The position numbers and the translations under genes are program-made. Below, one piece after another: positions 1 to 64,000 of a DNA stretch of 64,000 bases. Under the pieces are notes generated by a model. It did no database searches. It saw only the letters and a program-made list of their open reading frames with translations, and had not been told where the DNA came from. The stretch comes from Catajapyx aquilonaris (taxonomy: Eukaryota), in NCBI GenBank assembly GCA_000934665.2, contig KZ538266.1, positions 1 through 64,000 on the forward strand. Direction: 5' to 3'. Every line of letters begins with the position of its first letter. The first letter of the stretch is position 1.

Positions 1-136
1 CCACCCCTCTCCACCCCCCCCTCTTCGCTGCTCCTCTAACACCTCTGAAGAAGTGTTGGGGAAACTGCGAAGGAACAGTCGCCATCTTGGCCAGAGATGT
101 CGGCTGCAAATTTTTTTTCTCTCAGACCACAATCGA

Positions 137-207
137 AGAAGCTCCGGGATTAGATCCCAGAGCCCTTCGATGGAGAGTCCGATGCGTTACCACAGAGCCA
201 CGCTCTG
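137..207 (-). pseudogene. Degenerate tRNA-like sequence (tRNA pseudogene or tRNA-derived SINE head)
   Basis: The reverse complement reads CAGAGCGTGGCTCTGTGGTAACGCATCGGACTCTCCATCGAAGGGCTCTGGGATCTAATCCCGGAGCTTCT. It has an A-box-like TGGCTCTGTGG and a B-box-like GGATCTAATCC at tRNA spacing, but the stems are imperfect. Confidence 0.4.
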
Positions 208-334
208 CTGTAACGAGATTGTGTGTGTTGGAAGGGTCTAGCCTATTTATCAGATTGACTTCAAAGAGAAATAAATGTGAAATGAGAGATGAAGTAAGGC
301 AGCGGGAAAGGTCCATAGCGATAAAAAGAAACGA

Positions 335-408
335 CGTCTTCCTTTCAGGATTCGATCCTTCAACCTTCAGGTTACGAAGAGAGAGTCTTAACCACTAGAC
401 CACTGCGC
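335..408 (-). pseudogene. Degenerate tRNA-like sequence (tRNA pseudogene or tRNA-derived SINE head)
   Basis: The reverse complement contains GCAGTGGTCTAGTGGTTAAGAC...GAAGGATCGAATCCTG, with A-box TGGTCTAGTGG and B-box GGATCGAATCC at tRNA spacing. The acceptor and anticodon stems do not pair cleanly. Confidence 0.5.
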
Positions 409-1764
409 TACTTCGATACTGACCCTCTCTCCAGCATGTAGGCTACTTATGGTAAAGAAAGGGCGCGACAAAATACCAATCATCTCAATGTAGCGTCATT
501 TGTCAAATATATTCTCATAATAATTATATGCTTGTATATTTATTTTCTACGGGAATTTATGCAATTATACAATCACCATAAAATGTTTGATTTCGGATAC
601 ATTTTTTTGCCTTATTAGTGTGTTAAGTAAAATAGTGTCATAATTTGTGTCGGGCTTTCATAAAATAGGCACCATGTACTGAGCAACTCAAAAATACAAC
701 AAAGGTCCATGCTATATACCCCGGAAGGGGTGAAAGCATTACCCTCAAATTATTATTATATTATTATGTGGCAATTTGTGTGTTTCAGTTGTATTCAGTA
801 AAAAAGGCATATTCATTATACAGTATATGTTATTAGAAACCCTCATTTTCCCTGCTTTTCCAGTTTTCCCGCCACTAATTCTTCCACCCTTTTCTCCCAG
901 CCTGACATATTTTCTCCAACTGAACCTGCGTTACTGAGCTAGTCAGGGTGTGACCCGAGGTCAGGGGTCACACAATGTATTGTACTGTATAAAGCATATA
1001 CGATATACCTACCAGCTGTGTCCTTCTTTCTGAAGATTTGGCAATGGCTACCCTACCTGCTATACGGAAGGCCTAAAGAGGGAAATGTCCACTAAAAGAA
1101 AATAATAGATTCCCACACATGAACTCTCACACTCGTCAAAAACAAAACAAAAAAGGATAAGAAACTGTGTATGTTCATAAATTATTCCGTCTGCAGTCCA
1201 CCACCACCATCATCACAACATGATGTTACTCTCCAACTGATACTTCAAGGGGCATTCTCTCAAACGCAACGTGTATCCATGGTACACAGAGTTGCGATTT
1301 TTTAATGCAAATTGTGTACTGCATTATGTACATTAGTTAAAATCCAGACTCTAGTCATTACACACTCTAATTATACAAGTTAGTTTCTCTACTTATTAGA
1401 ATGTACAGAATACATCATTTCCTCGCTTCAAACCGAAAGTGTTGTGCCCGAAGAAGATTTAATTCCCGTCACGAGTCAACGGCGGAATTTGGTGTACGTT
1501 ACCACATGGCTCTACAAAGTGAAGGTGAAGGGCGTATGAATGATTCAACGCGTTGCGTTGGCGAGACTGTGACAAGTACAGTAGTGGCGACAATCTCGCG
1601 GGTTTTTGTGATATAATAGGCCGCAATTGAGATAAGCATAAAACGGTGCTGTGCATGCCGTAAAACTGTCAAGCTGCTGCATAATAATAACACGCCCAAT
1701 TTAGCTTCATTATGGACTATGAATCTTGCCTTACAGTGTGCTTGTGTGAACACAAATATATTAA

Positions 1765-1820
1765 TGGCCGGTTTCACCAAGCCCGGTTTTCATAAAAACC
1801 GGGCTTGGTGAAACCCGCCA
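1765..1820. mobile_element. Collapsed MITE-like palindrome with TAA target-site duplication (PIF/Harbinger-like)
   Basis: TGGCCGGTTTCACCAAGCCCGGTTTT-cata-AAAACCGGGCTTGGTGAAACCCGCCA has 26-bp inverted arms with one mismatch. TAA flanks both sides (1762-1764 and 1821-1823). Confidence 0.6.
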
Positions 1821-3004
1821 TAAGGGAAACCTAAAAAAAGGACCTCACGGCAAGTAATAGTTAGAACGTTTGTCTTCATTTGAATAGGATTAGTGAAAAT
1901 CAAATCAAATCGGAAAAATTACTCTTATAATTTCGAAAGTGATAAACGTGTAGCCTACAGTTTTAAGGCACAGCATATGAAATGAATCACTCTCTCATTT
2001 GAATATAGCTGAATGTGCTTTTTTATGACCCATTTACCCAATAACCGTATTACTACACACATGTTTTTACTGCGCATGCTGCACGGATTATGCCACATAA
2101 CAATGAAACATGTCAGGCAGGTACTTTCCGGGATTTTTTTTTTTTGAAATTAGCAAACCACGGCACCGTAAAAAAATACATTTAATTCCGCGAACCTGCG
2201 CACATGCTGTTGAGTAGGTAAGGTCACAGAAGAAAAACGCGTGAAACACGCTCAGGAAAAAAATAACATCACCTGACTAATAAAAAAGCAACCAACGCGC
2301 TTCGCAATCCATAACGAAAGCTGAAACGATGCGACCTTGAGTTTTTCCCTGAGTGACCTTACAAACACACACACCTTATCAGAGCATGCGCTACGCGGAT
2401 TATACCTTACATCACACTTCTTCCGGCTGAAATTATGCTGGGACAATAACAATATCCTAAAAATACGGATCCAAGGGCTGAATGCACACAAAACAAGGTG
2501 TGGTTGTTGGATCGGGGTAGGATTTCGCAACATTATTTAACTTTCAAATTTTAAATTGTAAAATAGTCGTACACTTAATTTTTTTCTAACACTGACATCC
2601 CCTAATTTTGCGTTCATAAAATATTGCGTTCATCCGCCAGCGACATGCGTAAAAAATTCGAGTGATTAGCACAGGGCTCCCGTCAGGCGTAGGCAGCAAT
2701 AAATACCGTATCAAGGGCGTTTAAGTCCACTTAAGACGCCTTGATTAGTCTGGAATGACACAAGGGAAGGTCCTTCCTTGATGTAATTGATATCCCATGA
2801 CGCAACCGGGTACAAATTAAACGGGGGGACATACCGCAATATCCATCATCCCAATTCCGCAACTGGAAATCCTTACCCCCCACCCTATGTCAAGGCATGT
2901 AACAAAAAAAACCCGGGGCAGATACAACAGACAAGTGCGGAGTGCCTTTATTATTAGCCTGGCTTGCCAATATGGATGACAATAGAGACAAAGGCAATGG
3001 GGGT

Positions 3005-3164
3005 GAGATGAGTCCGCCCCCGCGTTGATGATGACTGTACTCAAATCAGAAGTAATGATGAGGACCGGCCTTGGTCGGTCTTTTGGGAGATGGTCGGAGC
3101 CACCTGACCAATCAAAGAAAGCGGCCTATATAACACCCCCCCAGCGTGTAAGACGACACTTGAA
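3005..3164. repeat. 160-bp non-coding block, copy 1 (159/160 identical to 6859-7018), with CCAAT and TATATAA on the + strand
   Basis: Direct comparison from GAGATGAGTCC to GACACTTGAA shows one mismatch. The block lies about 600 bp beyond the stop codon of paralog 1. Confidence 0.95.
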
Positions 3165-3756
3165 CTGCTGGATAAACCCATCTACGTGCCACACATCAAA
3201 TGGAAATAATTATTCGACAATCACATAACCGTGGGGGTCAAGAGTGGGGGCCATATTCACAGGAAAAGGAGGGCAGATTTTGACTATTTAAAGTTGAGTG
3301 CACGAAAATGTGTTACACACACGCATGTATTAACTCGTAAAATTAATTAGATGCGTCTGAAGTCTGGTATTTTGTTGTCAAAATGGTGTGAACTTATCTG
3401 TCTATAAAATCGTACTTTAGGGTGTAAATGACTGTGAGGGTGTCGTAAAACTTACACGCTGGTATAATTACGACGTAGCAATTTTCTTCAATGCTGCTGT
3501 ACAGCGCATGCGGAAGAACTTATTCACAAAAGTCGGCAGGAAGCGCGCGCCTTTTTTTTCTTCTTTTATATAGTTTTTTTTTCATGGGGCTCCTATAAAT
3601 GCGTGCTCACATGTCATTATGGGAAGGGAGGGGACAACAAGTGCTACTTACGTAGAAATTGAAGGGGGGGGGGGTAGAAAGAGGGATAATGCACGCACAC
3701 ACTGGTACCAAGATGCGTGATAAAGTCGGAATAAGATAACATTCCTAAGCACGTTC

Positions 3757-5502
3757 TTAGAAGTAGCCTCGACCCAAAAGGACTGCTGCTGGGAGGAGAA
3801 GGAGTCCTACGAAGATGGACGGACTCGATGCCCCGCTGCAGCCGTAGTCCTACAAACAAAATGACGAATTATTAGAAAAGAAAACCCCCATTGTTACCTC
3901 AGGGAAATAATGTTATTTTTAGCCAAGGTCAGCCGTGAAGACGTGCAGGCAAAACTAGTGCGCAATTGTGCAAATTGGGATGACAACCATGTGAATATTT
4001 GGTCATAGTTTGTAACAATGCAAAAGACTCACATAGAAGTTCTTCCTGGCCTGTTTGACCTGATCCCACATCAGGTCCTTTTGGCTGTAAGGAGAGTTGT
4101 CGTACTGTTCCTGCGCGCACTCGATGTCTGCTCCGTACGCCCTATGGGGACAAAATAAGGTCAAATTTGTGGCCCTCGGATTTGACCTCGTCACCTCAAT
4201 TCCCTGTACACTACCTGCATGTGATCTCTCGCTGCCTGTAGTGGGATCCTTCCATTCTGGCCTCGGTCCTGTAGTTTTGGGCCTGCCTGCAGATGTCTGT
4301 CAGGTAGTTTTGGGCCATCACGCAGCTCACTGCAACTGGATGGAAAAGTACAGGGTGATTGAAAACCGATTTTGGTGTCTGACAAACTCGCTTTTTTATA
4401 TAAAACGCTGTTTAATTCCTAATTGAGGTGCTAACAAATCGAGCAAACCGAATTGTTACCTTCCGCGAAATGCTCGCCATTAAATTTTAACTACCGATAT
4501 TTCAAGTGTTGCGAGTTGTGACAATAACTTTCACACACAATTTTAGAGTTTATCATATAACGCCCTATAGTTATGAATTTTTAAGAGATTGTGTTACCAC
4601 CCTATGTGAATGACAGTATTAAATTGTTTATAGCTCTATTTTTCTCCATTGAAACTAAGAATAGTTCCAATAAAAAGTGTACAAATACCTCAATGTCGCC
4701 ATAAAATTCGACAACAAATTGATTCTTCTTCAAGGGCATCCCCATAATTATTCCTGATCGCACTGGAATGTCCTACAGTCGTGTACATATAGGAGGTGAC
4801 TCAAACGAGCGGATGTGAAGCTAACAAGTGCGATACTGCGATGCAAAAAGCAGGAAATGTATACTGTCGAGAATAATCATATTACTTCCTAATTATTGTC
4901 ATAAATATTTTCAAACGCGCAATTTCAGCATCACATACGTGTTAACTCGGCGGTTGTACTCTGGTACAGACGTCACTGCATTTTATAAACTGCTAAAACT
5001 TGTGCAATGTAGCTCTCTGATCGAAGATCAGGTTTGCACATTGTTATCAAGTACCGATCACACTTCGGCTGTAATTTTTGATTGGACACCTGTCTGTACA
5101 TTAAAAAATTTGAATCGGTCAATACTACATGTACCTGTATGGAATGTCACCATTGGTATGTATGTCATGTGCGCCCTACGAAATCAATGCGACATGTGTG
5201 CAGGAAGGACGTACCATTAGGTTAATAACTCCTTGCTCAGCTCACCTTAAAGGCGAAGGTCATTACTATATGCGCGATATTTGCGCCTTGTACATATCGA
5301 TCGAAAATGTCGTCAAAAACAGCGAGCATTGTTCTTTCGAATCTTGTTGATAATGTACCTCGCGGGCAACACGTTTTCTCACCTGACCTACTTAGAGGTT
5401 ACGACGCACTTAAGTATTACGTTTCAACAACAAAAAAAAAGTGAAGGCGGGAAAGTAAGTACCTGCAAGCCCCACGAGAGCAACTGTCCAGAAGGTCCTC
5501 AT
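3757..5502 (-). CDS. Paralog 1: secreted, putatively GPI-anchored 4-Cys protein, 120 aa, 4 coding exons
   Basis: Exons 5502-5463, 4335-4215, 4141-4033, 3849-3757; all GT-AG; phases 1,2,0. Protein: MRTFWTVALVGLAVAVSCVMAQNYLTDICRQAQNYRTEARMEGSHYRQREITCRAYGADIECAQEQYDNSPYSQKDLMWDQVKQARKNFYDYGCSGASSPSIFVGLLLLPAAVLLGRGYF*. Confidence 0.9.
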
Positions 5503-6858
5503 TGTCCTAAGTTGTCGATGCGGTACCGGGTACGGACACTATAGACACTGCGGAGAGTGAGAAAAAGGCAGCTGTTACAAGCGTGAGACTCCGGTTGTGA
5601 CTGGTTGTGTGACGTGGTGGTGATTAAGAAGTTGTTAAGTCGTGGGTGTGGCGTGATTCAAAAACTTTCTCCCATCCCACCTAACATACTCACCAAAGAG
5701 AAGGAAAAAAAGGACCGGTCGCAATGGTCTCTGTTGGCAGTCTGCTCTACCAGTGGTTATTGCAATCGGGTCCTTTACACCCCCTTCCTTCCTTTCCCCC
5801 CCTACCTCTCTCTTTTCTCCACAACCCCTTTCCCCCTCCATGCCCCCCTCACATATTCCCTTACACATCGAGGGGCCTCCTTAGTTCCACATAACGTGAC
5901 GTAGGTAAAGAATGGGATGCGTGCCTGATCATCCCACGCAGCACGCAAGGACAATCAGCATCCAGCTACTTGCATTTTCTACACTAAACTTGGCAACACC
6001 GCACCGTGCGCATGGGCTGCAAGGAGGAAAAAAACTATTGAATGGAGATGCCAATATGGAAATTCTGTTATGACCCTCTCCAAGTTAGCATCGTACTAAC
6101 CAAACACCTGGCTGCCTGCTGTGAAAAACCTTGCAGTTGGCCCAATTGTTCGTTATTTTTTTTATATTTGTTTCCCTGTTTGCCGTATGGACGCGTTACA
6201 CTTCCTAAAATACGCAATTGTTGTGGAAGGTTACGGGTCGTAAACACTGGGCAAGGTCATGAGGGCCCCCCCATTTCGAACAGGTTCCACTCCAAGGGAT
6301 CGACCACCTGTTTATGCATGCGGGGGGGGTTATACAAAATGCTGCTTTTTTTATTTACTTGGAAGTGTCGGGTTGATCGACTGGCGTTTTGCGTATCTTC
6401 TACTGCTGAGGCGATATGGGCTTAAATAATTCAAAGCCATTGAAAGTGGCGGTCGATGGGAAAAGGAGCAAACATATTGTAAGGGAGCAGAACTTGGTGA
6501 TATTTTTCTAATGATATGACAAAAAATTACTGGTCGTAGCAGTTGGTACAAGATAATAAGGAAGGTGCCAGCAAAAGTCATAAAAACAGTAACAATCGCA
6601 TTTATTTTAAAAATTAGACATTGCGTCTGAAACATGCAACATAACGATTCAGTATGATCCAGTGGCAATGTTTCGTAATATTACAGCAACATTTTTTAAA
6701 GTGAATTAACGCATATCCTGAAAATAGCTTTCTGTTAATAATGAAAAAGATGGGTTGCATATAGAGGAATACTAGTTTTACAAGGTTTAATGTCGCTTTA
6801 CATGAAGTAAGAAATCACGGATGCCACTAGAGGCAAAGGCAATGAAGAGAGAGGAAGG

Positions 6859-7018
6859 GAGATGAGTCCACCCCCGCGTTGATGATGACTGTACTCAAAT
6901 CAGAAGTAATGATGAGGACCGGCCTTGGTCGGTCTTTTGGGAGATGGTCGGAGCCACCTGACCAATCAAAGAAAGCGGCCTATATAACACCCCCCCAGCG
7001 TGTAAGACGACACTTGAA
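6859..7018. repeat. 160-bp non-coding block, copy 2
   Basis: Near-identical to 3005-3164. It lies about 400 bp beyond the stop codon of paralog 2. Confidence 0.95.
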
Positions 7019-7409
7019 ATGGATAATCCCATTAGTGTGCTAAGTATAATTATTTGGTAATTTGTGTATTACGGTTATCATGAAGTAAACAGGGACTCTT
7101 TTTGGAAAGGAAATGGTCACCATACACAAATTAGATGGAATTCGCCAATCACAATGAAACAAACTCGACTCGGAGCGTAAACCGACGACACTGCAAGCTA
7201 CATTCACATAATATCGGAAGGAAACGGGCCATTTTTTATAGTTTGTTTACATGGAGCGCCTATAAATGCGTGTTCACATGTCATTACAGGATGGGAGGGG
7301 ACAGCTAGTGCTGCTTAGGTGGATATTTGGAAGGTGGAAAGAGGAGGACAATGCACGCACACATTGGTAATAATACAGTCGGAATGAGATAATATTCCGA
7401 CGCACGTGT

Positions 7410-8698
7410 TTAGAAGTAGTAACCTCGACCCAAAAGGACAGCTGCTGGGAGGAGAAGGAGTCCTGCAAAGAAGGACGAACTAGCAGCGGACGCTCTGTCA
7501 CATTCGGATCCCTGCAACAAAGCGATGGATGAGACAGAACCATTGTTGAAAAAAAAATATTACTTTTAGAGAGAGGTTTAGGACTAGGTCAGCCTGGGGG
7601 ATTGAGATTTTAGCGCGGAAACATTAGTGTGCAAATGAAGGTGGGTTCACATAGGCGTGGTTATCTTCGAATCGTTCATGAGGTTATACTTACAGCATAG
7701 TTCTTCTTGACATGTTGGAGTTGTAACTTCAACACGGGCTTCAGGTTTTCAGAAGCTGTATGCAATTCCTCCTGCACGCAGGTGACCTCTGCATTGAGCG
7801 CCCTGAAGACAAGCACAGGGTCAATATTGTAGGTCAATTCTACCTGATCTCATGATGACCTCTTTCCCAGCCCGTTGCGTACAGGCAGTTGTACTCATGC
7901 TTCCTTGCATTTGCGCCTTTGCTGTTAGACTCTTTTTCCATTTTTGCCAGGGTCCTGTATTCATCTGCCGGCCTGCAGTTGAGTGCACTGTAGTTCTCAG
8001 CCATCACGCAGTATGCTGGCATGAGATAACAATGTACAGCCGGTGAATTTCAAACCAGTTATGTTATCAAAAGTCAACAAATGATCTGTTAAAATGATGT
8101 GGGTTGACAGGTGGTTGGTTACATAAACATATACAATGTAATTACACACCAAATAATTCCCATTGTCAATGTACACATTTCCCTACGTCATCAACAATGA
8201 AAAGGAGCGCTGGTATTCGTCGATAGCTGACTGCAGCTGCGTAAGTGTGGCCTCATGTAGACAGTCTTATACTTATTACTCCTTGAAGGTTCAGCTATGC
8301 AGCAACTGGGCGCGATATCAGTGACCGTTTGCATAACAATAATGTCGCCAAAAACAGCACGCGCATTGTTCTTTCGAAATCTGTTGACAATAATAGATTC
8401 CATTCCAACAAGTTTTCTCTCCTGACCTACCAGGGTTGACTTAAATGAGAAAACAGTCTTTTCGTTACATAAATAAGTCCACAGAAAAATATTATTATTA
8501 TCCCGCTCAATGAATTTATTGTCGTTCTGATGGACGAATGAATGTGGCTTGTCCACATTTTTATACCATATCTGTTCATAGACTTGTCATGATGTCAGCA
8601 TACTGTACTGCTGACTGGTCGGGTTTTTTATTTTAATATTACCATTATAAGTGAGTACCTGCAAGTCCCGCAAGTGCAACTGTCCAGAAGGTCCTCAT
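7410..8698 (-). CDS. Paralog 2: secreted, putatively GPI-anchored 4-Cys protein, 127 aa (tandem duplicate of paralog 1)
   Basis: Exons 8698-8659, 8015-7883, 7802-7694, 7511-7410. Protein: MRTFWTVALAGLAAYCVMAENYSALNCRPADEYRTLAKMEKESNSKGANARKHEYNCLALNAEVTCVQEELHTASENLKPVLKLQLQHVKKNYAGSECDRASAASSSFFAGLLLLPAAVLLGRGYYF*. Confidence 0.88.
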
Positions 8699-11456
8699 TG
8701 TCCAAGCTGATGTATACGGTTCGGACACCACAAAAACAACACTGTAGATAAAAACCTGTTACAAGGTTCCATATGACTCGTGTTAGTGTGACGTGAAAAA
8801 GTTATTAAAGTCGTGGGGGTGTGATTTAAAAAAAATAACTGTTTCCCTTCCTCTAAACACACTCACCAAAAAGGCAAAGGACCGTCCGGAATGTCCACTG
8901 TGTTGGCGGTCTGCTCTCTTTAGAATAGATTATTACAATCGGGTCCTTTCTTTCTATGCCCACCTCTATCTCAACCAGCCCATATTTCCTCAGTTCCACA
9001 TTACATGACGTAGGTAAAGAATGTGCCTCATCATTCCAGCCATTGAGACTTGCATTTTTTTTTTACTTCATATTTTTATATAGGGAACATTGCCTCGTCG
9101 TTACTTCCTGAAAATATTCATCGTCGAGTCAAAAACAACCAAGAATTAATCGGGGTCAGCGTCTAATTGGATGGATGGCAGCATCTTGTTTCAATCATTC
9201 CGATGTTTGCCTCCCGTACCGTACAGACGCGTTACACTTCCGAAAACACGCACTTGTTGTCGAAGGTTACGGACGTCGTAAACACTATGCAAGGTCATGC
9301 TGAGGGGGCTCCCATTCGAACCGGTTCAACTTACTCTCTATTGGCCACCTGTTTACCGCGCATTGGATATACGTACTGTACACATAACCTAAGGTCATCA
9401 AAAGTTACTCAGCCGCAGTGACACTCTCGCTGGGATCGAAGCCCGTCGATTTGTTGCCAACCGATTTTGTCTGATTTCGCATTCTAGGAGCTTCGCTGCT
9501 GGACAAAGTGACAAATGATGTCAAGGCAACCAGGGTGATTTATTTCAACCGTCCTGTACACGGCTTTGAAGTAACTGTCATGTGTATAGGCTTGAGTAAT
9601 ACTTACGTACTATAGAGTGAATGGCTGGGTTAAAGTTGAAGGCCCTCTTACTTGACACTGACATTGGCGTTCCTGTCGGTCACGTGATGTAATCGACCAA
9701 TGATGAGTAACAACTACTTCAGGGAGGCCAAATATATGTTGCTTCATGCCTGTTTGGACACTCATCTTTTCTTACTCATCAGTCAGTCTTGTGTTAGCGG
9801 AAAACATTGCGGGGAAAAAGGAAAAGAAGATAATTATATGCATCACTAATCCTTATGAGACCGAGTTGAATTTCTAGCAGACTAATCGTGGGAAAAATTT
9901 TCTCCGCCCAATATGCCCTGAATGTTTCAATATTTTCTAACTGTAACATGAGAAATTTTCCTTGCTCAGTGTTGACACACTGTGAGCTTCAACAAACTGG
10001 CCCCCACAAAATATACATAGTGTTGTTTGGTTGCAACATTTCCTCCTGGTTAGTCAATCGTTTGCTAACTGCTAAAACTTAATCGCATTTTAATTCGCAC
10101 CGCCGCCCCCTCCGTATGATGAAAGCATGACCGATGCTGCAGAAGGGTATGTGGTTGTTTAATATTAAACACGCTAAGTACAAGTTCATATTCTAATCAT
10201 GTATATTGATGTGGGAGGTGGCCTTCGGATGCATCAGACATCGTAATTGGTACAGACGTCTTGTGCATTTGAAAGGAAGGGGGATGGGGGGTGGAGGGTA
10301 TGAGAAGAGTACTTATTAGAAAGTAATTAGGGATTTGTCCGGTACTTTCCTTACCATTTCCTACGTGCAATACTCGGTAAATTCTGCTTATTCCCAGGCA
10401 TTTCAGCCTTGGACTTCAGATAATAACGAGCCATAGTCATGCGGTCTGGTTATTTTTGTGTCACATTTTTCCCTTGCAAGAGTGTAATCGCATGAATCAC
10501 AAACGAGCTCGGCATTTCGTGGTAATCGCTATCAGCTTTAAGTATAGCGAAGGTTCAATTGATCAACGGACCAGTAGTCACTGGCTATGTACAGGATGTG
10601 TCACCCATTTGCCAATAAGTTTACGAGGTCATCTTTGGTAAATTTGGAAACAGCCTCGAGTGCGTTTGTGCAAGCTTATCTATCTCATGACTCTTGTGTA
10701 CATTACATGTTCATAAATACTTAACGTCATTTTAAGTACCGGTTTATGAGGACACAACCACTTATTCAAATTCCAAATATTTTCTGAACAATTTACAATG
10801 CAGTGTAATGAGTTGATTGCTTTTTTAATTTTTTTTAGAAAAGGGCACAAAATTCAATAAATTATTTAAGAGTGTGATAAAAACGCGGACTCGCCATCCT
10901 CTCTAGGGTAAAGTTTCCAAAATATCTTTTGAAATTTTCAAAAAATGCATAAAACCAGAGTTGGCCAGTTTTTTTGTGGAGTCACAAATCCTTTGGTGTT
11001 TGTGCAATATGCACAATCCCAATTCGCATGCATTTTATGCACCGTCTAAAACCGGTCTTACCTCCTAACGGTATACTTTTTGTACACACTTTTTTTGTCC
11101 CGAAAACGTCAATAAATGGCCCACCTCGACCTGTTTGCACAGAGTCACGACTATTTTGCATTACTCAGCCTCTCTCTCGATTCCTACAAGAACTTCCCGA
11201 CCTTCTTGAGCCCTCTTACGCAACCAAAGGGTGACGTAACCCTTGCTAAAAAAAAAAGGAAAGAAATACCTGAATGAGGCCCTCACGACCTTGAGCACTT
11301 TGACTCACTCGAACCCTTTGACAACATACTTATGCAAATCCTGTGCCACAAAATGTTGCAAACTCGTGGATAACGTACTCTCACTCTTTATTCAAAAATG
11401 CATGGCGAATTTACATGTTCGTTTAATAAAAAAAATATTGGGAAATTTTCAAAAAT

Positions 11457-13454
11457 TTAGACGGTCCTGAGGAGGAAGAAGGAGGTTGAGAGCAGCATCA
11501 GACTTGCGACGATGTTGACACCTGACAGTCCAGCGTCTGCCAAAATTTGGTCGCAATTGTCGGTCTGTTGACAAAGGGGGGGAAAAAAGATTTAGTCACG
11601 TACACTTGTGCACTAAACCGCGACGCTAATTATTATTACACAAACCTGGAATTGCCTCTTTGCGTTCTCGAGACTTTGGGTCTGCGTTCTGAGGGCTGCC
11701 CCTGAAGCTCTTTCCACTGCCATTTCGAAGCACTTGATGTTCATCTTACGTGACCTGAAAATAATGTCACCAATTACACCACCTGTATAGCCAGAAGGCC
11801 GTCTGTCATGTGCCATCTTCTGCTTGTCACGTAACCTCGAGATTAACAGAATATTTTCTTTGCATGAAATCAATGGAAAATTATATTTATGTCACAACCA
11901 ATGGTAATCAGAAATTAATAAAAACATGGCGCCAGAATTCATTAAAGATTAGTGTAACTCACTGGCATCGCAGAATCGGGCGCTGCTCTGGTGTAGCCTG
12001 GTTGGCCTGGGTGTTGAGTGACCTGGCTTCGTTGCAGGGGTCAATTAAGGTGTCATCCGCATTTGCAAGCAGGACTCCTGCCAATATAATAATAAAAAAG
12101 AGTGAGGGCATTGTAATGTGTTGTTCGCAATAACTCGGCTCGTTTCCGGTGCATTCTGATGCTATTCGGGCCTGGACAATGGTCAGGACATGCATCAAAA
12201 CGTCGCTGAATGATTAATGGTTGGTTTAGGAAGCACATTTGCATCAAAATGTAGGACACTTTTGTCGTGCAAATGCTTCGTTTTTCACTTTCAATTTGCA
12301 ACGATTTAGAGAATTTTTTTTGCTCGCAGTTTTTGAGTCGTGACCTACTTGGTGACATGACGTCACACGTTCAAACAGGTCTAGGCGGACTCTCAGGGAA
12401 GGAAAAAAATATATTTAATTAGCAGGTTTTACAGCAATGACTTCGTGAGATTTATGTGCGAATAGTAAAGCAGTTACGTGACCAGATTCGTATGTCTGAG
12501 ATAATTTGTCTAATTTCTTAAAAGCTGGACTGACCTGCTACTTCTATGTATACGTCACAGATGCAAATTTGAAGTGTGATCTACATCACACAAAAACTCT
12601 TTTGCCATTTTTGAAAAAAACGAGTCATCGACATGTTACAACATACAGGATGCTCACTCATTCGCATAAAAGGCGTTGTATGATCTCACCACTTTGCATC
12701 ACACCTTGTGTTTATTTTTTTTGCAAGAAGCGCTTCAAGGGCGCCACGGGCACACCCAATTATCATCGATTTTGGCACATCTTCTCAAGGTGTACCTTCC
12801 CACTTCTCAGAATTAATGTCTACAGTGCATTTTAATACGATTACTTGTCAATGTCATCGTTCAATCCAGCAACGAGTTGCTTTGGTAAACTCTGCATTTG
12901 CTTTTCTACCTACTGTCTTCTTGAACTGCAGCGCACATCCTGTGTCTGAATATCCCGAGGAAACAGCTAGAACTTTGGACACCCGCCTATTCGCAACACT
13001 TTGGAGCTCCATCCAGCACACTGGATTCGCCAAAAAAAAGCTTATCCACTAGCAAGCATGTTCTGGTTTTAAACACTAAAATGCGGTCGTATAAACAGCT
13101 ATAATGCCAATTTTAACATGTTGCAAAAAAATGGCGTCACCGTTCTTGCCATTGTTATGGCAAATGGTGACGCCATTCTATATACACTACTTGCAATAGC
13201 ATATACGGGTTGGCCCAACCCCGAAATCACCTGAACAGCCGAATTTCGCAACCTATCCAAACGTGGAGTCTCATCAAAGATTTATGCCTAACCTTCCAGA
13301 AATTGCCAAACCAAACCTTTAAAAAAAGATTCCCTGTTTTCCTATCCGAAAACACGTCAGGTCCAGTGATGGACAACCCCTTTGATTAATGTATATCGAT
13401 GCAATCGACCGAAGTATTACCTGCCAGCAGGACGAGAAGTAGAGACGTCTTCAT
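11457..13454 (-). CDS. Paralog 3: secreted, putatively GPI-anchored 4-Cys protein, 121 aa
   Basis: Exons 13454-13421, 12077-11963, 11754-11646, 11564-11457. Protein: MKTSLLLVLLAGVLLANADDTLIDPCNEARSLNTQANQATPEQRPILRCQSRKMNIKCFEMAVERASGAALRTQTQSLENAKRQFQTDNCDQILADAGLSGVNIVASLMLLSTSFFLLRTV*. Confidence 0.88.
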
Positions 13455-15390
13455 GGCCGCAACCTCAATCTTCAAATGCAGCAGGAGGAATCAAAAAAAG
13501 GAGGCTGGTGACTCGATCCTTTCTCGCTCACTTCCTTCTCTGATACTACTTCAACCGCTCGAGGGTTACTTGCCTGCTTGGCCAGCTCTCAACCACAAAG
13601 CCAGGCACAGGTTGGAGGCATGAGCAAACCCTCCCCTTCCCCCCCTGTTAAATCGGCGGTGACTTCATCAACGGGATGGGTTTTACTATCATGTAGGCCA
13701 ATTCGACCTTCTCAAAGAGCCCACCTTCCAACACACACGCACAGATACGCACACCTACACAGTCATTGTGACGTGATATGACCCACACTTTCTCTTTCAG
13801 AGTGGTACAGCCTAAAGGAAATTTTTTGGGTCGGACCAGGTCAGAAGCTCCAATGCAAATCTAAGAGATCATTGGCCCCCATTTGCACGTCACGGGAATA
13901 AATTGGACCAAGTCCTGAACCTGCCCACTATTCTTGGCACCTAACGTCAACCTGAAAGAATTCCGTTGGTACTGTCGAACTATACTTGTCAATAATGCTC
14001 CTATATGGACATCCTTTATTGGTGCTGCAAAACGGGGGCCACTTACTGAATCAACTAGAATCAATCATACTCAGAAGCACTGCTTGATTTTTTTAAAATG
14101 ATTCTGTGCGAAACCTGCAAAAACAACCCACTTTGGCCTGCCCCCAAAAAATTGGCTGGGTGTCAAAGTCAGGTTCAAAAATATAGCATTGAGGTCAGGG
14201 GTGTGTCGTCAGGGGTGTGACCCACGAATGCAGATGGTCCGTCCACCATACTAATTGGGGCAATCAGATGAGCCCGGGAACGGTTTACAGCGGGAGAGAA
14301 CTTCAGTGTTTTATTGGAGGCAATGCGGGTATACAAGTGTTTGTTTCAGCTGAGGATTTTTCTCTGCCCCCTTTAAGTGCACTTGATTGATGAGACCATG
14401 AGGGTTGCAAAGCACGCCAATGGAATCTGGCACCACTGGCCTGACTCCTGATTAACACTACTCTGCTGGTGGCCTACAGGGTGAACCAAACCATGGGGAG
14501 GAAAAAAATATCGAGGCCTGATTCCGGAAATGCTTTCTAATATTCGTACATTTCGCATGGGACAGGACACTCCCAATGGACTCCATACCGGAAAGGAAAA
14601 GCTGCTAATTTTCCAGAATAATTCAGCTCTGCTTGATAATATGGCATTGCTTAGCATGGCTGAATAATTTCGTATTACTGGAGCCGAGGCAACTTGTACG
14701 TTATCATGCGGAAAATATTGGGCAGCGGAAGAACCCTGAGAAAATCCACGCGGATACAGAGGGAACATTTTTTTTTAGAAAATTCTCCCTGTATTCGACC
14801 AAATTTTGGCTTATTTAGCATGTAATGGAAGGTTATACTGGGATTATTATTCAAGTTGGTAGCATTCAGGGCAAGACTGTTGGCGTCTTTTTTTCCGGCA
14901 TGCAGACACAAGGCGTGAAATGAGGTATTTTATGGTCACAGCTACCCAAATTAGGAGAGTGGTTCCGTTAGGAGGGGCAATTTTGTACCCAAAAGTGAAG
15001 CCATCACGTGCTATACGGTGCAGGACAAAAAAAAAGTTGAGGTTTCCTCCTCGATGAACCTACAGTTTAAAAATGTGATCACGATTCACCCTGTATTACA
15101 CTTGGAACCTCTTCAGCAAACGCATGAGAAGTTAATGACTCCGGAAATCCTAAACAATGTTTACAATATTTTAATGGTCAATCAAATGCGTAATGCAGAG
15201 TGGGTTCCCCGGTTCAGCAGCACACGTTAAAATCCTGAGCTGTGTGGTATAGAAAACATGCGAACACAGGCGCTTATTTGCAATTAAAATAATTCCACAC
15301 GTACACGCTGGTTATACAATATTGTGGTTGTGCATGTAGTGTTATTGTTGGGGGGTGCTGAAGGTGGGTGGTTCATTGTTGTCCGAGTGC

Positions 15391-18300
15391 TCAACCCCGC
15401 CTGCTGAAGAGCAGCATGACAGGCAGAAGCATGAGGATGCTGACCAGGCTGTTGGTGGCTGCCCCGCTGCATCCAGCCTCCTGGAAATAAATAATTTAGT
15501 AGCACAGAAGTGTTAACCAAATTGGCGAGATTTTGTCCTTGGTCGGCATGCAGAATGCGGAATGTTGCCAATTGCCCTTTTCAGTCAAAGCAATTATTCG
15601 CAGCGACGCCCATAAGAAATATTATGGTGTTTAAGCATTCCTATCATCACTCAAGCCTTAAGCTGCGGGCAAGGACAGCCTTCAGGCTTTGCACGTTTCC
15701 GCCAAAATTGCGAAAAATCTGCGCGTAGAATGCTTGTGCATATGGACTCACCCGGAATGCCCTTCTGGCGGTGTCAACAATGCCCTGTCCGATTTGGTTG
15801 TTGCTAGACTGCTGCTGCTGGTTGCATTGTATCTGGAGACCCAGCATTCTGTGGAATGGGTTGCATTGTTAGCACATTGCATCAGATAATATTATAAAAC
15901 CTGAAATAGACTACGTGCGAATTTTCGTCCCACTGCTAGTTACTGCTAACTATACCAGTGTTGTCACTGGTACTGCTAAGTTAGCAGTATAACTATAGCA
16001 GTGGGACGAAAATTCCGCACCCAATGAAAATAGCAAGGAAAGGCCGCTGACATCAGTGTCCAGTGATATCATTTTCTGGGCCCACACACTTCTTGTTAAG
16101 AGTATGTCTTCTACTAAGGGGGGTTGTACCAACTCAAATTAAAGAGAAAATCTCACATTATGTCAATCTGATATTGTATTGTGCATAATCGGAGATTTCC
16201 TCTAATTTGATGCTTTTATGCCATTTTTTGCCATTTTTCATTGTTGTTCGTTTCTTTTGAGGCAGGCGTTAACATTACAATCTGGAAAAATTGTGTTTGA
16301 TTTCTGTGTTGTTGGGGGTTCTGACCTGCACTTGAGAGTGTAGTCGCCTGGATTGGCGTTGCTCTCCTGAGTCGCCGATCCCAACTGGTTGCAGTAGTCT
16401 TGGCCCAGGGCCACACCTTTCAATGAGAGAAACACACTGTACTCTGTAAATCAACGGTTAATTGAGGCACTCTAAGAGGGGGGGGAAGGCTCGCTGTTAA
16501 TCTTAATGTCAACACATTCGAGTCTGCCTGCATGATGCCCCAGCCTTGTTTAACACCACGGATGATGCTGGTGTCACGCTGTGTCCACTTGGATAGGTTG
16601 CAATGCTTTTTTTTTTTCATTGCTGGCTCGGACTTTTTTTTTCGCAGGCTCTGTACCGTGAAGTGTGCACAACATGGCAATTTGCATGCCTGCTGCCATT
16701 AAAGCTGCCTCCAGGCAACATGCTCCAAAACACATTGTCATCGTGTCAGTCACTCTTGAAGCAATGTCCATGAGCTTGTGTTCGATCAATTATTTCACAT
16801 GTCGGTGTTGCGAGAACTAAGCCGGAGACACCAGCCCCCCCAACATTGATATTATTATTAAACTACCTTTTACAGAAGATTACTGCGGATTGTCTCAGGC
16901 TGATCTGAAGGTGATTGGTTTATAAATACTGGCAATAAATCTCACGGAAGTAGACTGTAGAATGAGACAGATATGATCAAAAAATGATGGAAAACCCTGA
17001 CCTAGCGCAACGCACGAAGTAACGTGTCCCAATCTTCTTCCACTTATCAATATTGAAGAGCGCAAAAAATGAGCAGTCAAATTATAGGTATTGATCGTCA
17101 ATCAATTATACAGGATGATGCTCCTAGACTATGCCGTAAAAATGAGCAGGCTGCCTTCCCCGACATTACTGTTTATGAAAAGGCTGGGATTTACAGTTGA
17201 CATTTTTTTCCCTGTGCGCCACTAAAAGCATTGTGAAATTGTAAAAAATATAAGTTATGTTAAATAAATTTTTGCTGACATGTCAGATTGTATAATGAAA
17301 GATATGCAGTGAGCTAAATTAGGCTACATGCTCAGGACGCACGTTAAAATACCCCGAGTGTATAAAATCATCATAGATTGGTTTCATAAAATATTTTACG
17401 ATGCAAATCATACAGTTATTGCTTGAGGTCATGCCCTCTTAGCTACAAAAAAAGGGATCAAGAAATTTTCACATTATCATAATGGTTAATGTTAATACTG
17501 TACGAGTATGTCGAGTGGGTAGCGACTCTCAATTTAGTAACCATTGTGATGTGAAGAAGTAACAGCCTGACTGTAACTCTGAGTAATGAGCATAACCCAT
17601 GAAAGCCTTGACTTCAATCGCACTTAGGCAAATGTCAATAATCTATGAAAATGGCAGGTTTTCACTTTTTCATCAGATTTTATTAGCAATCATATTGGCT
17701 AAAATGGACTTCGCACGACATCTGACAAAAGCGATCGTTGGAGGGCTTCCTTTTTTTTGAACTTGCGTGCCCGGAGCCGTATTGCGCCTCAATTCGCCAT
17801 TTTCGTCTGTCCGAGGGCAAACATGTTCGCGGAATCCAATTTACATCACAGTTCGGTGGATGCGGAAGAGTAGCGTGCCCATGCTCCACAAACGGTCACT
17901 GGACACCCCCCACCCACCCAACCCCACCTAACTCACTTGTAAAAAAAGATATTTGCACAAAAAAGGCGAATTCCAAGGACGGCCCATTCTCTGTGTTCCG
18001 AGCCACCGAATTAGGCTTGGTAGACGCCCCACTCGGTACATGTCATTATGCACAGGGAACAACGCCTCTTTGCTCACCTCCCCCTACAACACCATCATGT
18101 GTGCAGAAATTTGCATGTGGATAGGGAATGGTCTTTTAGACCCCCCCCCCTTTCACGACGCATGAGTCTGAATTTTTTGCAGATTTAATGAGGCGCGATT
18201 TTGTCAGGTCACTTTCTCCGATGAAAGCACGCAAAACTGCAATCTGGGAAATGAAAATTACTGGCATTTTGAGAAAGGTGCTCTTGTCAAAGTATCATCG

Positions 18301-19736
18301 ACAGTAATCTGAATAATAATTTGTACACTTGTTGCTCCAACTTATAGTTATCAGATGAGACAATAATGCTATCCGCTTTGGGAGGTCACAATATCCTCTC
18401 ATTTTTTAAAGCCTTCAAAATGTCGCTATACGTGCGCAGAAAAATGCAGTAAATATTTGTTGCGCAAAATATGAATTAATTAATATTGGCATCTTTCCGT
18501 TTCGCGATGCTTGCAACTAACTATCTTAATGCTGATAAGAAAGTGCTCAATTTATTGGACTCGCATTTCTTACATGAAGTTTGCTGATTTACGTTTAGCA
18601 CCACCGTTCAGTATTTTACGATTTTCCCACCACGCCGATGTGAAGAGTGCCCATTTTAAAAGACTTATTTCTGGAACGAACCGCAAAATTATCGGCAATA
18701 ACTGTGCTAAACTACTGTGAGCTGGCAGTGCGGTTTGTGAACACAACAAGCAGTAAACCTATGCCATTATTTTTTCACTGATTGTTACTCATATTTTTAC
18801 GTCCTATTATGGCCTGAGTATTTTTGGTCAATACATTTTGTACACGAAAGCAATATTATGTTCGGGATTAATTCAATATAGGGTAAGTTGTTAGTAACAT
18901 TGATGAATTTCGAATATTTACCACGCCATTAGCTTGGTTTGTTTCTGATGGATGCACTGTGTAAGGGACATTTTCTCAACTGCCCCTTAATTTTATAAAT
19001 TAAATACGAATTTACTCGTACAGTGATCGAAACCCCTCTGAAATGTTACAGCCACTGACATTGATTAAAACATTTTTCTGCTCGCTCATTTTGGGTCTGC
19101 GAAAACTGCTCTTTAAGGCGTATACTAGCGTAAACTTATATAACTACAGTACAAAAGTGACACAAATCGCGTGACCACAAATATTTCATGCGAAAACCTA
19201 AAACTAACTAATCTTCAAATTTTACTTATTTGCGCCATTTCCAATGCAATCTTACATTTTCTACTTTTTCCATAATGTTTTAAAACTAACACTAATTGAT
19301 TTATTCACACGATTCAGTGAGAAGAGCTGCAATGCACAGGCCACCAGTCCAAAATGGCTTAGTGAAAAATGTTACAAAAATTTTAACCCAACATATTAAC
19401 CAAAGAGAAAAATGTCACTGCAAACAACATTACAAGCCACTATCACCTGTCATAATATTTTACTTCAATTTACATTGCGATCTAAAGTGAACAATCCATA
19501 ACTTCTCCTGTGCTCATGTATCACTCTGTATAATGACCATTGATTTAAACAGATAATGCACTCTTTGAACTTCAGACCCTCACATTACCCCACCATAATA
19601 TTCCAATGCAACTTTGTTCATAAGTTTTTCAATTGCTTTTAAAAATACTCCTCCTATGCCCTCCCCACCAAAATATGCTAAAGGACTATAACAAACCTGC
19701 GATGACAAGCAGCAAGAAGCACACAGCCTTCATCAT
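15391..19736 (-). CDS. Paralog 4: secreted, putatively GPI-anchored 4-Cys protein, 105 aa (shortest, Q/N-rich)
   Basis: Exons 19736-19697, 16416-16326, 15848-15752, 15480-15391. Protein: MMKAVCFLLLVIAGVALGQDYCNQLGSATQESNANPGDYTLKCRMLGLQIQCNQQQQSSNNQIGQGIVDTARRAFREAGCSGAATNSLVSILMLLPVMLLFSRRG*. Exon 1 is assigned across a 3.3-kb intron from its phase and signal-peptide fit. Confidence 0.85.
15915..16020. mobile_element. MITE-like inverted repeat in intron 2 of paralog 4
   Basis: GTGCGAATTTTCGTCCCACTGCTA ... TAGCAGTGGGACGAAAATTCCGCAC form arms of about 24 bp with one indel, plus nested inner inverted repeats. Confidence 0.55.
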
Positions 19737-21575
19737 GGAGTGACTGTTGGAAAAAAAAATCGAAAATATTTCCAATGCTGAAATTGTCCACCCCACACTC
19801 CACTTGCCAAAACAATCCAAAAAATTCTCAGAACAAATCAGGAAGTGGAACAGATCAAAAAAAAAACTTACCGATCCTCAATCGAAACGGAAATATAGAA
19901 AAAAAAGGATGGACTTTTCAGAGGATGTTCGTGTTCCGAATGTCAAGCAAGAAGTGAATCTGAGAGAATAATGACGACCAGGGTTTTGTCCTCCCGCCCT
20001 GCCCTAGTCACGTGAACTCTTTTGTTTAGCGTCGGTCTGGCCTGTCATCCAATGGGAAGGCTTTACTTTTACCACTACTCGAATCCTCCAGTCGTACGAG
20101 GGGGGTGTCTGGAATAATCAGGCCGTTTAGTCATCGCCCATAGCAAGCCACGTGCAACACTTTGGTAACCGAGTACACAAAAAGAAAGGGGGGCTATATT
20201 AGATCAATTGGTTGTTATGTCCCCCCCCCCCCAAGAGGGTTGTTGGTCACTATACAGATGGACGGACACGCATGCTGACCAAACGAGGCGTCTTCGTAGA
20301 AAAGGCTGATGGGGAAAAAAGGGACACCTTGGCACGCACACATTTTTTTTGGTCGTGTAAGAGGACGAGGACCTCTTTATTTAATTGCCGATTTCGAGTT
20401 GATACATCAGCACGTGACAACACACAAAAAGAAAGCGGCTCTCGAGCTCTTGTTGGGGATTCAAGTAGAAATTTGTATGGGGGGAGCGTATCTGATTGGG
20501 AGTTACAAAACATGGCACTTTTTTGACTGGGACGGGTGGCAGTGCGCTGATGGGGGATGGATACAAAATGGCGGATGCGTAGTGGCTAGACCATACCCTT
20601 ATGCAAAGCAGATGGAAATGACCGGTCGAACTGTGTGTATGGAGGGAAAATGCGAAAATGCTTTGATGGGGCCAAACAATGGCTTCAGTGGGAAGGGTGG
20701 GGGGGCTGGGTGTGGGGGAAGGATGGGTTATGGGAATGTTGGATAACCCGTATTTTGTACGACTACCTCCCAAAATAGCAGGTATATATGTAGCGCCGAA
20801 TTATTTATAACATAGCTTGTACTGTAGGCCTACTGTTGACGGGATATCCAAAGGTACTGGTATCATACATTCAGAAATTTCGGGGGTTGTCCCTCGAATA
20901 TTTCCACTATTCCAACAAAAAATGAAATAATTCAGGAATATTATACTAGAATAATTTTAAAACGTCATTAGAAAAAGAAAATCCGATTGGTAAATGATCT
21001 AATGTGGTGCGATAGTCAGTAATAATTGTGCCAAATTTCATGCAAAATCCAGAGGACAGCCGATAAAAATTCAAAAACATACAGCGTGGTACACTGCTTA
21101 AGTACAAGAACCATAAGCAGTATTCTAGCAATGTCAACATTATTACTTTTAAAATATTTTGCCACAATTAGGATTTCTCCACTTGATTCATTTCTGTTTC
21201 CTTTTGTAATGTTGTTGCTGAATAGTAAGCAATCTATTATTCCCCCCCCCCCCTGGTTCACCACACTGTGTACATACCCGTTCATTTTTTTACACAATTA
21301 TTTGTCTTTTTAAAAAATCATGCTCGTATAGCACAGTTCTCTCTTCACAAGAACACAGCCTCCCTCTTTGGGCCTTGATTAAAAACTACTCATTGCTAAT
21401 TGTACTCCTGGTCTCAAGAAGGCGGCAGCTCCTTGATGAAGCATGTATGCCATCACCTCTTTATTTTTAGTGCGGCACCCTTCCTCTTCTCCCCCAACCC
21501 CTTCACCCTCCAACCCTTCCCAGCAGCCAAGGGTATGATGCAGCTCAACAACAGGCGTTTTGGCGAGGGAGTAAT

Positions 21576-24057
21576 TTAGAATGGCACGAGCAGCATTGTT
21601 GCGGGAAGAAGGGCCATCAGGTTCATAAATAAGCTGAGGGCTGACCCAGAGCTAGGCTGGGGTTTAGGGACATGTTTCTCCTCTGGAGGGTGGACAGGAG
21701 GAGCGGTCACTGGGGCAGCTGGGGCATCAGCTGGTACAGGGGTGGCGTGCTCGCAGTCCACCTGGAAGAAGAAGAAGAAGAAAAGTGGAAAATGGTCAGA
21801 GATTGCGTTAACCTCTGGGCTCGGATTTGAGATGGCAAATTGGATTCCATATGAAAAATTACAAAATAATGAGAGACATTTCAGGTCGAGACAATCATAA
21901 TATTATACCTGTCCTAATTTGATCAGAAATAATTTTACAAAATGTTGTATTTTTGCATATCTCTCTTGGCAAATTCTCAAGGAAATACTGACCTGCACAG
22001 TACTCAAAGCAATGTGTCGAAAATATTGTACCAGCCCGCATCCTATATAGCTGGTGGTGTATTTTAAAACCTGGTATACGTAATACCACTAGGAAATGAG
22101 TAATGCAGTGTGATTGGCTCGTTTACTTGAAGGCCGATCTGTTCTGTGCCAGTTTCCTTGGCTTGTGTCGCATGTAATTTCTCGGAGTGGGCAGGCCCTG
22201 CTCATTGCGTAACACGTACCATCTTTTAGATGGATTAGGGCGTGTACGTGACAACAAGCTTTTTTGTATGCAGGGTGTCGCTATATGTGGCCTACGTGCA
22301 AATATGAGCGCAACGCAGTACTTGTAACAAGCGGAGCTCACGCCATATTCCGTTTTTTGGCGCTGTTTACAATTGATTCTGTGACATACCATTAGGAGAG
22401 CGTCAGACCCCAAAAGACTATAAACATGTCACCAGTCGCATGTTGGAATATTTGGATGATTGTTTAGGAGCAGATTCGCACCTGGTACTCTCTCCTGGAG
22501 TTGTCCAACTGACGCTGTATCTCGACCCTCCTCTCTGGTGGAGTCCCGTCCAGTATGGCCTGGTTGCAATGCACCTTTGCCAGCTTGGACCTGAAGAGAC
22601 GCAGGAAATATAAGGCAACTTACCGCAACACCTCAGCATTGTTCCGGGGACAATGTCACTCACCGACAATCCGTCTCTAATTTCTCGGGGTGGTTGGCTG
22701 GAAGGCGCCTATACTCACGGTACAGCTGCGTGGCTGTCTCGCATATCTCTCGTGTGTTTGACCTGCCTTCGTGTGCCACTGAAATAATAACGACATCATA
22801 AGCGTCTTTCAAGTACTTTTGGATCCTTGAATTATTGTCGTGCCCCAGATATACAGTATATTAAAAATATTTCATCGAGACCAAGCTGAAATTCGCCAAC
22901 GGTCCGTTATAGTCTGGTGCCACTGTATTACGTCACATGAAATAGTGATACATTATTGCAAAGTGTTACGCGGTAGCAAATTTAAAATTGCGTAATCTCT
23001 CAATGCTCATTAGTACCCGACTCTGCACTTGCATCCGGAAAATTGAGATTAATGTGATTTCATTACAACCATGGTAAGCACTGCAAAATAATGGTATAAT
23101 AATGTATTTCATTTCTTGAATCCTGGAGAATCCTAAAGGATTCCATGATTTGAAGTTTTCTGGATAAGTCCCAAAAATTTATTTTTAGCTGAGAACATTT
23201 CTTGGCGGCATGTTAAACCTAAAATTGCAGAAAAATCAAGGGTCACATTTGGGCATAAACTGAGTCAGTCATTGTGTAATGCAGTCCTTGACACATACTT
23301 ACACTGGTGATAAAGTCAATTGTGCGCTATTGTATTTCTGAGAAATGTTTCACGAATTATCTTAAAATGCACAACAATCAGCCACATTTGAATAATTTCG
23401 AGACATGCACGTTTTAAGTTTGAAGATTTCATTTCTTTTTTCAAGCAGGGACTGCCAGATATTCATCGTAAAACTGACTCCACCACGAGAAATTATGAGT
23501 CAAGGACTGCATTGCACAACTCAATTTCTACTCAAATGCCATTCTTTTTTTTCATACATTCAATTGGATCCCCTAATGTAACGTTCACTCTTCAAGTAAA
23601 TATCTCATAGATATTAAATAGTTGTAATTATGACTGAGCTATTACATGAGTGCGTGGAGATTGACACATTATTGCAAAATAAATGTAGTGGGGCTTTATT
23701 TGCGCCATTATAAAAACAGATTAGATTGCCATAAAGTTGCATATTAAGCTATGATATTTCTGTTTTACTTTGAACAAATATTTTGGTCATTCTCCATGTT
23801 AAATCTTCATCAAATTTATTCCCAGCACCGCTTATGATTGTTGATCCCGCCATTTTTTGTCCCATCCAGAAATATGAGCACCCAGACCCACTTCCTTTCC
23901 GCGACACATTCTTGACTGCCACAATCTGTCACGCGGAGTCCACTCACACGACATAGAACTACCCGCGCACAGTGCAGAATACTTGTTGCTCGAGAGGCGA
24001 CGTCAATGGTGACATACCTGCCAAAAGCACCAGAGCGACTCCGAAGATGACCCTCAT
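21576..24057 (-). CDS. Paralog 5: secreted, putatively GPI-anchored 4-Cys protein with Pro-rich stalk, 149 aa
   Basis: Exons 24057-24018, 22778-22664, 22590-22482, 21761-21576. Protein: MRVIFGVALVLLAVAHEGRSNTREICETATQLYREYRRLPANHPEKLETDCRSKLAKVHCNQAILDGTPPERRVEIQRQLDNSRREYQVDCEHATPVPADAPAAPVTAPPVHPPEEKHVPKPQPSSGSALSLFMNLMALLPATMLLVPF*. Confidence 0.9.
23272..23519. mobile_element. MITE-like element (26-bp imperfect terminal inverted repeats) in intron 1 of paralog 5
   Basis: The left arm TTGTGTAATGCAGTCCTTGACACATA matches the reverse complement of TATGAGTCAAGGACTGCATTGCACAA with 2 mismatches. The interior is AT-rich. Confidence 0.5.
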
Positions 24058-26747
24058 GATGATTGTGTCGGGGGGTTGTTGTTGTTTAAAAAATTCCTCC
24101 GGTGCACTGCACCCACTCCTTGCACTAGACCTTTGCCGAAGGTTCCCTGGGAACGACAAACAAGCAAGGACGCCTAGATGAAAATTGGTCGCAAAACAAG
24201 CGTGGCCCTCACTTTAAAGATCCAGCCAGCAATGCGTATATACACAGCACAGCAGCCCTGGCCTTGGACAAGGTTGCGATTGCATTTGGCCAGGATGAGG
24301 TAATACTGGGGCGTGTGGGTGCAGCCCTCCACAGCATGCTGGTGGAATTTCTGGCTCCTGATGGACCCCATCATGGCTCTCACACTCACTCACCCTAGCT
24401 TCCTGAAGCAAGCAAACAAGCGGAAGATTCTGTTTGCTGGCTGGCTGGCGACTCCAAAGAATATAGGTCGGAGGGGGGCTTGATCCAGATGCTGCGTAAA
24501 AGTGGTGGTTGGTCTTGAGATTTTTAGTTCGTGGGGGATCCAACCCCACCCCACCCACTTAAAGCAGAAGCCTCCAGGGGCTATAAGCGACAGCTCGCAA
24601 CGTCCAAGCTATTTTAGGCACACCCCAATTGTCATGTCACGCTCCCCGTGTAATTCAGACACAATTGCGGCATATGCTGCGCTACCGGGTCTTTGTTGTC
24701 AATCATAATTCGGGCTGTGGTTATGCTCTCAGCCTCTATGTTAAACGCCATACAAACTGAACGAGAACTAAAATGAACAGAATCAATAATTAATTCAAAA
24801 ATGTTGCTGCTGTCAAATTGGCCGGTTAAACATGGCGGATTAAACCGGATGTTAATGAATGGAAAACCGTGGAAGATTTCCAGGTAGGGCGCCAAAGCAG
24901 ACTTTGTTGTGAACGTTCTACGATTGGTCGGCTATTCTTGCGCATATCCCGAATAGTTCGGATTCAAACGCAGTAGTCGGCCTACATTCCAAGGTGTGTT
25001 TTCTACGCAGCAAAGACACGTGATATGCAAATTTGGTTGATTGCGACTATGGTGGACGAAGAGGTTTGTTTGCTCCAGCAACAGCAATTATTGTTGAGCT
25101 GTTTCACCAGCAGAATAATCAGGAAAAAAAATTTGCAATCCAGGAGTCAACCTTGGCGACGAATCACATTTATTTATCCTAAAAATTCCTTCCTGTTAGG
25201 CCGAATAATCGTGGGTTACGTCATGTGTGGTGGGGCTCATATGTTTTGTGTTGTTTTTTTTTTGGGTGGGTGGGTTGACAGGAGGCGTGGCTCGATGCCA
25301 AAAAGTAAAGGCGAAATAAAGAAAAATGTGTGTGTGGTAGCGGGCAGAGGTTGCGCACAGTGTTTACTTGGCATTTGTTGCCCGTCTTAACAAGCGCAAG
25401 GCTGAAAGTTTGAAGATTTTTTTTCTCTCTCTCTCTCTCTTTCTCCCCCACTATTTTATGAAGAGGGGGTGGTAATAAGCAAGCGGCTGTATAGCTCGTT
25501 AGCGGGCCTTGATTCGAGTTAGAAGCGGAAAGGCACAAAGTGGCTTCGTCTCTGTGGGTGTGGCATAAACATGGCTACATACACTCTGACAGGAAAATGA
25601 GGACACCGAATCTGCTGCAGTGTACTAAAGGGTAGGGGGGTAAATCAGAGTGGCTGGCCACTCAACTTTCAAGTGCAGGCCTACATCTGATAGCTAGTAA
25701 TCATTTTCTCGCGAGGAATTTTAAAAAAGAGGTAAAGATCAAGGTAGCAACAAGAAGTGTTGGATGTAAATTTGGCTCATAAACTTGCAGGGGGTCATAA
25801 TTATCATAAGTGATCTTTGGTCGCAGCCTCTGGCTTTTTCAAGCCTCTAAGAACAACAGTCCTTGGTCTGCCACTCCTTCACACCACCTTGATCTTTGTG
25901 TACATATTGTTTTCCATCTTTAAAAACAAGCCTTTAGATCAATATTGTGCTGCATAATTGACCTGCCCTCCACTTCCTTATCTGCTTAAAATTAGTTAAC
26001 AAAATTATTGTTTTGAAGCTAAGCTGGAAGTCACTATGTGATCGCTTTGTATGCATGGGTTTCTCTAAGTGAACCAACAACAATAACAGTGCTATTGAGA
26101 GATTTACGTAATCCATCTCAATGCCATTCATGAGTTTAGGCAACAAGTGTGACGTACACATGACTGTTTCGCATCTAACAGGTTGCCTTAGTAATCAGTC
26201 CATCAATTCTCTCCCCTCATAATCTGTGCTTCACCCTAGGTATAATTAAGCCATTCTCATATTGTACTTTTTTTCATTTGCAGTACTTACTAACAAGCCT
26301 CATAGAGCTAAACCAATATAATGCACATTGTTTTAAAGTAATTTCATAAGTCATGTTACACTGCTCATAATAATCTTTTACGTATACACAATTCAGGCAT
26401 TCTGGAACAATTTGAATCGCATCAAATAATTATGCATTATTTTTGAAAAGGTTGGATCGCGTGTGTAAAGCAGGAAATAAAGTTCTTGTCCTTTTATTTA
26501 TTACACCCTGGAAGAGTTTGTACACTTTATACAGCTCGTAGATCCTATCATTTACAAACTTAATCTCTCACATCATCTCTTTCCCCTTCTTTAGCTGATG
26601 AATTAAGGCAGTGTATACAGCGATGCGCTCTACTTGCTTGGTTCTGGCATCATCTGATGCGGAGTGGTTTGTCCACACCACTACGTCGCGTATACAGCAC
26701 AGCGCAGCATTGTTGGCATGTGGTCCGGTCTCTTCCTTTGTTGATGA

Positions 26748-28859
26748 TCAGAAGAGGGAAGGAGGGAGGAGGAGGAGGAGTGGGAGGAGGAGGAAGAACA
26801 AGGATCCGGCCGCAGGGGACGGGGAGGCGTCGTCGGGGGCGCCCGTCGTCGTCGACGTCGGAGGCGCCAGCAACCTCTGACAGTTAGCCGCCTGTAAACA
26901 CGACCGCACACGTCCCATTAACCTCGACTTGACCTCGATTACACCACAGAGTCGTGGCACAAATGCAGGGCATTATTGAACAGGAAGTTGACCACAAGTT
27001 TGGAAGTGGGAACCATTAAGGGGGGTGTGATCGATTTCAATTAGTCTTGCTTTCCAAAAGGAAGCCTTACTACTACTGCTCGCTAGAACATGGGGCTTCA
27101 GTGCTGTTGTTAAAGTGGCCAGATTCCAGTCACCACTCACCTCATACTCCTTCCTGAAATCTTTTATGGCGTTAGTGTAGTCATCAACGTGGGACCCTTT
27201 AGCATGCTCCTTCCTGAACTCACTGCAGTCCAGGGAAGCCTGCAACGCCCTGCAACCACAAGAGAACTCATGCACGTATATCTCATGTACTCTAATGCAC
27301 TTTCAATAAAACATACTGCCCTCTTCCCATGCATGATTGCCCAAAGAGTATGAGGAAAAAGAGTCAAACTGGAGGCTTGTATGCGTGTGACCATGAACCG
27401 TCATCATGCCACAGTGCATCAGTTGCAGTAAATGCATGATCTTTGCAATGTACTGTAATCAAAACCGTTTATCTTGTATAAACCGTCAATCACAGCTTTT
27501 TTCTCCCTCAAGGACAAACCGTGCTAATTATGTAGCCGACTAGTTGAGATTTATGCAAGGGCCTTTAATGGCTACGTCGATAAATACTGTATACATTTGG
27601 GAAATTAATAATCGACGCTGTTTGTTGCCACTTTGGTGAACGGGTCATGTACTTTCAGGTTGCCCCCGGAACTGTGGGCGGAATTTACCTACATAACCGA
27701 TCACCAATAAAATTGAGTGTTAGAAATACTCAGTGATGAAATGAAAGTATAGAGTGATGATATTGTTACAATTCAAAACTGGAAATAGCATATCTCAATA
27801 TTTGATTATACCGCACATATCCGGCGTAGCTTACATCTTTTCAAAGAAGAGGATTCAAGGTTTTTAACCCTGTAATGCCACTAATCTAAGTAATGCCCAC
27901 TGGGTCATATCTGGCACACCATTTAGTGCAATTTTTGCAACTTTTGCAATTTTTATATTTTCTGTAAGTGTGCCAAATTGCACTAAATGGTGTGCCAGAT
28001 ATGACCCAAGGGGCATTACAGGGTTAAATTCTTTGGGTAGGGCGACATATTTCTATGCACATGCTTGAACCGACAAAATCAACAACACAACATTTCCCTA
28101 TAAAAATTTATTACTTCATAAATCCATTTGGATCGTTGACTACCCCTCACAGGGAAATGTCGTGATGCTAATGATGATGACGACTTCATATAAATAAGTG
28201 TAAAACGTCATTATTTTAGTGTTATGACATAATAAGTAATAAATAACTGAATCGAGTGGATGTTGCAGTATTAGCAGCTACTATATATTTGAAACGCGTG
28301 ATTCAAGCAAATGCTTTAAAAATAATCGCCATATCAGGTAAGAAAATAGATGGACAGTAAAGCTTGGCTGAGTCATGGATTGCAAACTCTGAACACGCGA
28401 CTATTGTTTGTAATATTGCTACCAGCAAACAACAACAAGTATCAAGCACTTGTTACGAATTTACTATCGCTCACCCACACGCAGCATAATTAGAAACAGA
28501 TAAATAGTTGCAGCCAGCGAACACTCTTAGCTACTTCCGCTATCTATAACTGTGAAGTGACGTCAGCAGAAACCCGGCAGTTCAAATTAACTCCCCAGCG
28601 TCCTTCTCCAAACATTTTATTTGCAATCATTTTTACCTGCATAGTCCCACCTGGTGCTCCTCTGTTGCCTGTCCATTGGTCTTTGCCAGGAGGCTCTGCA
28701 GGAGCAACATGTCCCCACACGCTTTTGGGTCCTCATAGGCGTCTCCATTCGCAGACGCAACCGCTGGAGATGAGCCCAAATATCAAAAACAAATCAAACA
28801 TGACTCTCGAGTGTGCACATACCTGCCAGAAGTGAGGCCAGCACCAGAAACGCCTTCAT
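26748..28859 (-). CDS. Paralog 6: secreted, putatively GPI-anchored 4-Cys protein with P/T/S stalk, 138 aa
   Basis: Exons 28859-28823, 28763-28637, 27249-27141, 26891-26748. Protein: MKAFLVLASLLAAVASANGDAYEDPKACGDMLLLQSLLAKTNGQATEEHQVGLCRALQASLDCSEFRKEHAKGSHVDDYTNAIKDFRKEYEAANCQRLLAPPTSTTTGAPDDASPSPAAGSLFFLLLPLLLLLPPSLF*. Confidence 0.9.
27868..28023. mobile_element. piggyBac-type MITE (TTAA TSD, CCCT...AGGG ends) in intron 2 of paralog 6
   Basis: TTAA|CCCTGTAATGCC ... GGCATTACAGGG|TTAA, plus a subterminal inverted repeat of about 33 bp: GGGTCATATCTGGCACACCATTTAGTGCAATTT / AAATTGCACTAAATGGTGTGCCAGATATGACCC. Confidence 0.85.
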
Positions 28860-30014
28860 CGAGGTCAAGTGGGTCAGTTTTTTTCCCCTTCCAAAGAAAT
28901 GTCCGGAGCAGTGGCGAAAAGAGCAGCTTCCTCAACTTCCTCCTCAGCATCAACTATGAAGCCAGGACTACACAACGAGGCAACGCCGCCGCCGCCTACC
29001 TCCAATCACGTGCGGCCCTCTCCACAGTCGCTGCTAGCTGCTCTTCCTCTCAGTTTCCGCCCAATTAAATGGGCCACACCCACCATTTGGACCGGAGAAA
29101 GCTTCGAAAAACCACACCTGACAAACTACTGATCAAATAGTTTGGGTCACTACCCCCTAGTGTTGACCCACTTCAAAAAAAAAAAGATGCGAATGTAACC
29201 ATGTACTGTGTGCCCCGCCTACACATGAATTTTGGCGCCAGAGTCAAGGATGCATCCTGTGATGTAACGTGGGAATGAGTCCAGAAGTCGAGTCAAGGCT
29301 GCCAATTTACTAGGAAGGTTGTGTTTATTCCCGCCCAAAAACTGCTGGCATTTCGTCCCGGATGCAAAAGGAAAAAACCGCTGATCGATTACGACGGATT
29401 CCGGATGGTTTTATTGCGTGCGTGTTACATACAAAGTTTTTTTAAAAACAAAAACCACGCCGGATAATTCACTTATGGAGAAAACATTAGGTAAACCATG
29501 TCGGACCACTTGCGCAGTGAAGATTATGTGGACGACCTGCGCATGAGCGGTGCTTTTTAATTAGTCACAATGGGCACATATCGGATTCATAAAGAGGTGC
29601 AAGTTTACGACAGTTTTTTTGTGTGTATATCTGGCTAGAGATTATAAGAGGCATTTATGTGGATAACAATCTAGATTTAAGTACATGTTGCATCAGTGTT
29701 ATGAAGTTTATCCCTCGAAACTTAAAGTACAAACCCTGAACCAGACCAAAAAAACTGACATGCCATTTTTTGTGAATCCAATGGCAGATGTTCACATTTG
29801 TTTTTTTGGTACAACCCGGGGCCTAAACGGAAGCCAAAAACGCAATGAAAAAGTAGTGTAAACTACACCTTGCTTGAAAATCCAGCCCAAGATAATGTGA
29901 CATTTCCTTTCATTTACGTTGGTCACATGAGTATATCGCAAGGGTGCCATGTTAATCCCGTTTTAAAGTGATTTTAGTTGCACAACACTTTGTCTAGATC
30001 CTTCTGCACTATGT

Positions 30015-31038
30015 TCATAGATCATAGATCCGGTAGAGAGCAGACACGAGGCCAAAGGGCAGCAGGGCGAAGGAGAAGGTCAGCGAGTTGGAGGCATCCT
30101 TGTAAGCAGAGGGTTTGCCCACTTCGTTGCACCCACTTTCCTGGAAAAGAGGAAATGCCTCGTTATATACTATATACACACATTTTTATTTCCACGTGTG
30201 CAGACATATTTCTGTTGACATGTGTCAGTCATCACGGTGCACTTACGTCGTACTTTCTCTTGTAATGTTCCTTGTCGTGCTGGTAAGCGTCCTCGATGCT
30301 TCCTGTGCCATAATGGTACCTCTTTCCTAGACTGGCACACTCCACCTCGGCTCGAAGATACCTGCCAAAATGTTATCGCAAATGTCTCAAACTGACAGGA
30401 AGATTTCGCCAAAAAAAAATCTTCTTATCTGACCTGCACTTAATCGCCTTTCGTTCCTCTTCGGTATGGGCATTATTCCATTCCAACTGAAGCTCGTGAG
30501 CTACTTGGCACAAATCGGCCTGAGCTGGCCTTTCCTCATATGGTAACGCCGCTGCACTCCATGACAGGTACACCATACCTGTACATGATAAACAAAAATT
30601 GAACTGATAATTCTGAACCCAAAATTCATCTTATAGAAAAGTGATTTGTCCACAATCGATTTTAAATATTAAATTGGCACGCGTTCCTTTTGAAGTGCTG
30701 CTCCTTGTTGAGCGACAACAATTAACTCGAATATGACTCCAGCATTTTAAGACTGACGCAATGCCAATATTTTCAAGCCCACAATTATTCACATATGCGA
30801 TTGCGACGCACGGCAACAAGGACAGCCTCCACTTTTTAAATATAGGTCGGAGCTGCATAAAAATAGCAAATAAATGGCCCAAAGTAGGCCGCCACAGAGA
30901 TTTAGCAACAACAACATCCTGGTCCAGAATCCCACCTAGCAATGCAGGAATAATTAATCGGCTGGCAAATTAGCACCACTCGAAGACACGAAGGTGTTGC
31001 ATACCTGTCAGGATCACGGCCAGAAGAGCTGCCTTCAT
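30015..31038 (-). CDS. Paralog 7: secreted, putatively GPI-anchored 4-Cys protein, 139 aa
   Basis: Exons 31038-31005, 30578-30434, 30361-30247, 30140-30015. Protein: MKAALLAVILTGMVYLSWSAAALPYEERPAQADLCQVAHELQLEWNNAHTEEERKAIKCRYLRAEVECASLGKRYHYGTGSIEDAYQHDKEHYKRKYDESGCNEVGKPSAYKDASNSLTFSFALLPFGLVSALYRIYDL*. Confidence 0.88.
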
Positions 31039-34000
31039 TTTTAAGGGGAGGCTGATCACTAATGTCGTCTCTCCTTTAACTTAAAATGCAGACTGACTAT
31101 TCCATCGAGGCGTAGATGCGTCAATGGCAATGCAAAGAGCTGAGATGAGCCAACCTGGACTGCGTGTTTAGTGCGGAAGGTGGAGGAAGGGTGGGTATAT
31201 CAGGGAGCAAATAGGGGGAATCACGTGGTTTAGAGTGTTACGACACAGAGAGTCTTCTTGATCTTCTTCCGGAGCACCTGCAGAGTGTTGTTGCCTCCTA
31301 CACGAAGCTAGGGGAGATATTCCAAAAGTGGGGTGCTCTGCTGCCAACGCTGCATTTCATCCAGAAACGACGCACTTACGCCACTGCCGCCCACTCACTC
31401 TTACTCTTACGGTCTGCTCCTTATATGCTAAAGCAAGCACAGTTTTACGTCTTTTTCGCCACATTCCGAGTAAAAACGGGGGTTGAAAGGGGGCAAGCTT
31501 CTGCATACTGTTTTTAGCCATGCAGTTGTAACATTCTGAGAAATTAACGGGCTGTAATGAGCGGAGGATGTACGTGAAGGAATGTTGCAAATAATATTGG
31601 CAGGTAGGTGCTTATTACGACGCAGTTATGTTGAGTGACTATCGAAAAGTTAGTAGCTTGAATTAGGTTGATTATAATCAGTGCCTGGTGACCACCACAA
31701 GGGGGTCTGCCAATTATTTAATGGCTGGGGGAGTTCCAGAGCTGACATTGAAACTAGTGAGTCATTCCCAATGGGGTCATTTACACGGACACGAGTACAG
31801 TGGACTCGGACCGCACTAGTTGGTTGCTGAGAATATTGTTATCAATAAGGAGATCCAAACTGATCACTTAATTGCATGTAAAAAGAACTGTAATAAAACA
31901 TCCGAAAGTAGCCTACCTGCAAAAGAAATATAATGTTCCATGAAATCATTTGTGCCTAAAATACAAGCAAATAGATGCGATTTGGCTAACAAGCTCAAAC
32001 GCGAAAACCCGCATGAGGCTGTTTTATTCCCCATCAAAGCTGATATTGGATCGGCCAGATCGCAGCACGGGGTAGGTCACTCCCAAGGGTCAGTTCCGTG
32101 AAAGCAAGTCAAGTCGATAGATTGAGTAGCTTTTCTGGTGCTTCACATTTCCCTCCCTCACGCTATAATATCGACCAGTCACAGCAGCACCTCTTTCTCT
32201 CTCTCTCTCTCTCTCCAGGGACACTAAAATGCCACCCATCTTGTGATGGCTGGTCGCCATTCCACTCACAAATTGGACGGCCTGCATAATGACCTCGGTC
32301 CTACCCTTTTTCTGCAGGTCCTTCCTACGATTTACGATCTAATCTACTTTTCCTGCTGGGTGCAACGATCTGATGGAATAATAAAAAAGGAGGAGTGTAA
32401 ATCATACGAGTTGCAAATCATCGCACACGTCGCATCAAGTCTGTTTTTAGCACAGTTATTCGCACTCAAACAGGGATTGCCGTGCTTAGCCTACTAAAGG
32501 AGATAATAGTATACCTTTTGGGTGATTGGCGGATTCCTTGACCTGGTTCCGTAATGGTGCCAAAATGCGTCAAAATTGTGCTTAAAAGGAGAAGTTGAAA
32601 GCAGAGAAAGATTTAAAAAAGCAAATCTGCTTGTTTAATAACCATTCGGATATTACTAATTAACATTGGCATCCAAAATCATCTCGAGAAAACCTGTCGC
32701 AGAAATATTCGAGATGATTCACTTGCTCCTTCCAGCCTGTATAACATGCGAGTCATGTCGCAAAGATGATTTGTTTTTATTGGCAGTGAGATGGAACGTG
32801 TCAGGCGTTGTGGCTAACTCCATTTTTGGGAGGATTATATCACTCAAATATAAGTACTATTGCGCAACATAACAAATGGGCGGAACTTGATACGCACATC
32901 GTAAACATAAACAATGTTGCTTCGAGCAGAATGGCGTGGCAATAACATTGTTTAGGCTGCTTTGTTGGCGCAATTGTTGTGTCACACGCATTATTATTCT
33001 CATTGTCCTTTCATTCATTTTCGTGATGCCCAACCTTTACTTCGGGGCACCCCCTCCCACGAGCCAAGTGGGTTTGGCCTTCAATCCGCAAATAACCTCC
33101 CATCTTGTCTCCTTTTCTTTTGCTCTTCCCTAAACACCAAAAGGGCACTCAAGGTCATGGTCTCACTACACACCTGTGTAATCTGGTACCAACTTTACCA
33201 ATCAGGTGGATGGACAACCTTCAATGCACTCGCTGGCATGGTAAGTAATGCAATTTCCTCCCCAGCTGATGTCGCGTGTCGTCTCAAACTCTGCAACAAA
33301 ACGATATACACACACAAAAAACCTTTTCGGCTGACATTTTGTGACATTTGAAGGAAGTGACTTTCAGAGCCGTTCTCCTTGTCATGTATTGTGTAGGAAA
33401 TGTCCCATGGAGAGCATCGGAGCAAATTGGAGAGGGGATGGGTCTCGTCAAACTGTGCAATGCAAGGCAATTCAGAATTCAATTACTCGGAATTGCTTCG
33501 TGAGGGCAATACCACTGCAACTGCAAGGACTATTGCGTGATAGCACAATATGGTGTTTGATGCATTGCACAGATATGCATGCTGCATGTGAAAAAGTACT
33601 CTGAATAACATAAAAAGCATTTCTGATTATCACTTTAATGACAATTTCCGAGTGAACAAAGTTGCGGATGTTTAAATCTAGAACGATAACATTCACAAAA
33701 TACTGAAAGCGTTTAGACACAGTCTCGCTATAGTTTCAAGGATTCGATATTGTACCAAAATGTACAGTTTATTATACCCTGAATAATTATAAATTCTCAG
33801 TGCAGTGTGGGAGTAATATCAGTAAAGTTGCCATTAAAGTTGAGAGGTTTGTAGATGGTGTGATTGGATTCAAAACTGTTGATTTGTTTGATAAATGGAC
33901 AGTACAAATGGCAAGAAGAAAATCTCATGCCCAAACATGTGAAGACCTGAAATGCTGAACTAACGGAGCCACACTGATTTCGAAATATTGTAATGAGGAA

Positions 34001-35159
34001 TTATTGAAGTTTGAAGTATTCATTAAGACTTGTGCAGCGAATATTTTCAACAAAATTAGTATTTAGGGCTGTAATATTCGAGGATTGTATTTTAAATTGC
34101 CTAACTCTGATTTGAAAATACGTAATTAATGTGACTAGGAGTGATCTTCATGTCAGTCTTGAAGTGTATAACAATGCATTGTTGCATCTAAGGGCTTCTA
34201 CTCTGAAGGGATTGAAAGCAAAAAAATCATTTTATAAATTTAATGTAAGTTCTTTTCTTTCGCATTTTTCTGAAGAAACAGCAGGACATTGGTGTAGAAA
34301 ATACTGTATGGCTAAAAATATGGTTTGAAATATTTAATTTTAATTTAGAAATATGTAAGGCGAAGAAGCTGATTATGCTCCTTATCTCTGCTGACTTCAA
34401 CTCTTCCTGGGATTACTTCTAAGAAAAATTTGTGGAATGGCATTATTTTGTCTTCAGCTCCTTCAAGTACATTTTTATCTCTATTAATCATTGTTCCAGG
34501 CAACAAGAAATTTAGTTTACAGATCTGAAATTACTTATCTCCTACAACATATTTAATAATAAAGTTGGCATGCAAAAATGGTGGGAAGAATTATTGTGCA
34601 CAAAATTGTCAACAAACTGTCTTCCACACTCAAGGTGGCTGACAATGTCTTGAAAAAAAAATTAAATTGACTCTGTGCACTTGTCATGACACAAGTGTTT
34701 TCTGGCTATGTCTCATGTCGGAAATTGCCCTACTCATGATGTACTAATTTAGAGAACAAGACACAGTCTGTTACCGTTACACTCTACACTAAACAACACA
34801 CACATATAGCATGGAAAACTACGTTTTCCGGTACTTATATCTTTCAGCATTAGGCTAAAATTACACCACTTATGCTTATACGTGTTTGCAGTGCGTTAGA
34901 CTCACTAACCCTTCTTTCCTAACTTTTTCCTCATTGCATCATACCCTCATCTGAATTTTGCCGTATTATTAGGTTAATTAAACTCCCATGATTCTGAGCC
35001 TTTGGAGAGATCAGATAACACTGCAACAGACACTCAGGAAAAACGAAAGAAGGAAAAAAAATGTTTAAAGAATCTATCCATTCCTGAAGTGAACATATTT
35101 TTGTGCAAGATTTCCGGGCACTTGATAGGTCAGTGGGACGTCACGACCGACGGAGACAT

Positions 35160-36854
35160 TTAGAAACGACGCCCAAGGACTGTGGCCACCACACCCACCA
35201 CCAAAAGATTCGCAAACGTCAGCAACTTCATTTCAGACGCCGCGCTGCATTCCTCCTAGAAAATTGCAATATTATTAGCACATAATATTATCGGAAACAC
35301 CAAAATCCGCTGTATAATACTTACCTCGTACTTCTTAGTGTTATCTTCTAGGTAGTGCTTGACATCTTCCTTCGCTTGACCTTCAGATGAGCCGTGGACC
35401 TTCTCCAAGCAATCGATGTACGTCTTCCTGGCCCTGTAATTAGTTTAAAATTAATTATATTGCCGATTATATACAAGTTGCCCCATTGACTTCTGAGGGT
35501 GTCCTAAAAATGTATTCTCAAGGAAACCTTTTAAAAAATGAGCTGAAACATATTTTGGTTTCAGAATTTTGCAATAAATCCTCATCTTTTGTTACATCTT
35601 GTGGTGCAGATGTACTTACGTGCAGAGCAAGGCCTTCTTGTCGGTTTCGTTGTGCTTGGAGGCCTTGGAAAATGCCGTGGTGTACTGGGTCGTGCATTCC
35701 CTGGCAACCTGTATGTCCAGCTGTCCCGTGCAAATTACTAGAAAATGACAAACATTGTGTTACAATGCCGCTTGAAACTTCTGTTCATTACTTAGGCTAC
35801 ATATATATTCATTCCAAGTACCGGGCCAATATATTCTCATGTTGACAAAATAATCATCAGAATCAGGTCAAAAGACATGACTTATGAGCTTCGTCACTTC
35901 AGCAATGCAAGGTCAAACGTGCATTAACATTTATATATAGCAATGATGCTATTGTGCACTAGTTCTTGGCAACGTTGCAGAGGAATTTCTCAATCATGAG
36001 GACTATACACATGCGACGGCGCCTGCAGACGGATGCTTCAAATGAGTCGGTTGACAACTACGTCAGAATTTTGCGTGCCACGCACTACTGATAATTTTAA
36101 TAATTTTTTGAACAGCTTTGCCAAAAATATGTTACATGAAATGTCACATAGGGCCATGGCTGCAAACTATGTGGAAGAAAAGACGAAGAAAAAAAAAATT
36201 AATTAAAGAGATGGATTTGCCATGTCCACTGCCACTTCCAGCCCTGTATAATCTGAGAGCCCGTAACGTCTCAAAAGCTTACGAGTTCGTGTCGGCGCAT
36301 TGACTGGAAACCACCCTTACGCTCCACTGCCTGATGGAAATTGGTGTCCTGGAAAAAAGCAGCTCAAACTACTCGCAGAACAAGAAAGACACATATAATG
36401 TCCTTGGGGTGCGCTTGAGAAACAAGAGCACTTGATGAGAATGTGACGTCACCTCCCCAACAAAGACAAGAAAGGTCAATTGGCTCTCATTCATTTCGGA
36501 CACATTTTTATATCGCTTTAATTTTCTGACTTTCATGCCTTCTTGAGCAGGTATTTTCGAGTCAGCTAGTGTACGTCTGGGGGCGCCAAAATTGAATTTT
36601 GTGCAAGGGGGTTTAGTGCTCAAGCGTGTGGATCATAGACCAAGGGCGTAATGAGGCCGTTCGCGTGCCGGAGTGACACTTTGGCACTAGATGGATGGCC
36701 AACCAGCGTGCATACCAAAATTTTCACCACCCAAACTGGCACCACCATGGCAACCCCCAACATTACCTCCAGGAGGTCACTGACACGGGTCACTACGCAA
36801 CTTACCCGCCAGGACAACAGCAACCAGGACAGAAAGTAGCACTCGTCCGGTCAT
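35160..36854 (-). CDS. Paralog 8: secreted, putatively GPI-anchored 4-Cys protein, 123 aa
   Basis: Exons 36854-36806, 35737-35620, 35433-35325, 35255-35160. Protein: MTGRVLLSVLVAVVLAVICTGQLDIQVARECTTQYTTAFSKASKHNETDKKALLCTARKTYIDCLEKVHGSSEGQAKEDVKHYLEDNTKKYEEECSAASEMKLLTFANLLVVGVVATVLGRRF*. Confidence 0.88.
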
Positions 36855-39686
36855 ACTTGGAGAGCCAATGTTCTGAAACAAATTGCCAAAAAAAAACAGT
36901 CAGTGTCGTCTTTGAAACCCATCTTTTTCCCACGGCTCATTTACTGCGACCATTTGCGTGATCAGTGCAAACAGATCGAATTTCTAACCTACAAAAAAAA
37001 ATGTGGAAAAACATGGTGGTTCGTCCATTATTTTGTGGGTCATCCAAAAATAATGCGGAGAATAAATTTTGCAGATTTGGACCAGATTACGATGGATTTG
37101 AAAGGCGGCGGATTTGATGGCGTGACAGGAAAGTAATTGTCTGTGGACATGGGACAATCATGCGAAGAGCACCGGAGAGGGGGGGGGGGGTAAAAGGGTG
37201 TCAGCTTTACACAAAAAAATTTCATAAATTATTCATTGTTGTTCACCCCCAGCCATCTCTCTTGGAAGAGTCTAACTTACTCCTAAGGTACAATATACGC
37301 CACCGGTCTGTCACCTTGACGCTGTAATTACCCATAAAAAGGGAGAGTCAGTGCAAGTAAGTCACGAACACATTACGACGCCAAATCTACAGCACTCCAG
37401 AGGGATTGTCACACAAGCAACGAACACGACCAGATAAAGTGGCAATGATATTGTTGATTCCAACGGATAAGCCGCTCGTTTGGTTAAATTGTGTATTCCC
37501 TATATGTACACAGTGCATGCTTTGCCATGGAATGTACCGAGGGGTACTTACCCTGTAGCGGACTCAAAAGTCAATTATGTGTAAATGTGGAGGACGGAAC
37601 AATTAGTCTCGTTTTCCGTGCGAGAAGTGCAAGCAAGTCTACAATGAAGCTACTTATAGTGTGCTCTCTAAGTACTTTAATTGACGTTATTAGCATAGTA
37701 TTGCGAAAATTACTTGGAGAGTCAATCTGCTCAATTTATTTATTGAGTACTCGGTAACAATAATTTGAACTGAATATTTCGAGCATGTGCATGAGCCCGT
37801 GACATTGACCATGCTACAAATATGCGTGCAATAAAAATAATTAAGTTACAAATTGTCATAATTAGTTTGAGTACAATTGTCATGTTTTCAAGTTATTTTT
37901 TGCCAAACTTAATTCGTGCTACATTTTTATTTTGAAGATTGTAGCTGACTGCCCATTCATAAAAGCAATGACAAATTGACCGATACATTTGGTATGCATG
38001 TCATTTTGATTTTGTTCCCCTTAATGGCCATTGTCAGCTTCGCCGGGTGTTTCTTTTTATAGGCCATTGTCTGAGTCACTTCATACCAATTTGAGACCAG
38101 GTCAAGTAATTGGCAGTCAACGCGTTTACTTACCATATGTCAAGCATCCGCGACCCTTAAAGCTATTATTCGTCACTCTGGGATCGAGCTTGACGCAACC
38201 GGCTGTCTCTCGAGTGTGTGTAAGTGCAAAGAACTATGCGAGAACATGTGTTCGCACATGCCTGACTCACAGCAGGTGCCGGCTGCCCATAATGTGCAAA
38301 TCAAAAAAAACTTGTGGAAGGTCACTGAAGGACTCGCCTGGGACAGGAAATTAGCTCCACCCTGTATTTCCGTCCATGCTATTCGTGCTGGTCGAATGGT
38401 AATTACTACTTACATCCGATCAGCATTTGGAAGCAATTTCGCAAAAGAATTTAGTGGATCTCATCTCTGATCGCAAGTTACTTATTTAATGCTTTTTCAT
38501 CAAAAGATGATGCAACGCATGTAATAAAAAATACATGCGAAAAGATATGAAACTTGATTGTCAACAATCAGGCATAGACGACACAACCGATGCGACGTCT
38601 ACATATCTATACGTGTAGAGTGACCTTTGACAGTTGCTAAGTTAAGTTTGAGGAACATTCTTCAGAATGTAAACATTTTTCATTCGAATAATTATTTATT
38701 ATCTCATCGTTACGTAGTTACAAGTACATTAGAAGGACTTGCAAAAAATTGGATTTCTCACTGGATAGCCAACCGGTTATGTCTGTACGTTGCAATAATT
38801 GACGTCACCTAATGTTTTAGTATCAGGAAAACTATACCAAGGCAAACATGCTATAAAGCTCATTAAAAACAATTGCAAGTAGGCATTAATAGAAGGTACC
38901 ACAATTTTTATGCGGCGGTTCTTTGAAATTATCCAGTCGGTGTAATGTGCAATAACCCAGCACGTTTTTTTTAAAATTGGATGGCCAATATTTTTATGTC
39001 GGATTTGCATGTGGTCCACGCCATTTTCGCAACCTTTTTCCGGTTTAAAATCCCAAATAATATAACCGCAGCATGAATGCCTGTCGGTGTGCAAAAATTT
39101 CAATCTAAATCGCAGCCTGGCCATGCAAATGCGATCCGACACTTCCACAACCAGCGCGGAGCCATTTACCATGAGCCTAGGGGTCAATTTGGATGCGATT
39201 AGGATCAAACTCACCTGTGGCACGTGATGCTGCGACGACCAGAAGCGTGTTCACCACACTAAACCGCGTTTTTCCCTCCCAACATCCACAAGCCCCGCGC
39301 TCCTCCGAGCCAAGGTTGCAACGTCCTCGACCACTATAATTGGAAAATCACGCAGTTGCCAAGTCTACCCCTTTCCTCATCTTGCGTAACACCACACCCC
39401 TTTAGATCATCCCCTTGGAAACCGTTCCAGTTCTTTTCCTCTCTGACTGGCGTACATACAAAATACACTTGTTTTTCTCCCTTCAACCGTAGTATATGTC
39501 ATCGTAGGACTTAACATTCAAGTCATTCAACCTGCTTTAAAATGGGAAGAGCCAATTCTGCACGTTCAGATATTAGCAACTCATGATCGGAAGGTTGTCA
39601 GCCATTGTTCGTTAATATTCAGACCTGATGAGGCTGCAACAAAGGGAAGAATTGGTTGCAGTTTAGTTGACAGTGCGAACGTGGTC

Positions 39687-41069
39687 CTAGAGTGGTCCTC
39701 CTGGTCTAAGCTGGACCAGGACCACCATCACGGCCAAGAGATAGGGCGCCCCGAAGTCTATGGGTGGGCTCCCACACTTCTCCTGGAAAAAAGAGGCAAA
39801 CGGCCAGTATCAACTGAAAGGTTTCTTTCTTTTCAAAAACAGTGATAATGCTGATGTCGATGAAAAAAAAAAAGAGATTCATACAGATCCGTCTGTTCAC
39901 TTGTCGTGACTGTGTATTTGGTTTATGCAATTCTGCTCAATTTTTGGTACAACACTAGTTGGAAGAGCCCAACCCAAAAGTAAATTGTGTATCAACATGG
40001 AGGATTTACCACCAAGACAAGCGAACGAATCAATCCATCACATTTCCTTTTACTGTAATAGCGGAATCAATGGTTGAAGGAGACCTAAGAGAAGTTAATG
40101 ATGTAATCAGACTGAAATGCAGAATGAGGAAAGTCCCATTAAGAACGAAATTGATTACCGTATGTATTATTCAATCAGTCCTCAAAGCGAACGTTCTGAT
40201 GGTCATGCCATCTTTCTGAATGATCAATGACAGCACCTACATGCAAAAGTGTTGGGATAAACATGTTCCGCCACACCGGGCAATTCAATCTTCAAACTGC
40301 TATCCTATTCATATCTCCGAATTATATAGTCGAAATTACGTGTGTGTCTTTGAAGAACCACTCGTACTCCCTCGGAATCTTCTTCTTTTCGGGGGTGGCG
40401 TCGGGCAGTGCTTTTTCCATACACTTCACGTAGAAGTCCTGAGCTCTGGAAAAAAGAAATATAATTTCAGTTGTCAGGATTAATCTGAGCGTGATTAATC
40501 TGAGGCACGAGAACATAATGAACGATATGTACTGGATAAGTGATGGAAATATTTTTCTTAAGAGATTAGGCTACTAGAAATCTTACTGGCATGTGATATG
40601 TTCAACCCATCCTGGTGGCTCATTCGAAAAATTTCTGCTCGTTATTGGCTGACAATGTTACCATTCCAGCCCAGCATTTGCATGTAGTAATCGGATTTTA
40701 GGTTGACTAGCAGCCAGACATGACATGATGATTATATTCAACAGTAACCTACTTACGTTCATTTCTCTTACCTGCAGATAAGTCTGTCCTTGTCTTCTTC
40801 TGTGCGAGCAGAGATGGCCGCATACACGTCTTCGCTCAGCTCAAGCATGCAGTCAGCCAGATAAACGAACTGAGCACTTGTCACTTCTACTCCTGCTATA
40901 TGAAATTATTTCATCAGTGGAAAAAAGGCAACATATCCAACACCGTACAGCACACTGCAGTTATCTCAATTACTACTCGAGTTCAGTTGGAACACCCTGT
41001 ATATGAAAGGGGCATGTGGACAAGCGACTCACCAACAATGAGAACGACGCACAAGACTAGGACCTTCAT
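39687..41069 (-). CDS. Paralog 9: secreted, putatively GPI-anchored 4-Cys protein, 119 aa
   Basis: Exons 41069-41033, 40892-40772, 40445-40340, 39782-39687. Protein: MKVLVLCVVLIVGVEVTSAQFVYLADCMLELSEDVYAAISARTEEDKDRLICRAQDFYVKCMEKALPDATPEKKKIPREYEWFFKDTHEKCGSPPIDFGAPYLLAVMVVLVQLRPGGPL*. Confidence 0.87.
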
Positions 41070-43275
41070 TATGTGCATCTAACACAATCATGCCAGTGAC
41101 GAGGCTGGAACTACAAGACTGAGAAGAGAGCATCCGGTGTAGGATGGGTGAAGATATGACATAACACAGGAAGAGGGCATTAGCTATGGCTATCAGACAT
41201 GAGCATTTTCAAAATGTGAGTTCGATATTACCAGTCCGGGCCGATTAATGTGCATATTAAATTATTTCTTTCATGCAACAATCACCGGGAAGTGCTCCAA
41301 TGAGATTAGATTTTAGGATCGAATAATTTGTTATAAATCTTTGGTTTGTATTTATAGATTTCTCGCTCTATAGCATGCAAAATGAGGATCTTCTGCAGAG
41401 TGAGACAAAATAATGCTAATACAAAAAAATCAGTATGAACATTCTTCAAGGCCATTCAAGATTCATCCTAGCATAACCGATCATGATGCCATGTTTACCA
41501 TATTGTGAAATGTTTCTAACCTGACCTTACACAAAGACAATCATATGGTATCACTTAGGAAAATACACAAAGATTAAATTAGTCACAGGTTTGCATGGGC
41601 AGCCTGCCTTTTCACCACATCCGGCTGAGATGCGAGACAAAACATAACACCGAAACAGGATGAATGATATACTGCCATTGTGGCCTGAATGAACGGCAGA
41701 ATATTATGCAAAATGAAATCATTAATAATTCAGTGTGATGAGCAGCTTAGCATAAGCATCCAACATCTGTCCAACATACAACGGAGGCATTTAAAAACGT
41801 GACTTCAATTGCACTTCAAACAATCAAAGAACTGCACAATGGACAAGGAAAACTCTCAACAATGAAACCAACAATATTAAACACTGCGTGACTCCGTGCC
41901 ATTCGCTGGCTGAATGACCTGAAAATGAACATGTCAGTCTTACAAGCCCTATGATGTTGTCCTATAAAATCAAGACAGTATGTTGTAGTCCGGCAAATAT
42001 GCTGAAGAATTAATTATTAATTTGAAAGGATAGAGTATAGTCAGTGTTGGAAAATTTGGTTGTGGAACAGGTCAAATAATGAGACAAAAATACATTTTTT
42101 TTCTCTCGTCAACTGTATTGATGCTATGTACATGACCGTATCATACAGTTTTTTTGCTTTTTTTTAGAACCATTCCACCTGCCTCAAATGACCACAGCAT
42201 TAACCTGTACGAGATACGTTCAATCATTGCTAAAAATAAACCTTTTTTATAATCCCAGTTCAAATGAAAACTCAACAGGACTTTTTCGCATTATTATTTT
42301 GTACAATTCCTTGCATTCGTTTGTACCTTTCGGGATCCGAATCATACAATGTAAACTGCCTCCTAGCAGCAAAAAACCATAATTAGCAAATCCAGTCATC
42401 AAAGCGACCCACATCTTTGCAAATAGTCAAAAGCTAGGGTGGTCTGGTAATGGCATCGCCCAAAAAAGAAACGACCGGTTTCAAGTGCAAAGTTTTTGCG
42501 ATTACAAAGAGGTGTTAAAATCGCGTACAGTGCCACCAATTATTTTTTTCTAAATCGAAAAACCTGTCTTATCCGTGAAAAAAGCTGCTTTGAAAAAGTG
42601 AATTGCTTGGAAATACGTATAACATATTTTGAAGGTGGCGCAAAAAAAAAATGCATATATGTTATTTATTTTTGGCTCGTAGGACAACTTTGCATTTTGA
42701 TTGGAGGCAGTGAGTCTGGCAGCATTAATAACATCCACAATCCTACAACAGACAACAATTGGTTTGCGGGCGACTCCTCCTTCTTTTTTCTTTTTTTTTT
42801 GAGTTTTAATCCCATCAGCCACTTCCACCCAACAACTAGATAACGTCCACAGTATTTTTTTAACCATTTTCTTACTTAAATAATCTCGTGGAACCATATT
42901 TAACTGTAATGATCCCGGGCGACATTTTTCCACAGTAATAATAATTAAATTGTTAATGACGATGAATGATGATGGCAAACAGGAGGGGGGGGAGGTGTTT
43001 TGTAGAGAAGCGGGAGAAAACACGAACACTACACACACTCTACCTGCTGGTGGAGAAGGATGGGGACAGGCGGTATGTACATATTTTTGGTGGATTTAAT
43101 AACTAATGGCGGTTGCAGGCAATTAGAGGGTTTAATGAAGACACGGGCGAAAAAGTTGAGCTTGGAAGAGGTGGGGGTGGTTGGGCAGGAAACGCAAATT
43201 TGTGGTCGGTTGCTTCTTCTTCTCTTTCTTTTTTTTTTGGGGGGGGGGGGTTGTAGTTTTGGTGTGAACATGGTC

Positions 43276-46200
43276 CTAGAATGGTCCTCCTGGTCCGCGT
43301 TGGCCCAGAGCCACCACCACCGCCAGCAAGAATGCCAGCAGGTAGGGCGCCCCTACGCCTATCGGCGAGCTCCCACACTTCTCCTGTGGAAAAAAACAAC
43401 AATCGTCATAATCCTACTTCTATAGCACAGTCAGTGGCCAGAAGAAATCTTTGCAAATATTATTGCACGCTTACGTTTCTGTCTTTGATGAAACGTTCAT
43501 ACTGCTGCTGCGTCCTGTCCTTCATATCGCTGGTGGCGTCGGGCAGTACTCGCTCCACACACTTCACGTGGGCCTCATGAGCTCTGCAACAATTAAGCAA
43601 CAATGTGAACTTGGAGCTAACAATTTCATGATTTCCAAAGAAACAAAAAAAACAGTCATGAAACATGGTCCTGATAGTAATGAAAAATCCATAATGCACA
43701 ATTTTCTTCTGTAGAAATTGAGGATCAACTCGAATCCATAGAAATATCTACATGTTATATTATAAAGCAGAAAGTTTGTTGGTATGGATGCAGATTTTTT
43801 GTTCCAATTTGTGTTCATCCAACCGAGCATAAGTGAGAGTTTGCGAATTAGCTTCCTGCAACATCCCCCAATATTGGTTTGGCCCCCGTCAAGTGATGCG
43901 CACTTGGGAGGTTGCGAATAAGCTCGATAGATCGCAAAGGAATATTCGCGAGGCCCGAGTCGCAACCACATCTGGCGGCCACTAGACGAACGAAAAGCCA
44001 AGTCGCATAATATATTTTGCACGCGGAACATTCCCGACAGCCTGCAACGGTTCACATCCTGGATTTTCTGCAGGACTTTAACCCGGGCAGCGAAGAATAT
44101 AAACTTTTGAGCCCAACTTTTGCGACCAATTTTCCGTTATTTACATCGTTTTTTTTAAAGTTCGACATGCTGCATCTACTGAACCAAATAGCTCCATTAC
44201 GTTAAGAACTTTTTAGGAAGCCTTTTAGCAGATTGGGACTTAATAAATGGCGCACTATTGGCTGATCTGCTCATAACACACCCTAAACCTGGCCTAAACT
44301 ACTCAATTACGTCAGAAAAGCCCTGCAAATACTGAAATATTGCGGCTGTTTACATATACCCTCTGCACTCTGTACAGACATGCGTGACCTATTTCTGCCA
44401 AGTAATCAATATACGATGCCGCATTTAATTGAATAATTTGCTAATTTAATTTCTCTCTGCAGAACTATTTTTGCCCCAACTCTTTCCCTAAACTGTCGTG
44501 GAATTTTGTAGAAAAATTAATCAATTTGCAATAATTTGCAGATTTTTTGATGATACAGGCTGCAATATATTTTGATGACTTTATTTATAATCGAGCTAAA
44601 TGATGTGCATTTTTTTGATCAGTTGCTATATAGTGTGCAACAATTTAAGGACACGAGAAAAAAATGCGCAATTACCAATATTGATAGAGAGAGTATAGCC
44701 TAATATTTTGCAAGCTGGGGAAGGTATTTACCTAGTATTTTTTCACACCTACGGCAAGCTCAAATTTCACAACTGGGTTAATAACTAAGAGCTCTCAAGC
44801 TAATAAAGCGTATGGTGCTGCAGCCGACACCCCTTGTTTGGTTGAGTATGGCCAAAAAAATCGATTCTCTTGAGACCACGCCGGGCACGCTCAGCTATAG
44901 ACGCTTCCCATAGCAATTCTGCTCACATAGTCTCTACCAGGGTGGGGTCAATATCTGCCTTTTTGTTTCCTGGTCTCCAAGCTGCCTCTTTTGTTAGTCC
45001 GCAAAAACATATAGGTTGTAAACTGCGGAGTTTAAAAAAAACTTGATTTCTGTTCTTACGTGTAGCTCTGATTTTGCATAGGAATAATGGACATTTCAAG
45101 GCGCATTTTGCATTTCAGATGACCGCAGGGACTCTGTACGGGTACACCGCATGTACTCAGTGAGCTGCATGCAAACTTTACGAGGCTCCGACCACACTGA
45201 CACGCCCAGTGCCTCCCACTAAAAATTGGGTAAAAGTTACGTCCCTGCCAGCTTTTTTTTAACGTTAAAGTTTATCGGACGTTGCTGTCAACATTGTAAT
45301 CCCAGAGGTGTGCCGTTCATGGCGAGGTCGCAGTGTAATCAACCTTTACTCAAGCCCTGGTGGCCGAGAGAGCTCCACCTTCCACTTTTTATATATACTG
45401 TAGTATAAATTTATCCGTGTCAGGCACAATATAGAGCAGCGTGATCCTGTTAATTTAGATGCGACTTTATATGCGGTGATGTCCAATTAGCTATCAAACA
45501 GACCTTGACAGTTCCATTTTTAGTGTACATGTTTGTGCTAGCTCCTGATTATAGTATCATATCTGATATTAATAACACACCGTTGCACTATAGTCAAAGG
45601 CTTTTATTCCGTGGATGGCCTTTTATTTGCAGGCTAACTGACCTACTGGTGCAGCGTTTCCGCACTGTAAATGCCGATGTGGAAATGTCAAATAATGTGG
45701 CCGAGGTCCCATAATTCGAGTCAATTTTTCAGGAGAAGGAAATGAAATTTCCTGTTTACCCGATACACGGGCTCAATCCATACTTATTTGTGCACAAGGT
45801 AATACAGAAATAGTCCTGTGCCTGTCATACCCAGGACGGAAAGGCTTCATTTGTAAAACACAAGCTGAGCCGAGTATTTGTGCCAAAATAATGTAAAACC
45901 TCGTGTAGTTCCAGTCTCTGATTAAAACCCCAACTTGCATTACATTCAAAACTGCATTTAACATATTTTTTTCACAGGTTTCTCAATTATAAATGAGACC
46001 TTACAGACCGGTGACCAGACGTGTAACCTTGTTCTTGACCACTATAGGATGAATATTATACCAAAGGGATGAATAATGTATCTCTACAGTGCAATTGAAA
46101 GGAGATATGCAATAATGATTCAACCCGCTTGAGAACAGTTTTGAGAAGAAGGGCTTTGCATGTCACATCTGTGAAATTAAATTCGGTGTCCTTTTCTGTC

Positions 46201-49200
46201 ATTAATGACCGAAGTGTGCAGATTTCGCCCGCTTGATTTTAACTGAATAAAGCACGATCCTTTGGGTTAATGTTCCTGGGCGTAACTCAATTTTGACCGG
46301 TTTTGTGGGTTGACATATTATTGCATAACGCTGTCCAATTGGACCTAATGTGGATTTAGTGTTAGTCAGTAGTAGGCTAAGTAGTAAAATGTGACTTATT
46401 AAAAGCAAATAAAGCTGGTTACTGCAAAATCATGTTGTCGCATTAGTTGCGACGCAGTTCTTGGTCCTACGACGTCACTCGACCGCATCGTATCCCAAAG
46501 ATCAAAAACCCAATCGATCATCCTGCCAGTCAGGCAACACACCCTGCATTACACCTATTTCCAACGCGACCTCTCCTTCTCTGGCTGAATCATCAGCACG
46601 CTCCGTCCCAATGGCCACGGCCTGTTCCCTCAAAACGTGCGAAATAGGTCGGTACCGTCCACGTGCGATGCATCACGCAGTGCCCAACAGCCCCCTTTCG
46701 AAAATTGGGCTGGTTTGAATTGATTCTAGAAACGTCCATGGAGGGCCTGCGCAAGTCACCCACTCGTCCAGAGAGAGCCAAGGCAGCAGCTACTGCATTG
46801 ATCCACACTACACACTATATAGAGACCACATTTCACCAGCAGCAGCCCCACCCTGTGCACTTACTACCACCACCCACGCAAACCCCAAATATCGATCAAT
46901 GAGAAAGCCTCGATTTATTTTTAGACGAATAAAAGAAACATATGTGTACCCATCAGGTTTGATTGGTCCTGTATAGTGAAGCAGGAGGCCAGTAGGTGAG
47001 AGCGGATCCATATAATCTGCGCAGCATCACCCTGTACCCTTCCTCCTCCTGCTCTCCTTGCTCAATGTCGTGTCCCCCATTTGCCCCCGTAGCAGCCATC
47101 CCAGCAGCAGTGTCAAGTTCATTTCCAAACCCAGGGCCGTTTATTTTCGTACCCGAGTTAAGTTCTCATTTTACGGGAAGAAGGGGCCAAGGCTGGAACC
47201 GGGTCTTTTGGTTTATTCAATGCGTTTCGGCGTGTCTTGAGACGGCCTCGATGCTTGGGGCGCGCCCTGGTGATTCGATATTAATAATGGGAACCAAGGC
47301 CCCTTCAGTTGCCATAGTGTTTACCACGAATTTGGTCGATTTCGGATGAAACGTAGTGAGAATCAGCATTTTTTTTACACTGCCCAGTAATAAAAGTGAA
47401 TCGTTTCCTATAATAGGAAATTAACAGTATTTAACCTGTCTCGTTTTTATTTGATCCAGCTTCGTAATAAAAGACAACACTAATGTTGTTGATCACATAT
47501 CTTGCGTAAAATGCAACTCTGCTGCTCAGAAATGTCACCAGGTAAGTTGGTCCGAATCATTAAGAATGAAATTGAAGGGATCAATCAAAACGCAATAGAG
47601 AACGTGTATATACAGCACATGATCGAAATATTGCGTCTTGATTGATCACTCTATATCCGTACCTGTCATAAAACATAAAACAGCAATTGGAGGTCTTTCT
47701 ACTCGAAATGAAATTCTGGTACTGTATAGTCTATGCTTCTATACTTGGTACATGGTAATATCGATGTCAATCATCCTGTTATATTTGGAAGTATTATCCC
47801 CACTACGTTTGCATAGTCAGTAATGATGCCAATGATGCATTTTAATCAAGAAGGCAGTAAACTATATAGGATACCTGATAGCAGATGGCAGCTGTTACGT
47901 ACACTTAGAAACATAATGAATTTTACCATGTGATTGTTACAGTGGAATGACCTTGAATAACTGGCGATGACTACCTCGTATCGTGCAATTTTCTGACCCA
48001 AACAAAGGGGACAAACACGCGTCTGTCTCTATAATCGATCATGGTTCATACATTTCAATCAATAATTATTCACCATTGGAGTAACTCACCTGCAGATGAG
48101 TCGGTCCTTGTCATAGGTGGTGAAAGCAGAGTTGGCCTTATCCACGTCCTGGTTCAGCTGAATCATGCAATCCCGAATTTCGTATTGAGCCCTTGTCACT
48201 ACGCCTCCTGAGAAAGGGAGAGGGGGAAAAAATGATCCAGAGCAACGTATAGTTAGTAATAATATCATATGCTACGAGTGTCGCGCAATATGTAGAGCAT
48301 ATGAGTAGTGCTGAGCATCACCAGCCGCCTCCGTCATACGCCGCTTCCTTTATGAACATTTCATAGCTTTTAGCATACCAAGTGGGCACCTCATTATTAT
48401 TATCCGGCTTGCTTGCCTTGTCCTTCGCACAGCTGCCGCTTCCTTCGCATTTATTCAGTCCAAGCATAACTGTCACAAATCAAATTAACCTGAAAATTTC
48501 CATCCAGTCGGGCAAAGACAACGTCACTGTAATGAGCCACGGTGTACTCAATGTAATCCATTTTTATCACAGTATAGAAGGCCTGCTATGATAATGGCAT
48601 GTTATCACTATAGTGTTAGCAATGCACAATTATTCAATCTTTCTAATGCACTCATCTTGGGGAAAAGTGGCAGCTTAACAAACAATTGGTTTATGGAGAG
48701 CTAATGTGAAATATAATATCTGTATTGCATTTCGTATCCAACGCAATGCAAAATATTTTTTATTTCAAGAGTCTGCAAGGGAAAGGAGTGTTATGGATTC
48801 TTTACTCCAGCAACGAGTTTCAGGGAAACAACAATCAGTACAGGTGACGATAAAAAAACAGGGACCAGCCTATATTTTGTTTGCTAGAGTAACCAATCCA
48901 AACTGTAATTCCCCGCCTCTCATCACGTAGTGTGTGTGTGTGCTTGGGGCCCTGCGCCGTCTTCTACAGTTCAGCTGAAAACATGCTTAGTGAGGAAATT
49001 TTCGCAGAGACCGGAGCATTTTGACTATAGAGACCTGTAACGATTTCCAAAAATGGAACAAGTACTGCAGTGCAACGTTAAAATATCACAATAATCCAGT
49101 TGATTATTATTTAAATAAATTGCGACTAATAGAATGACAATGGTTTCAGACTTACATTCAGTGTGAATCAGTTGTAAGAAACAATTTGGACAACTTTTCT

Positions 49201-50842
49201 ACCCTGCTGGATTTCGGCCCTGATTTTATTTTACCATTAAATATACCGCCAAAAGGCATAATTAATATACTAATTGGGCCTTCTCCGCCTCATATACCCC
49301 GCGAAAGACACCTCGGCCCCATTAAAAGAACGTGTGGATTTGGGCACATCCGAAGCCATGTGGAATGTGATTATACGCCAATCCCTTTACCAGAGAGCAC
49401 TCTAGGATAAAACGATCAAAAGGGCCTCCAATTACACGGGCTGCCATTACGTAAGGAATGGTGCACTCTAAAATCCAGGCCGAGTAAAGCTTGAAACAGA
49501 AAAAGGTGGTGGCTCAGAAAATGGGACTCCAAATGTGTATGCCGAAGAAAAAGGCTCTCTTTTTCTCCCCCTTGCTTTTCCCACCAGATCTCATCGAGGG
49601 AGGGCCAAAATCACTAATCAATCGTCATGCGAGGAAGGCTACATGGCAACCAGTGTGTGGGGTTGCCCTCCCCCCAAAAATTGATATGACCTACTTGAGC
49701 AGGTACACCCTGGAAATATTCCTGCAGAACAATATAGGTTTGATATGCATTGGCTCGGAACTACTTTTGTGTACTAAAACTTTCCAGAATAGTTGCGTAC
49801 GTATTAGTATTAGATAATGATATTTTTCGTTGGAGTTCTTTTTACAAATTTTTTTGCCCTTTGAATACCTGAAGTGCAAAACAATTAAAGTCGCATAATT
49901 TCTAAAATGTTATTATTGCATTTTTCTTTACGAGATGAACTTTCTACAACAGCTGTAATTTCTATTTCGTAACACTGACTTGACCAATTGAACGTACCCT
50001 TGAAGGACTCTATTAAACTATGACTGACTCAATCTCTATCAAAATGTGACTCTGATTGTTTTCACTTGACATATTACCCAATTCTATCGAGTGCATTTCT
50101 ACTAAGCAATTTTTGCAGATATATTTGCCCGTCAATTTGAGTGTTCTAACAAGATGACAAAATAAATACAGCATAAATTGAGTTTTTAGGCAGTTCAACA
50201 CCTAAATGCGTTGTGTATGATATTCGTCAACAGTGAAAAGAGAAAAAGAAACCCAAAATAATTTAGAAATTACACTACATCGTAATCAGCAATCCACCAG
50301 TAGGCTTATATAATTATCGTCGCATGTATTATGCGCAGCGAACCAGTCTCTAATAAAGGTGCAAAATTCTGCTCCATGATCAAAGAAAATGCCATAATGG
50401 TCAGGTTTTCGCTATATCCAGGGTCCGTTGGAGAACAATACTTCATTTCCCTGGTCTCAGAAGCGCATAATGCGTCAAAAAAGTTGCGAAAAAACGTACG
50501 TATCCAGGTTCAGAAAAATAATCACGATTATAACAAGGCAAATGGATTTTTTCTCCCCCAAAAATATTTCCATATTCCTGGTGCTACACACCGTGCGAAT
50601 ACTATAGTCCGAAACTATTTTTTGCAACATGCTACATGCTGTAGAGATGTCCAATTTTCGCACATTGACCTGTATGATGTCAAAAGTCCGTCAGAGCATT
50701 TGGCTGACATGTACGGGTGGGTTTACGGAAATCATTAATATTTTTTCCACATCAAATTATTGGCCAAGTGCACTGACGGAACGGGCATGAAAACAAATCA
50801 CTGACCTGCCACACAGAAGGCGAAGATCCAAAGGGCGCGCAT
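43276..50842 (-). CDS. Paralog 10: secreted, putatively GPI-anchored 4-Cys protein, 123 aa (sister of paralog 9, long introns)
   Basis: Exons 50842-50806, 48207-48090, 43583-43475, 43383-43276. Protein: MRALWIFAFCVAGGVVTRAQYEIRDCMIQLNQDVDKANSAFTTYDKDRLICRAHEAHVKCVERVLPDATSDMKDRTQQQYERFIKDRNEKCGSSPIGVGAPYLLAFLLAVVVALGQRGPGGPF*. Linkage across the 4.5-kb and 2.6-kb introns is inferred from phase and from homology to paralog 9. Confidence 0.83.
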
Positions 50843-52485
50843 GTTGGAAGGTCCCGACCTGCAACAAGGACACACACCGTGCTCTGTACTTGTAATATAA
50901 GTATGCGGATATAAGCGCCACAGGGTGTCTCGCAAAATACGTTTGCAAAAAAAATCTTTCGCGAACCTATCTCCTGCCTTCCTGTAACGCGATGTGTGGA
51001 TCCTCCAGCCCGCCTATATAGCGACGAATGTGTGTGTATGTGCTGCACACCGATGTATGTGTACGTCTAGGAGGAAAGGACGATAACAACAAGCCGCTGC
51101 TGCTTCCTCGTCGACGTCGCATATAGCAAAGCCCCAGTTTCGGGGCAAGGTCGTCGGAGGACCGGATCGATCCCCGCTGCGTCAGAATCCACGCTCCTGA
51201 CGTCACACCCACCGACGACTACTCCCCTGCTCCAGCAATGTCTCGACGGTTACACCCCCTACCTCTCTATACACCTATGGGATATGCCCCGGGTCCTATT
51301 ACTACACCCCTTTTCCGGGACTGGGTTTGGCCCCACTCGACGACATTGCTTCCGTCAACAACCCTATCCGGTTAAATGGACCACAATGGAATTGCGCAGT
51401 TTGCAAAATTGTCATCTGCACGGATTCGGACAGGTTGAGATGAACTGACCGGAAATTTTGTCAGGATATCAATGATAAAAACAGGACGTATGACTGTAAT
51501 GGTTGCGAGGTAATATTCTATAGCGGCTTATACAATTTTAATTTTGGCGCAATTTATGCTCAGGAACTTTCGGCGTGTGGCCAAAATCAGACGCGTATTG
51601 TGCGGAATTGTCGAATTATTCATGACGTCCAGCTGAGAGGCAATATCGAGGCCGCATTTTGGGGGGGCATAGTCTGCAAAATATTTTATTTTTTTCTGTC
51701 GTCGCTTAAACCCGGCGATGCAATTTCCTCGCCCTTAATCTAGGTTATACATACGACATGGGGATTACGCCACAAGCCGGTACCTCTTACACATATATAA
51801 TGTACCCGCCCCCACGAACCCCCCGCCAATGTAATTCCATTACCTTTATCCGCCTGGCGACCTTCGGAGCGATGGAGTTTCCTCTCTCACTATGCGTATA
51901 GGTCTATCTCTGCCGCACCGCAGAGTCTATCTCCCAAGGGTCACTCGAGACAGCGGTCAATTCCGAATGCTACCCGCGCATCTTCAGCACTTGACCTCTC
52001 TCTTGTGCAAAAAAAAGTTTTGCCGAGTTTGTGTGGCCAGTGCACCCCCCTTTCTGTACCGACCCCCCTCCCTTCCTACCCCAGCAGTGACACCATTGCA
52101 CTCAATTAAGGCGGAACCGTCATTCAAAGCCTGGACTTGCGCTGCGCATTTGTTCGGTTTGCAAATTGTGGGCAGTGGGCAGCGGGGGGCCAAGGACTCT
52201 CATGTCTTGGGTTCGATGCTCGAGACACTTCTTATAGGTTGTCTTGCCCCTGAAAAGTTGGCATCCTGTGTGTCAGAGATGAAGAAAAGGTTGGCTAATA
52301 TCCAGGATGAAGTTCAGGGACAAAGGTTTGTCCAACTGTAAGGAACCAGCCTTTTGGAAGTTGGACGTGCTACAATGCAATAAAACCGGATTTAATATAA
52401 CCAAGTGAATTGAAATGTACAAAATATAAAGTCGGATGTATATAAGGTGGGACGAATGGAGCGTAAAAGCTGCAGGGACTCGGTT

Positions 52486-54215
52486 TTACGACGAACCGGA
52501 GACCATTCCCAGGAGAGGCTTCAGAAGGAGCGACAGAAGCACCACTATAGCCCACGATGACCTCTGACACGCTGAGCCGCATTCAGCCTACATATAAAAA
52601 ATGCTTATTAAAATTTTACATAACACTACTTGGTGGCTCTAACCACACTATAAAATATAAGTATCTAAACTCTAGATCTCAGAAGTTCTCTTGTTACACG
52701 CATGACATTGCTCATTGCGCAATGTTACGTGCTGCGTGTATCGCTCTACAGAAGCGTGCTTCATCAGCTTGGTTGCTACTTATGAAAGTAATCCTCGTGC
52801 AGCTCTGGACGACCAGTGATTTCCTCACCATGTAAGCATTTCGGGCATCTTTGACCTTGAGTTCGACGCAAGGCTTGAGATCAGGACAGGGCCTGAGTTC
52901 CTCGCAGGCCCTGTGGTCCACGCAAGGCTCCTTCTCGTCGCAGTACTTCTCTCCGAAAGTGCAGTACTTCTGTCTCCTGGTGCACTCCTTCCAGACCTCG
53001 CACCAGTTCCTCCTCTGAAGACACTTGTCCCTGTAAGAGCATCTCTTCCTCAGCTCCACGCAGTTCTTTGGGTCTGAGCATCTCTGCCGCTTCTCCTGGC
53101 ACTCCTCAAGATCCTTATCGGTGTTGGCAGACACTCGGATCAGGCAGTCCAGCTGGACTCGCTGGGTTCTATGAAAACGAAGGGCGCAATTAAATAACTA
53201 TATGAAGGTTGTATCGAGCGTGTATGACCTCCGTGTTCATGATGTCGCGTGCTTGACGCCAGAACACACACGCAGCCAACGCAGCAGTCCAAACTTCTAG
53301 TCCTTGGAACAACCTTACCCTTAGGATTTCCCAGTCGCAATTATTATGATTCAACCAAAGTATGGATCTGACACGGAGCAGCGTACTTTTTGACGAGGAT
53401 GATAGTTGAAAGGGGAGACAATTGCCGAAGAAGTACAAACTACAGTAGCCTACTATTCGTGGAATTTATATTGTTTCAACCAGTATAATTACCACTCGAT
53501 TTTAATGCCAACTTTCGGTTGGAAAAACTTTATAAGCCATACTTTTTTATTTGCTATAGCCTACACACTGGAAAATCCACACTAAAAGTGTTCAGAAACT
53601 TGTAGACGAGATATTCCTATGATAATCAAAGACTGGGATTCGCTCAGAAGGCCTTGTGATACACTTGAATGGGGAATTTGAGAATTCAGGAACTTGCAGA
53701 TTAAAAGCGAGGCATAAAGAGAACGGAAAATGTTGCAATAGTATGAAACTTTGAAAGAAGAGTGGGAAGCGGTTGGAAGAACTTGAAGAAAGCAAACTTG
53801 TTGTTGATCCCGCAGGAGACAGTTTTATATAGTAAAATTGATTTCTTGTTATGGAGCCCTTTTTTTCATTTTAGCATATAATTTTGTTGACAGTTGAAAA
53901 AGATTTTGAGCGACCCTTCGAGCACAGCATTTTAGGCGAAGGCAACAAACAGTCTTACTCTTCTATATATCTAAAGAACTCATTATGAGTGAAATTGACA
54001 GAAGCTAATGACGCATAAAAACGCACTCTCCCTTACACGCATTCGAAGTCGTGCTTTTCGTGCTCGTCCTTGATGGAGGCCAGCTTGTCGTGCTGTTCTT
54101 TGTAGAGGTCGAAGCACTCGAAGACATTCTTCTGCGCCATGGCCACCTTATGGCTCCATTTCAGCGCCAGGCTCACCAGCACCAGAAGGCACCAGCAGCT
54201 GTGAGGAACTCCCAT
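52486..54215 (-). CDS. Paralog 11 (3-exon subfamily): putatively GPI-anchored protein with a 13-Cys ladder insert, 206 aa
   Basis: Exons 54215-54037, 53168-52829, 52587-52486. Protein: MGVPHSCWCLLVLVSLALKWSHKVAMAQKNVFECFDLYKEQHDKLASIKDEHEKHDFECVTQRVQLDCLIRVSANTDKDLEECQEKRQRCSDPKNCVELRKRCSYRDKCLQRRNWCEVWKECTRRQKYCTFGEKYCDEKEPCVDHRACEELRPCPDLKPCVELKVKDARNAYMAECGSACQRSSWAIVVLLSLLLKPLLGMVSGSS*. Confidence 0.9.
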
Positions 54216-55316
54216 TGCTGGTGCCAGCCTCTGCCTACGCACCTGCTGACACTCACTCGCAGGACATGACAGGGGCAGCACCCCCCCGCATTTCCTTGCA
54301 AATTATTCCCACCTTACCACGCATGAATGACCACACCCACATCTGAAAGTAACAGCCTGCCTCGGAGGTGTGTGGGACAGGCGCCTATACACGCATTGCG
54401 TATGGGAAAAACCACCTTATGGCGTTGAAACCTGCATGAGTTGGCAATGACAGAGTGTGTTACATGACCCAACCAGCCAATAGCAAGCTGGACTTCTATC
54501 AGATACGTATGATATGGTATGAATTATTATGTGACTGATGGCCAACAAAGGTGACAACTGCATCTGAAATGTTGCCTGTACTGTTGTAAATGTCCATTGT
54601 GACTTACGGTAAGCATTTCGTTCCCAGTCTTTTGCAGAGCGTGAAAGGACGCTTGTCAATATTATTGAGCAGTATTTTCACGACACCCTGTGTATGGATC
54701 AAACTGTCACGGATAAGTTTATATACGCTTTGAAAAGGGTCGCCCTCACCACCGATATTGCAACACAATAGAATACAATAGGAATAAAATATATTTTGTG
54801 ACTTTACACATTGAAAAAATACAGTATTGTTATATTGTCACACAGGCATCAGGTGTAGTTTGCAGGGCGAAAGAGTGAACCAGTTGTAGGAACATCAACC
54901 ACGATTGATTTTAAGGCTAGCTGCAATTCACAGTGTAACAATATTGAGACGGGTGAGAATTTATGCATTGTTCAAGATAGAAACCAGTTTGTAATAAGTA
55001 ATAATGCTTCAGCAATGCATTCAATTAATTAGTTCAATTTGTGTGGGACTAGAGCAGTGATAGCAACCAACCATGCCAACAACATATCGTCTGGCAACAC
55101 CGAATGGTCTTCTCTCATTGGGTGTAAGAAGTTGCAACCTTTTGTCATTCCTTCACGATTGAATTAAGAGAGGTTGCCAGTAATAATTTTGGTCGGCACG
55201 TTTGAAGTTAGACAACCTCTCTGAATCTCGTCGTCAGTGTCCAGTTACGCATTGTCATTTTTGAAGATGCTCCGTACCGATGTGGCATGCAAACCATTGT
55301 GGGCCGGTGACATCAG

Positions 55317-56084
55317 CTACGACGGTGTAAGCATGTGTCCCAATGAAACAGGCAGGATCAGCCCCACGACCACCAGCAGTGACCACGGTGACCTCCTGCA
55401 CGCCTCACACTCCGCCTGCACAAAAGATGTGTTGGAAATTATTTGGAAGAAAACAAAAATCTAGTATAAGAATATGCAAAAGATAAGTCACCAAGTAGAT
55501 CTTCTTGGCCTCTGTGACTTTGATCTTGATGCAGGGGCCCAGTTTGTCGCAAGGCCTGAGCTCGTTGCACTCTATCCTGTTGATGCACTGTTGCTTGTTG
55601 TAGCACTCCTGGTCGTGTCCGCATCTCCTCTGCCTCCGGATGCAGGCCTTACGGTCAGCGCACCTCTTCTTCAGCTCCTGACATCCCTTCGGGTCGGCAC
55701 ACACTTGACGTCGAACACGACATTCCTCCAGTTCCTTTCCGGAGTTCACCAGAACCCGATTCAGGCACTCCAGCTGGACCTTCTGGGCTCTGAAAGTATC
55801 GGGAAGAACATGAGCACTGTTAGTAGACTCATTATTTGGTTTTTTAACAAATGAATGGTGTTACTACCCATTTGGATGCAATTCTTGGGTCAAATATTTT
55901 CAAGCACAAAAAATTCTTACTCGCAGTCATAAGTGCGCTGCTCGTTCTTGTCCTTAACTGAAGCCAATTTCTGGTGCTGTTCGTTATACAGGTTGAAGCA
56001 CTCGATGACGTCCCTTTGCGCCATCACATTCTGGCGCCATAATAAGAGAAGGACCAGCAGCCCCAGCACCACATCAGTCCTCAT
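55317..56084 (-). CDS. Paralog 12 (3-exon subfamily): putatively GPI-anchored protein with an 11-Cys ladder insert, 186 aa
   Basis: Exons 56084-55921, 55789-55492, 55415-55317. Protein: MRTDVVLGLLVLLLLWRQNVMAQRDVIECFNLYNEQHQKLASVKDKNEQRTYDCEAQKVQLECLNRVLVNSGKELEECRVRRQVCADPKGCQELKKRCADRKACIRRQRRCGHDQECYNKQQCINRIECNELRPCDKLGPCIKIKVTEAKKIYLAECEACRRSPWSLLVVVGLILPVSLGHMLTPS*. Confidence 0.9.
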
Positions 56085-58161
56085 GCTGTTTGCCGAGACT
56101 TCTGCTGATGTAACTTTATCCCTGCTTCTGCTGTGCTGGCGTAGGAGTTACGCTACATAGCAACACAACGTGCATCGTTACCAGCGATAATAATTCATGG
56201 CCTTGTCCAGCACGCACGGATGACCTGCACCCCCCTAGTGTCCGACAGGAATACAAAGAATCTACGTACGTGCCACGCAGGATTCGATGTGTTTGAATAT
56301 GGCTGGGCCAATATTACCTTGAACTTGATAGATTCTAGGAGGTGCTCAAATCAATTAATCCATTGGGGGAAAAAAAAGCCGGAGGAAGAGACCCTCCTGC
56401 GTGCAATCCGCACTTAGACGCAATGAGGTAAGTACATGAGTTGGTCGTGTGGGCGGATTGATCCACATTAATTCGCATTTATAATTATTTCAGGCCTGAC
56501 GTCGTTGTCATTAATTACCTGAAGGCTCTTACAGTGCATTACGGTCATGATGTCGGCAGCAACGTGAAGGTAAGTCATCAATGTTGAAAATGAATTGTGC
56601 CTGTCTGGTAATGGAATATGCTCCCAAATTGTGGCTGAGTTAGTGTTCTTGGTGGCTCATGTACACGATTTAACGGAGATAAGTAGCAAAGTGGAGTAGT
56701 ATCCTTACTGATGTAAACTGGTGTCTGGGGAGTGATGTGACTAGGAAAATGTTCCTGAAAGTCCACGTGAGCTACGAAACTTAAATTATGGGATAACTTG
56801 CAAAGGCAGTCGAAATAGGATGTAAAAAGATATGATGTCATAATTCACAAAGCCACCTGCATCCAATAGTACCCAGCTTTTGATCAGTGGGACCAGAATA
56901 CTATGAAAGCTGAACATGGCTGATATGCCCCATTCCATTCTCGCAAAACTTGCGGCGAAATGCACTCTTGTATTGAACCGAGGCAACGGGGGGAAGAACA
57001 TTAGAAAAAGTTTATTACTGGCAATTACTGGAATTTATTGCAATCGTTTCAAGCAGTACTAGTATTACATTAGCAGCTGCGACGTTGCCACAATAACCAA
57101 TACTCACAATTAACATATTGACAACAATGCCAGTGTATCTCCAGTAATAACACAAAAACCAGCTCAAATCACGACAGAGTCTGCCATGTAGGTGTACTCG
57201 ACATTACAACTCCTGGTACTGAACTGTACAGAACCCAAGAGACAACCAAACAATGTATCCCTATACTCACTCAGAGGGTGACAAGATGACCCAACGTTAC
57301 AAGCACCTTCAGTCCAAATAAAGTGAGTTAGGGGACAAGGAGGCTATAGTAGAAGGGTGGGTGATTCTGTGGTTGGAAGGGTGGGAGGGGATGAGAACAA
57401 ACACTTCTTCATCTCAAAGGACACCATGGCTAACAGGGTGTCGACCTGGAGTTTATGGGAGAAAACCCAGCGCCATTTCTCATACTCCTAATCCTGCTGA
57501 CACTTCCAGACAATTTCATGCCAGCAGAAACATGAGGGGGTGTATACTCAATGGTTTTGGATACTGGTATTTTTTGTCATTTACGAGTACCGGTATATGT
57601 TTTGTTAATGCTAAAATTTCACACTAAGTAAATGTAGCATTACACCGGAAAATTGAAGGAAAATGCATGTTATCCTGGTATTAGAAATTTGAAGAGCATT
57701 TATATTCGAATATGACAAACATATTCTGATTTTGTCAGCAGATTTGTTTGCATAATTTCAAAGTGCTCCTGCGTGTCCTCCATCAAAACAGAAAGTAGGT
57801 CCAATTGAACCTGTCAAGCATTGTCATCGATTGAGTATTGCATAGCGATCGACCTCCGATCAAAGAACAAGTCATTTTTTAACAGTGTGGGGAGGTGGGC
57901 CTTTATTATTTTTTAAATAATCTGTGGGCATATGCGCATTGCCAAGGGGTGGTTCAAAAAGTAGAAAGCAGTGCCGCGCAGGGGGATGGATGGGGTGGTG
58001 TATATGTGTACAGTATAGAGGGGAATACGGCAACACTTGTTATAATATGAATACTATATAAGTTAGTATAGTTTAGTAATGCACGAAGAAGGCTTGGACG
58101 ATGCGATGCTGCGTGTGTGAGCGATGTGTTGGGGACGGAGCAGACGCAACGCAGGATCCTA

Positions 58162-60023
58162 TCACATAATGTTGAGGGCAGCCAGCAGCAAAGGCAGAAG
58201 AAGAAGCACCACCGAAAACACTCTCTCCCCGCATCCGCTGCAGTAGTGCGACTGTGCCAAAAGGAAATGACCATAATTACTGCAAGTTGTCTACTCCAGG
58301 ATTTCAGCAGAATTTTGGGCCACACCGTTCGCACCCTTTGGTGCGAACGAAGAGGAACATTGACTCACATTCATGAACAGCTTCTTGGCCTCGTTAACTT
58401 TAAGCTCGATGCAAGGCCCCAGGTTGTCGCAGGGCTTCCGGCCATGACACGCCTTGGACTTTGAGTCTTCCCCGCACTCTTTCTGCTCCAGATCCAGGCA
58501 CTTCTGCCTATCCTTCTGAGACTTCTCCAGGACTCGTATCAGGCAGTCCCACTGGACTTTCTTGGCTCTGGAAGCACAGATTGATTAGCTAAAAGTGGCA
58601 AAGGTGTCGCCAGGCTATTCTATTGTGCAAACAAGGGAGAAATTGAAGCAAGATGACTATGAAAAACCAGATTGTCACAGGTTTTCTTATTAGCCCCATA
58701 GTCCTTTATATTATGCATACTCGTATCGTATAGAGTATGGCGATGGGTTGGGACTGACACATGCTTTGCTGATTTCAAATTATGCGACATTATTGTTGCA
58801 GTTTATTCTTAAGCAACATGCTCTCGAAGAAATATCACGATTCACACGGACGAATGCGATTACCTGTTACTCTCGTGCAACCTTGGCTCGAAAATGATGC
58901 AGAACGTTTCTTGTGAATTCTGAGCTTCGTCAGGCCATTTTTTTAATCGTCAAGAATATTAAAATGTCTAGCAAAAATATCGATGCCAAGGTTCTAGAGA
59001 AATATTGGTCTTATCATAAATGTAAGGCAGAACTACAGCGCCCTTACTGCGCTGATCATACAGGTGTGTACATAAATAGTTGAAGCCCACTTACTCGATA
59101 GGTGCTATTTTCACATCCTGTACTGGCCACACAATCGAAATAAGCCAATTGGTAGCAGAAATTACTAGCAACAACAGCTACGATTGGCCGATTTAGATAG
59201 CGTGATGGCATGCTGCAGGGGAACCAACATTTGGTTTCAAGTAAGAAATATTTTTAGTCAGTCTTTACTCACACTATGGCAAATCTCAAGCCAGCGCATG
59301 ATCATTCAACGTACAGAATCGTACAGTAAAGTCCGGACCATTACGCAACGTAATACACCGCAAAGCTCCATTTTATGCATGCACATATTCGAGAAAAAAA
59401 ATCGACCAAATTGCCATGACAATACCGTCTAAAAGTGGATGCCATTCTTTTCATCGACAATGATTCTGGTCAATATGATCATGAACACTATCGTTTCAAC
59501 ATGCTGATGAAATTGCCCACACACATTCCCCAGGAGGAAAGAAAGGGAAGAAGTTACGCATTGTTCACTCCAGCAACCAGATTGAAAAGACTAACTTGAA
59601 ACGATCAAAAAGGACGTCCTTTTTTTAAAAAAATACTTTAAAATTCAGTCATAATGCTTTGTAGCTGGTGGATAGCAACAGTTTATGCTTCTCTCTAGTT
59701 GGTAGGATGAACAATCCGTAAATTCTACCCATTCCGGTCCCTCTTGAGCTTATCCGCCAATCAGCGCTATAGCCTGGACAAGGACAAACGAGGCTGTGTG
59801 ATTGGCTGATCTCAACTACAAACGACCCAACGACACCGTGTGAACCCGACAATGTTTCTTACTCGCAGTCGTAGGACTCCTTCTCAGCCTCGTCCTTGAT
59901 GATAGCCAGTTTTGAATGCTGCTCGTTGTACAGGTTGAAGCAATCAAAGACGTCCTTCTGCGCCGACACCCGGTGGCACCAGCTCAGCGCCACCACCACC
60001 AGAAGGCACCACAAGGCTCTCAT
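58162..60023 (-). CDS. Paralog 13 (3-exon subfamily): putatively GPI-anchored protein with a 5-Cys insert, 149 aa
   Basis: Exons 60023-59863, 58567-58369, 58251-58162. Protein: MRALWCLLVVVALSWCHRVSAQKDVFDCFNLYNEQHSKLAIIKDEAEKESYDCEAKKVQWDCLIRVLEKSQKDRQKCLDLEQKECGEDSKSKACHGRKPCDNLGPCIELKVNEAKKLFMNSHYCSGCGERVFSVVLLLLPLLLAALNIM*. Confidence 0.9.
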
Positions 60024-62013
60024 TATTGCTGGCTACGGTTACCTATATCTCTCCCTATTGAAGACACAGTTCATCCACACCTCAATGCCTAATGAGTAAA
60101 AGGGCATGATCAATATGTAACCAATTCCATGGCTACGTGTACTAAAAGGTGCACGTACCTGTGGAGTTATTGTCCTGTTAAGAAGCGAGTGGACCACCTC
60201 TGAGATCAGCTGTCCAGGACCAGCATGGTCACCTGAAGACAAGATTTTTTAAGGCATTAAATCAATGGGTGGGGGGGGAGACAGAGCACTGACTGCAGTG
60301 CAGTGAGTGGTTCTCGTGCGGAGTGTATCAAAAGCGGCCATGGATCGATCAGCATTCCTCATGACCCAAATTGACCAAAGGGGAAACCGGAGTGGCCGAA
60401 GAAAAATATTATGTACACAATAATGTCCCCCCGATGCATGAGCCAGTACGCCATGGTCGAATCGCGACTGAAAGTTGAACCAATCAGACTCTTATTTCTG
60501 GTGTAAGATAGAAATGGAGCAGAGTTGTACTTACCATCCAGCGGAGTCTGAAGGAGAGTGTTGATGGCCTTTGCGGCAGTCGGTATTGCGCCTGCGACGT
60601 CATCGACGACCAGGCATCGTCGTCGCCAGATGGCAGTGCCAGACATCGGATGATTCAGACAATATTTTTTCTTTGCAGTCGCCTCTCTGGTCCAGCGTGG
60701 GTTATGATGCTGTTTCCCCTCCCACGTACAGTATACATAATTTACATGCTCATAGTCATTTGCTCAGAGGCAGTTTCTCACACCCCCTTCCTTCCTTCCC
60801 TTGCCCTATCCCTTCATTGACTGCAAGAAGGGTGTCACTAATGTGTCACTAACTGTGCACACCAGTAATACTCTGTGCTCCACCCACTGACACTGAAATG
60901 TCACTTTGCAATTCAGTGACGTTAAAAGTCGGCCAAAGAATATTAATATGACAGTCGTGTTTTCGCAGAATATTTTAAGTAATTATTTAGTGAAATATAA
61001 ATGAAGTGTACTGTACACATTTTGTCGTTAATTCAAGCCTGTGACATGCACTTTAAAATCGTGATACAACAGTTAAATCCTACAGAGGCAATTTGATTAT
61101 CTTGTTAAAAGTGTCTTATGAGTTAGTGAACACTAAATGTCTAAAAAATAGTGTTATTCCTACCCTCCTTTGACTGCGGTTTTAAATGAAGGCATAACTT
61201 TATGAACCCATTTAAAATTTCAATTTTCGACCCTGATTATCAGGTAATGGAACCCTAAGGCAGAGTAAAGCTAAAAAGAAGAAGAAATGGCTCCATTAAG
61301 TAAAGTCAATCATCCCACGCTGATGGTGCATCGATTGAGCGGCAGAGAATGGATTCAAACCATGATTAAGAGAAAGAGCCTGGGCCTAATGGATGGAACC
61401 TTTATTAATTCAACGGGACGGTTATGCATCGAAGCGAACCAGGAACAGAAATATGTCAGAAAGGCTTTCTTCTAGTTCCCCCGACCGAATATTTAGCGTG
61501 CAGAAAATGTTAAACCAAGATTCGCTCATGAATATATTGGCACATGATGTTTCGTAAATGGACGCTTGATGGTCAATTCCAAGGAATCATATCATTCTAT
61601 AATTGCACAGGTTTCATTTGGCCTGATTATTTCATGATGTAGAATTAATCGTGATTAATGCTAGACATCTCAGTATCCCTATAGAAACTGACCCTAATGA
61701 TTTACGAATGGGTTATGAAACCGCGTATATAGAGACAAAAGGTTTCATACTGAACTGAAGATGCCAATGACAAGATATAAAATTCAAAGAGCAGCTTCTA
61801 ATTGGATAGAGAAAATTTCCCATTGGCACCTTGGGTTCATTTTTAAACTTTTGACCCTGAGTTAGTCCCAACTTCGGGTTGCCCATCTGCCAGTGGCTAG
61901 ATTGGCCCATAAATAAAGCCAGGTTTCACATTTCCTGCCACTCTAAACTTTAAAAATTCGGCGACAGGAACTCCCTAAAGTCTACTCGTGAGCAGAATCA
62001 AAGAAGGCCACTT

Positions 62014-62521
62014 TCAGGACGGCGTAACGACGTATCCCATGAGCATGGTCAGGACAAAGGCCGCGAAGGTCATGAGCTGCCACGGTGACCTCTTGCACGC
62101 GTCGCAATTTTGCTGCACACCCACAAGGCAAAAGATGGTCAACTATTTTTTGTTCCATGATTCGGGAGCAATCTACCACTCACTTTGAGCCCCTTCTCAG
62201 CTTCTTTGACCTTCAGCTCGACGCAAGGCGCCAGTTCCTTCAGCTTCTGGTCAGCTGCCACGTTCTGATGAACCCGGTTCAGGCAGTCGAACTGGACCTT
62301 CTGTGCTCTGGAACAGGACTGGTCAGCAACAAAGAGTGGACAACAGAATTCGCTCCATACTCGCAGTCAATATCGCGCTTTTCTTTTTCATCCTTGATGG
62401 AAGCCAGCTTGGCATGCTGGTCGTTGTACAAGTTTTGGCACACTATGACGTCAGTTTGCGCCATCACTTGGCGTCCCAGTTGCAGAGCCAAAAGTGTCGA
62501 CAGGCACCACAACCTCATCAT
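62014..62521 (-). CDS. Paralog 14 (3-exon subfamily): putatively GPI-anchored protein without an extended ladder, 127 aa
   Basis: Exons 62521-62361, 62307-62184, 62112-62014. Protein: MMRLWCLSTLLALQLGRQVMAQTDVIVCQNLYNDQHAKLASIKDEKEKRDIDCEAQKVQFDCLNRVHQNVAADQKLKELAPCVELKVKEAEKGLKQNCDACKRSPWQLMTFAAFVLTMLMGYVVTPS*. Confidence 0.9.
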
Positions 62522-64000
62522 TTTTGCATTCAGAGTAGCAGCGCTGACAAGTTCTATGCGACACAAGGACATCGTTAAACCCACATTCAGTACACACAGA
62601 TTATTACTGTTCGCACACCTTTATTTGGGACCAGACAACTGCTTACATGGCCCGTGTCGCCACCTGCCAAAGTTACATTCAGTTCATGTTGTTACACTGA
62701 TGCAGTCAACACTACACACTACCCAAGTTCTCCTAGAAATTATATCATTCCAGCCACTAGATAAGCTCCAATCAGGTCCACGTGCACTTATAGTGATTGA
62801 TGTTCAAACTGATTTCTTTAAGTAAACAATCCGCCTGCATTTTTGGCGGATTGGGACAGTTGCGCCACTCTGCTGCGCATTGGTCAGGGATCCTCACACT
62901 ATGTCATTTACGCGTTGTGACTAATAAATATATCGAGCGCCAGTGTCAAAATCTGTTGTAAAATCTTGCCCTAAATAACAAGTCACGCATTCTATGGCTG
63001 TGCGAAAAACCAGTCCCTAGTTGGTTTTTTTTTTGCGTATCCAGAGCAAAGATCTCGTGACAGTTTTCAATTTCCGGGTGAACGCGCCTAAAACGACTAG
63101 AAATATTGATTGTGTCTTCAAGCCTCGTCAAAATTATTCAGGCGGAAACATCAAGTCGGGTCTACTAGGCAATGAGGGCACATTTTAATGTCATTGTTGT
63201 GAAATGTTGGCCGGGCCATAAATAGTGCCACGCCCCCCCCGGCCAAAAATGATATGGTACAGGGTGATTGTGCTGTGGCGTTCTTATTTTTTTTCGTGAT
63301 AATTTACAGTATATGCCTACTTTTTCTAAATTATGTTGAATTCAAATTGCGGACAAGTATTTGTCCAATATTGTACTGTACCTTCTCCAGAAGTTCGGAC
63401 CCTGCATAAGTAATAACCATTCACTGATAGTATTTGCGATTTATTCAATTGGTCATTTATTGGTGAATAAATAACGTAAACACCGCAATTTTCAGTCACG
63501 TTTTTTTCTGGACCCTAATTGACGGTAGCCTAGTTGGACCCCTGACCAATAGCTTATTGCATGATACTTTGGCATGCAATCTCTCCATCAAGTGTCATGA
63601 TCGCAGTTCTTATTATTACGGAGCAATACCCCTTTCGAACTTTTGCACAATAATCATCAGATCGTCTTAAGTCCATTGCGTCAGAAAATAGATCCGGCTA
63701 TGCAGAGCCGGCTGCGTCATCAGTGTATGACTAATCAGGCTTTGATATCTCCCAGTTTTACTGCCTGTAAAACACTCGGTATCGGACAGTGTTCATGTCC
63801 GGCATACATTTTATGATCACAGCAATGGTTCGATTGCAAAATTCGTGACCCCAAAAGCATTTTTTTTTCAGGTTCAAGACTTGACGCACCATTTTTTTTT
63901 GTTTTGTTTTGTATCGATGCACAACACGACACACGGTTCTTCAAACAATTGTTCTACCAACATTTTCTAATTGCACGTACCGGTACACAGTGTATTATAG

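Follow-up and report, generated by a model that had tools for sequence, protein, structure and literature searches.

Fourteen neighbouring genes on one strand of the window (the whole 64,000-nucleotide stretch of DNA analysed) raise the question of what kind of protein such an array encodes, and whether the fixed cysteine scaffold and divergent sequences of its members make it a variable recognition repertoire, as the original prediction had proposed. Our best reading, which we hold at a probability of about 60% and which is drawn from sequence, is that these are tandem paralogs for small, fast-diverging, GPI-anchored helical surface proteins that would act as membrane-tethered ligands or co-receptors, on stalks that appear to be modular. 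The family would have grown by tandem duplication, with its mature exons diverging rapidly.

Rebuilding the models from their coordinates gave 14 intact paralogous genes on the minus strand between positions 3757 and 62521, 10 with four exons and four with three, and in agreement with the original prediction all of them run in an open frame to a stop codon and none is a pseudogene. The 38 coding introns, 53-4506 nt in length, are GT..AG without exception, and the precursors measure 113-206 aa. The genes are as follows.

62014..62521, minus strand: g62, three exons (62521-62361 / 62307-62184 / 62112-62014), 127 aa; six Cys downstream of the signal peptide, introns of 53 and 71 nt.
58162..60023, minus strand: g58, three exons (60023-59863 / 58567-58369 / 58251-58162), 149 aa; two additional two-Cys units in the middle exon.
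55317..56084, minus strand: g55, three exons (56084-55921 / 55789-55492 / 55415-55317), 186 aa; middle exon of 298 nt holding a ladder with 11 extra Cys.
52486..54215, minus strand: g53, three exons (54215-54037 / 53168-52829 / 52587-52486), 206 aa; middle exon of 340 nt holding a ladder with 13 extra Cys.
43276..50842, minus strand: g48, four exons (50842-50806 / 48207-48090 / 43583-43475 / 43383-43276), 123 aa; introns of 2598, 4506 and 91 nt.
39687..41069, minus strand: g40, four exons (41069-41033 / 40892-40772 / 40445-40340 / 39782-39687), 119 aa; nearest paralog of g48.
35160..36854, minus strand: g35, four exons (36854-36806 / 35737-35620 / 35433-35325 / 35255-35160), 123 aa.
30015..31038, minus strand: g30, four exons (31038-31005 / 30578-30434 / 30361-30247 / 30140-30015), 139 aa.
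26748..28859, minus strand: g27, four exons (28859-28823 / 28763-28637 / 27249-27141 / 26891-26748), 138 aa; linker rich in Pro/Thr/Ser upstream of the tail.
21576..24057, minus strand: g22, four exons (24057-24018 / 22778-22664 / 22590-22482 / 21761-21576), 149 aa; Pro/Ala-rich linker of ~30 residues upstream of the tail.
15391..19733, minus strand: g15, exons 19733-19697 (candidate first exon) / 16443-16326 / 15848-15752 / 15480-15391, 113 aa; last exon recovered by a profile of the 13 other last exons (E 8e-6).
11457..13454, minus strand: g11, exons 13454-13421 (candidate first exon) / 12077-11963 / 11754-11646 / 11564-11457, 121 aa; an alternative three-exon model starts at the in-exon ATG 12111.
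7410..8698, minus strand: g7, four exons (8698-8659 / 8015-7883 / 7802-7694 / 7511-7410), 127 aa.
3757..5502, minus strand: g4, four exons (5502-5463 / 4335-4215 / 4141-4033 / 3849-3757), 120 aa.

The scaffold claimed for the family was recovered with the same counts. The first two cysteines are separated by 20 (g15) to 29 (g7) residues, the spacing being 24 in seven of the 14 genes, the second and third by eight residues in all 14, and a fourth Cys lies among the first five residues of the last exon in every gene, 29 to 33 residues past the third. A phase 2 intron falls exactly 2 nt past the Cys2 codon and a phase 0 intron directly upstream of the last exon, both in 14/14, and a phase 1 intron within the signal peptide is found in all 10 four-exon genes. 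Seven of these 10 (g48, g35, g27, g22, g11, g7 and g4) share a middle exon of 109 nt, and in the other three it measures 106, 115 and 97 nt. Intron phases and Cys spacing identify members of the family even after sequence similarity is lost. As a control for chance, complete chains of an A exon, a B exon and a last exon were counted on each strand, in reversed sequence and in shuffles; the minus strand has 31 A-ends in complete chains, which include 13 of the 14 genes, the remainder being false A-ends linked to genuine exons further downstream, against none on the plus strand, 0 and 0 in the two reversed sequences, and 0-2 in 10 shuffles.

The predicted junctions were compared with contigs from public runs of the same organism, X5 (RNA-type) and X1 (DNA), over window positions 43200-62600, with the nine genes from g4 to g40 lying outside this range. 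At nine predicted coding-intron borders in four genes (g62, g58, g55 and g48) X5 contigs skip the intron exactly. Both introns of g62 are absent from an X5 contig; both coding introns of g58 are spliced out, together with a 5'UTR intron (60087/60158); and intron 2 of g55 is removed, with no joint matching intron 1 of g55 or either intron of g53 among the X5 joints listed for this range. A single X5 contig of 2155 letters links all four exons of g48 and a 5'UTR exon, skipping all three introns, with the joints 43583->48090 (4506 nt) and 48206->50805 among them. None of the X5 joints occurs in the X1 DNA contigs, whose sequence reads through the introns. The splice sites proposed for g62, g58 and g48, and for g55 intron 2, are therefore matched exactly in the X5 contigs, and at least four genes of the array are expressed in one run. 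The array is a real, transcribed family in a genome of animal type, predicted to encode lipid-anchored surface proteins, and small multi-exon genes of this sort are missed by gene callers. The label of animal type follows from gene structure, namely the GT..AG introns of 53-4506 nt, the introns in 5'UTRs and a transcript contig that extends 1600 letters beyond the 3' edge of the range compared.

We then consider to which family, if any, the proteins belong. The original prediction recognized no described family, and single-exon searches matched none: a Pfam scan of 29 single exons gave no match, a weak test given fragments of 32-113 aa and the HMMER filters, and single-exon queries, likewise weak as searches, found no relatives in two protein collections (5.8 and 15 billion), the PDB, the ESM Atlas or metagenome contigs. 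The sensitivity of such searches is low enough that even paralogs within the array miss each other. The claim is nevertheless weakened by a Cys spacing that appears close to that of neuritin. Neuritins (CPG15/NRN1) are small, helical, activity-regulated GPI-anchored ligands of vertebrates, made with a signal peptide, ~90 mature residues and a GPI signal, in which the last Cys stands a few residues upstream of the omega site and the six cysteines are spaced C-x9-C-x24-C-x8-C-x7-C-x27-C. The array pattern, C-x24 (7/14)-C-x8 (14/14)-C-x29..33-C directly upstream of the tail, would correspond to this once the first and fifth are left out, and those two cysteines might have been lost together as a disulfide pair. 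Short stretches past Cys3 in g48 and g40 may also resemble neuritin, as may M-W-D...K-N residues encoded by exon 3 of g4.

It is possible, although doubtful, that the genes are diverged neuritins that multiplied here to 14 copies and lost one disulfide in each. Neuritin (NRN1, NRN1L) would share with the array a small precursor with a signal peptide and, as predicted for the array, a GPI signal; ~70-90 mature residues, helical by prediction in the array; the C-x24-C-x8-C core; a last Cys directly upstream of the anchor site; and a short first coding exon ending within the signal peptide. The differences are that the array proteins have four scaffold cysteines and neuritin six, the first and fifth of which have no counterpart while the x24-x8 core and the last one agree; that the array comprises 14 tandem copies and neuritin one or two dispersed genes; and that a Cys ladder or a mucin-like linker is present in some of the array proteins. 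The Pfam family NRN1, which we take to be PF15056, was absent from the same weak scan of exon fragments even with E allowed up to 10; introns as short as the 53-59 nt found here are atypical for vertebrates, and to our knowledge neuritin is familiar from vertebrates only. A literature search returned nothing on the neuritin Cys pattern, its exon structure or invertebrate relatives. As far as we know neuritin itself is poorly understood and its receptor is still unclear, and an expanded relative would provide natural variants and an evolutionary context for that ligand.

Turning to divergence, the residues between the cysteines had been described as largely unalignable between clades, and this is borne out by mature parts that are 16-39% identical across clades and by profiles that, built without a given clade, mostly miss it. 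In the three-exon clade (four genes) dN/dS over the mature part comes to 0.16-0.33, and the two young pairs g4/g7 and g40/g48 have 0.95 and 0.86, values that are unreliable for genes so short and partly converted. The low ratios of the three-exon clade indicate that it evolves under purifying selection and that its proteins are functional. In g40/g48 synonymous sites (pS 0.30) are far better preserved than the introns (z below 1). In g4/g7 the signal exon and the tail exon are 90% and 82% identical and the mature exons 58-60%, but the introns of the central block have diverged as well (z of 3.5 and 6.4 versus 14-17.5 for flanks and end exons) and the flanking DNA is alike between the two genes; the diverged central introns suggest that the pair is a mosaic or has undergone gene conversion, and speak against selection on the surface alone.

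These data bear on whether the array is a true variable recognition repertoire, an allorecognition, gamete, neuronal or immune code in which each cell or individual would display its own subset of the proteins and diversifying selection would act on their surface. A fixed scaffold over such divergent mature parts, free of pseudogenes and poor in sequons, would fit a repertoire, and the ratios of 0.86-0.95 in the young pairs and the contrast between end and mature exons in g4/g7 are in line with it. Against it stand the purifying selection in the three-exon clade, the diverged central introns of g4/g7, the small size of a repertoire of 14 genes and the 2 differences across 19.4 kb between the window and the X1 contigs, which possibly come from the same sample. 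Furthermore, the spliced contigs of g48, g55, g58 and g62 all come from one run, so that the mutually exclusive expression raised by the original prediction shows no sign at the level of the sample. The array stands as an expressed, divergent tandem family on a fixed scaffold, and its interpretation as a variable repertoire appears unlikely.

For the surface-ligand reading, the route to the membrane was judged on all 14 models by crude rules of our own. Each precursor has a signal peptide by these rules, as had been claimed, with a hydrophobic core averaging 2.2-3.9 (Kyte-Doolittle) and a (-3,-1) cleavage site upstream of Cys1, and would be routed into the ER. The claimed GPI-type tails fared well in part: a hydrophobic stretch stopping 0-8 residues short of the C-terminus is present in 14/14, but a small-residue omega candidate was found in 12, g55 and g53 having none by the crude rule. 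The attachment signal would be formed by the C-terminal 22-32 residues past the last Cys, comprising small residues, a short spacer and a Pro-containing hydrophobic tail. In 11/14 proteins the last Cys stands 22-32 residues before the C-terminus and this putative signal follows it directly, so that their folded domain would sit directly upon the lipid anchor. That the tail is instead that of a single-pass membrane protein with a cytoplasmic stub of 0-8 residues, or a propeptide removed before secretion, is very improbable, for although GPI attachment is a prediction and the charge-free stretch of 18-20 residues in g62, g48 and g35 is long enough to span a membrane, the stretches measure 9-20 residues over the family, contain Pro in 9/14, follow Ser/Gly/Ala/Asn/Asp runs at the expected omega-site distance in 12/14 and end without a conserved cytoplasmic motif.

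As for the fold, AlphaFold2 models of single exons show helices for exon 1 of the three-exon clade (pLDDT 78) and for the middle exon of g53 (pLDDT 68). Based on these models of middling confidence, the mature part may be mainly helical, with helix A between Cys1 and Cys2, a loop of eight residues, and helices B and C between Cys3 and Cys4, braced by two disulfides, for which the simplest pairing would be Cys2 with Cys3 to close the loop and Cys1 with Cys4 to hold the ends together. In g22, g27 and g30 the domain would be lifted by a Pro/Thr/Ser/Ala-rich linker, and in the three-exon clade 0, 2, 5 or 6 inserted units between helices B and C would enlarge it; each ladder unit has ~13 residues with two Cys (C-x6-C-x5) and is rich in Lys/Arg/Glu. 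N-glycosylation sequons number 2, compared to 6.8 +/- 2.5 in shuffles, 3% of which have two or fewer, and the proteins may bind different partners via a nearly sugar-free, charged helical face. Should the family prove lineage-specific, a role in recognition between cells, or between host and partner, would be a candidate. A more speculative and rather improbable version is that of an undescribed family of lineage-restricted helical 'mini-receptors', GPI-anchored, with the four-Cys scaffold kept only as gene structure, an exposed face too diverged to be recognized by sequence, and stalk height tuned by the mucin-like linker and the 13-residue two-Cys ladder, together forming a combinatorial recognition set.

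The ladder recalls beetle antifreeze proteins, whose 12-13-residue repeats with Cys at every sixth residue and a Thr-Cys-Thr ice-binding motif form beta-helical coils; such a disulfide beta-helix was rejected, as the ladder has no T-C-T motif and its AlphaFold2 model (pLDDT 68) is helical. Ly6/uPAR genes resemble the array as predicted here, lying in tandem clusters and encoding small GPI-anchored surface proteins that evolve fast, are braced by disulfides and serve as ligands or co-receptors, with a phase 1 intron that splits the signal peptide. Their domains are, however, beta-structured, with 8-10 Cys, an N-terminal C-x2-C and a C-terminal CC...CN, whereas the array proteins have four Cys (6-18 in the ladder clade) and predicted helices, and the three-finger domain was discarded on Cys count and spacing, the predicted helices and the lack of a UPAR_LY6 match among the 29 single exons. 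Finally, a Foldseek search with the g53 middle exon gave weak rows, none significant, among them the small complex-I subunits 8e73_S5 (E 3.9) and 7a23_j (E 8.2), apparently of the twin-Cx9C type, at 31-35% identity across ~50 residues. CHCH-type hairpins (twin Cx9C) resemble the array proteins as disulfide-braced helix-loop-helix structures, but they are cytosolic or mitochondrial with Cx9C inside each helix, whereas the array proteins are predicted to be secretory and would carry the x8 in the loop.

The window is eukaryotic DNA with a G+C content of 40-45%, in which no long ORFs of bacterial type, no Rfam families and no tRNA genes were found. Self-comparison returned a few diverged direct repeats within it, and their minus-strand translation gave a signal peptide first and then a Cys...Cys segment. 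Exons were located on the minus strand by pattern scans and three-frame reading, which yielded complete models for 14 genes, named by their kilobase position (g4 to g62), with every frame open, GT..AG ends at 38 of 38 coding introns and metazoan-looking polypyrimidine tracts; g15 was found via a profile of the 13 other last exons (match 15394-15495, E 8e-6). These rebuilt models agree with the original prediction in gene number (ten with four exons and four with three) and in the uniform intron phases, 1, 2 and 0 in the former and 2 and 0 in the latter, the phase-2 intron lying exactly 2 nt past the second scaffold cysteine, Cys2. The scaffold was likewise reproduced: Cys1 and Cys2 are spaced by 20-29 residues, Cys2-x8-Cys3 is present in 14 of 14 genes, the middle exon is 109 nt in seven of the ten four-exon genes, and the last exon carries a Cys among its first five residues.

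Complete chains of the three exon types start on the minus strand from 31 A-type ends (ends of the exon that closes after Cys2), with 13 of the 14 genes among them; the remaining A-type ends are spurious and are chained to real downstream exons. The plus strand gave no complete chain, nor did either of the two reversed sequences, and the ten shuffled versions gave 0-2. Exon profiles matched on the minus strand only and gave no fifteenth member in the window.

Transcripts were compared using X5, a public sequencing run of the same organism whose run type is unrecorded and which contains a fraction of 0.24 of the words sampled from 52600-62530. The comparison spans 43200-62600, with gaps in the X5 cover that include the junctions of g53; the nine genes from g4 to g40, including exon 1 of g15 and of g11, are sequence-only models. 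Within this span, X5 contigs skip exactly the introns that had been predicted.

Introns skipped in X5 contigs (window coordinates); read on the plus strand, every joint is bounded by CT..AC.
62112/62184 and 62307/62361, minus strand, introns of g62
58251/58369 and 58567/59863, minus strand, introns of g58
55414/55491, minus strand, intron of g55, cut +1
43382/43474, 43583/48090 and 48206/50805, minus strand, introns of g48
60087/60158 and 50856/50965, minus strand, 5'UTR introns

A second public run, X1, which is a DNA run, gave one unspliced contig over 45730-62600 and none of the X5 joints. Because the X5 contigs are spliced and the X1 contig is not, we infer that X5 holds processed transcripts. 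The array is confirmed, now with transcript support. The 4506-nt joint in an X5 contig also shows that g48 is a single gene, as modelled originally, and rules out its reading as two partial genes or pseudogenes, 'g43' and 'g48'. On the 3' side of g48, at 43264 and below, a spliced X5 contig runs 1600 letters further, and the message may have a 3'UTR of ~1.6 kb towards g40.

The most likely reading, which we place at a probability of about 0.6, is that the products are helical surface proteins, braced by disulfides and held by a GPI anchor, and that the family uses stalk modules of two kinds. The 14 precursors are 113-206 aa long, and each has a hydrophobic core near its N-terminus and plausible cleavage sites ahead of Cys1. 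In 11 genes the last Cys is followed by 22-32 residues; g30, g27 and g22 have 37, 43 and 58, respectively. This tail runs from small residues through a short spacer to a hydrophobic stretch, the order usually seen in GPI-attachment signals. The hydrophobic stretch contains Pro in 9 of the 14 proteins and ends 0-8 residues before the C-terminus, and a crude rule of our own gave a candidate omega site, the residue of GPI attachment, in 12 of 14. The extra residues of g22 and g27 are rich in Pro, Ala, Thr and Ser, and these linkers resemble mucin-type stalks. In the three-exon clade (g53, g55, g58 and g62) the basic scaffold has two additional Cys (six Cys in g62), and 0, 2, 5 or 6 units are inserted between the predicted helices B and C, each unit having ~13 residues, two Cys (C-x6-C-x5) and a composition rich in Lys, Arg and Glu. 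This ladder was rejected as a recent DNA tandem repeat, with only one TRF row inside it (18-nt, 2.3 copies), and as a beta-helix like that of beetle antifreeze proteins, with no T-C-T motif and helices predicted. AlphaFold2 modelled helices both for exon 1 alone of the three-exon clade (pLDDT 78) and for the middle exon alone of g53 including its ladder (pLDDT 68; 38-68 over five models), and in Foldseek against the PDB with an AlphaFold2 exon model no row reached E 0.001. N-glycosylation sequons are scarce, with 2 observed against 6.8 +/- 2.5 in shuffled sequences, of which 3% have 2 or fewer.

Identity over the mature part is 53-61% within the three-exon clade, 54% for g40/g48, 33% for g4/g7 and 16-39% between clades. 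Profiles built without one clade and run on the 2810 open frames of the window mostly missed the left-out members, which ranked first in 2 of 14 cases for the A exon, 3 of 14 for the middle exon and 2 of 14 for the last exon, with best E-values of 0.0017 (middle exon of g35) and 8e-6 (last exon of g15). As originally noted for the residues between the cysteines, the clades are largely unalignable, so what links them as homologues is their gene structure, Cys spacing and place in the array rather than their sequence. Since paralogs miss each other here, relatives should likewise escape sequence searches elsewhere.

Pfam searches with 29 single exons (10 + 19) at E up to 10 gave sub-threshold chance rows only, and 16 further long open frames of the window gave no match. 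Among 5.8 billion word-indexed proteins, exon 1 of the three-exon clade, run against the longer proteins, drew 2464 candidates, all weaker than E 0.01, and the 14 A exons drew 7998, all weaker than E 10. The four long middle exons, compared by full HMMER with 1.84 billion representatives, returned one match, a euglenozoan EGF-repeat protein aligned over 13 weak Cys-rich stretches, which we judged spurious. The PDB searched by sequence gave 0 matches and then one chance row, two ESM Atlas searches gave no usable match, and of 116 pattern matches in JGI metagenome contigs 0 were confirmed. These blank searches carry little weight, as the queries were single exons, the collections lack the organism's own 14 proteins, and the paralogs miss each other.

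The original statement that the array was not recognised as a described family holds for Pfam and the collections, but the Cys spacing is close to that of neuritin (CPG15/NRN1), which we take to be the closest described protein to the scaffold. Neuritin is a small, helical, GPI-anchored ligand with six Cys spaced x9, x24, x8, x7 and x27, the last just ahead of the anchor site; the array scaffold equals this pattern minus the first and fifth Cys. The array genes could tentatively be seen as an expanded, diverged neuritin branch: the x24-x8 core and the terminal Cys match, and a few short stretches after Cys3 in g48, g40 and g4 look similar to neuritin, although the Pfam model found no match in the 29 single exons. 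The portions of the literature that our search reached offered nothing on the neuritin Cys pattern, its exons or a similar family. In genomic behaviour the closest analogue is the Ly6/uPAR clusters, but the array proteins show neither the Cys pattern nor the beta fold that define those clusters. Small anchored proteins encoded by fast-evolving tandem families are a known kind; the present array lacks annotation, is expressed, has a tidy structure and lends itself to direct testing.

The sequences had also been read as a variable recognition repertoire. By Nei-Gojobori analysis of the mature part, dN/dS is 0.16-0.33 in the three-exon clade, 0.86 for g40/g48 and 0.95 for g4/g7, whose signal peptide and tail give 0.18 and 0.47. 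Between g4 (3757-5502) and g7 (7410-8698), identity is 75-90% over exon 1, exon 4 and the flanks, as against 58-60% over exons 2 and 3; for the two end exons, the 3' flank and portions of the sequence upstream taken together, the range is 69-90%.

Similar flanks of g4 and g7 (self-comparison).
2974-3825 / 6819-7481 and 5306-6291 / 8341-9331, around g4 and g7 of the minus strand

Introns 2 and 3 of this pair are also far more diverged than the flanks (z 3.5 and 6.4 versus 14-17.5), and over the central block, which spans exons 2-3 with introns 2-3, likeness falls close to the level of unrelated sequence. Because the introns have diverged too, the pair is a mosaic, with either its ends homogenised or its centre older, rather than a case of clean surface selection. 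For g40 (39687-41069) and g48 (43276-50842), exon identity is 73-80% (z 11-19) and the introns and flanks are alike only at the shuffled level (z below 1); the low synonymous pS of 0.30 may reflect gene conversion limited to the exons or constraint on synonymous sites. With purifying selection in the three-exon clade, a mosaic history in the youngest pair, g4/g7, and four genes co-expressed in one run (X5), the variable repertoire is not supported and is one possibility that we regard as unlikely.

A 249-codon stop-free frame on the plus strand (62076-62825), antisense to g62 and extending past its exons, was rejected as a gene, having no Pfam match, start codon or protein-like composition, and probably reflects chance and an antisense effect of codon bias. 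Palindromic foldbacks of 58-132 nt, perfect to 78%, were found by self-comparison at 1764-1821, at 15915-16020 in intron 2 of g15 and at 27890-28019 in intron 2 of g27. Intron 2 of g48 (4.5 kb) contains a very high-copy short element at 46100-46340, with a summed X1 contig depth of ~2500 against ~34 elsewhere, many loose ends and partial contigs 90-95% alike, and it is probably a MITE-like repeat.

Follow-up and report, generated by a model that had tools for sequence, protein, structure and literature searches.

A tandem pair of genes for small, probably surface-anchored proteins with conserved ends and a strongly diverged core

Conotoxins, defensins and amphibian skin peptides are secreted-peptide families that combine a conserved signal region with a hypervariable mature region. 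In Trypanosoma cruzi, MASP proteins and mucins have conserved signal-peptide and GPI-signal ends around a variable centre, and the Ly6/uPAR proteins are three-finger GPI-anchored proteins encoded in tandem clusters, with an LU domain of 8-10 Cys and a beta fold. Conserved signals and hypervariable mature regions have likewise been described for the secreted Mytilus CRP-I family (PMC10138031). A different route to such a pattern is the "peak of divergence" that can arise between duplicated genes under conversion, as set out in the Teshima-Innan model and for the human red/green opsins (PMC3924837), and a similar case is that of the Tigriopus GOT1 paralogues (PMC3728101).

The pair compared here with these systems, G1 and G2, lies in a 64-kb stretch of Catajapyx aquilonaris DNA (contig KZ538266.1, positions 1 to 64,000; hereafter the window), where at least 8 genes of this kind are clustered, every one of them read from the minus strand. 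Both are tandem paralogues with four coding exons (Table 1), and their products have 120 aa (G1) and 127 aa (G2). The models, derived from sequence, place the coding regions at 3757-5502 for G1 and 7410-8698 for G2, and all coding introns are of the GT..AG type, in phases 1/2/0. The limits of the region treated in a preliminary description of this DNA, 3757 and 8698, coincide with the stop codon of G1 and the ATG of G2, respectively.

Table 1. Coordinates of the features of the G1 and G2 units in the window
Feature	Position	Strand	Remarks
G1 signal-peptide exon, 40 nt, ATG at 5502, phase 1 donor	5463-5502	minus	36/40 nt identical to G2 exon
G1 exon 2, first half of mature domain, 3 Cys (2 family-invariant)	4215-4335	minus	canonical AG/GT; no X5 joint listed for flanking introns
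G1 exon 3, 109 nt, predicted helical hairpin, one invariant Cys	4033-4141	minus	donor confirmed by X5 joint 3848>4032
G1 exon 4: Cys, small residues, hydrophobic C-terminal tail (putative GPI-type signal), stop codon	3757-3849	minus	X5 joint
G1 3'UTR, at least this far	3400-3756	minus	781-nt X5 contig covers 3400-3848, continues further
Block inside G1 3'UTR	3564-3756		about 79-81% identical to 7232-7409
148-nt stretch, core of repeat D2 (3005-3167 = 6859-7021)	3017-3164	no strand	identical to 6871-7018
Conserved 5' block of G1	5878-5936	minus	upstream HSP, 80% identical to 8987-9038
Conserved upstream (promoter-side) block of G1	6183-6291	minus	upstream HSP (repeat D9), 83% identical to 9219-9331
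G2-side copy of 148-nt repeat, in or just past G2 3'UTR	6871-7018	no strand	X5 contig covers 6989-7320
G2 exon 4: Cys, small residues, hydrophobic tail, stop codon	7410-7511	minus	X5
G2 exon 3, 109 nt	7694-7802	minus	X5 joints 7510>7693, 7801>7882
G2 exon 2, 133 nt, 6-codon insertion relative to G1	7883-8015	minus	X5 joints
G2 exon: 43 nt of 5'UTR + signal peptide (ATG at 8698)	8659-8741	minus	X5 joints 8015>8659, 8741>8867
G2 signal-peptide coding part	8659-8698	minus	
G2 5'UTR intron, 125 nt	8742-8866	minus	X5 joint
Conserved upstream block of G2	9219-9331	minus	

Both genes are intact, and their expression is evident from spliced RNA contigs. Specifically, contigs of run X5, a second sample and study distinct from the DNA runs, join five splice junctions, namely those of G2 introns 1-3, the G2 5'UTR intron and G1 intron 3; the basis for G1 introns 1 and 2 is canonical splice sites and homology to G2 only. 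The GT and AG sites of the G2 5'UTR intron are conserved at aligned places in G1. It is extremely improbable that the pair carries no real signal and that its pattern stems instead from misassembly, from the decay of one copy into a pseudogene or from unrelated exons lodged between shared repeats. Such an origin could draw on the missing joints of G1 introns 1-2 and on the DNA runs, which are perhaps the source of the assembly, so that their agreement with it would not be independent, but a 3227-nt DNA contig (3674-6900) runs from unit 1 into the beginning of unit 2, and the X5 contigs are spliced at the five junctions that the models predict. A decaying pseudogene copy was rejected because both frames are open and all Cys are kept, whereas in 20,000 neutral simulations of equal divergence an open frame and all 4 Cys survived in a proportion of only 0.0005; the scaffold of frame and Cys is under selection. 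Swapped or non-homologous exons were rejected because exons 2 and 3 align as nucleotides (z against shuffles of 13 and 10) and because 21 of 34 exon-3 third positions are identical, compared with 6-17 of 34 in 26 non-sister paralogue pairs and a chance level of about 0.28-0.30. Since third positions thus lie above the non-sister range and exon-3 protein identity (9/34 aa) lies inside it (2-10/34), the exon-3 cores are, as judged from sequence comparison, true sisters whose protein has decayed to the family background.

The layout of the products suggests a small protein at the cell surface. In the translation, Met-Arg is followed by about 12 hydrophobic residues on an exon of their own, a putative cleavable signal peptide, and the C-terminus, read by eye, consists of small residues, a short spacer, a hydrophobic stretch of about 15 residues with an internal Pro and 4-5 residues to the stop. 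Four more paralogue models, complete or partial, show the same C-terminal pattern by eye; the tail would be a GPI-type signal, with a short tail anchor as the alternative, and the product is probably a lipid-anchored surface protein rather than a released peptide. Exons 2 and 3 and the beginning of exon 4 between them carry four family-conserved Cys. The model of exon 3 is a helical hairpin of two helices (pLDDT 92.9); that of exon 2 is likewise helical, though with low confidence (pLDDT 51). Structure prediction points to a small, probably helical ectodomain that the four Cys would hold together, and the fold of the whole protein is our inference. When the exon peptides of G1 and G2 were searched exon by exon against Pfam, 0 of 6 reached the curated cut-off, and the cluster is a lineage-specific family without known relatives.

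Like Ly6/uPAR genes, G1 and G2 are small, clustered paralogues with a signal exon, mature exons, a putative GPI-tail exon and a 5'UTR intron. Membership of that family was nevertheless rejected, given that no UPAR_LY6 match was obtained in the exon-wise Pfam search, that 4-5 Cys are present instead of 8-10, and that exon 3 is predicted to be helical, not beta. MASP proteins and mucins resemble G1 and G2 in that targeting signals at both termini, together with UTR-side sequence, are conserved around a variable centre in a multigene cluster, but the genes described here have spliceosomal introns and one module per exon, and the likeness is one of layout.

Alignment of the two units bears out most of what the preliminary description had reported from the sequence. 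The signal exon is identical at 36 of 40 nt and 12 of 13 aa, the tail motif is the same in both copies and exon 3 retains 9 of 36 identical residues, all as stated there. A 6-residue indel does separate two family-invariant Cys of exon 2, although to call these Cys1 and Cys2 is correct only if an extra Cys, which each gene has ahead of them, is left uncounted. Upstream and 3' non-coding DNA was said to align still, and its matches indeed exceed shuffled controls with z = 23 to 97. Besides the upstream matches in Table 1, these comprise 5453-5776 against 8649-8949 (69% over 340 columns) on the upstream side, and 3564-3825 against 7232-7481 (79%) and 2974-3181 against 6819-7032 (90% by blastn, 196/205 by global alignment) on the 3' side. 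Aligned identities amount to 269/324 in the 5' flank, 146/181 in the first 200 nt downstream of the stop and 196/205 in the far 3' block. A sliding-window identity plot gave the same peaks and a trough of 55-63% over exons 2-3 and introns 2-3. Gaps occupy 1012 of the 3441 columns of the unit alignment, and the coding indels are all multiples of three.

The inference that the mature domain diverges faster than non-coding DNA was sustained only in part. Exon 3 has a nucleotide identity of 57-60%, versus 78-96% in the promoter/UTR blocks, and relative to the aligned blocks the claim is correct; these blocks, however, are UTR and promoter sequence, much of it transcribed, and not neutral: silent sites (core pS 0.41) and introns 2-3 have diverged 2-3 times more. 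Introns 2 and 3 match the exons in divergence and are barely alignable (z 1.4 and 3.7). Flanks that are more conserved than an exon should therefore not be taken as a signature of selection when the flanks are UTRs or promoters and the adjoining introns are equally diverged. The 5' region consists of 40-80 nt blocks of about 90% identity with indels between them, and the distal UTR exon is identical at 135/173 positions, compared with 74/121 in the 5'UTR intron. On sequence grounds, this 5' similarity looks like regulatory footprints, not like a conversion tract.

The 3' side presents a different picture. The perfect run of 148 nt shared by the two units compares with a longest run of 41 in 2000 alignment permutations and of 69 in 2000 simulations at 83% identity, and recent gene conversion is the probable cause of the uniformity of the 3' end (tail codons, 3'UTR and the 148-nt run). 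In the DNA runs the element has a copy number of about two (X1 contig depth 41, versus 25-28 in neighbouring contigs), and it is transcribed: a 486-nt X5 contig covers the 3017-3164 copy, and its loose end matches 2965-2994. Instead of a conversion tract, the run could be an ultraconserved functional RNA. Across the 64-kb window, no Rfam hit reached gathering level; sub-threshold C/D-box snoRNA hits inside the run, on the plus strand, reached 17.1 and 16.4 bits (gathering scores 40 and 38), and no terminal stem of such a snoRNA was seen by eye in the element. On the grounds of score and stem, the C/D-box snoRNA was rejected.

Conversion alone, that is, an old pair whose core is under ordinary purifying selection and whose ends have been re-homogenised by tracts, would account for the length of the perfect run, far above the permutation and simulation maxima, and for the tail dS of 0.14 against a core dS of 0.59, a difference that does not reach significance (p = 0.06), nor does the silent contrast of signal and tail together with the core (p = 0.11). 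It would also fit introns 2-3 and most of intron 1, which are diverged like silent sites, so that the central 1.6 kb looks older than the ends, and a peak of divergence is a known model for paralogues under conversion (PMC3924837). We nevertheless consider conversion alone quite unlikely: dN/dS (w) is not well below 1 in the core (0.88, and 1.33 in exon 3) and dS is unsaturated, the 5' similarity is patchy, in short blocks between indels and with the UTR exon more conserved than the UTR intron, and the signal-exon dS of 0.44 is similar to that of the core. The opsin case described there resembles G1 and G2 in being a tandem pair with low flank divergence, high central divergence and a conversion-like tract, here the 148-nt run. 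Flanks below neutral divergence (blocks 81-96% identical, against the silent-site pS of 0.41) and an identity tract longer than chance were both found here, although an ultraconserved element would look alike. In the opsins, according to the same source, the introns adjoining the divergent exon are homogenised, whereas introns 2-3 of G1 and G2 are diverged like silent sites and the diverged island of about 1.6 kb includes introns; the footprint-like 5' similarity is a further difference. No orthologues that might reveal concerted evolution were found.

The reading we prefer, with a rough probability of 0.5, is that of an old duplicate pair in which constraint acts on the Cys scaffold and leaves the surface almost free to change, while constraint together with some conversion keeps the ends alike. 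The pair would be old at neutral sites: each silent site has taken about 0.5-0.7 substitutions, and introns 2-3 can hardly be aligned. Constraint on the ectodomain would be limited to the open frame, the splice sites, the Cys and a few positions, and the remaining residues would evolve about as fast as silent sites (w near 1), reflecting weak surface constraint and possibly some adaptive change. The signal peptide and tail would be held as targeting signals by purifying selection, the 5' blocks would be short promoter and UTR footprints, and the similarity of the 3' end would probably stem from recent gene conversion. We infer this split of the end similarity between constraint and conversion, which only an outgroup could separate.

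By the Nei-Gojobori method, in a single pairwise comparison of 36-76 codons with wide intervals, exon 3 has a dS of 0.50 and a dN of 0.66 (w 1.33, bootstrap 95% 0.40-3.97, Fisher p 0.81) and exons 2+3 a dS of 0.59 and a dN of 0.52 (w 0.88, 95% 0.44-1.76), while w is 0.60 in exon 2 and 0.21 in signal plus tail. Nonsynonymous differences set the ends apart from the core (p = 1e-7), and silent sites of the core are unsaturated, with dS of 0.50-0.68. A core dN/dS well below 1 with saturated dS, which the preliminary description had named as pointing to gene conversion rather than fast evolution, was thus not what the per-exon estimates gave.

That description had proposed diversifying positive selection on an exposed mature domain, as in toxins, immune receptors and gamete-recognition proteins, with purifying selection on signal, tail and flanks. 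We regard this as possible but doubtful. The core does diverge near the silent rate with unsaturated dS, yet no estimate of w differs from 1, and positive selection in the core is not proven. In its favour, dN exceeds dS in exon 3 by Nei-Gojobori and by maximum likelihood (1.09 vs 0.23), w is above 1 in 71% of exon-3 bootstraps, and the exon-3 protein stands at the family background while its silent sites are still sister-like. Furthermore, the average of exons 2+3 remains at 0.88 even though it includes constrained Cys, frame and N-terminal motif, so that the remaining sites average about 1 or more. Against it, the exon-3 test is far from significant with an interval that extends down to 0.40, w in exon 2 is 0.60, and a weakly constrained helical surface gives the same numbers. 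Introns 2-3 have diverged as far as the exons, so the contrast with the flanks requires more than protein-level selection. In addition, 0 of the 22 listed differences among three runs from two samples fall inside coding sequence, and the X5 transcript contig of G2 has 0 other letters across its listed pieces; the contigs of the two samples show no sign of allelic hypervariability, though contigs drop rare variants.

A stronger version, in which the helical-hairpin exon would be a recognition surface under recurrent positive selection, its copies kept different against ongoing conversion that homogenises targeting signals and UTRs, in an undescribed lineage-specific family of GPI-anchored, disulphide-stapled helical proteins, is unlikely. 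If true, the locus would serve recognition or defence in self/non-self, gamete or pathogen interaction and would represent a new structural type. If orthologues showed positive selection in the core, the cluster would offer a compact new example of exon-level modular evolution, with signal, variable ectodomain and anchor on separate exons, and, were such selection real, a family that is unannotated in its organism would become a candidate for recognition or defence. As it stands, the locus shows a well-known pattern, in which small secreted or surface proteins evolve fast and keep their targeting signals, together with a conversion-like tract, in a family without known relatives. With the secreted-peptide families it shares a near-identical signal exon (36/40 nt), a mature exon of 25% identity, tandem duplicates and one exon per module; it differs from them in the conserved GPI-type tail, in four conserved Cys in a helical domain, and in that w > 1 is not demonstrated.

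An independent tandem pair of the family, G41069/G44k, behaves in a similar way. Only exons 3 and 4 align between its members and flank similarity is gone; third-position identity in exon 3 is likewise 21/34, with a w of 1.16 for that exon and of 0.33 for exon 4. The exon-3 value, about 1.2, is similar to that of G1 and G2 and fits the preferred reading as well as diversifying selection.

The stretch in question extends from the stop codon of one gene, G1, to the ATG of its neighbour, G2, both on the minus strand, in DNA that is eukaryotic and carries spliceosomal introns. All introns of these two four-exon paralogues are bounded by GT..AG and fall in phases 1, 2 and 0. Contigs of sequencing run X5, which comes from a separate sample and study and is not listed as RNA, yet is spliced, skip G2 introns 1 to 3 exactly and also lack G1 intron 3 and a 125-nt intron of the G2 5' UTR. 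On the 3' side of G1, these contigs run from the stop codon past 3400 into a repeat at 3005-3167, where the loose end of one contig matches 2965-2994. G1 and G2 are therefore transcribed genes, spliced as modelled (G1 introns 1 and 2 have no joint among those listed).

Both products begin with a short hydrophobic N-terminus encoded by its own exon, continue with a mature part from exons 2 and 3, and end in exon 4 with a cysteine and small residues followed by a hydrophobic tail. This architecture is read as a signal peptide, an ectodomain and a GPI-type signal, the last of which we infer. With an alignment of eight paralogues as input, exon 3 is predicted to form a helical hairpin (pLDDT 92.9); the helical prediction for exon 2 is unreliable (pLDDT 51) and was left unused. 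None of eight peptides (six G1/G2 exon peptides and two neighbouring ORFs) reached the curated Pfam cut-off. The homologue search with G2 exon 2 returned no candidate, a weak negative in that the queries for these genes were exon pieces of 36-43 aa rather than spliced proteins.

The preliminary description held that the two genes share conserved ends and flanks around a diverged mature exon, and this observation is confirmed. The signal exons agree at 36/40 nt and 12/13 aa, the tail motif is the same, exon 3 retains 9/36 identical residues, and the upstream and 3' non-coding alignments were recovered where they had been placed; the conserved segments score z = 23-97 over shuffles. A sliding identity plot of the two duplication units in 60-column windows, as had been suggested, peaks at the ends and has its trough over exons 2-3 and introns 2-3. 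We give very little credence to an artefact.

Nei-Gojobori rates between G1 and G2 by region, with bootstrap 95% limits
Region	Codons	dS	dN	dN/dS	Bootstrap 95%
Exon 2	40	0.68	0.41	0.60	0.26-1.37
Exon 3	36	0.50	0.66	1.33	0.40-3.97
Exons 2+3	76	0.59	0.52	0.88	0.44-1.76
Signal + tail	29	0.24	0.05	0.21	not above 1.09
Tail alone	17	0.14	0.06	0.42	not above 1.71

These estimates indicate that silent sites in the core (exons 2-3) are unsaturated and that the ratio does not fall far below 1. Saturated dS with a ratio well below 1, which the preliminary description had named as the outcome contradicting it, is not what exons 2 and 3 present (dS 0.59, dN/dS 0.88). For exon 3, a maximum-likelihood estimate (Biopython) gives dN 1.09 and dS 0.23, and Fisher's test gives p = 0.81. 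The diversifying selection proposed earlier is compatible with unsaturated silent sites and a ratio of this size, but no region of the G1/G2 comparison has a ratio significantly above 1; real positive selection on the core is a tentative alternative, and the earlier interpretation is supported in part only.

Third positions of exon 3 are identical between G1 and G2 at 21/34 sites, compared with 6-17/34 in 26 non-sister pairs, whereas amino acid identity (9/34) lies within the non-sister range of 2-10/34. The two exons are true sisters, but their protein has eroded to the background level of identity in the family. A swapped or non-homologous exon 3 is ruled out by the nucleotide alignment (z = 10) and by the third positions that mark the sisters. 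Pseudogene decay is likewise ruled out: under random substitution to the observed divergence, the frame and all four cysteines survive in 0.0005 of 20,000 trials, and the coding indels comprise whole codons without exception. Given a constrained scaffold within a mean ratio of 0.88, the ratio at the remaining sites has to be about 1 or higher on average. The reading we prefer, at roughly even odds (about 0.5), is of a core whose surface is under weak constraint on a scaffold that is itself constrained, and of ends that stay alike through constraint and some gene conversion.

The non-coding flanks are unsuitable as neutral yardsticks for this pair. The true ones are the silent sites of G1 and G2 (pS 0.41) and their introns 2 and 3, which align poorly (z = 1.4 and z = 3.7). 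Since neutral sites have diverged, and a second, independent tandem pair of family genes (one at 41069, the other near 43.5 kb) lacks any flank match at similar silent divergence, the likeness of the G1/G2 ends needs a cause. The 5' similarity is patchy, with 40-80 nt blocks of about 90% identity separated by indel-rich DNA. Identity reaches 135/173 positions in the distal UTR exon against 74/121 in the UTR intron, and signal-exon dS is 0.44. In our reading, promoter, UTR and signal-peptide elements are under purifying selection here. On the 3' side, the tail dS of 0.14, a proximal 3' UTR that is 79-81% identical and a perfect 148-nt run point to recent gene conversion. Conversion alone could leave tandem paralogues with conserved flanks and a divergent centre, the 'peak of divergence' described in PMC3924837. 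G1 and G2 resemble that case in their like flanks and diverged centre, but differ from it in that the introns within their divergent island have also diverged; conversion as the sole cause is improbable.

The longest identical run expected by chance was 41 nt in 2000 permutations and 69 nt in 2000 simulations at 83% identity. The 148-nt element lies in the 3' regions of both genes and is transcribed in X5 contigs; a conversion tract and an ultraconserved RNA element would be indistinguishable here. A high-copy mobile element is rejected, since the window contains the 148-nt element only twice and DNA contigs cover it at about twofold depth. Folding it gives z = -0.56 for the minus strand and z = -2.42 for the plus, which is not compelling, and across the whole window Rfam gave no match at gathering level. 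The plus strand bears C/D-box-like motifs and a CCAAT-plus-TATA-like stretch; a C/D-box snoRNA there reaches 17 bits where the gathering scores are 38-40, and was not accepted as evidence.

Over 6001 nt, three runs from two samples list 14 substitutions and 8 indels, none within the 747 nt of coding sequence. There is thus no hint of allelic hypervariability in the G1/G2 coding sequence, and this evidence is weak because contigs drop rare variants. Ten substitutions and two indels cluster in the G2 3' UTR in minority contigs at about one third depth, which suggests a second haplotype.

The two genes belong to a wider family. When the window was scanned for hydrophobic mini-exons that open with Met-Arg/Lys and run up to a GT, 12 minus-strand start sites and one on the plus strand emerged; one of the 12, at 8366, falls within G2 intron 1. 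At least six more small genes of four-exon layout form a minus-strand tandem cluster. All family models share intron phases 1/2/0 and a hydrophobic C-terminal tail, with exon 3 measuring 106-115 nt (six of eight have 109 nt), two invariant cysteines in exon 2, one at exon 3 position 8 and one close to the start of exon 4; G1 and G2 have an extra cysteine near the signal cleavage region. An exon-3 HMM of these two genes detected no further significant exon among 2810 six-frame fragments (next E = 1.5). Membership therefore rests on phases, exon-3 length, cysteine positions and tails, and kinship beyond G1/G2 on shared layout rather than sequence statistics, the genes being too diverged. In the second pair only exons 3 and 4 align, and neither a signal exon nor an exon 2 was located for the copy near 43 kb. 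Its exon-3 third positions are identical at 21/34 sites, equal to G1/G2, with dN/dS of about 1.16 in exon 3 and about 0.33 in exon 4. That the hairpin exon changes at a near-neutral rate is a trait of the family.

A conserved signal combined with a hypervariable mature exon is typical of many secreted-peptide families, such as conotoxins and defensins. G1 and G2 share this layout with them and with Mytilus CRP-I, which PMC10138031 presents as such a family. With Ly6/uPAR they have the exon logic and the putative anchor in common, but cysteine number and modelled fold differ. We place the pair in a known kind, small surface or secreted proteins that are specific to a lineage and evolve fast.

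Coordinates of genes, aligned segments and other features in the window
Feature	Position	Strand	Remark
G1 CDS exons	5502-5463, 4335-4215, 4141-4033, 3849-3757	minus	120 aa
G2 CDS exons	8698-8659, 8015-7883, 7802-7694, 7511-7410	minus	127 aa
G2 5' UTR intron	8742-8866	minus	spliced out in X5
Sliding plot, G1 coordinates	6245-6187		52/58 identical
Sliding plot	5' UTR region		37-41 of 52-54 identical
Sliding plot	tail exon		54/57 identical
Sliding plot, G1 coordinates	3637-3577		48/55 identical
Sliding plot, G1 coordinates	3157-3037		60/60, 60/60 identical
Sliding plot trough	exons 2-3, introns 2-3		55-63% identity
Perfect 148-nt run	3164-3017 = 7018-6871
G2 3' UTR variant cluster	7140-7388		7321-7388 in all three runs; 7140-7209 in two DNA runs only
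Tandem cluster	11457-44000	minus
Complete four-exon models, starts	13454, 28859, 41069	minus	exon chaining, frame reading
Partial family models	24057, 31038, about 43.3-43.6 kb	minus	exon chaining, frame reading
Cluster signal exons	13454, 19733, 24057, 28859, 31038, 35231, 41069	minus
Cluster final exons, near	11457, 15391, 21590, 26748, 30015, 39687, 43279	minus
Second pair	39687-41069, about 43279-43583	minus
Inverted repeat	27890-28019		45-nt arms, 96% complementary, 40 nt spacing
Cys/Lys/Arg/Glu-rich ORFs	52715-53197, 55408-55860	minus	about 150-160 aa
126-nt repeat	54030, 55914, 59856, 62354		four copies, 67-72% identity
tRNA-like segments	340-420, 150-200	minus	by eye

The inverted repeat sits in the long intron of the gene starting at 28859 and could be a hairpin or small foldback element. 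The Cys/Lys/Arg/Glu-rich ORFs form a family unlike G1/G2, accompanied by a 126-nt repeat; no Pfam family scored above cut-off for them, and the 161-aa member at 52715-53197 had no homologue at E <= 0.01 and no usable Atlas match. ARAGORN calls no tRNA gene in the window; by eye, two segments have a tRNA-derived look and may represent a tRNA-derived short repeat.

Follow-up and report, generated by a model that had tools for sequence, protein, structure and literature searches.

On contig KZ538266.1 of Catajapyx aquilonaris (assembly GCA_000934665.2), four neighboring minus-strand genes, here p11 to p14, encode proteins with common flanks around one site. At this site p14 has a plain loop, and p13, p12, and p11 have in addition 24, 58, and 72 amino acids with regularly spaced cysteines. 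What kind of structure does such an insert form, and how does it come to differ in length between neighboring genes? The window analyzed is the whole stretch of 64,000 nt (positions 1 to 64,000 of the contig), and the four genes lie within positions 52486-62521 (Table 1). A first-pass annotation had read the insert as a single hairpin that telescoped step by step. With a probability of about 0.45, we favor instead a disulfide-braced extracellular projection made of short units, not one nested hairpin.

Each gene has three exons, and the introns of all four models are GT-AG, in phases 2 and 0. The middle exons measure 340, 298, 199, and 124 nt in p11, p12, p13, and p14, as the first-pass annotation had them. 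In p11, a signal peptide is followed by a helical core, the 72-aa Cys ladder, a CxxxC motif, and a hydrophobic C-terminal tail; p14 is the six-Cys core form, free of insert. The transcript evidence consists of contigs from one public run of a single study (X5, of a kind not recorded), which show exon joints at seven of the eight modeled coding introns and at two 5′-UTR introns. None of these joints is present in the DNA run X1. Both introns are joined in p11 (53168>54037 and 52586>52828), in p13 (58567>59863 and 58251>58369), and in p14 (62307>62361 and 62112>62184); in p12, intron 2 is joined (55414>55491), with exon 1 and intron 1 lying outside the coverage of X5. The middle exon is retained in all joined contigs, so that splicing out of the insert, named beforehand as an observation that would speak against a hairpin, is not seen in this run. 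The stop codon of each gene is in the last exon, and the contigs extend on into the 3′ UTR.

Table 1. Coordinates of the four genes and of their ladders, repeat, and 5′-UTR introns in the 64,000-nt window
Feature	Positions	Strand	Details
p11 coding span	52486..54215	(-)	exons 54215-54037, 53168-52829, 52587-52486 (stop included); 206 aa
p11 ladder	52868..53101	(-)	first ladder Cys to Cys of the PC motif; 13 Cys, x6,5,6,5,6,5,6,6,5,5,5,5
18-nt (6-aa) tandem repeat	52887..52928	(-)	C-x5 half of p11 ladder; 2.3 copies, 75% matches
p12 coding span	55317..56084	(-)	exons 56084-55921, 55789-55492, 55415-55317; 186 aa, 58-aa ladder
p12 ladder	55531..55722	(-)	11 Cys, x6,5,6,5,6,5,5,5,5,5
p13 coding span	58162..60023	(-)	exons 60023-59863, 58567-58369, 58251-58162; 149 aa, 24-aa insert
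p13 short ladder	58411..58500	(-)	5 Cys, x7,8,5,5
p13 5′-UTR intron, 70 nt	60088..60157	(-)	joint 60087>60158, CT..AC ends, run X5
p14 coding span	62014..62521	(-)	exons 62521-62361, 62307-62184, 62112-62014; 127 aa
p14 insertion site	62223..62285	(-)	19-residue loop, Cys of CL.RV to Cys of PC
p14 5′-UTR intron, 65 nt	62554..62618	(-)	joint 62553>62619, run X5

Most of what had been said about the cysteines holds. The variation in length is confined, as proposed, between the helix segment with CL.RV and the segment PC...KV, and the invariant flank residues in p11-p14 are V4, Q5, C8, L9, R11, V12 and, after the insert, L, P, C, K, V, A. The motif PC[VI][EK][LI]KV has exactly four occurrences (52853, 55516, 58396, and 62208), and both peptides quoted earlier are found on the minus strand in p11 (53021-53104 and 52868-52924). 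Exon 2 contains 14, 12, 6, and 2 Cys in p11, p12, p13, and p14, that is, 13, 11, 5, and 1 besides the Cys of CL.RV, the extra numbers claimed. The exon-2 spacings are those of the ladders in Table 1 preceded by x14 in p11, p12, and p13, and a single x19 in p14; the long forms do run C-x6-C-x5 first and C-x5 after. In 200000 random placements of 13 Cys in 78 positions, a spacing of x5 and x6 throughout never arose (0/200000). The module has one Cys per 6-7 residues and a composition of ~45% K/R/D/E. The inserts are rich in K, R, and E as described, with K+R/D+E of 18/15 (p11), 15/9 (p12), and 6/5 (p13) and net charges of +3, +6, and +1, respectively. Between p11 and p12, the aligned Cys columns are identical in 11/11 cases, the non-Cys columns of the ladder in 19/53, and the flank columns in 17/35. 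The Cys scaffold is kept while the remaining ladder residues drift.

The four are part of an array on the minus strand, in which at least eight more paralog traces, all diverged, are recognizable. Three of these, at ~4, 8, and 35 kb, could be read; they have a short loop with one exon-2 Cys, and a ladder at the insertion site is absent from all three. This fits insertion into a loop, and the short loop may be the ancestral state. Among p11-p14, dS is 0.90-1.44 and saturated in all six pairs, with a core dN/dS of 0.19-0.37; these are old copies under purifying selection. Stepwise telescoping growth is not demonstrated, because dS is saturated in 6/6 pairs and the branching order inside the four-gene clade has weak supports of just 40 and 55. 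A monotonic order of length along the chromosome would occur for four items in 2 of the 24 possible orderings by chance.

Credible relatives of p11-p14 were found neither in Pfam and among 1.84 billion protein representatives nor by word-index searches, a metagenome scan, PDB sequences, and fold searches. We predict, from the sequences, an orphan eukaryotic family of small membrane-anchored proteins. Pfam yields one family alone, PF00057 (the LDL-receptor class A modules), touched by exon 2 of p12 (E 0.0092). These modules have the spacing C-x6-C-x5-C-x6-C-x5-C, which is also that of the first run of ladder Cys; each contains six Cys in ~40 residues and an acidic calcium cage D-x-S-D-E after the fifth Cys. 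Membership was rejected: p12 exon 2 scores 16.6 bits, below the gathering threshold of 24.1, exon 2 of p11, p13, and p14 gives no match at E up to 10, and no acidic cluster follows the fifth ladder Cys (YNKQQ in p12). The ladder also differs from these modules in that the added Cys come as 12, 10, and 4 rather than in sixes, and in being basic instead of acidic. Against PDB sequences, the exon-2 profile touches three entries, with a module of LRP2 the best (E 0.16). A metal-thiolate cluster of the metallothionein type would share with the ladder its high Cys content (13 Cys in 78 residues) and nothing else. Metallothioneins are cytosolic, lack aromatic residues, and have their Cys in C-C, C-x-C, or C-x-x-C clusters. 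Such a cluster is hardly credible in a predicted extracellular protein with a signal peptide, with W, Y, and F present, and with ladder spacings of only x5-x8 (thus no C-C, C-x-C, or C-x-x-C); no exon-2 peptide matches a Pfam metallothionein family at E up to 10.

AlphaFold2 was run on exon 2 alone, which leaves out four core Cys, and the mean pLDDT was low to middling (67.8 in p11, 55.3 in p12). At this low confidence, both models predict helix for the C-x6-C-x5 half, interrupted at a DPK[N/G] turn (p11 residues 29-32, p12 residue 32) and, in p12, broken a second time at a GHD loop. The second half, which contains prolines, is irregular in p11, the better model. There, an outgoing helix over residues 33-67 precedes a returning segment 68-112, and the model aligns to antiparallel helical bundles and hairpins with Z up to 7.6, values below 8 being generic for helical models. 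Such an outline recalls the structure first proposed, in which the whole insert is one out-and-back hairpin lengthened by rungs, its arms stapled by fully nested disulfides. Two further features would suit it: without the ancestral PC Cys the insert Cys are even in number (12, 10, and 4), and the spacings of the p11 arms are roughly mirror-symmetric about Cys 55-61 (7,6,7,6,7 vs. 6,6,6,7,7). We nevertheless consider it unlikely. The 14 residues and 2 Cys that p11 has in excess of p12 are confined to a single side (between Cys 61 and Cys 87 in p11 numbering), so that strict nesting would need Cys 42, 48, 55, and 61 to switch partners. If one arm is helical (~1.5 Å per residue) and the other extended and Pro-rich (~3 Å per residue), equally spaced rungs would fall out of register. 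Finally, Cys placed at i, i+7, i+13, and i+20 of an ideal helix are calculated to spiral around it and form no single stripe.

Short helical hairpins are braced by two nested disulfides in plant α-hairpinins (C-x3-C pairs) and in mitochondrial CHCH proteins (twin C-x9-C), both of which are helix–turn–helix structures with mirror-image Cys pairs. The stretch C-x6-C, DPK[N/G] turn, C-x6-C of p11 and p12 may resemble them, the predicted helix being broken at that turn in both low-confidence models. It differs from them in spacing and cellular location, and there is no similarity in sequence (no Pfam match). In p11 there are two copies of the pattern C-x6-C, x5, C-x6-C; p12 has one exact copy and a second that ends in C-x5-C. 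The motif x-[ED]-L-x-P-C has one copy in p14 and two in each of p11, p12, and p13. At the DNA level, a lag of 18 nt in p11 has a z of 3.9 over shuffles in which the Cys codons are held fixed. The duplication of a 39-nt unit, suggested earlier, is at best weakly visible as a lag of 39 in DNA (z 2.7 in p11, 1.45 in p12) but not in protein, where a lag of 13 is not significant (p 0.10 and 0.07). Past the Cys themselves, the likeness between repeats is weak.

Periodicity of this kind is also found in beetle antifreeze proteins. According to PMC8038014, their isoforms are built of a 12-residue unit, TCTxSxNCxxAx, in 6-11 copies, and the disulfides join Cys at a distance of six residues (27-33, 39-45, etc.). 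The proteins of Tenebrio molitor (TmAFP) and Dorcus (DhbAFP) are secreted, have a Cys at each sixth residue, and vary between isoforms in two-Cys units, each braced by a disulfide, features that the ladders may share. A solenoid of this type, with coils of 12-13 residues, sequential Cys(i)-Cys(i+6/7) bonds, and paralogs differing by whole coils, would account for the Cys period of 6-7, for a two-Cys unit of 12-13 residues, and for the 14 residues and 2 Cys that separate p11 from p12; the Tenebrio entry 1EZG is among only three PDB sequences touched by the exon-2 profile, with a non-significant E of 6.2. We see only a slim chance for it, given that the ladders of p11-p14 have neither TCTxSxNCxxAx nor another TCT or small-residue pattern, that the would-be inward positions hold H, R, or L and not S or A, and that their K/R/E-rich composition, with its ~45% charged residues, favors helix, which AlphaFold gives, instead of strand, in the first half. 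Moreover, TmAFP is a free solenoid, whereas the ladder of p11-p13 is an insert in a helical protein with a putative membrane anchor. As a precedent for periodic Cys scaffolds whose length varies between paralogs, the beetle proteins serve best.

Whole proteins contain 20, 16, 12, and 7 Cys (p11, p12, p13, p14), of which 2, 0, 2, and 1 lie ahead of the predicted cleavage site between A-x-A and Q (read from the sequence). The remaining 18, 16, 10, and 6 are even, as the first-pass annotation stated, provided that the mature protein retains the two last-exon Cys, and this depends on the position of the anchor-cleavage site. The models of p11-p14 have the features of the GPI class, an N-terminal signal peptide and a C-terminal hydrophobic stretch running to the stop codon, and the tail may be GPI-signal-like or a tail anchor. 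GPI attachment calls for small residues at the attachment position and two positions further on, 5-10 residues ahead of the hydrophobic stretch. Distant paralogs have textbook small-residue sites ahead of the tail (e.g., C-S-G-A-S). For p11-p14, the first Cys of the C-x2/3-C pair is alone a good candidate; the second is followed by R-S-P/S-W, and no canonical attachment site lies beyond it, which makes both anchoring and Cys parity uncertain. Were processing to remove one last-exon Cys, the mature number would be odd, which would suit an insert whose Cys are mainly not intramolecular. Such an insert could link separate molecules covalently into a surface coat or a matrix, or be a flexible cationic peptide-like region (e.g., antimicrobial or polyanion-binding). 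The positive net charges of the inserts and the low confidence of the models agree with this reading, which we hold to be very unlikely. The steps in Cys from p14 to p11 are all even (+4, +6, +2), in line with addition in pairs, and the highly regular spacing and the 11/11 Cys columns conserved between old paralogs point to a defined scaffold.

In the reading we favor, that of a projection built from short units, p11-p14 would consist of a signal peptide, a short helical ectodomain with few disulfides, and a terminal hydrophobic tail, and the loop between core segments 2 and 3 would have expanded into the module of p13, p12, and p11. This module would be extracellular, fully oxidized, and rigid, with disulfides substituting for a hydrophobic core. 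The first units would form one or two helix–turn–helix elements (C-x6-C, a turn of five residues, C-x6-C), the conserved DPK[N/G] turn being in the first. The model of p11, with its single helix over residues 33-67, lacks the second turn that such units require. Later units, proline-containing C-x5 stretches of the type x-[ED]-L-x-P-C, may be copies of the ancestral segment with the PC Cys at its end. Gain or loss of units bearing two neighboring Cys would alter the length, in keeping with the 14 residues and 2 Cys that separate p11 from p12, and would preserve Cys parity. The ladder of p13 (x7, x8, x5, x5) does not fit the unit pattern neatly. The likely role would be that of a cell-surface spacer or binding projection of graded reach.

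The comparison made earlier with the bovine ultralong CDR H3 is an analogy only. That region is a disulfide-containing excursion of up to ~70 aa that leaves a folded extracellular domain at one of its loops (PMC5994613). It belongs to an Ig heavy chain, arises through V-D-J joining and somatic mutation, and has a β-ribbon stalk with a small irregular knob, whereas the insert of p11-p13 is fixed in the germline, periodic, and placed on a non-Ig helical scaffold; a Pfam search of all exon peptides found no Ig family.

No long-standing open question hinges on the cysteine ladder. Should it be a folded all-disulfide module, the four genes would present one scaffold in a natural series of lengths, every step of which has been tested by selection, since the copies are old and constrained. 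It would then show how a loop can grow through short units without loss of Cys parity and could serve protein engineers as a template for rigid spacers whose length can be set. As the family has no detectable relatives, its structure might add a new small fold. At rather long odds, the locus may hold a germline graded series (0, 24, 58, and 72 residues) of rigid disulfide-stapled projections at one loop, in a new sequence family and possibly with a new disulfide-only fold. From one gene to its neighbor, the same scaffold would then reach a different distance beyond the cell surface and act as a molecular ruler or a binding module of variable reach.

Three of four old tandem paralogs carry a periodic cysteine scaffold, here called the ladder, inserted at one loop. 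The four genes (p11, p12, p13 and p14; 52486–62521, minus strand) have three coding exons each, and all eight coding introns are GT-AG, with sizes from 53 to 1295 nt and conserved phases 2 and 0. Exon 1 holds a signal peptide with the end V/A-M/S-A↓Q plus a two-Cys segment. Exon 2 starts with a ..VQ..CL.RV segment and finishes with L.PC..[LI]KV..A, the ladder lying between the two in p11, p12 and p13. Exon 3 consists of C-x2/3-C, a short polar stretch, and a hydrophobic tail of 17–21 residues at the end of the protein. The host is a eukaryote whose genes have many short introns (53–76 nt); third codon positions are GC-rich, although the region as a whole has 43% GC. On the plus strand, a 249-aa open frame (62076–62825) without a Pfam match runs antisense to p14 and is probably a side effect of biased codon usage in p14 itself.

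Features of the four ladder-family genes and models of exon 2
Feature	Location	Strand	Details
p11	exon 1 54215–54037, exon 2 53168–52829, exon 3 52587–52486	minus	206 aa
p12	exon 1 56084–55921, exon 2 55789–55492, exon 3 55415–55317	minus	186 aa
p13	exon 1 60023–59863, exon 2 58567–58369, exon 3 58251–58162	minus	149 aa
p14	exon 1 62521–62361, exon 2 62307–62184, exon 3 62112–62014	minus	127 aa
5′ UTR intron of p13	60088–60157	minus	X5 joint
5′ UTR intron of p14	62554–62618	minus	X5 joint
AlphaFold model, p11 exon 2	helices at residues 2–14, 17–28, 33–67, 85–89, 98–112		mean pLDDT 67.8, pTM 0.53
AlphaFold model, p12 exon 2	helices at residues 2–31, 33–56, 60–65, 71–77, 80–98		mean pLDDT 55.3, pTM 0.30

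The counts of the first-pass annotation are all recovered, in the order p11 to p14: middle exons of 340, 298, 199 and 124 nt, with 14, 12, 6 and 2 Cys, and totals of 18, 16, 10 and 6 Cys past the predicted signal-peptide cleavage. The rhythm it described, C-x6-C-x5 first and C-x5 later, is also correct; when 13 Cys were scattered at random over 78 positions, spacings all of x5 or x6 never occurred (0 in 200000 trials). Measured against p14, the inserts of p11, p12 and p13 comprise 72, 58 and 24 residues; about 45% of the residues are K, R, D or E, with net charges of +3, +6 and +1. From the even totals, it had been argued that Cys were added in pairs. The predicted counts after the signal peptide are indeed even, but the argument is conditional, because an anchor cleavage removing the second Cys of exon 3 would make the mature counts odd. 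The C-terminal tail of p11–p14 is consistent with either a GPI signal or a tail anchor. The residues after the second exon-3 Cys (R-S-P/S-W) form a poor GPI attachment site, and the best putative attachment residue is the first Cys of the exon-3 pair. In the more distant paralogs, a single exon-3 Cys is followed by small residues.

Logan contigs of two public runs were mapped on 52001–63000: X1, a DNA run, and X5, a single run from a single study, of unrecorded kind, whose sample and study differ from those of the likely source runs. No run recorded as RNA was among those listed. In the X5 contigs, joints bounded by CT..AC (GT..AG when read along the minus strand) mark the two coding introns of each of p11, p13 and p14, intron 2 of p12, and the 5′ UTR introns of p13 and p14; exon 1 and intron 1 of p12 fall outside the coverage of X5. 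None of these joints is present in X1, which spans the whole stretch as one contig. Since exons and UTRs are covered in X5 while introns and spacers are absent, X5 is most simply a transcript assembly. The genes p11–p14 are expressed. Splicing of the insert out of the transcripts would have counted against the ladder as a protein feature, but the middle exon is retained in all X5 contigs that extend to it, and no exon-2-skipping joint is among those listed on 52001–63000, with the reservation that contigs drop rare isoforms.

Some further features of these contigs may be mentioned. At its 5′ end, the p14 contig of X5 has 19 loose letters past 62664 (minus strand), too short to assign, which could be an extra 5′ exon or a spliced leader. 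Within intron 1 of p13, 59543–59580 is a start or end point for many separate X1 contigs, a sign of a short repeat that is dispersed in the genome. A further contig of X1 joins 54977 to 59543 via 40 other letters; as its shorter side has only 21 letters, the dispersed repeat probably accounts for this link, rather than a deletion allele. At 52294, the X1 contig and the window differ in one letter (G>A).

Exon profiles recovered all four genes, with every other ORF in the window at E 0.07 or above, so that the close copies in the window are p11–p14 only. More distant relatives share the minus strand: at least eight GPI-signal-like last exons (Cys, small residues, hydrophobic tail; window 3760–43400) end at about 3760, 7413, 15394, 21579, 26751, 35163, 39690 and 43279, and pieces like exon 1 or exon 2 are found at 4006–4411, 7679–8049, 30235–30372 and 35259–35444. 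For this reason, the window as a whole looks like a single tandem array in which about twelve genes or more encode a diverged family of small anchored proteins; this agrees with the paralog numbering used in the first-pass annotation. Exon 2 has one Cys in the paralogs near 4, 8 and 35 kb, and the first two of these align across the ladder site without insertion, which makes the ladder a derived feature of p11–p13. The Cys of the PC motif and the second exon-3 Cys are confined to p11–p14. In the 8-kb paralog, a signal-peptide-like ORF (8298–8426, minus strand) lies some 300 nt upstream of the first family exon (7843–8049). No in-frame splice between the two was found, and thus either the 5′ structure is unlike that of p11–p14 or the gene is defective. 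Two long plus-strand ORFs, 39447–39845 and 43006–43425, are alike and antisense to two paralog last exons; the paralogs with tails ending at 39690 and 43279 are therefore a closer pair.

In the core, dS is 0.90–1.44 for all six gene pairs (synonymous sites are saturated) and dN/dS is 0.19–0.37, indicating purifying selection. Between the ladders of p11 and p12, all 11 aligned Cys columns are identical; of the other ladder columns, 19 of 53 agree, and of the flank columns, 17 of 35. A tree built from 91 columns without gaps, with two distant paralogs as the root, unites p11–p14 in a clade with support 100. Together, these observations make p11–p14 old, maintained genes. Within this clade the branching order is poorly supported (40 and 55), and the proposed stepwise, telescoping growth is not demonstrated by the data or by chromosome order; of the 24 possible orders of four items, 2 are monotonic by chance. 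The origin of the ladder has left faint traces: an 18-nt repeat at 52887–52928 in p11, where DNA identity is in excess at lag 18 (z 3.9); a protein lag of 12 in p11 (p 0.001, uncorrected for nine lags); and the motif x-[ED]-L-x-P-C, present twice in p11–p13 and once in p14. The suggested 39-nt (13-residue) unit was not detected as a duplication by Tandem Repeats Finder, and the lag statistics for it are weak in DNA (z 2.7 in p11, 1.45 in p12) and in protein (p 0.10 and 0.07).

By sequence comparison, the p11–p14 family is an orphan. Among eight exon peptides, the sole Pfam match was Ldl_recept_a, sub-threshold (p12 exon 2, 16.6 bits vs. 24.1). The window has 143 ORFs of at least 80 aa, of which 131 were also compared with Pfam, and none matched at the curated cut-off; the other 12 were five exon ORFs searched before and seven antisense to these. 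FXR_C1 and DUF5558 were sub-threshold chance matches. Rfam gave no match on the window. Word-index searches of longer proteins, with p12 exon 2 and the exon-1 alignment as queries, returned no relatives, and the ESM Atlas no usable match. Against 1,835,955,588 protein representatives, the exon-2 profile had one match (P0001), an EGF-like repeat protein of 1139 aa; the match consists of 13 weak stretches and is judged spurious. Two loci from a metagenome scan were chance word matches within a long ORF of about 50% GC, which the exon-2 and exon-3 profiles do not match. Among PDB sequences, the exon-2 profile reached three entries, none significant: a class A module of LRP2 (E 0.16), the antifreeze protein of Tenebrio (E 6.2) and C9 (E 8.2). 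With the p11 exon-2 model, Foldseek found nothing in the PDB at E ≤ 0.001, and the highest Z from VIA-align wide was 7.6, for a designed helical bundle, a generic level by the tool's own note; the fold matches are generic antiparallel helical. A literature search for a family described with such features yielded no relevant paper.

The structure models cover exon 2 alone, as unspliced translation. In both, the C-x6-C-x5 half is helical and the helix is interrupted at a conserved DPK[N/G] turn; residues 68–97 of p11 are irregular. Ladder Cys 1–4 follow a mirror pattern (C-x6-C, a five-residue turn, C-x6-C), with a second copy in p11 and a near-copy in p12, as a helix-turn-helix with two nested disulfide staples would need. 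In the second half, a helix is unlikely because Pro stands ahead of most Cys. The initial proposal, a single out-and-back hairpin with fully nested disulfides, is not demonstrated. When the p11 ladder was split into its two halves and these were set against each other as separate chains, the score was 0.02 (mark 0.34), which counts neither for nor against the hairpin. The 14 residues and two Cys that distinguish p11 from p12 would all fall on a single arm of a hairpin spanning the insert, and full nesting would force four homologous Cys to swap partners between the two proteins. If the two extra neighboring Cys of p11 paired together, every other bond would be unchanged. A solenoid with sequential bonds, by analogy with beetle antifreeze proteins, is another possible topology. 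Those proteins (PMC8038014) have a 6-residue Cys period, sequential solenoid bonds and isoforms differing by whole units, and resemble the ladder as a short-period Cys scaffold of varying length among paralogs or isoforms. Because of the mirror pattern, the Pro-rich half, the one-sided difference between p11 and p12 and the beetle precedent, we lean toward short local units, which would be favored over one long nested hairpin.
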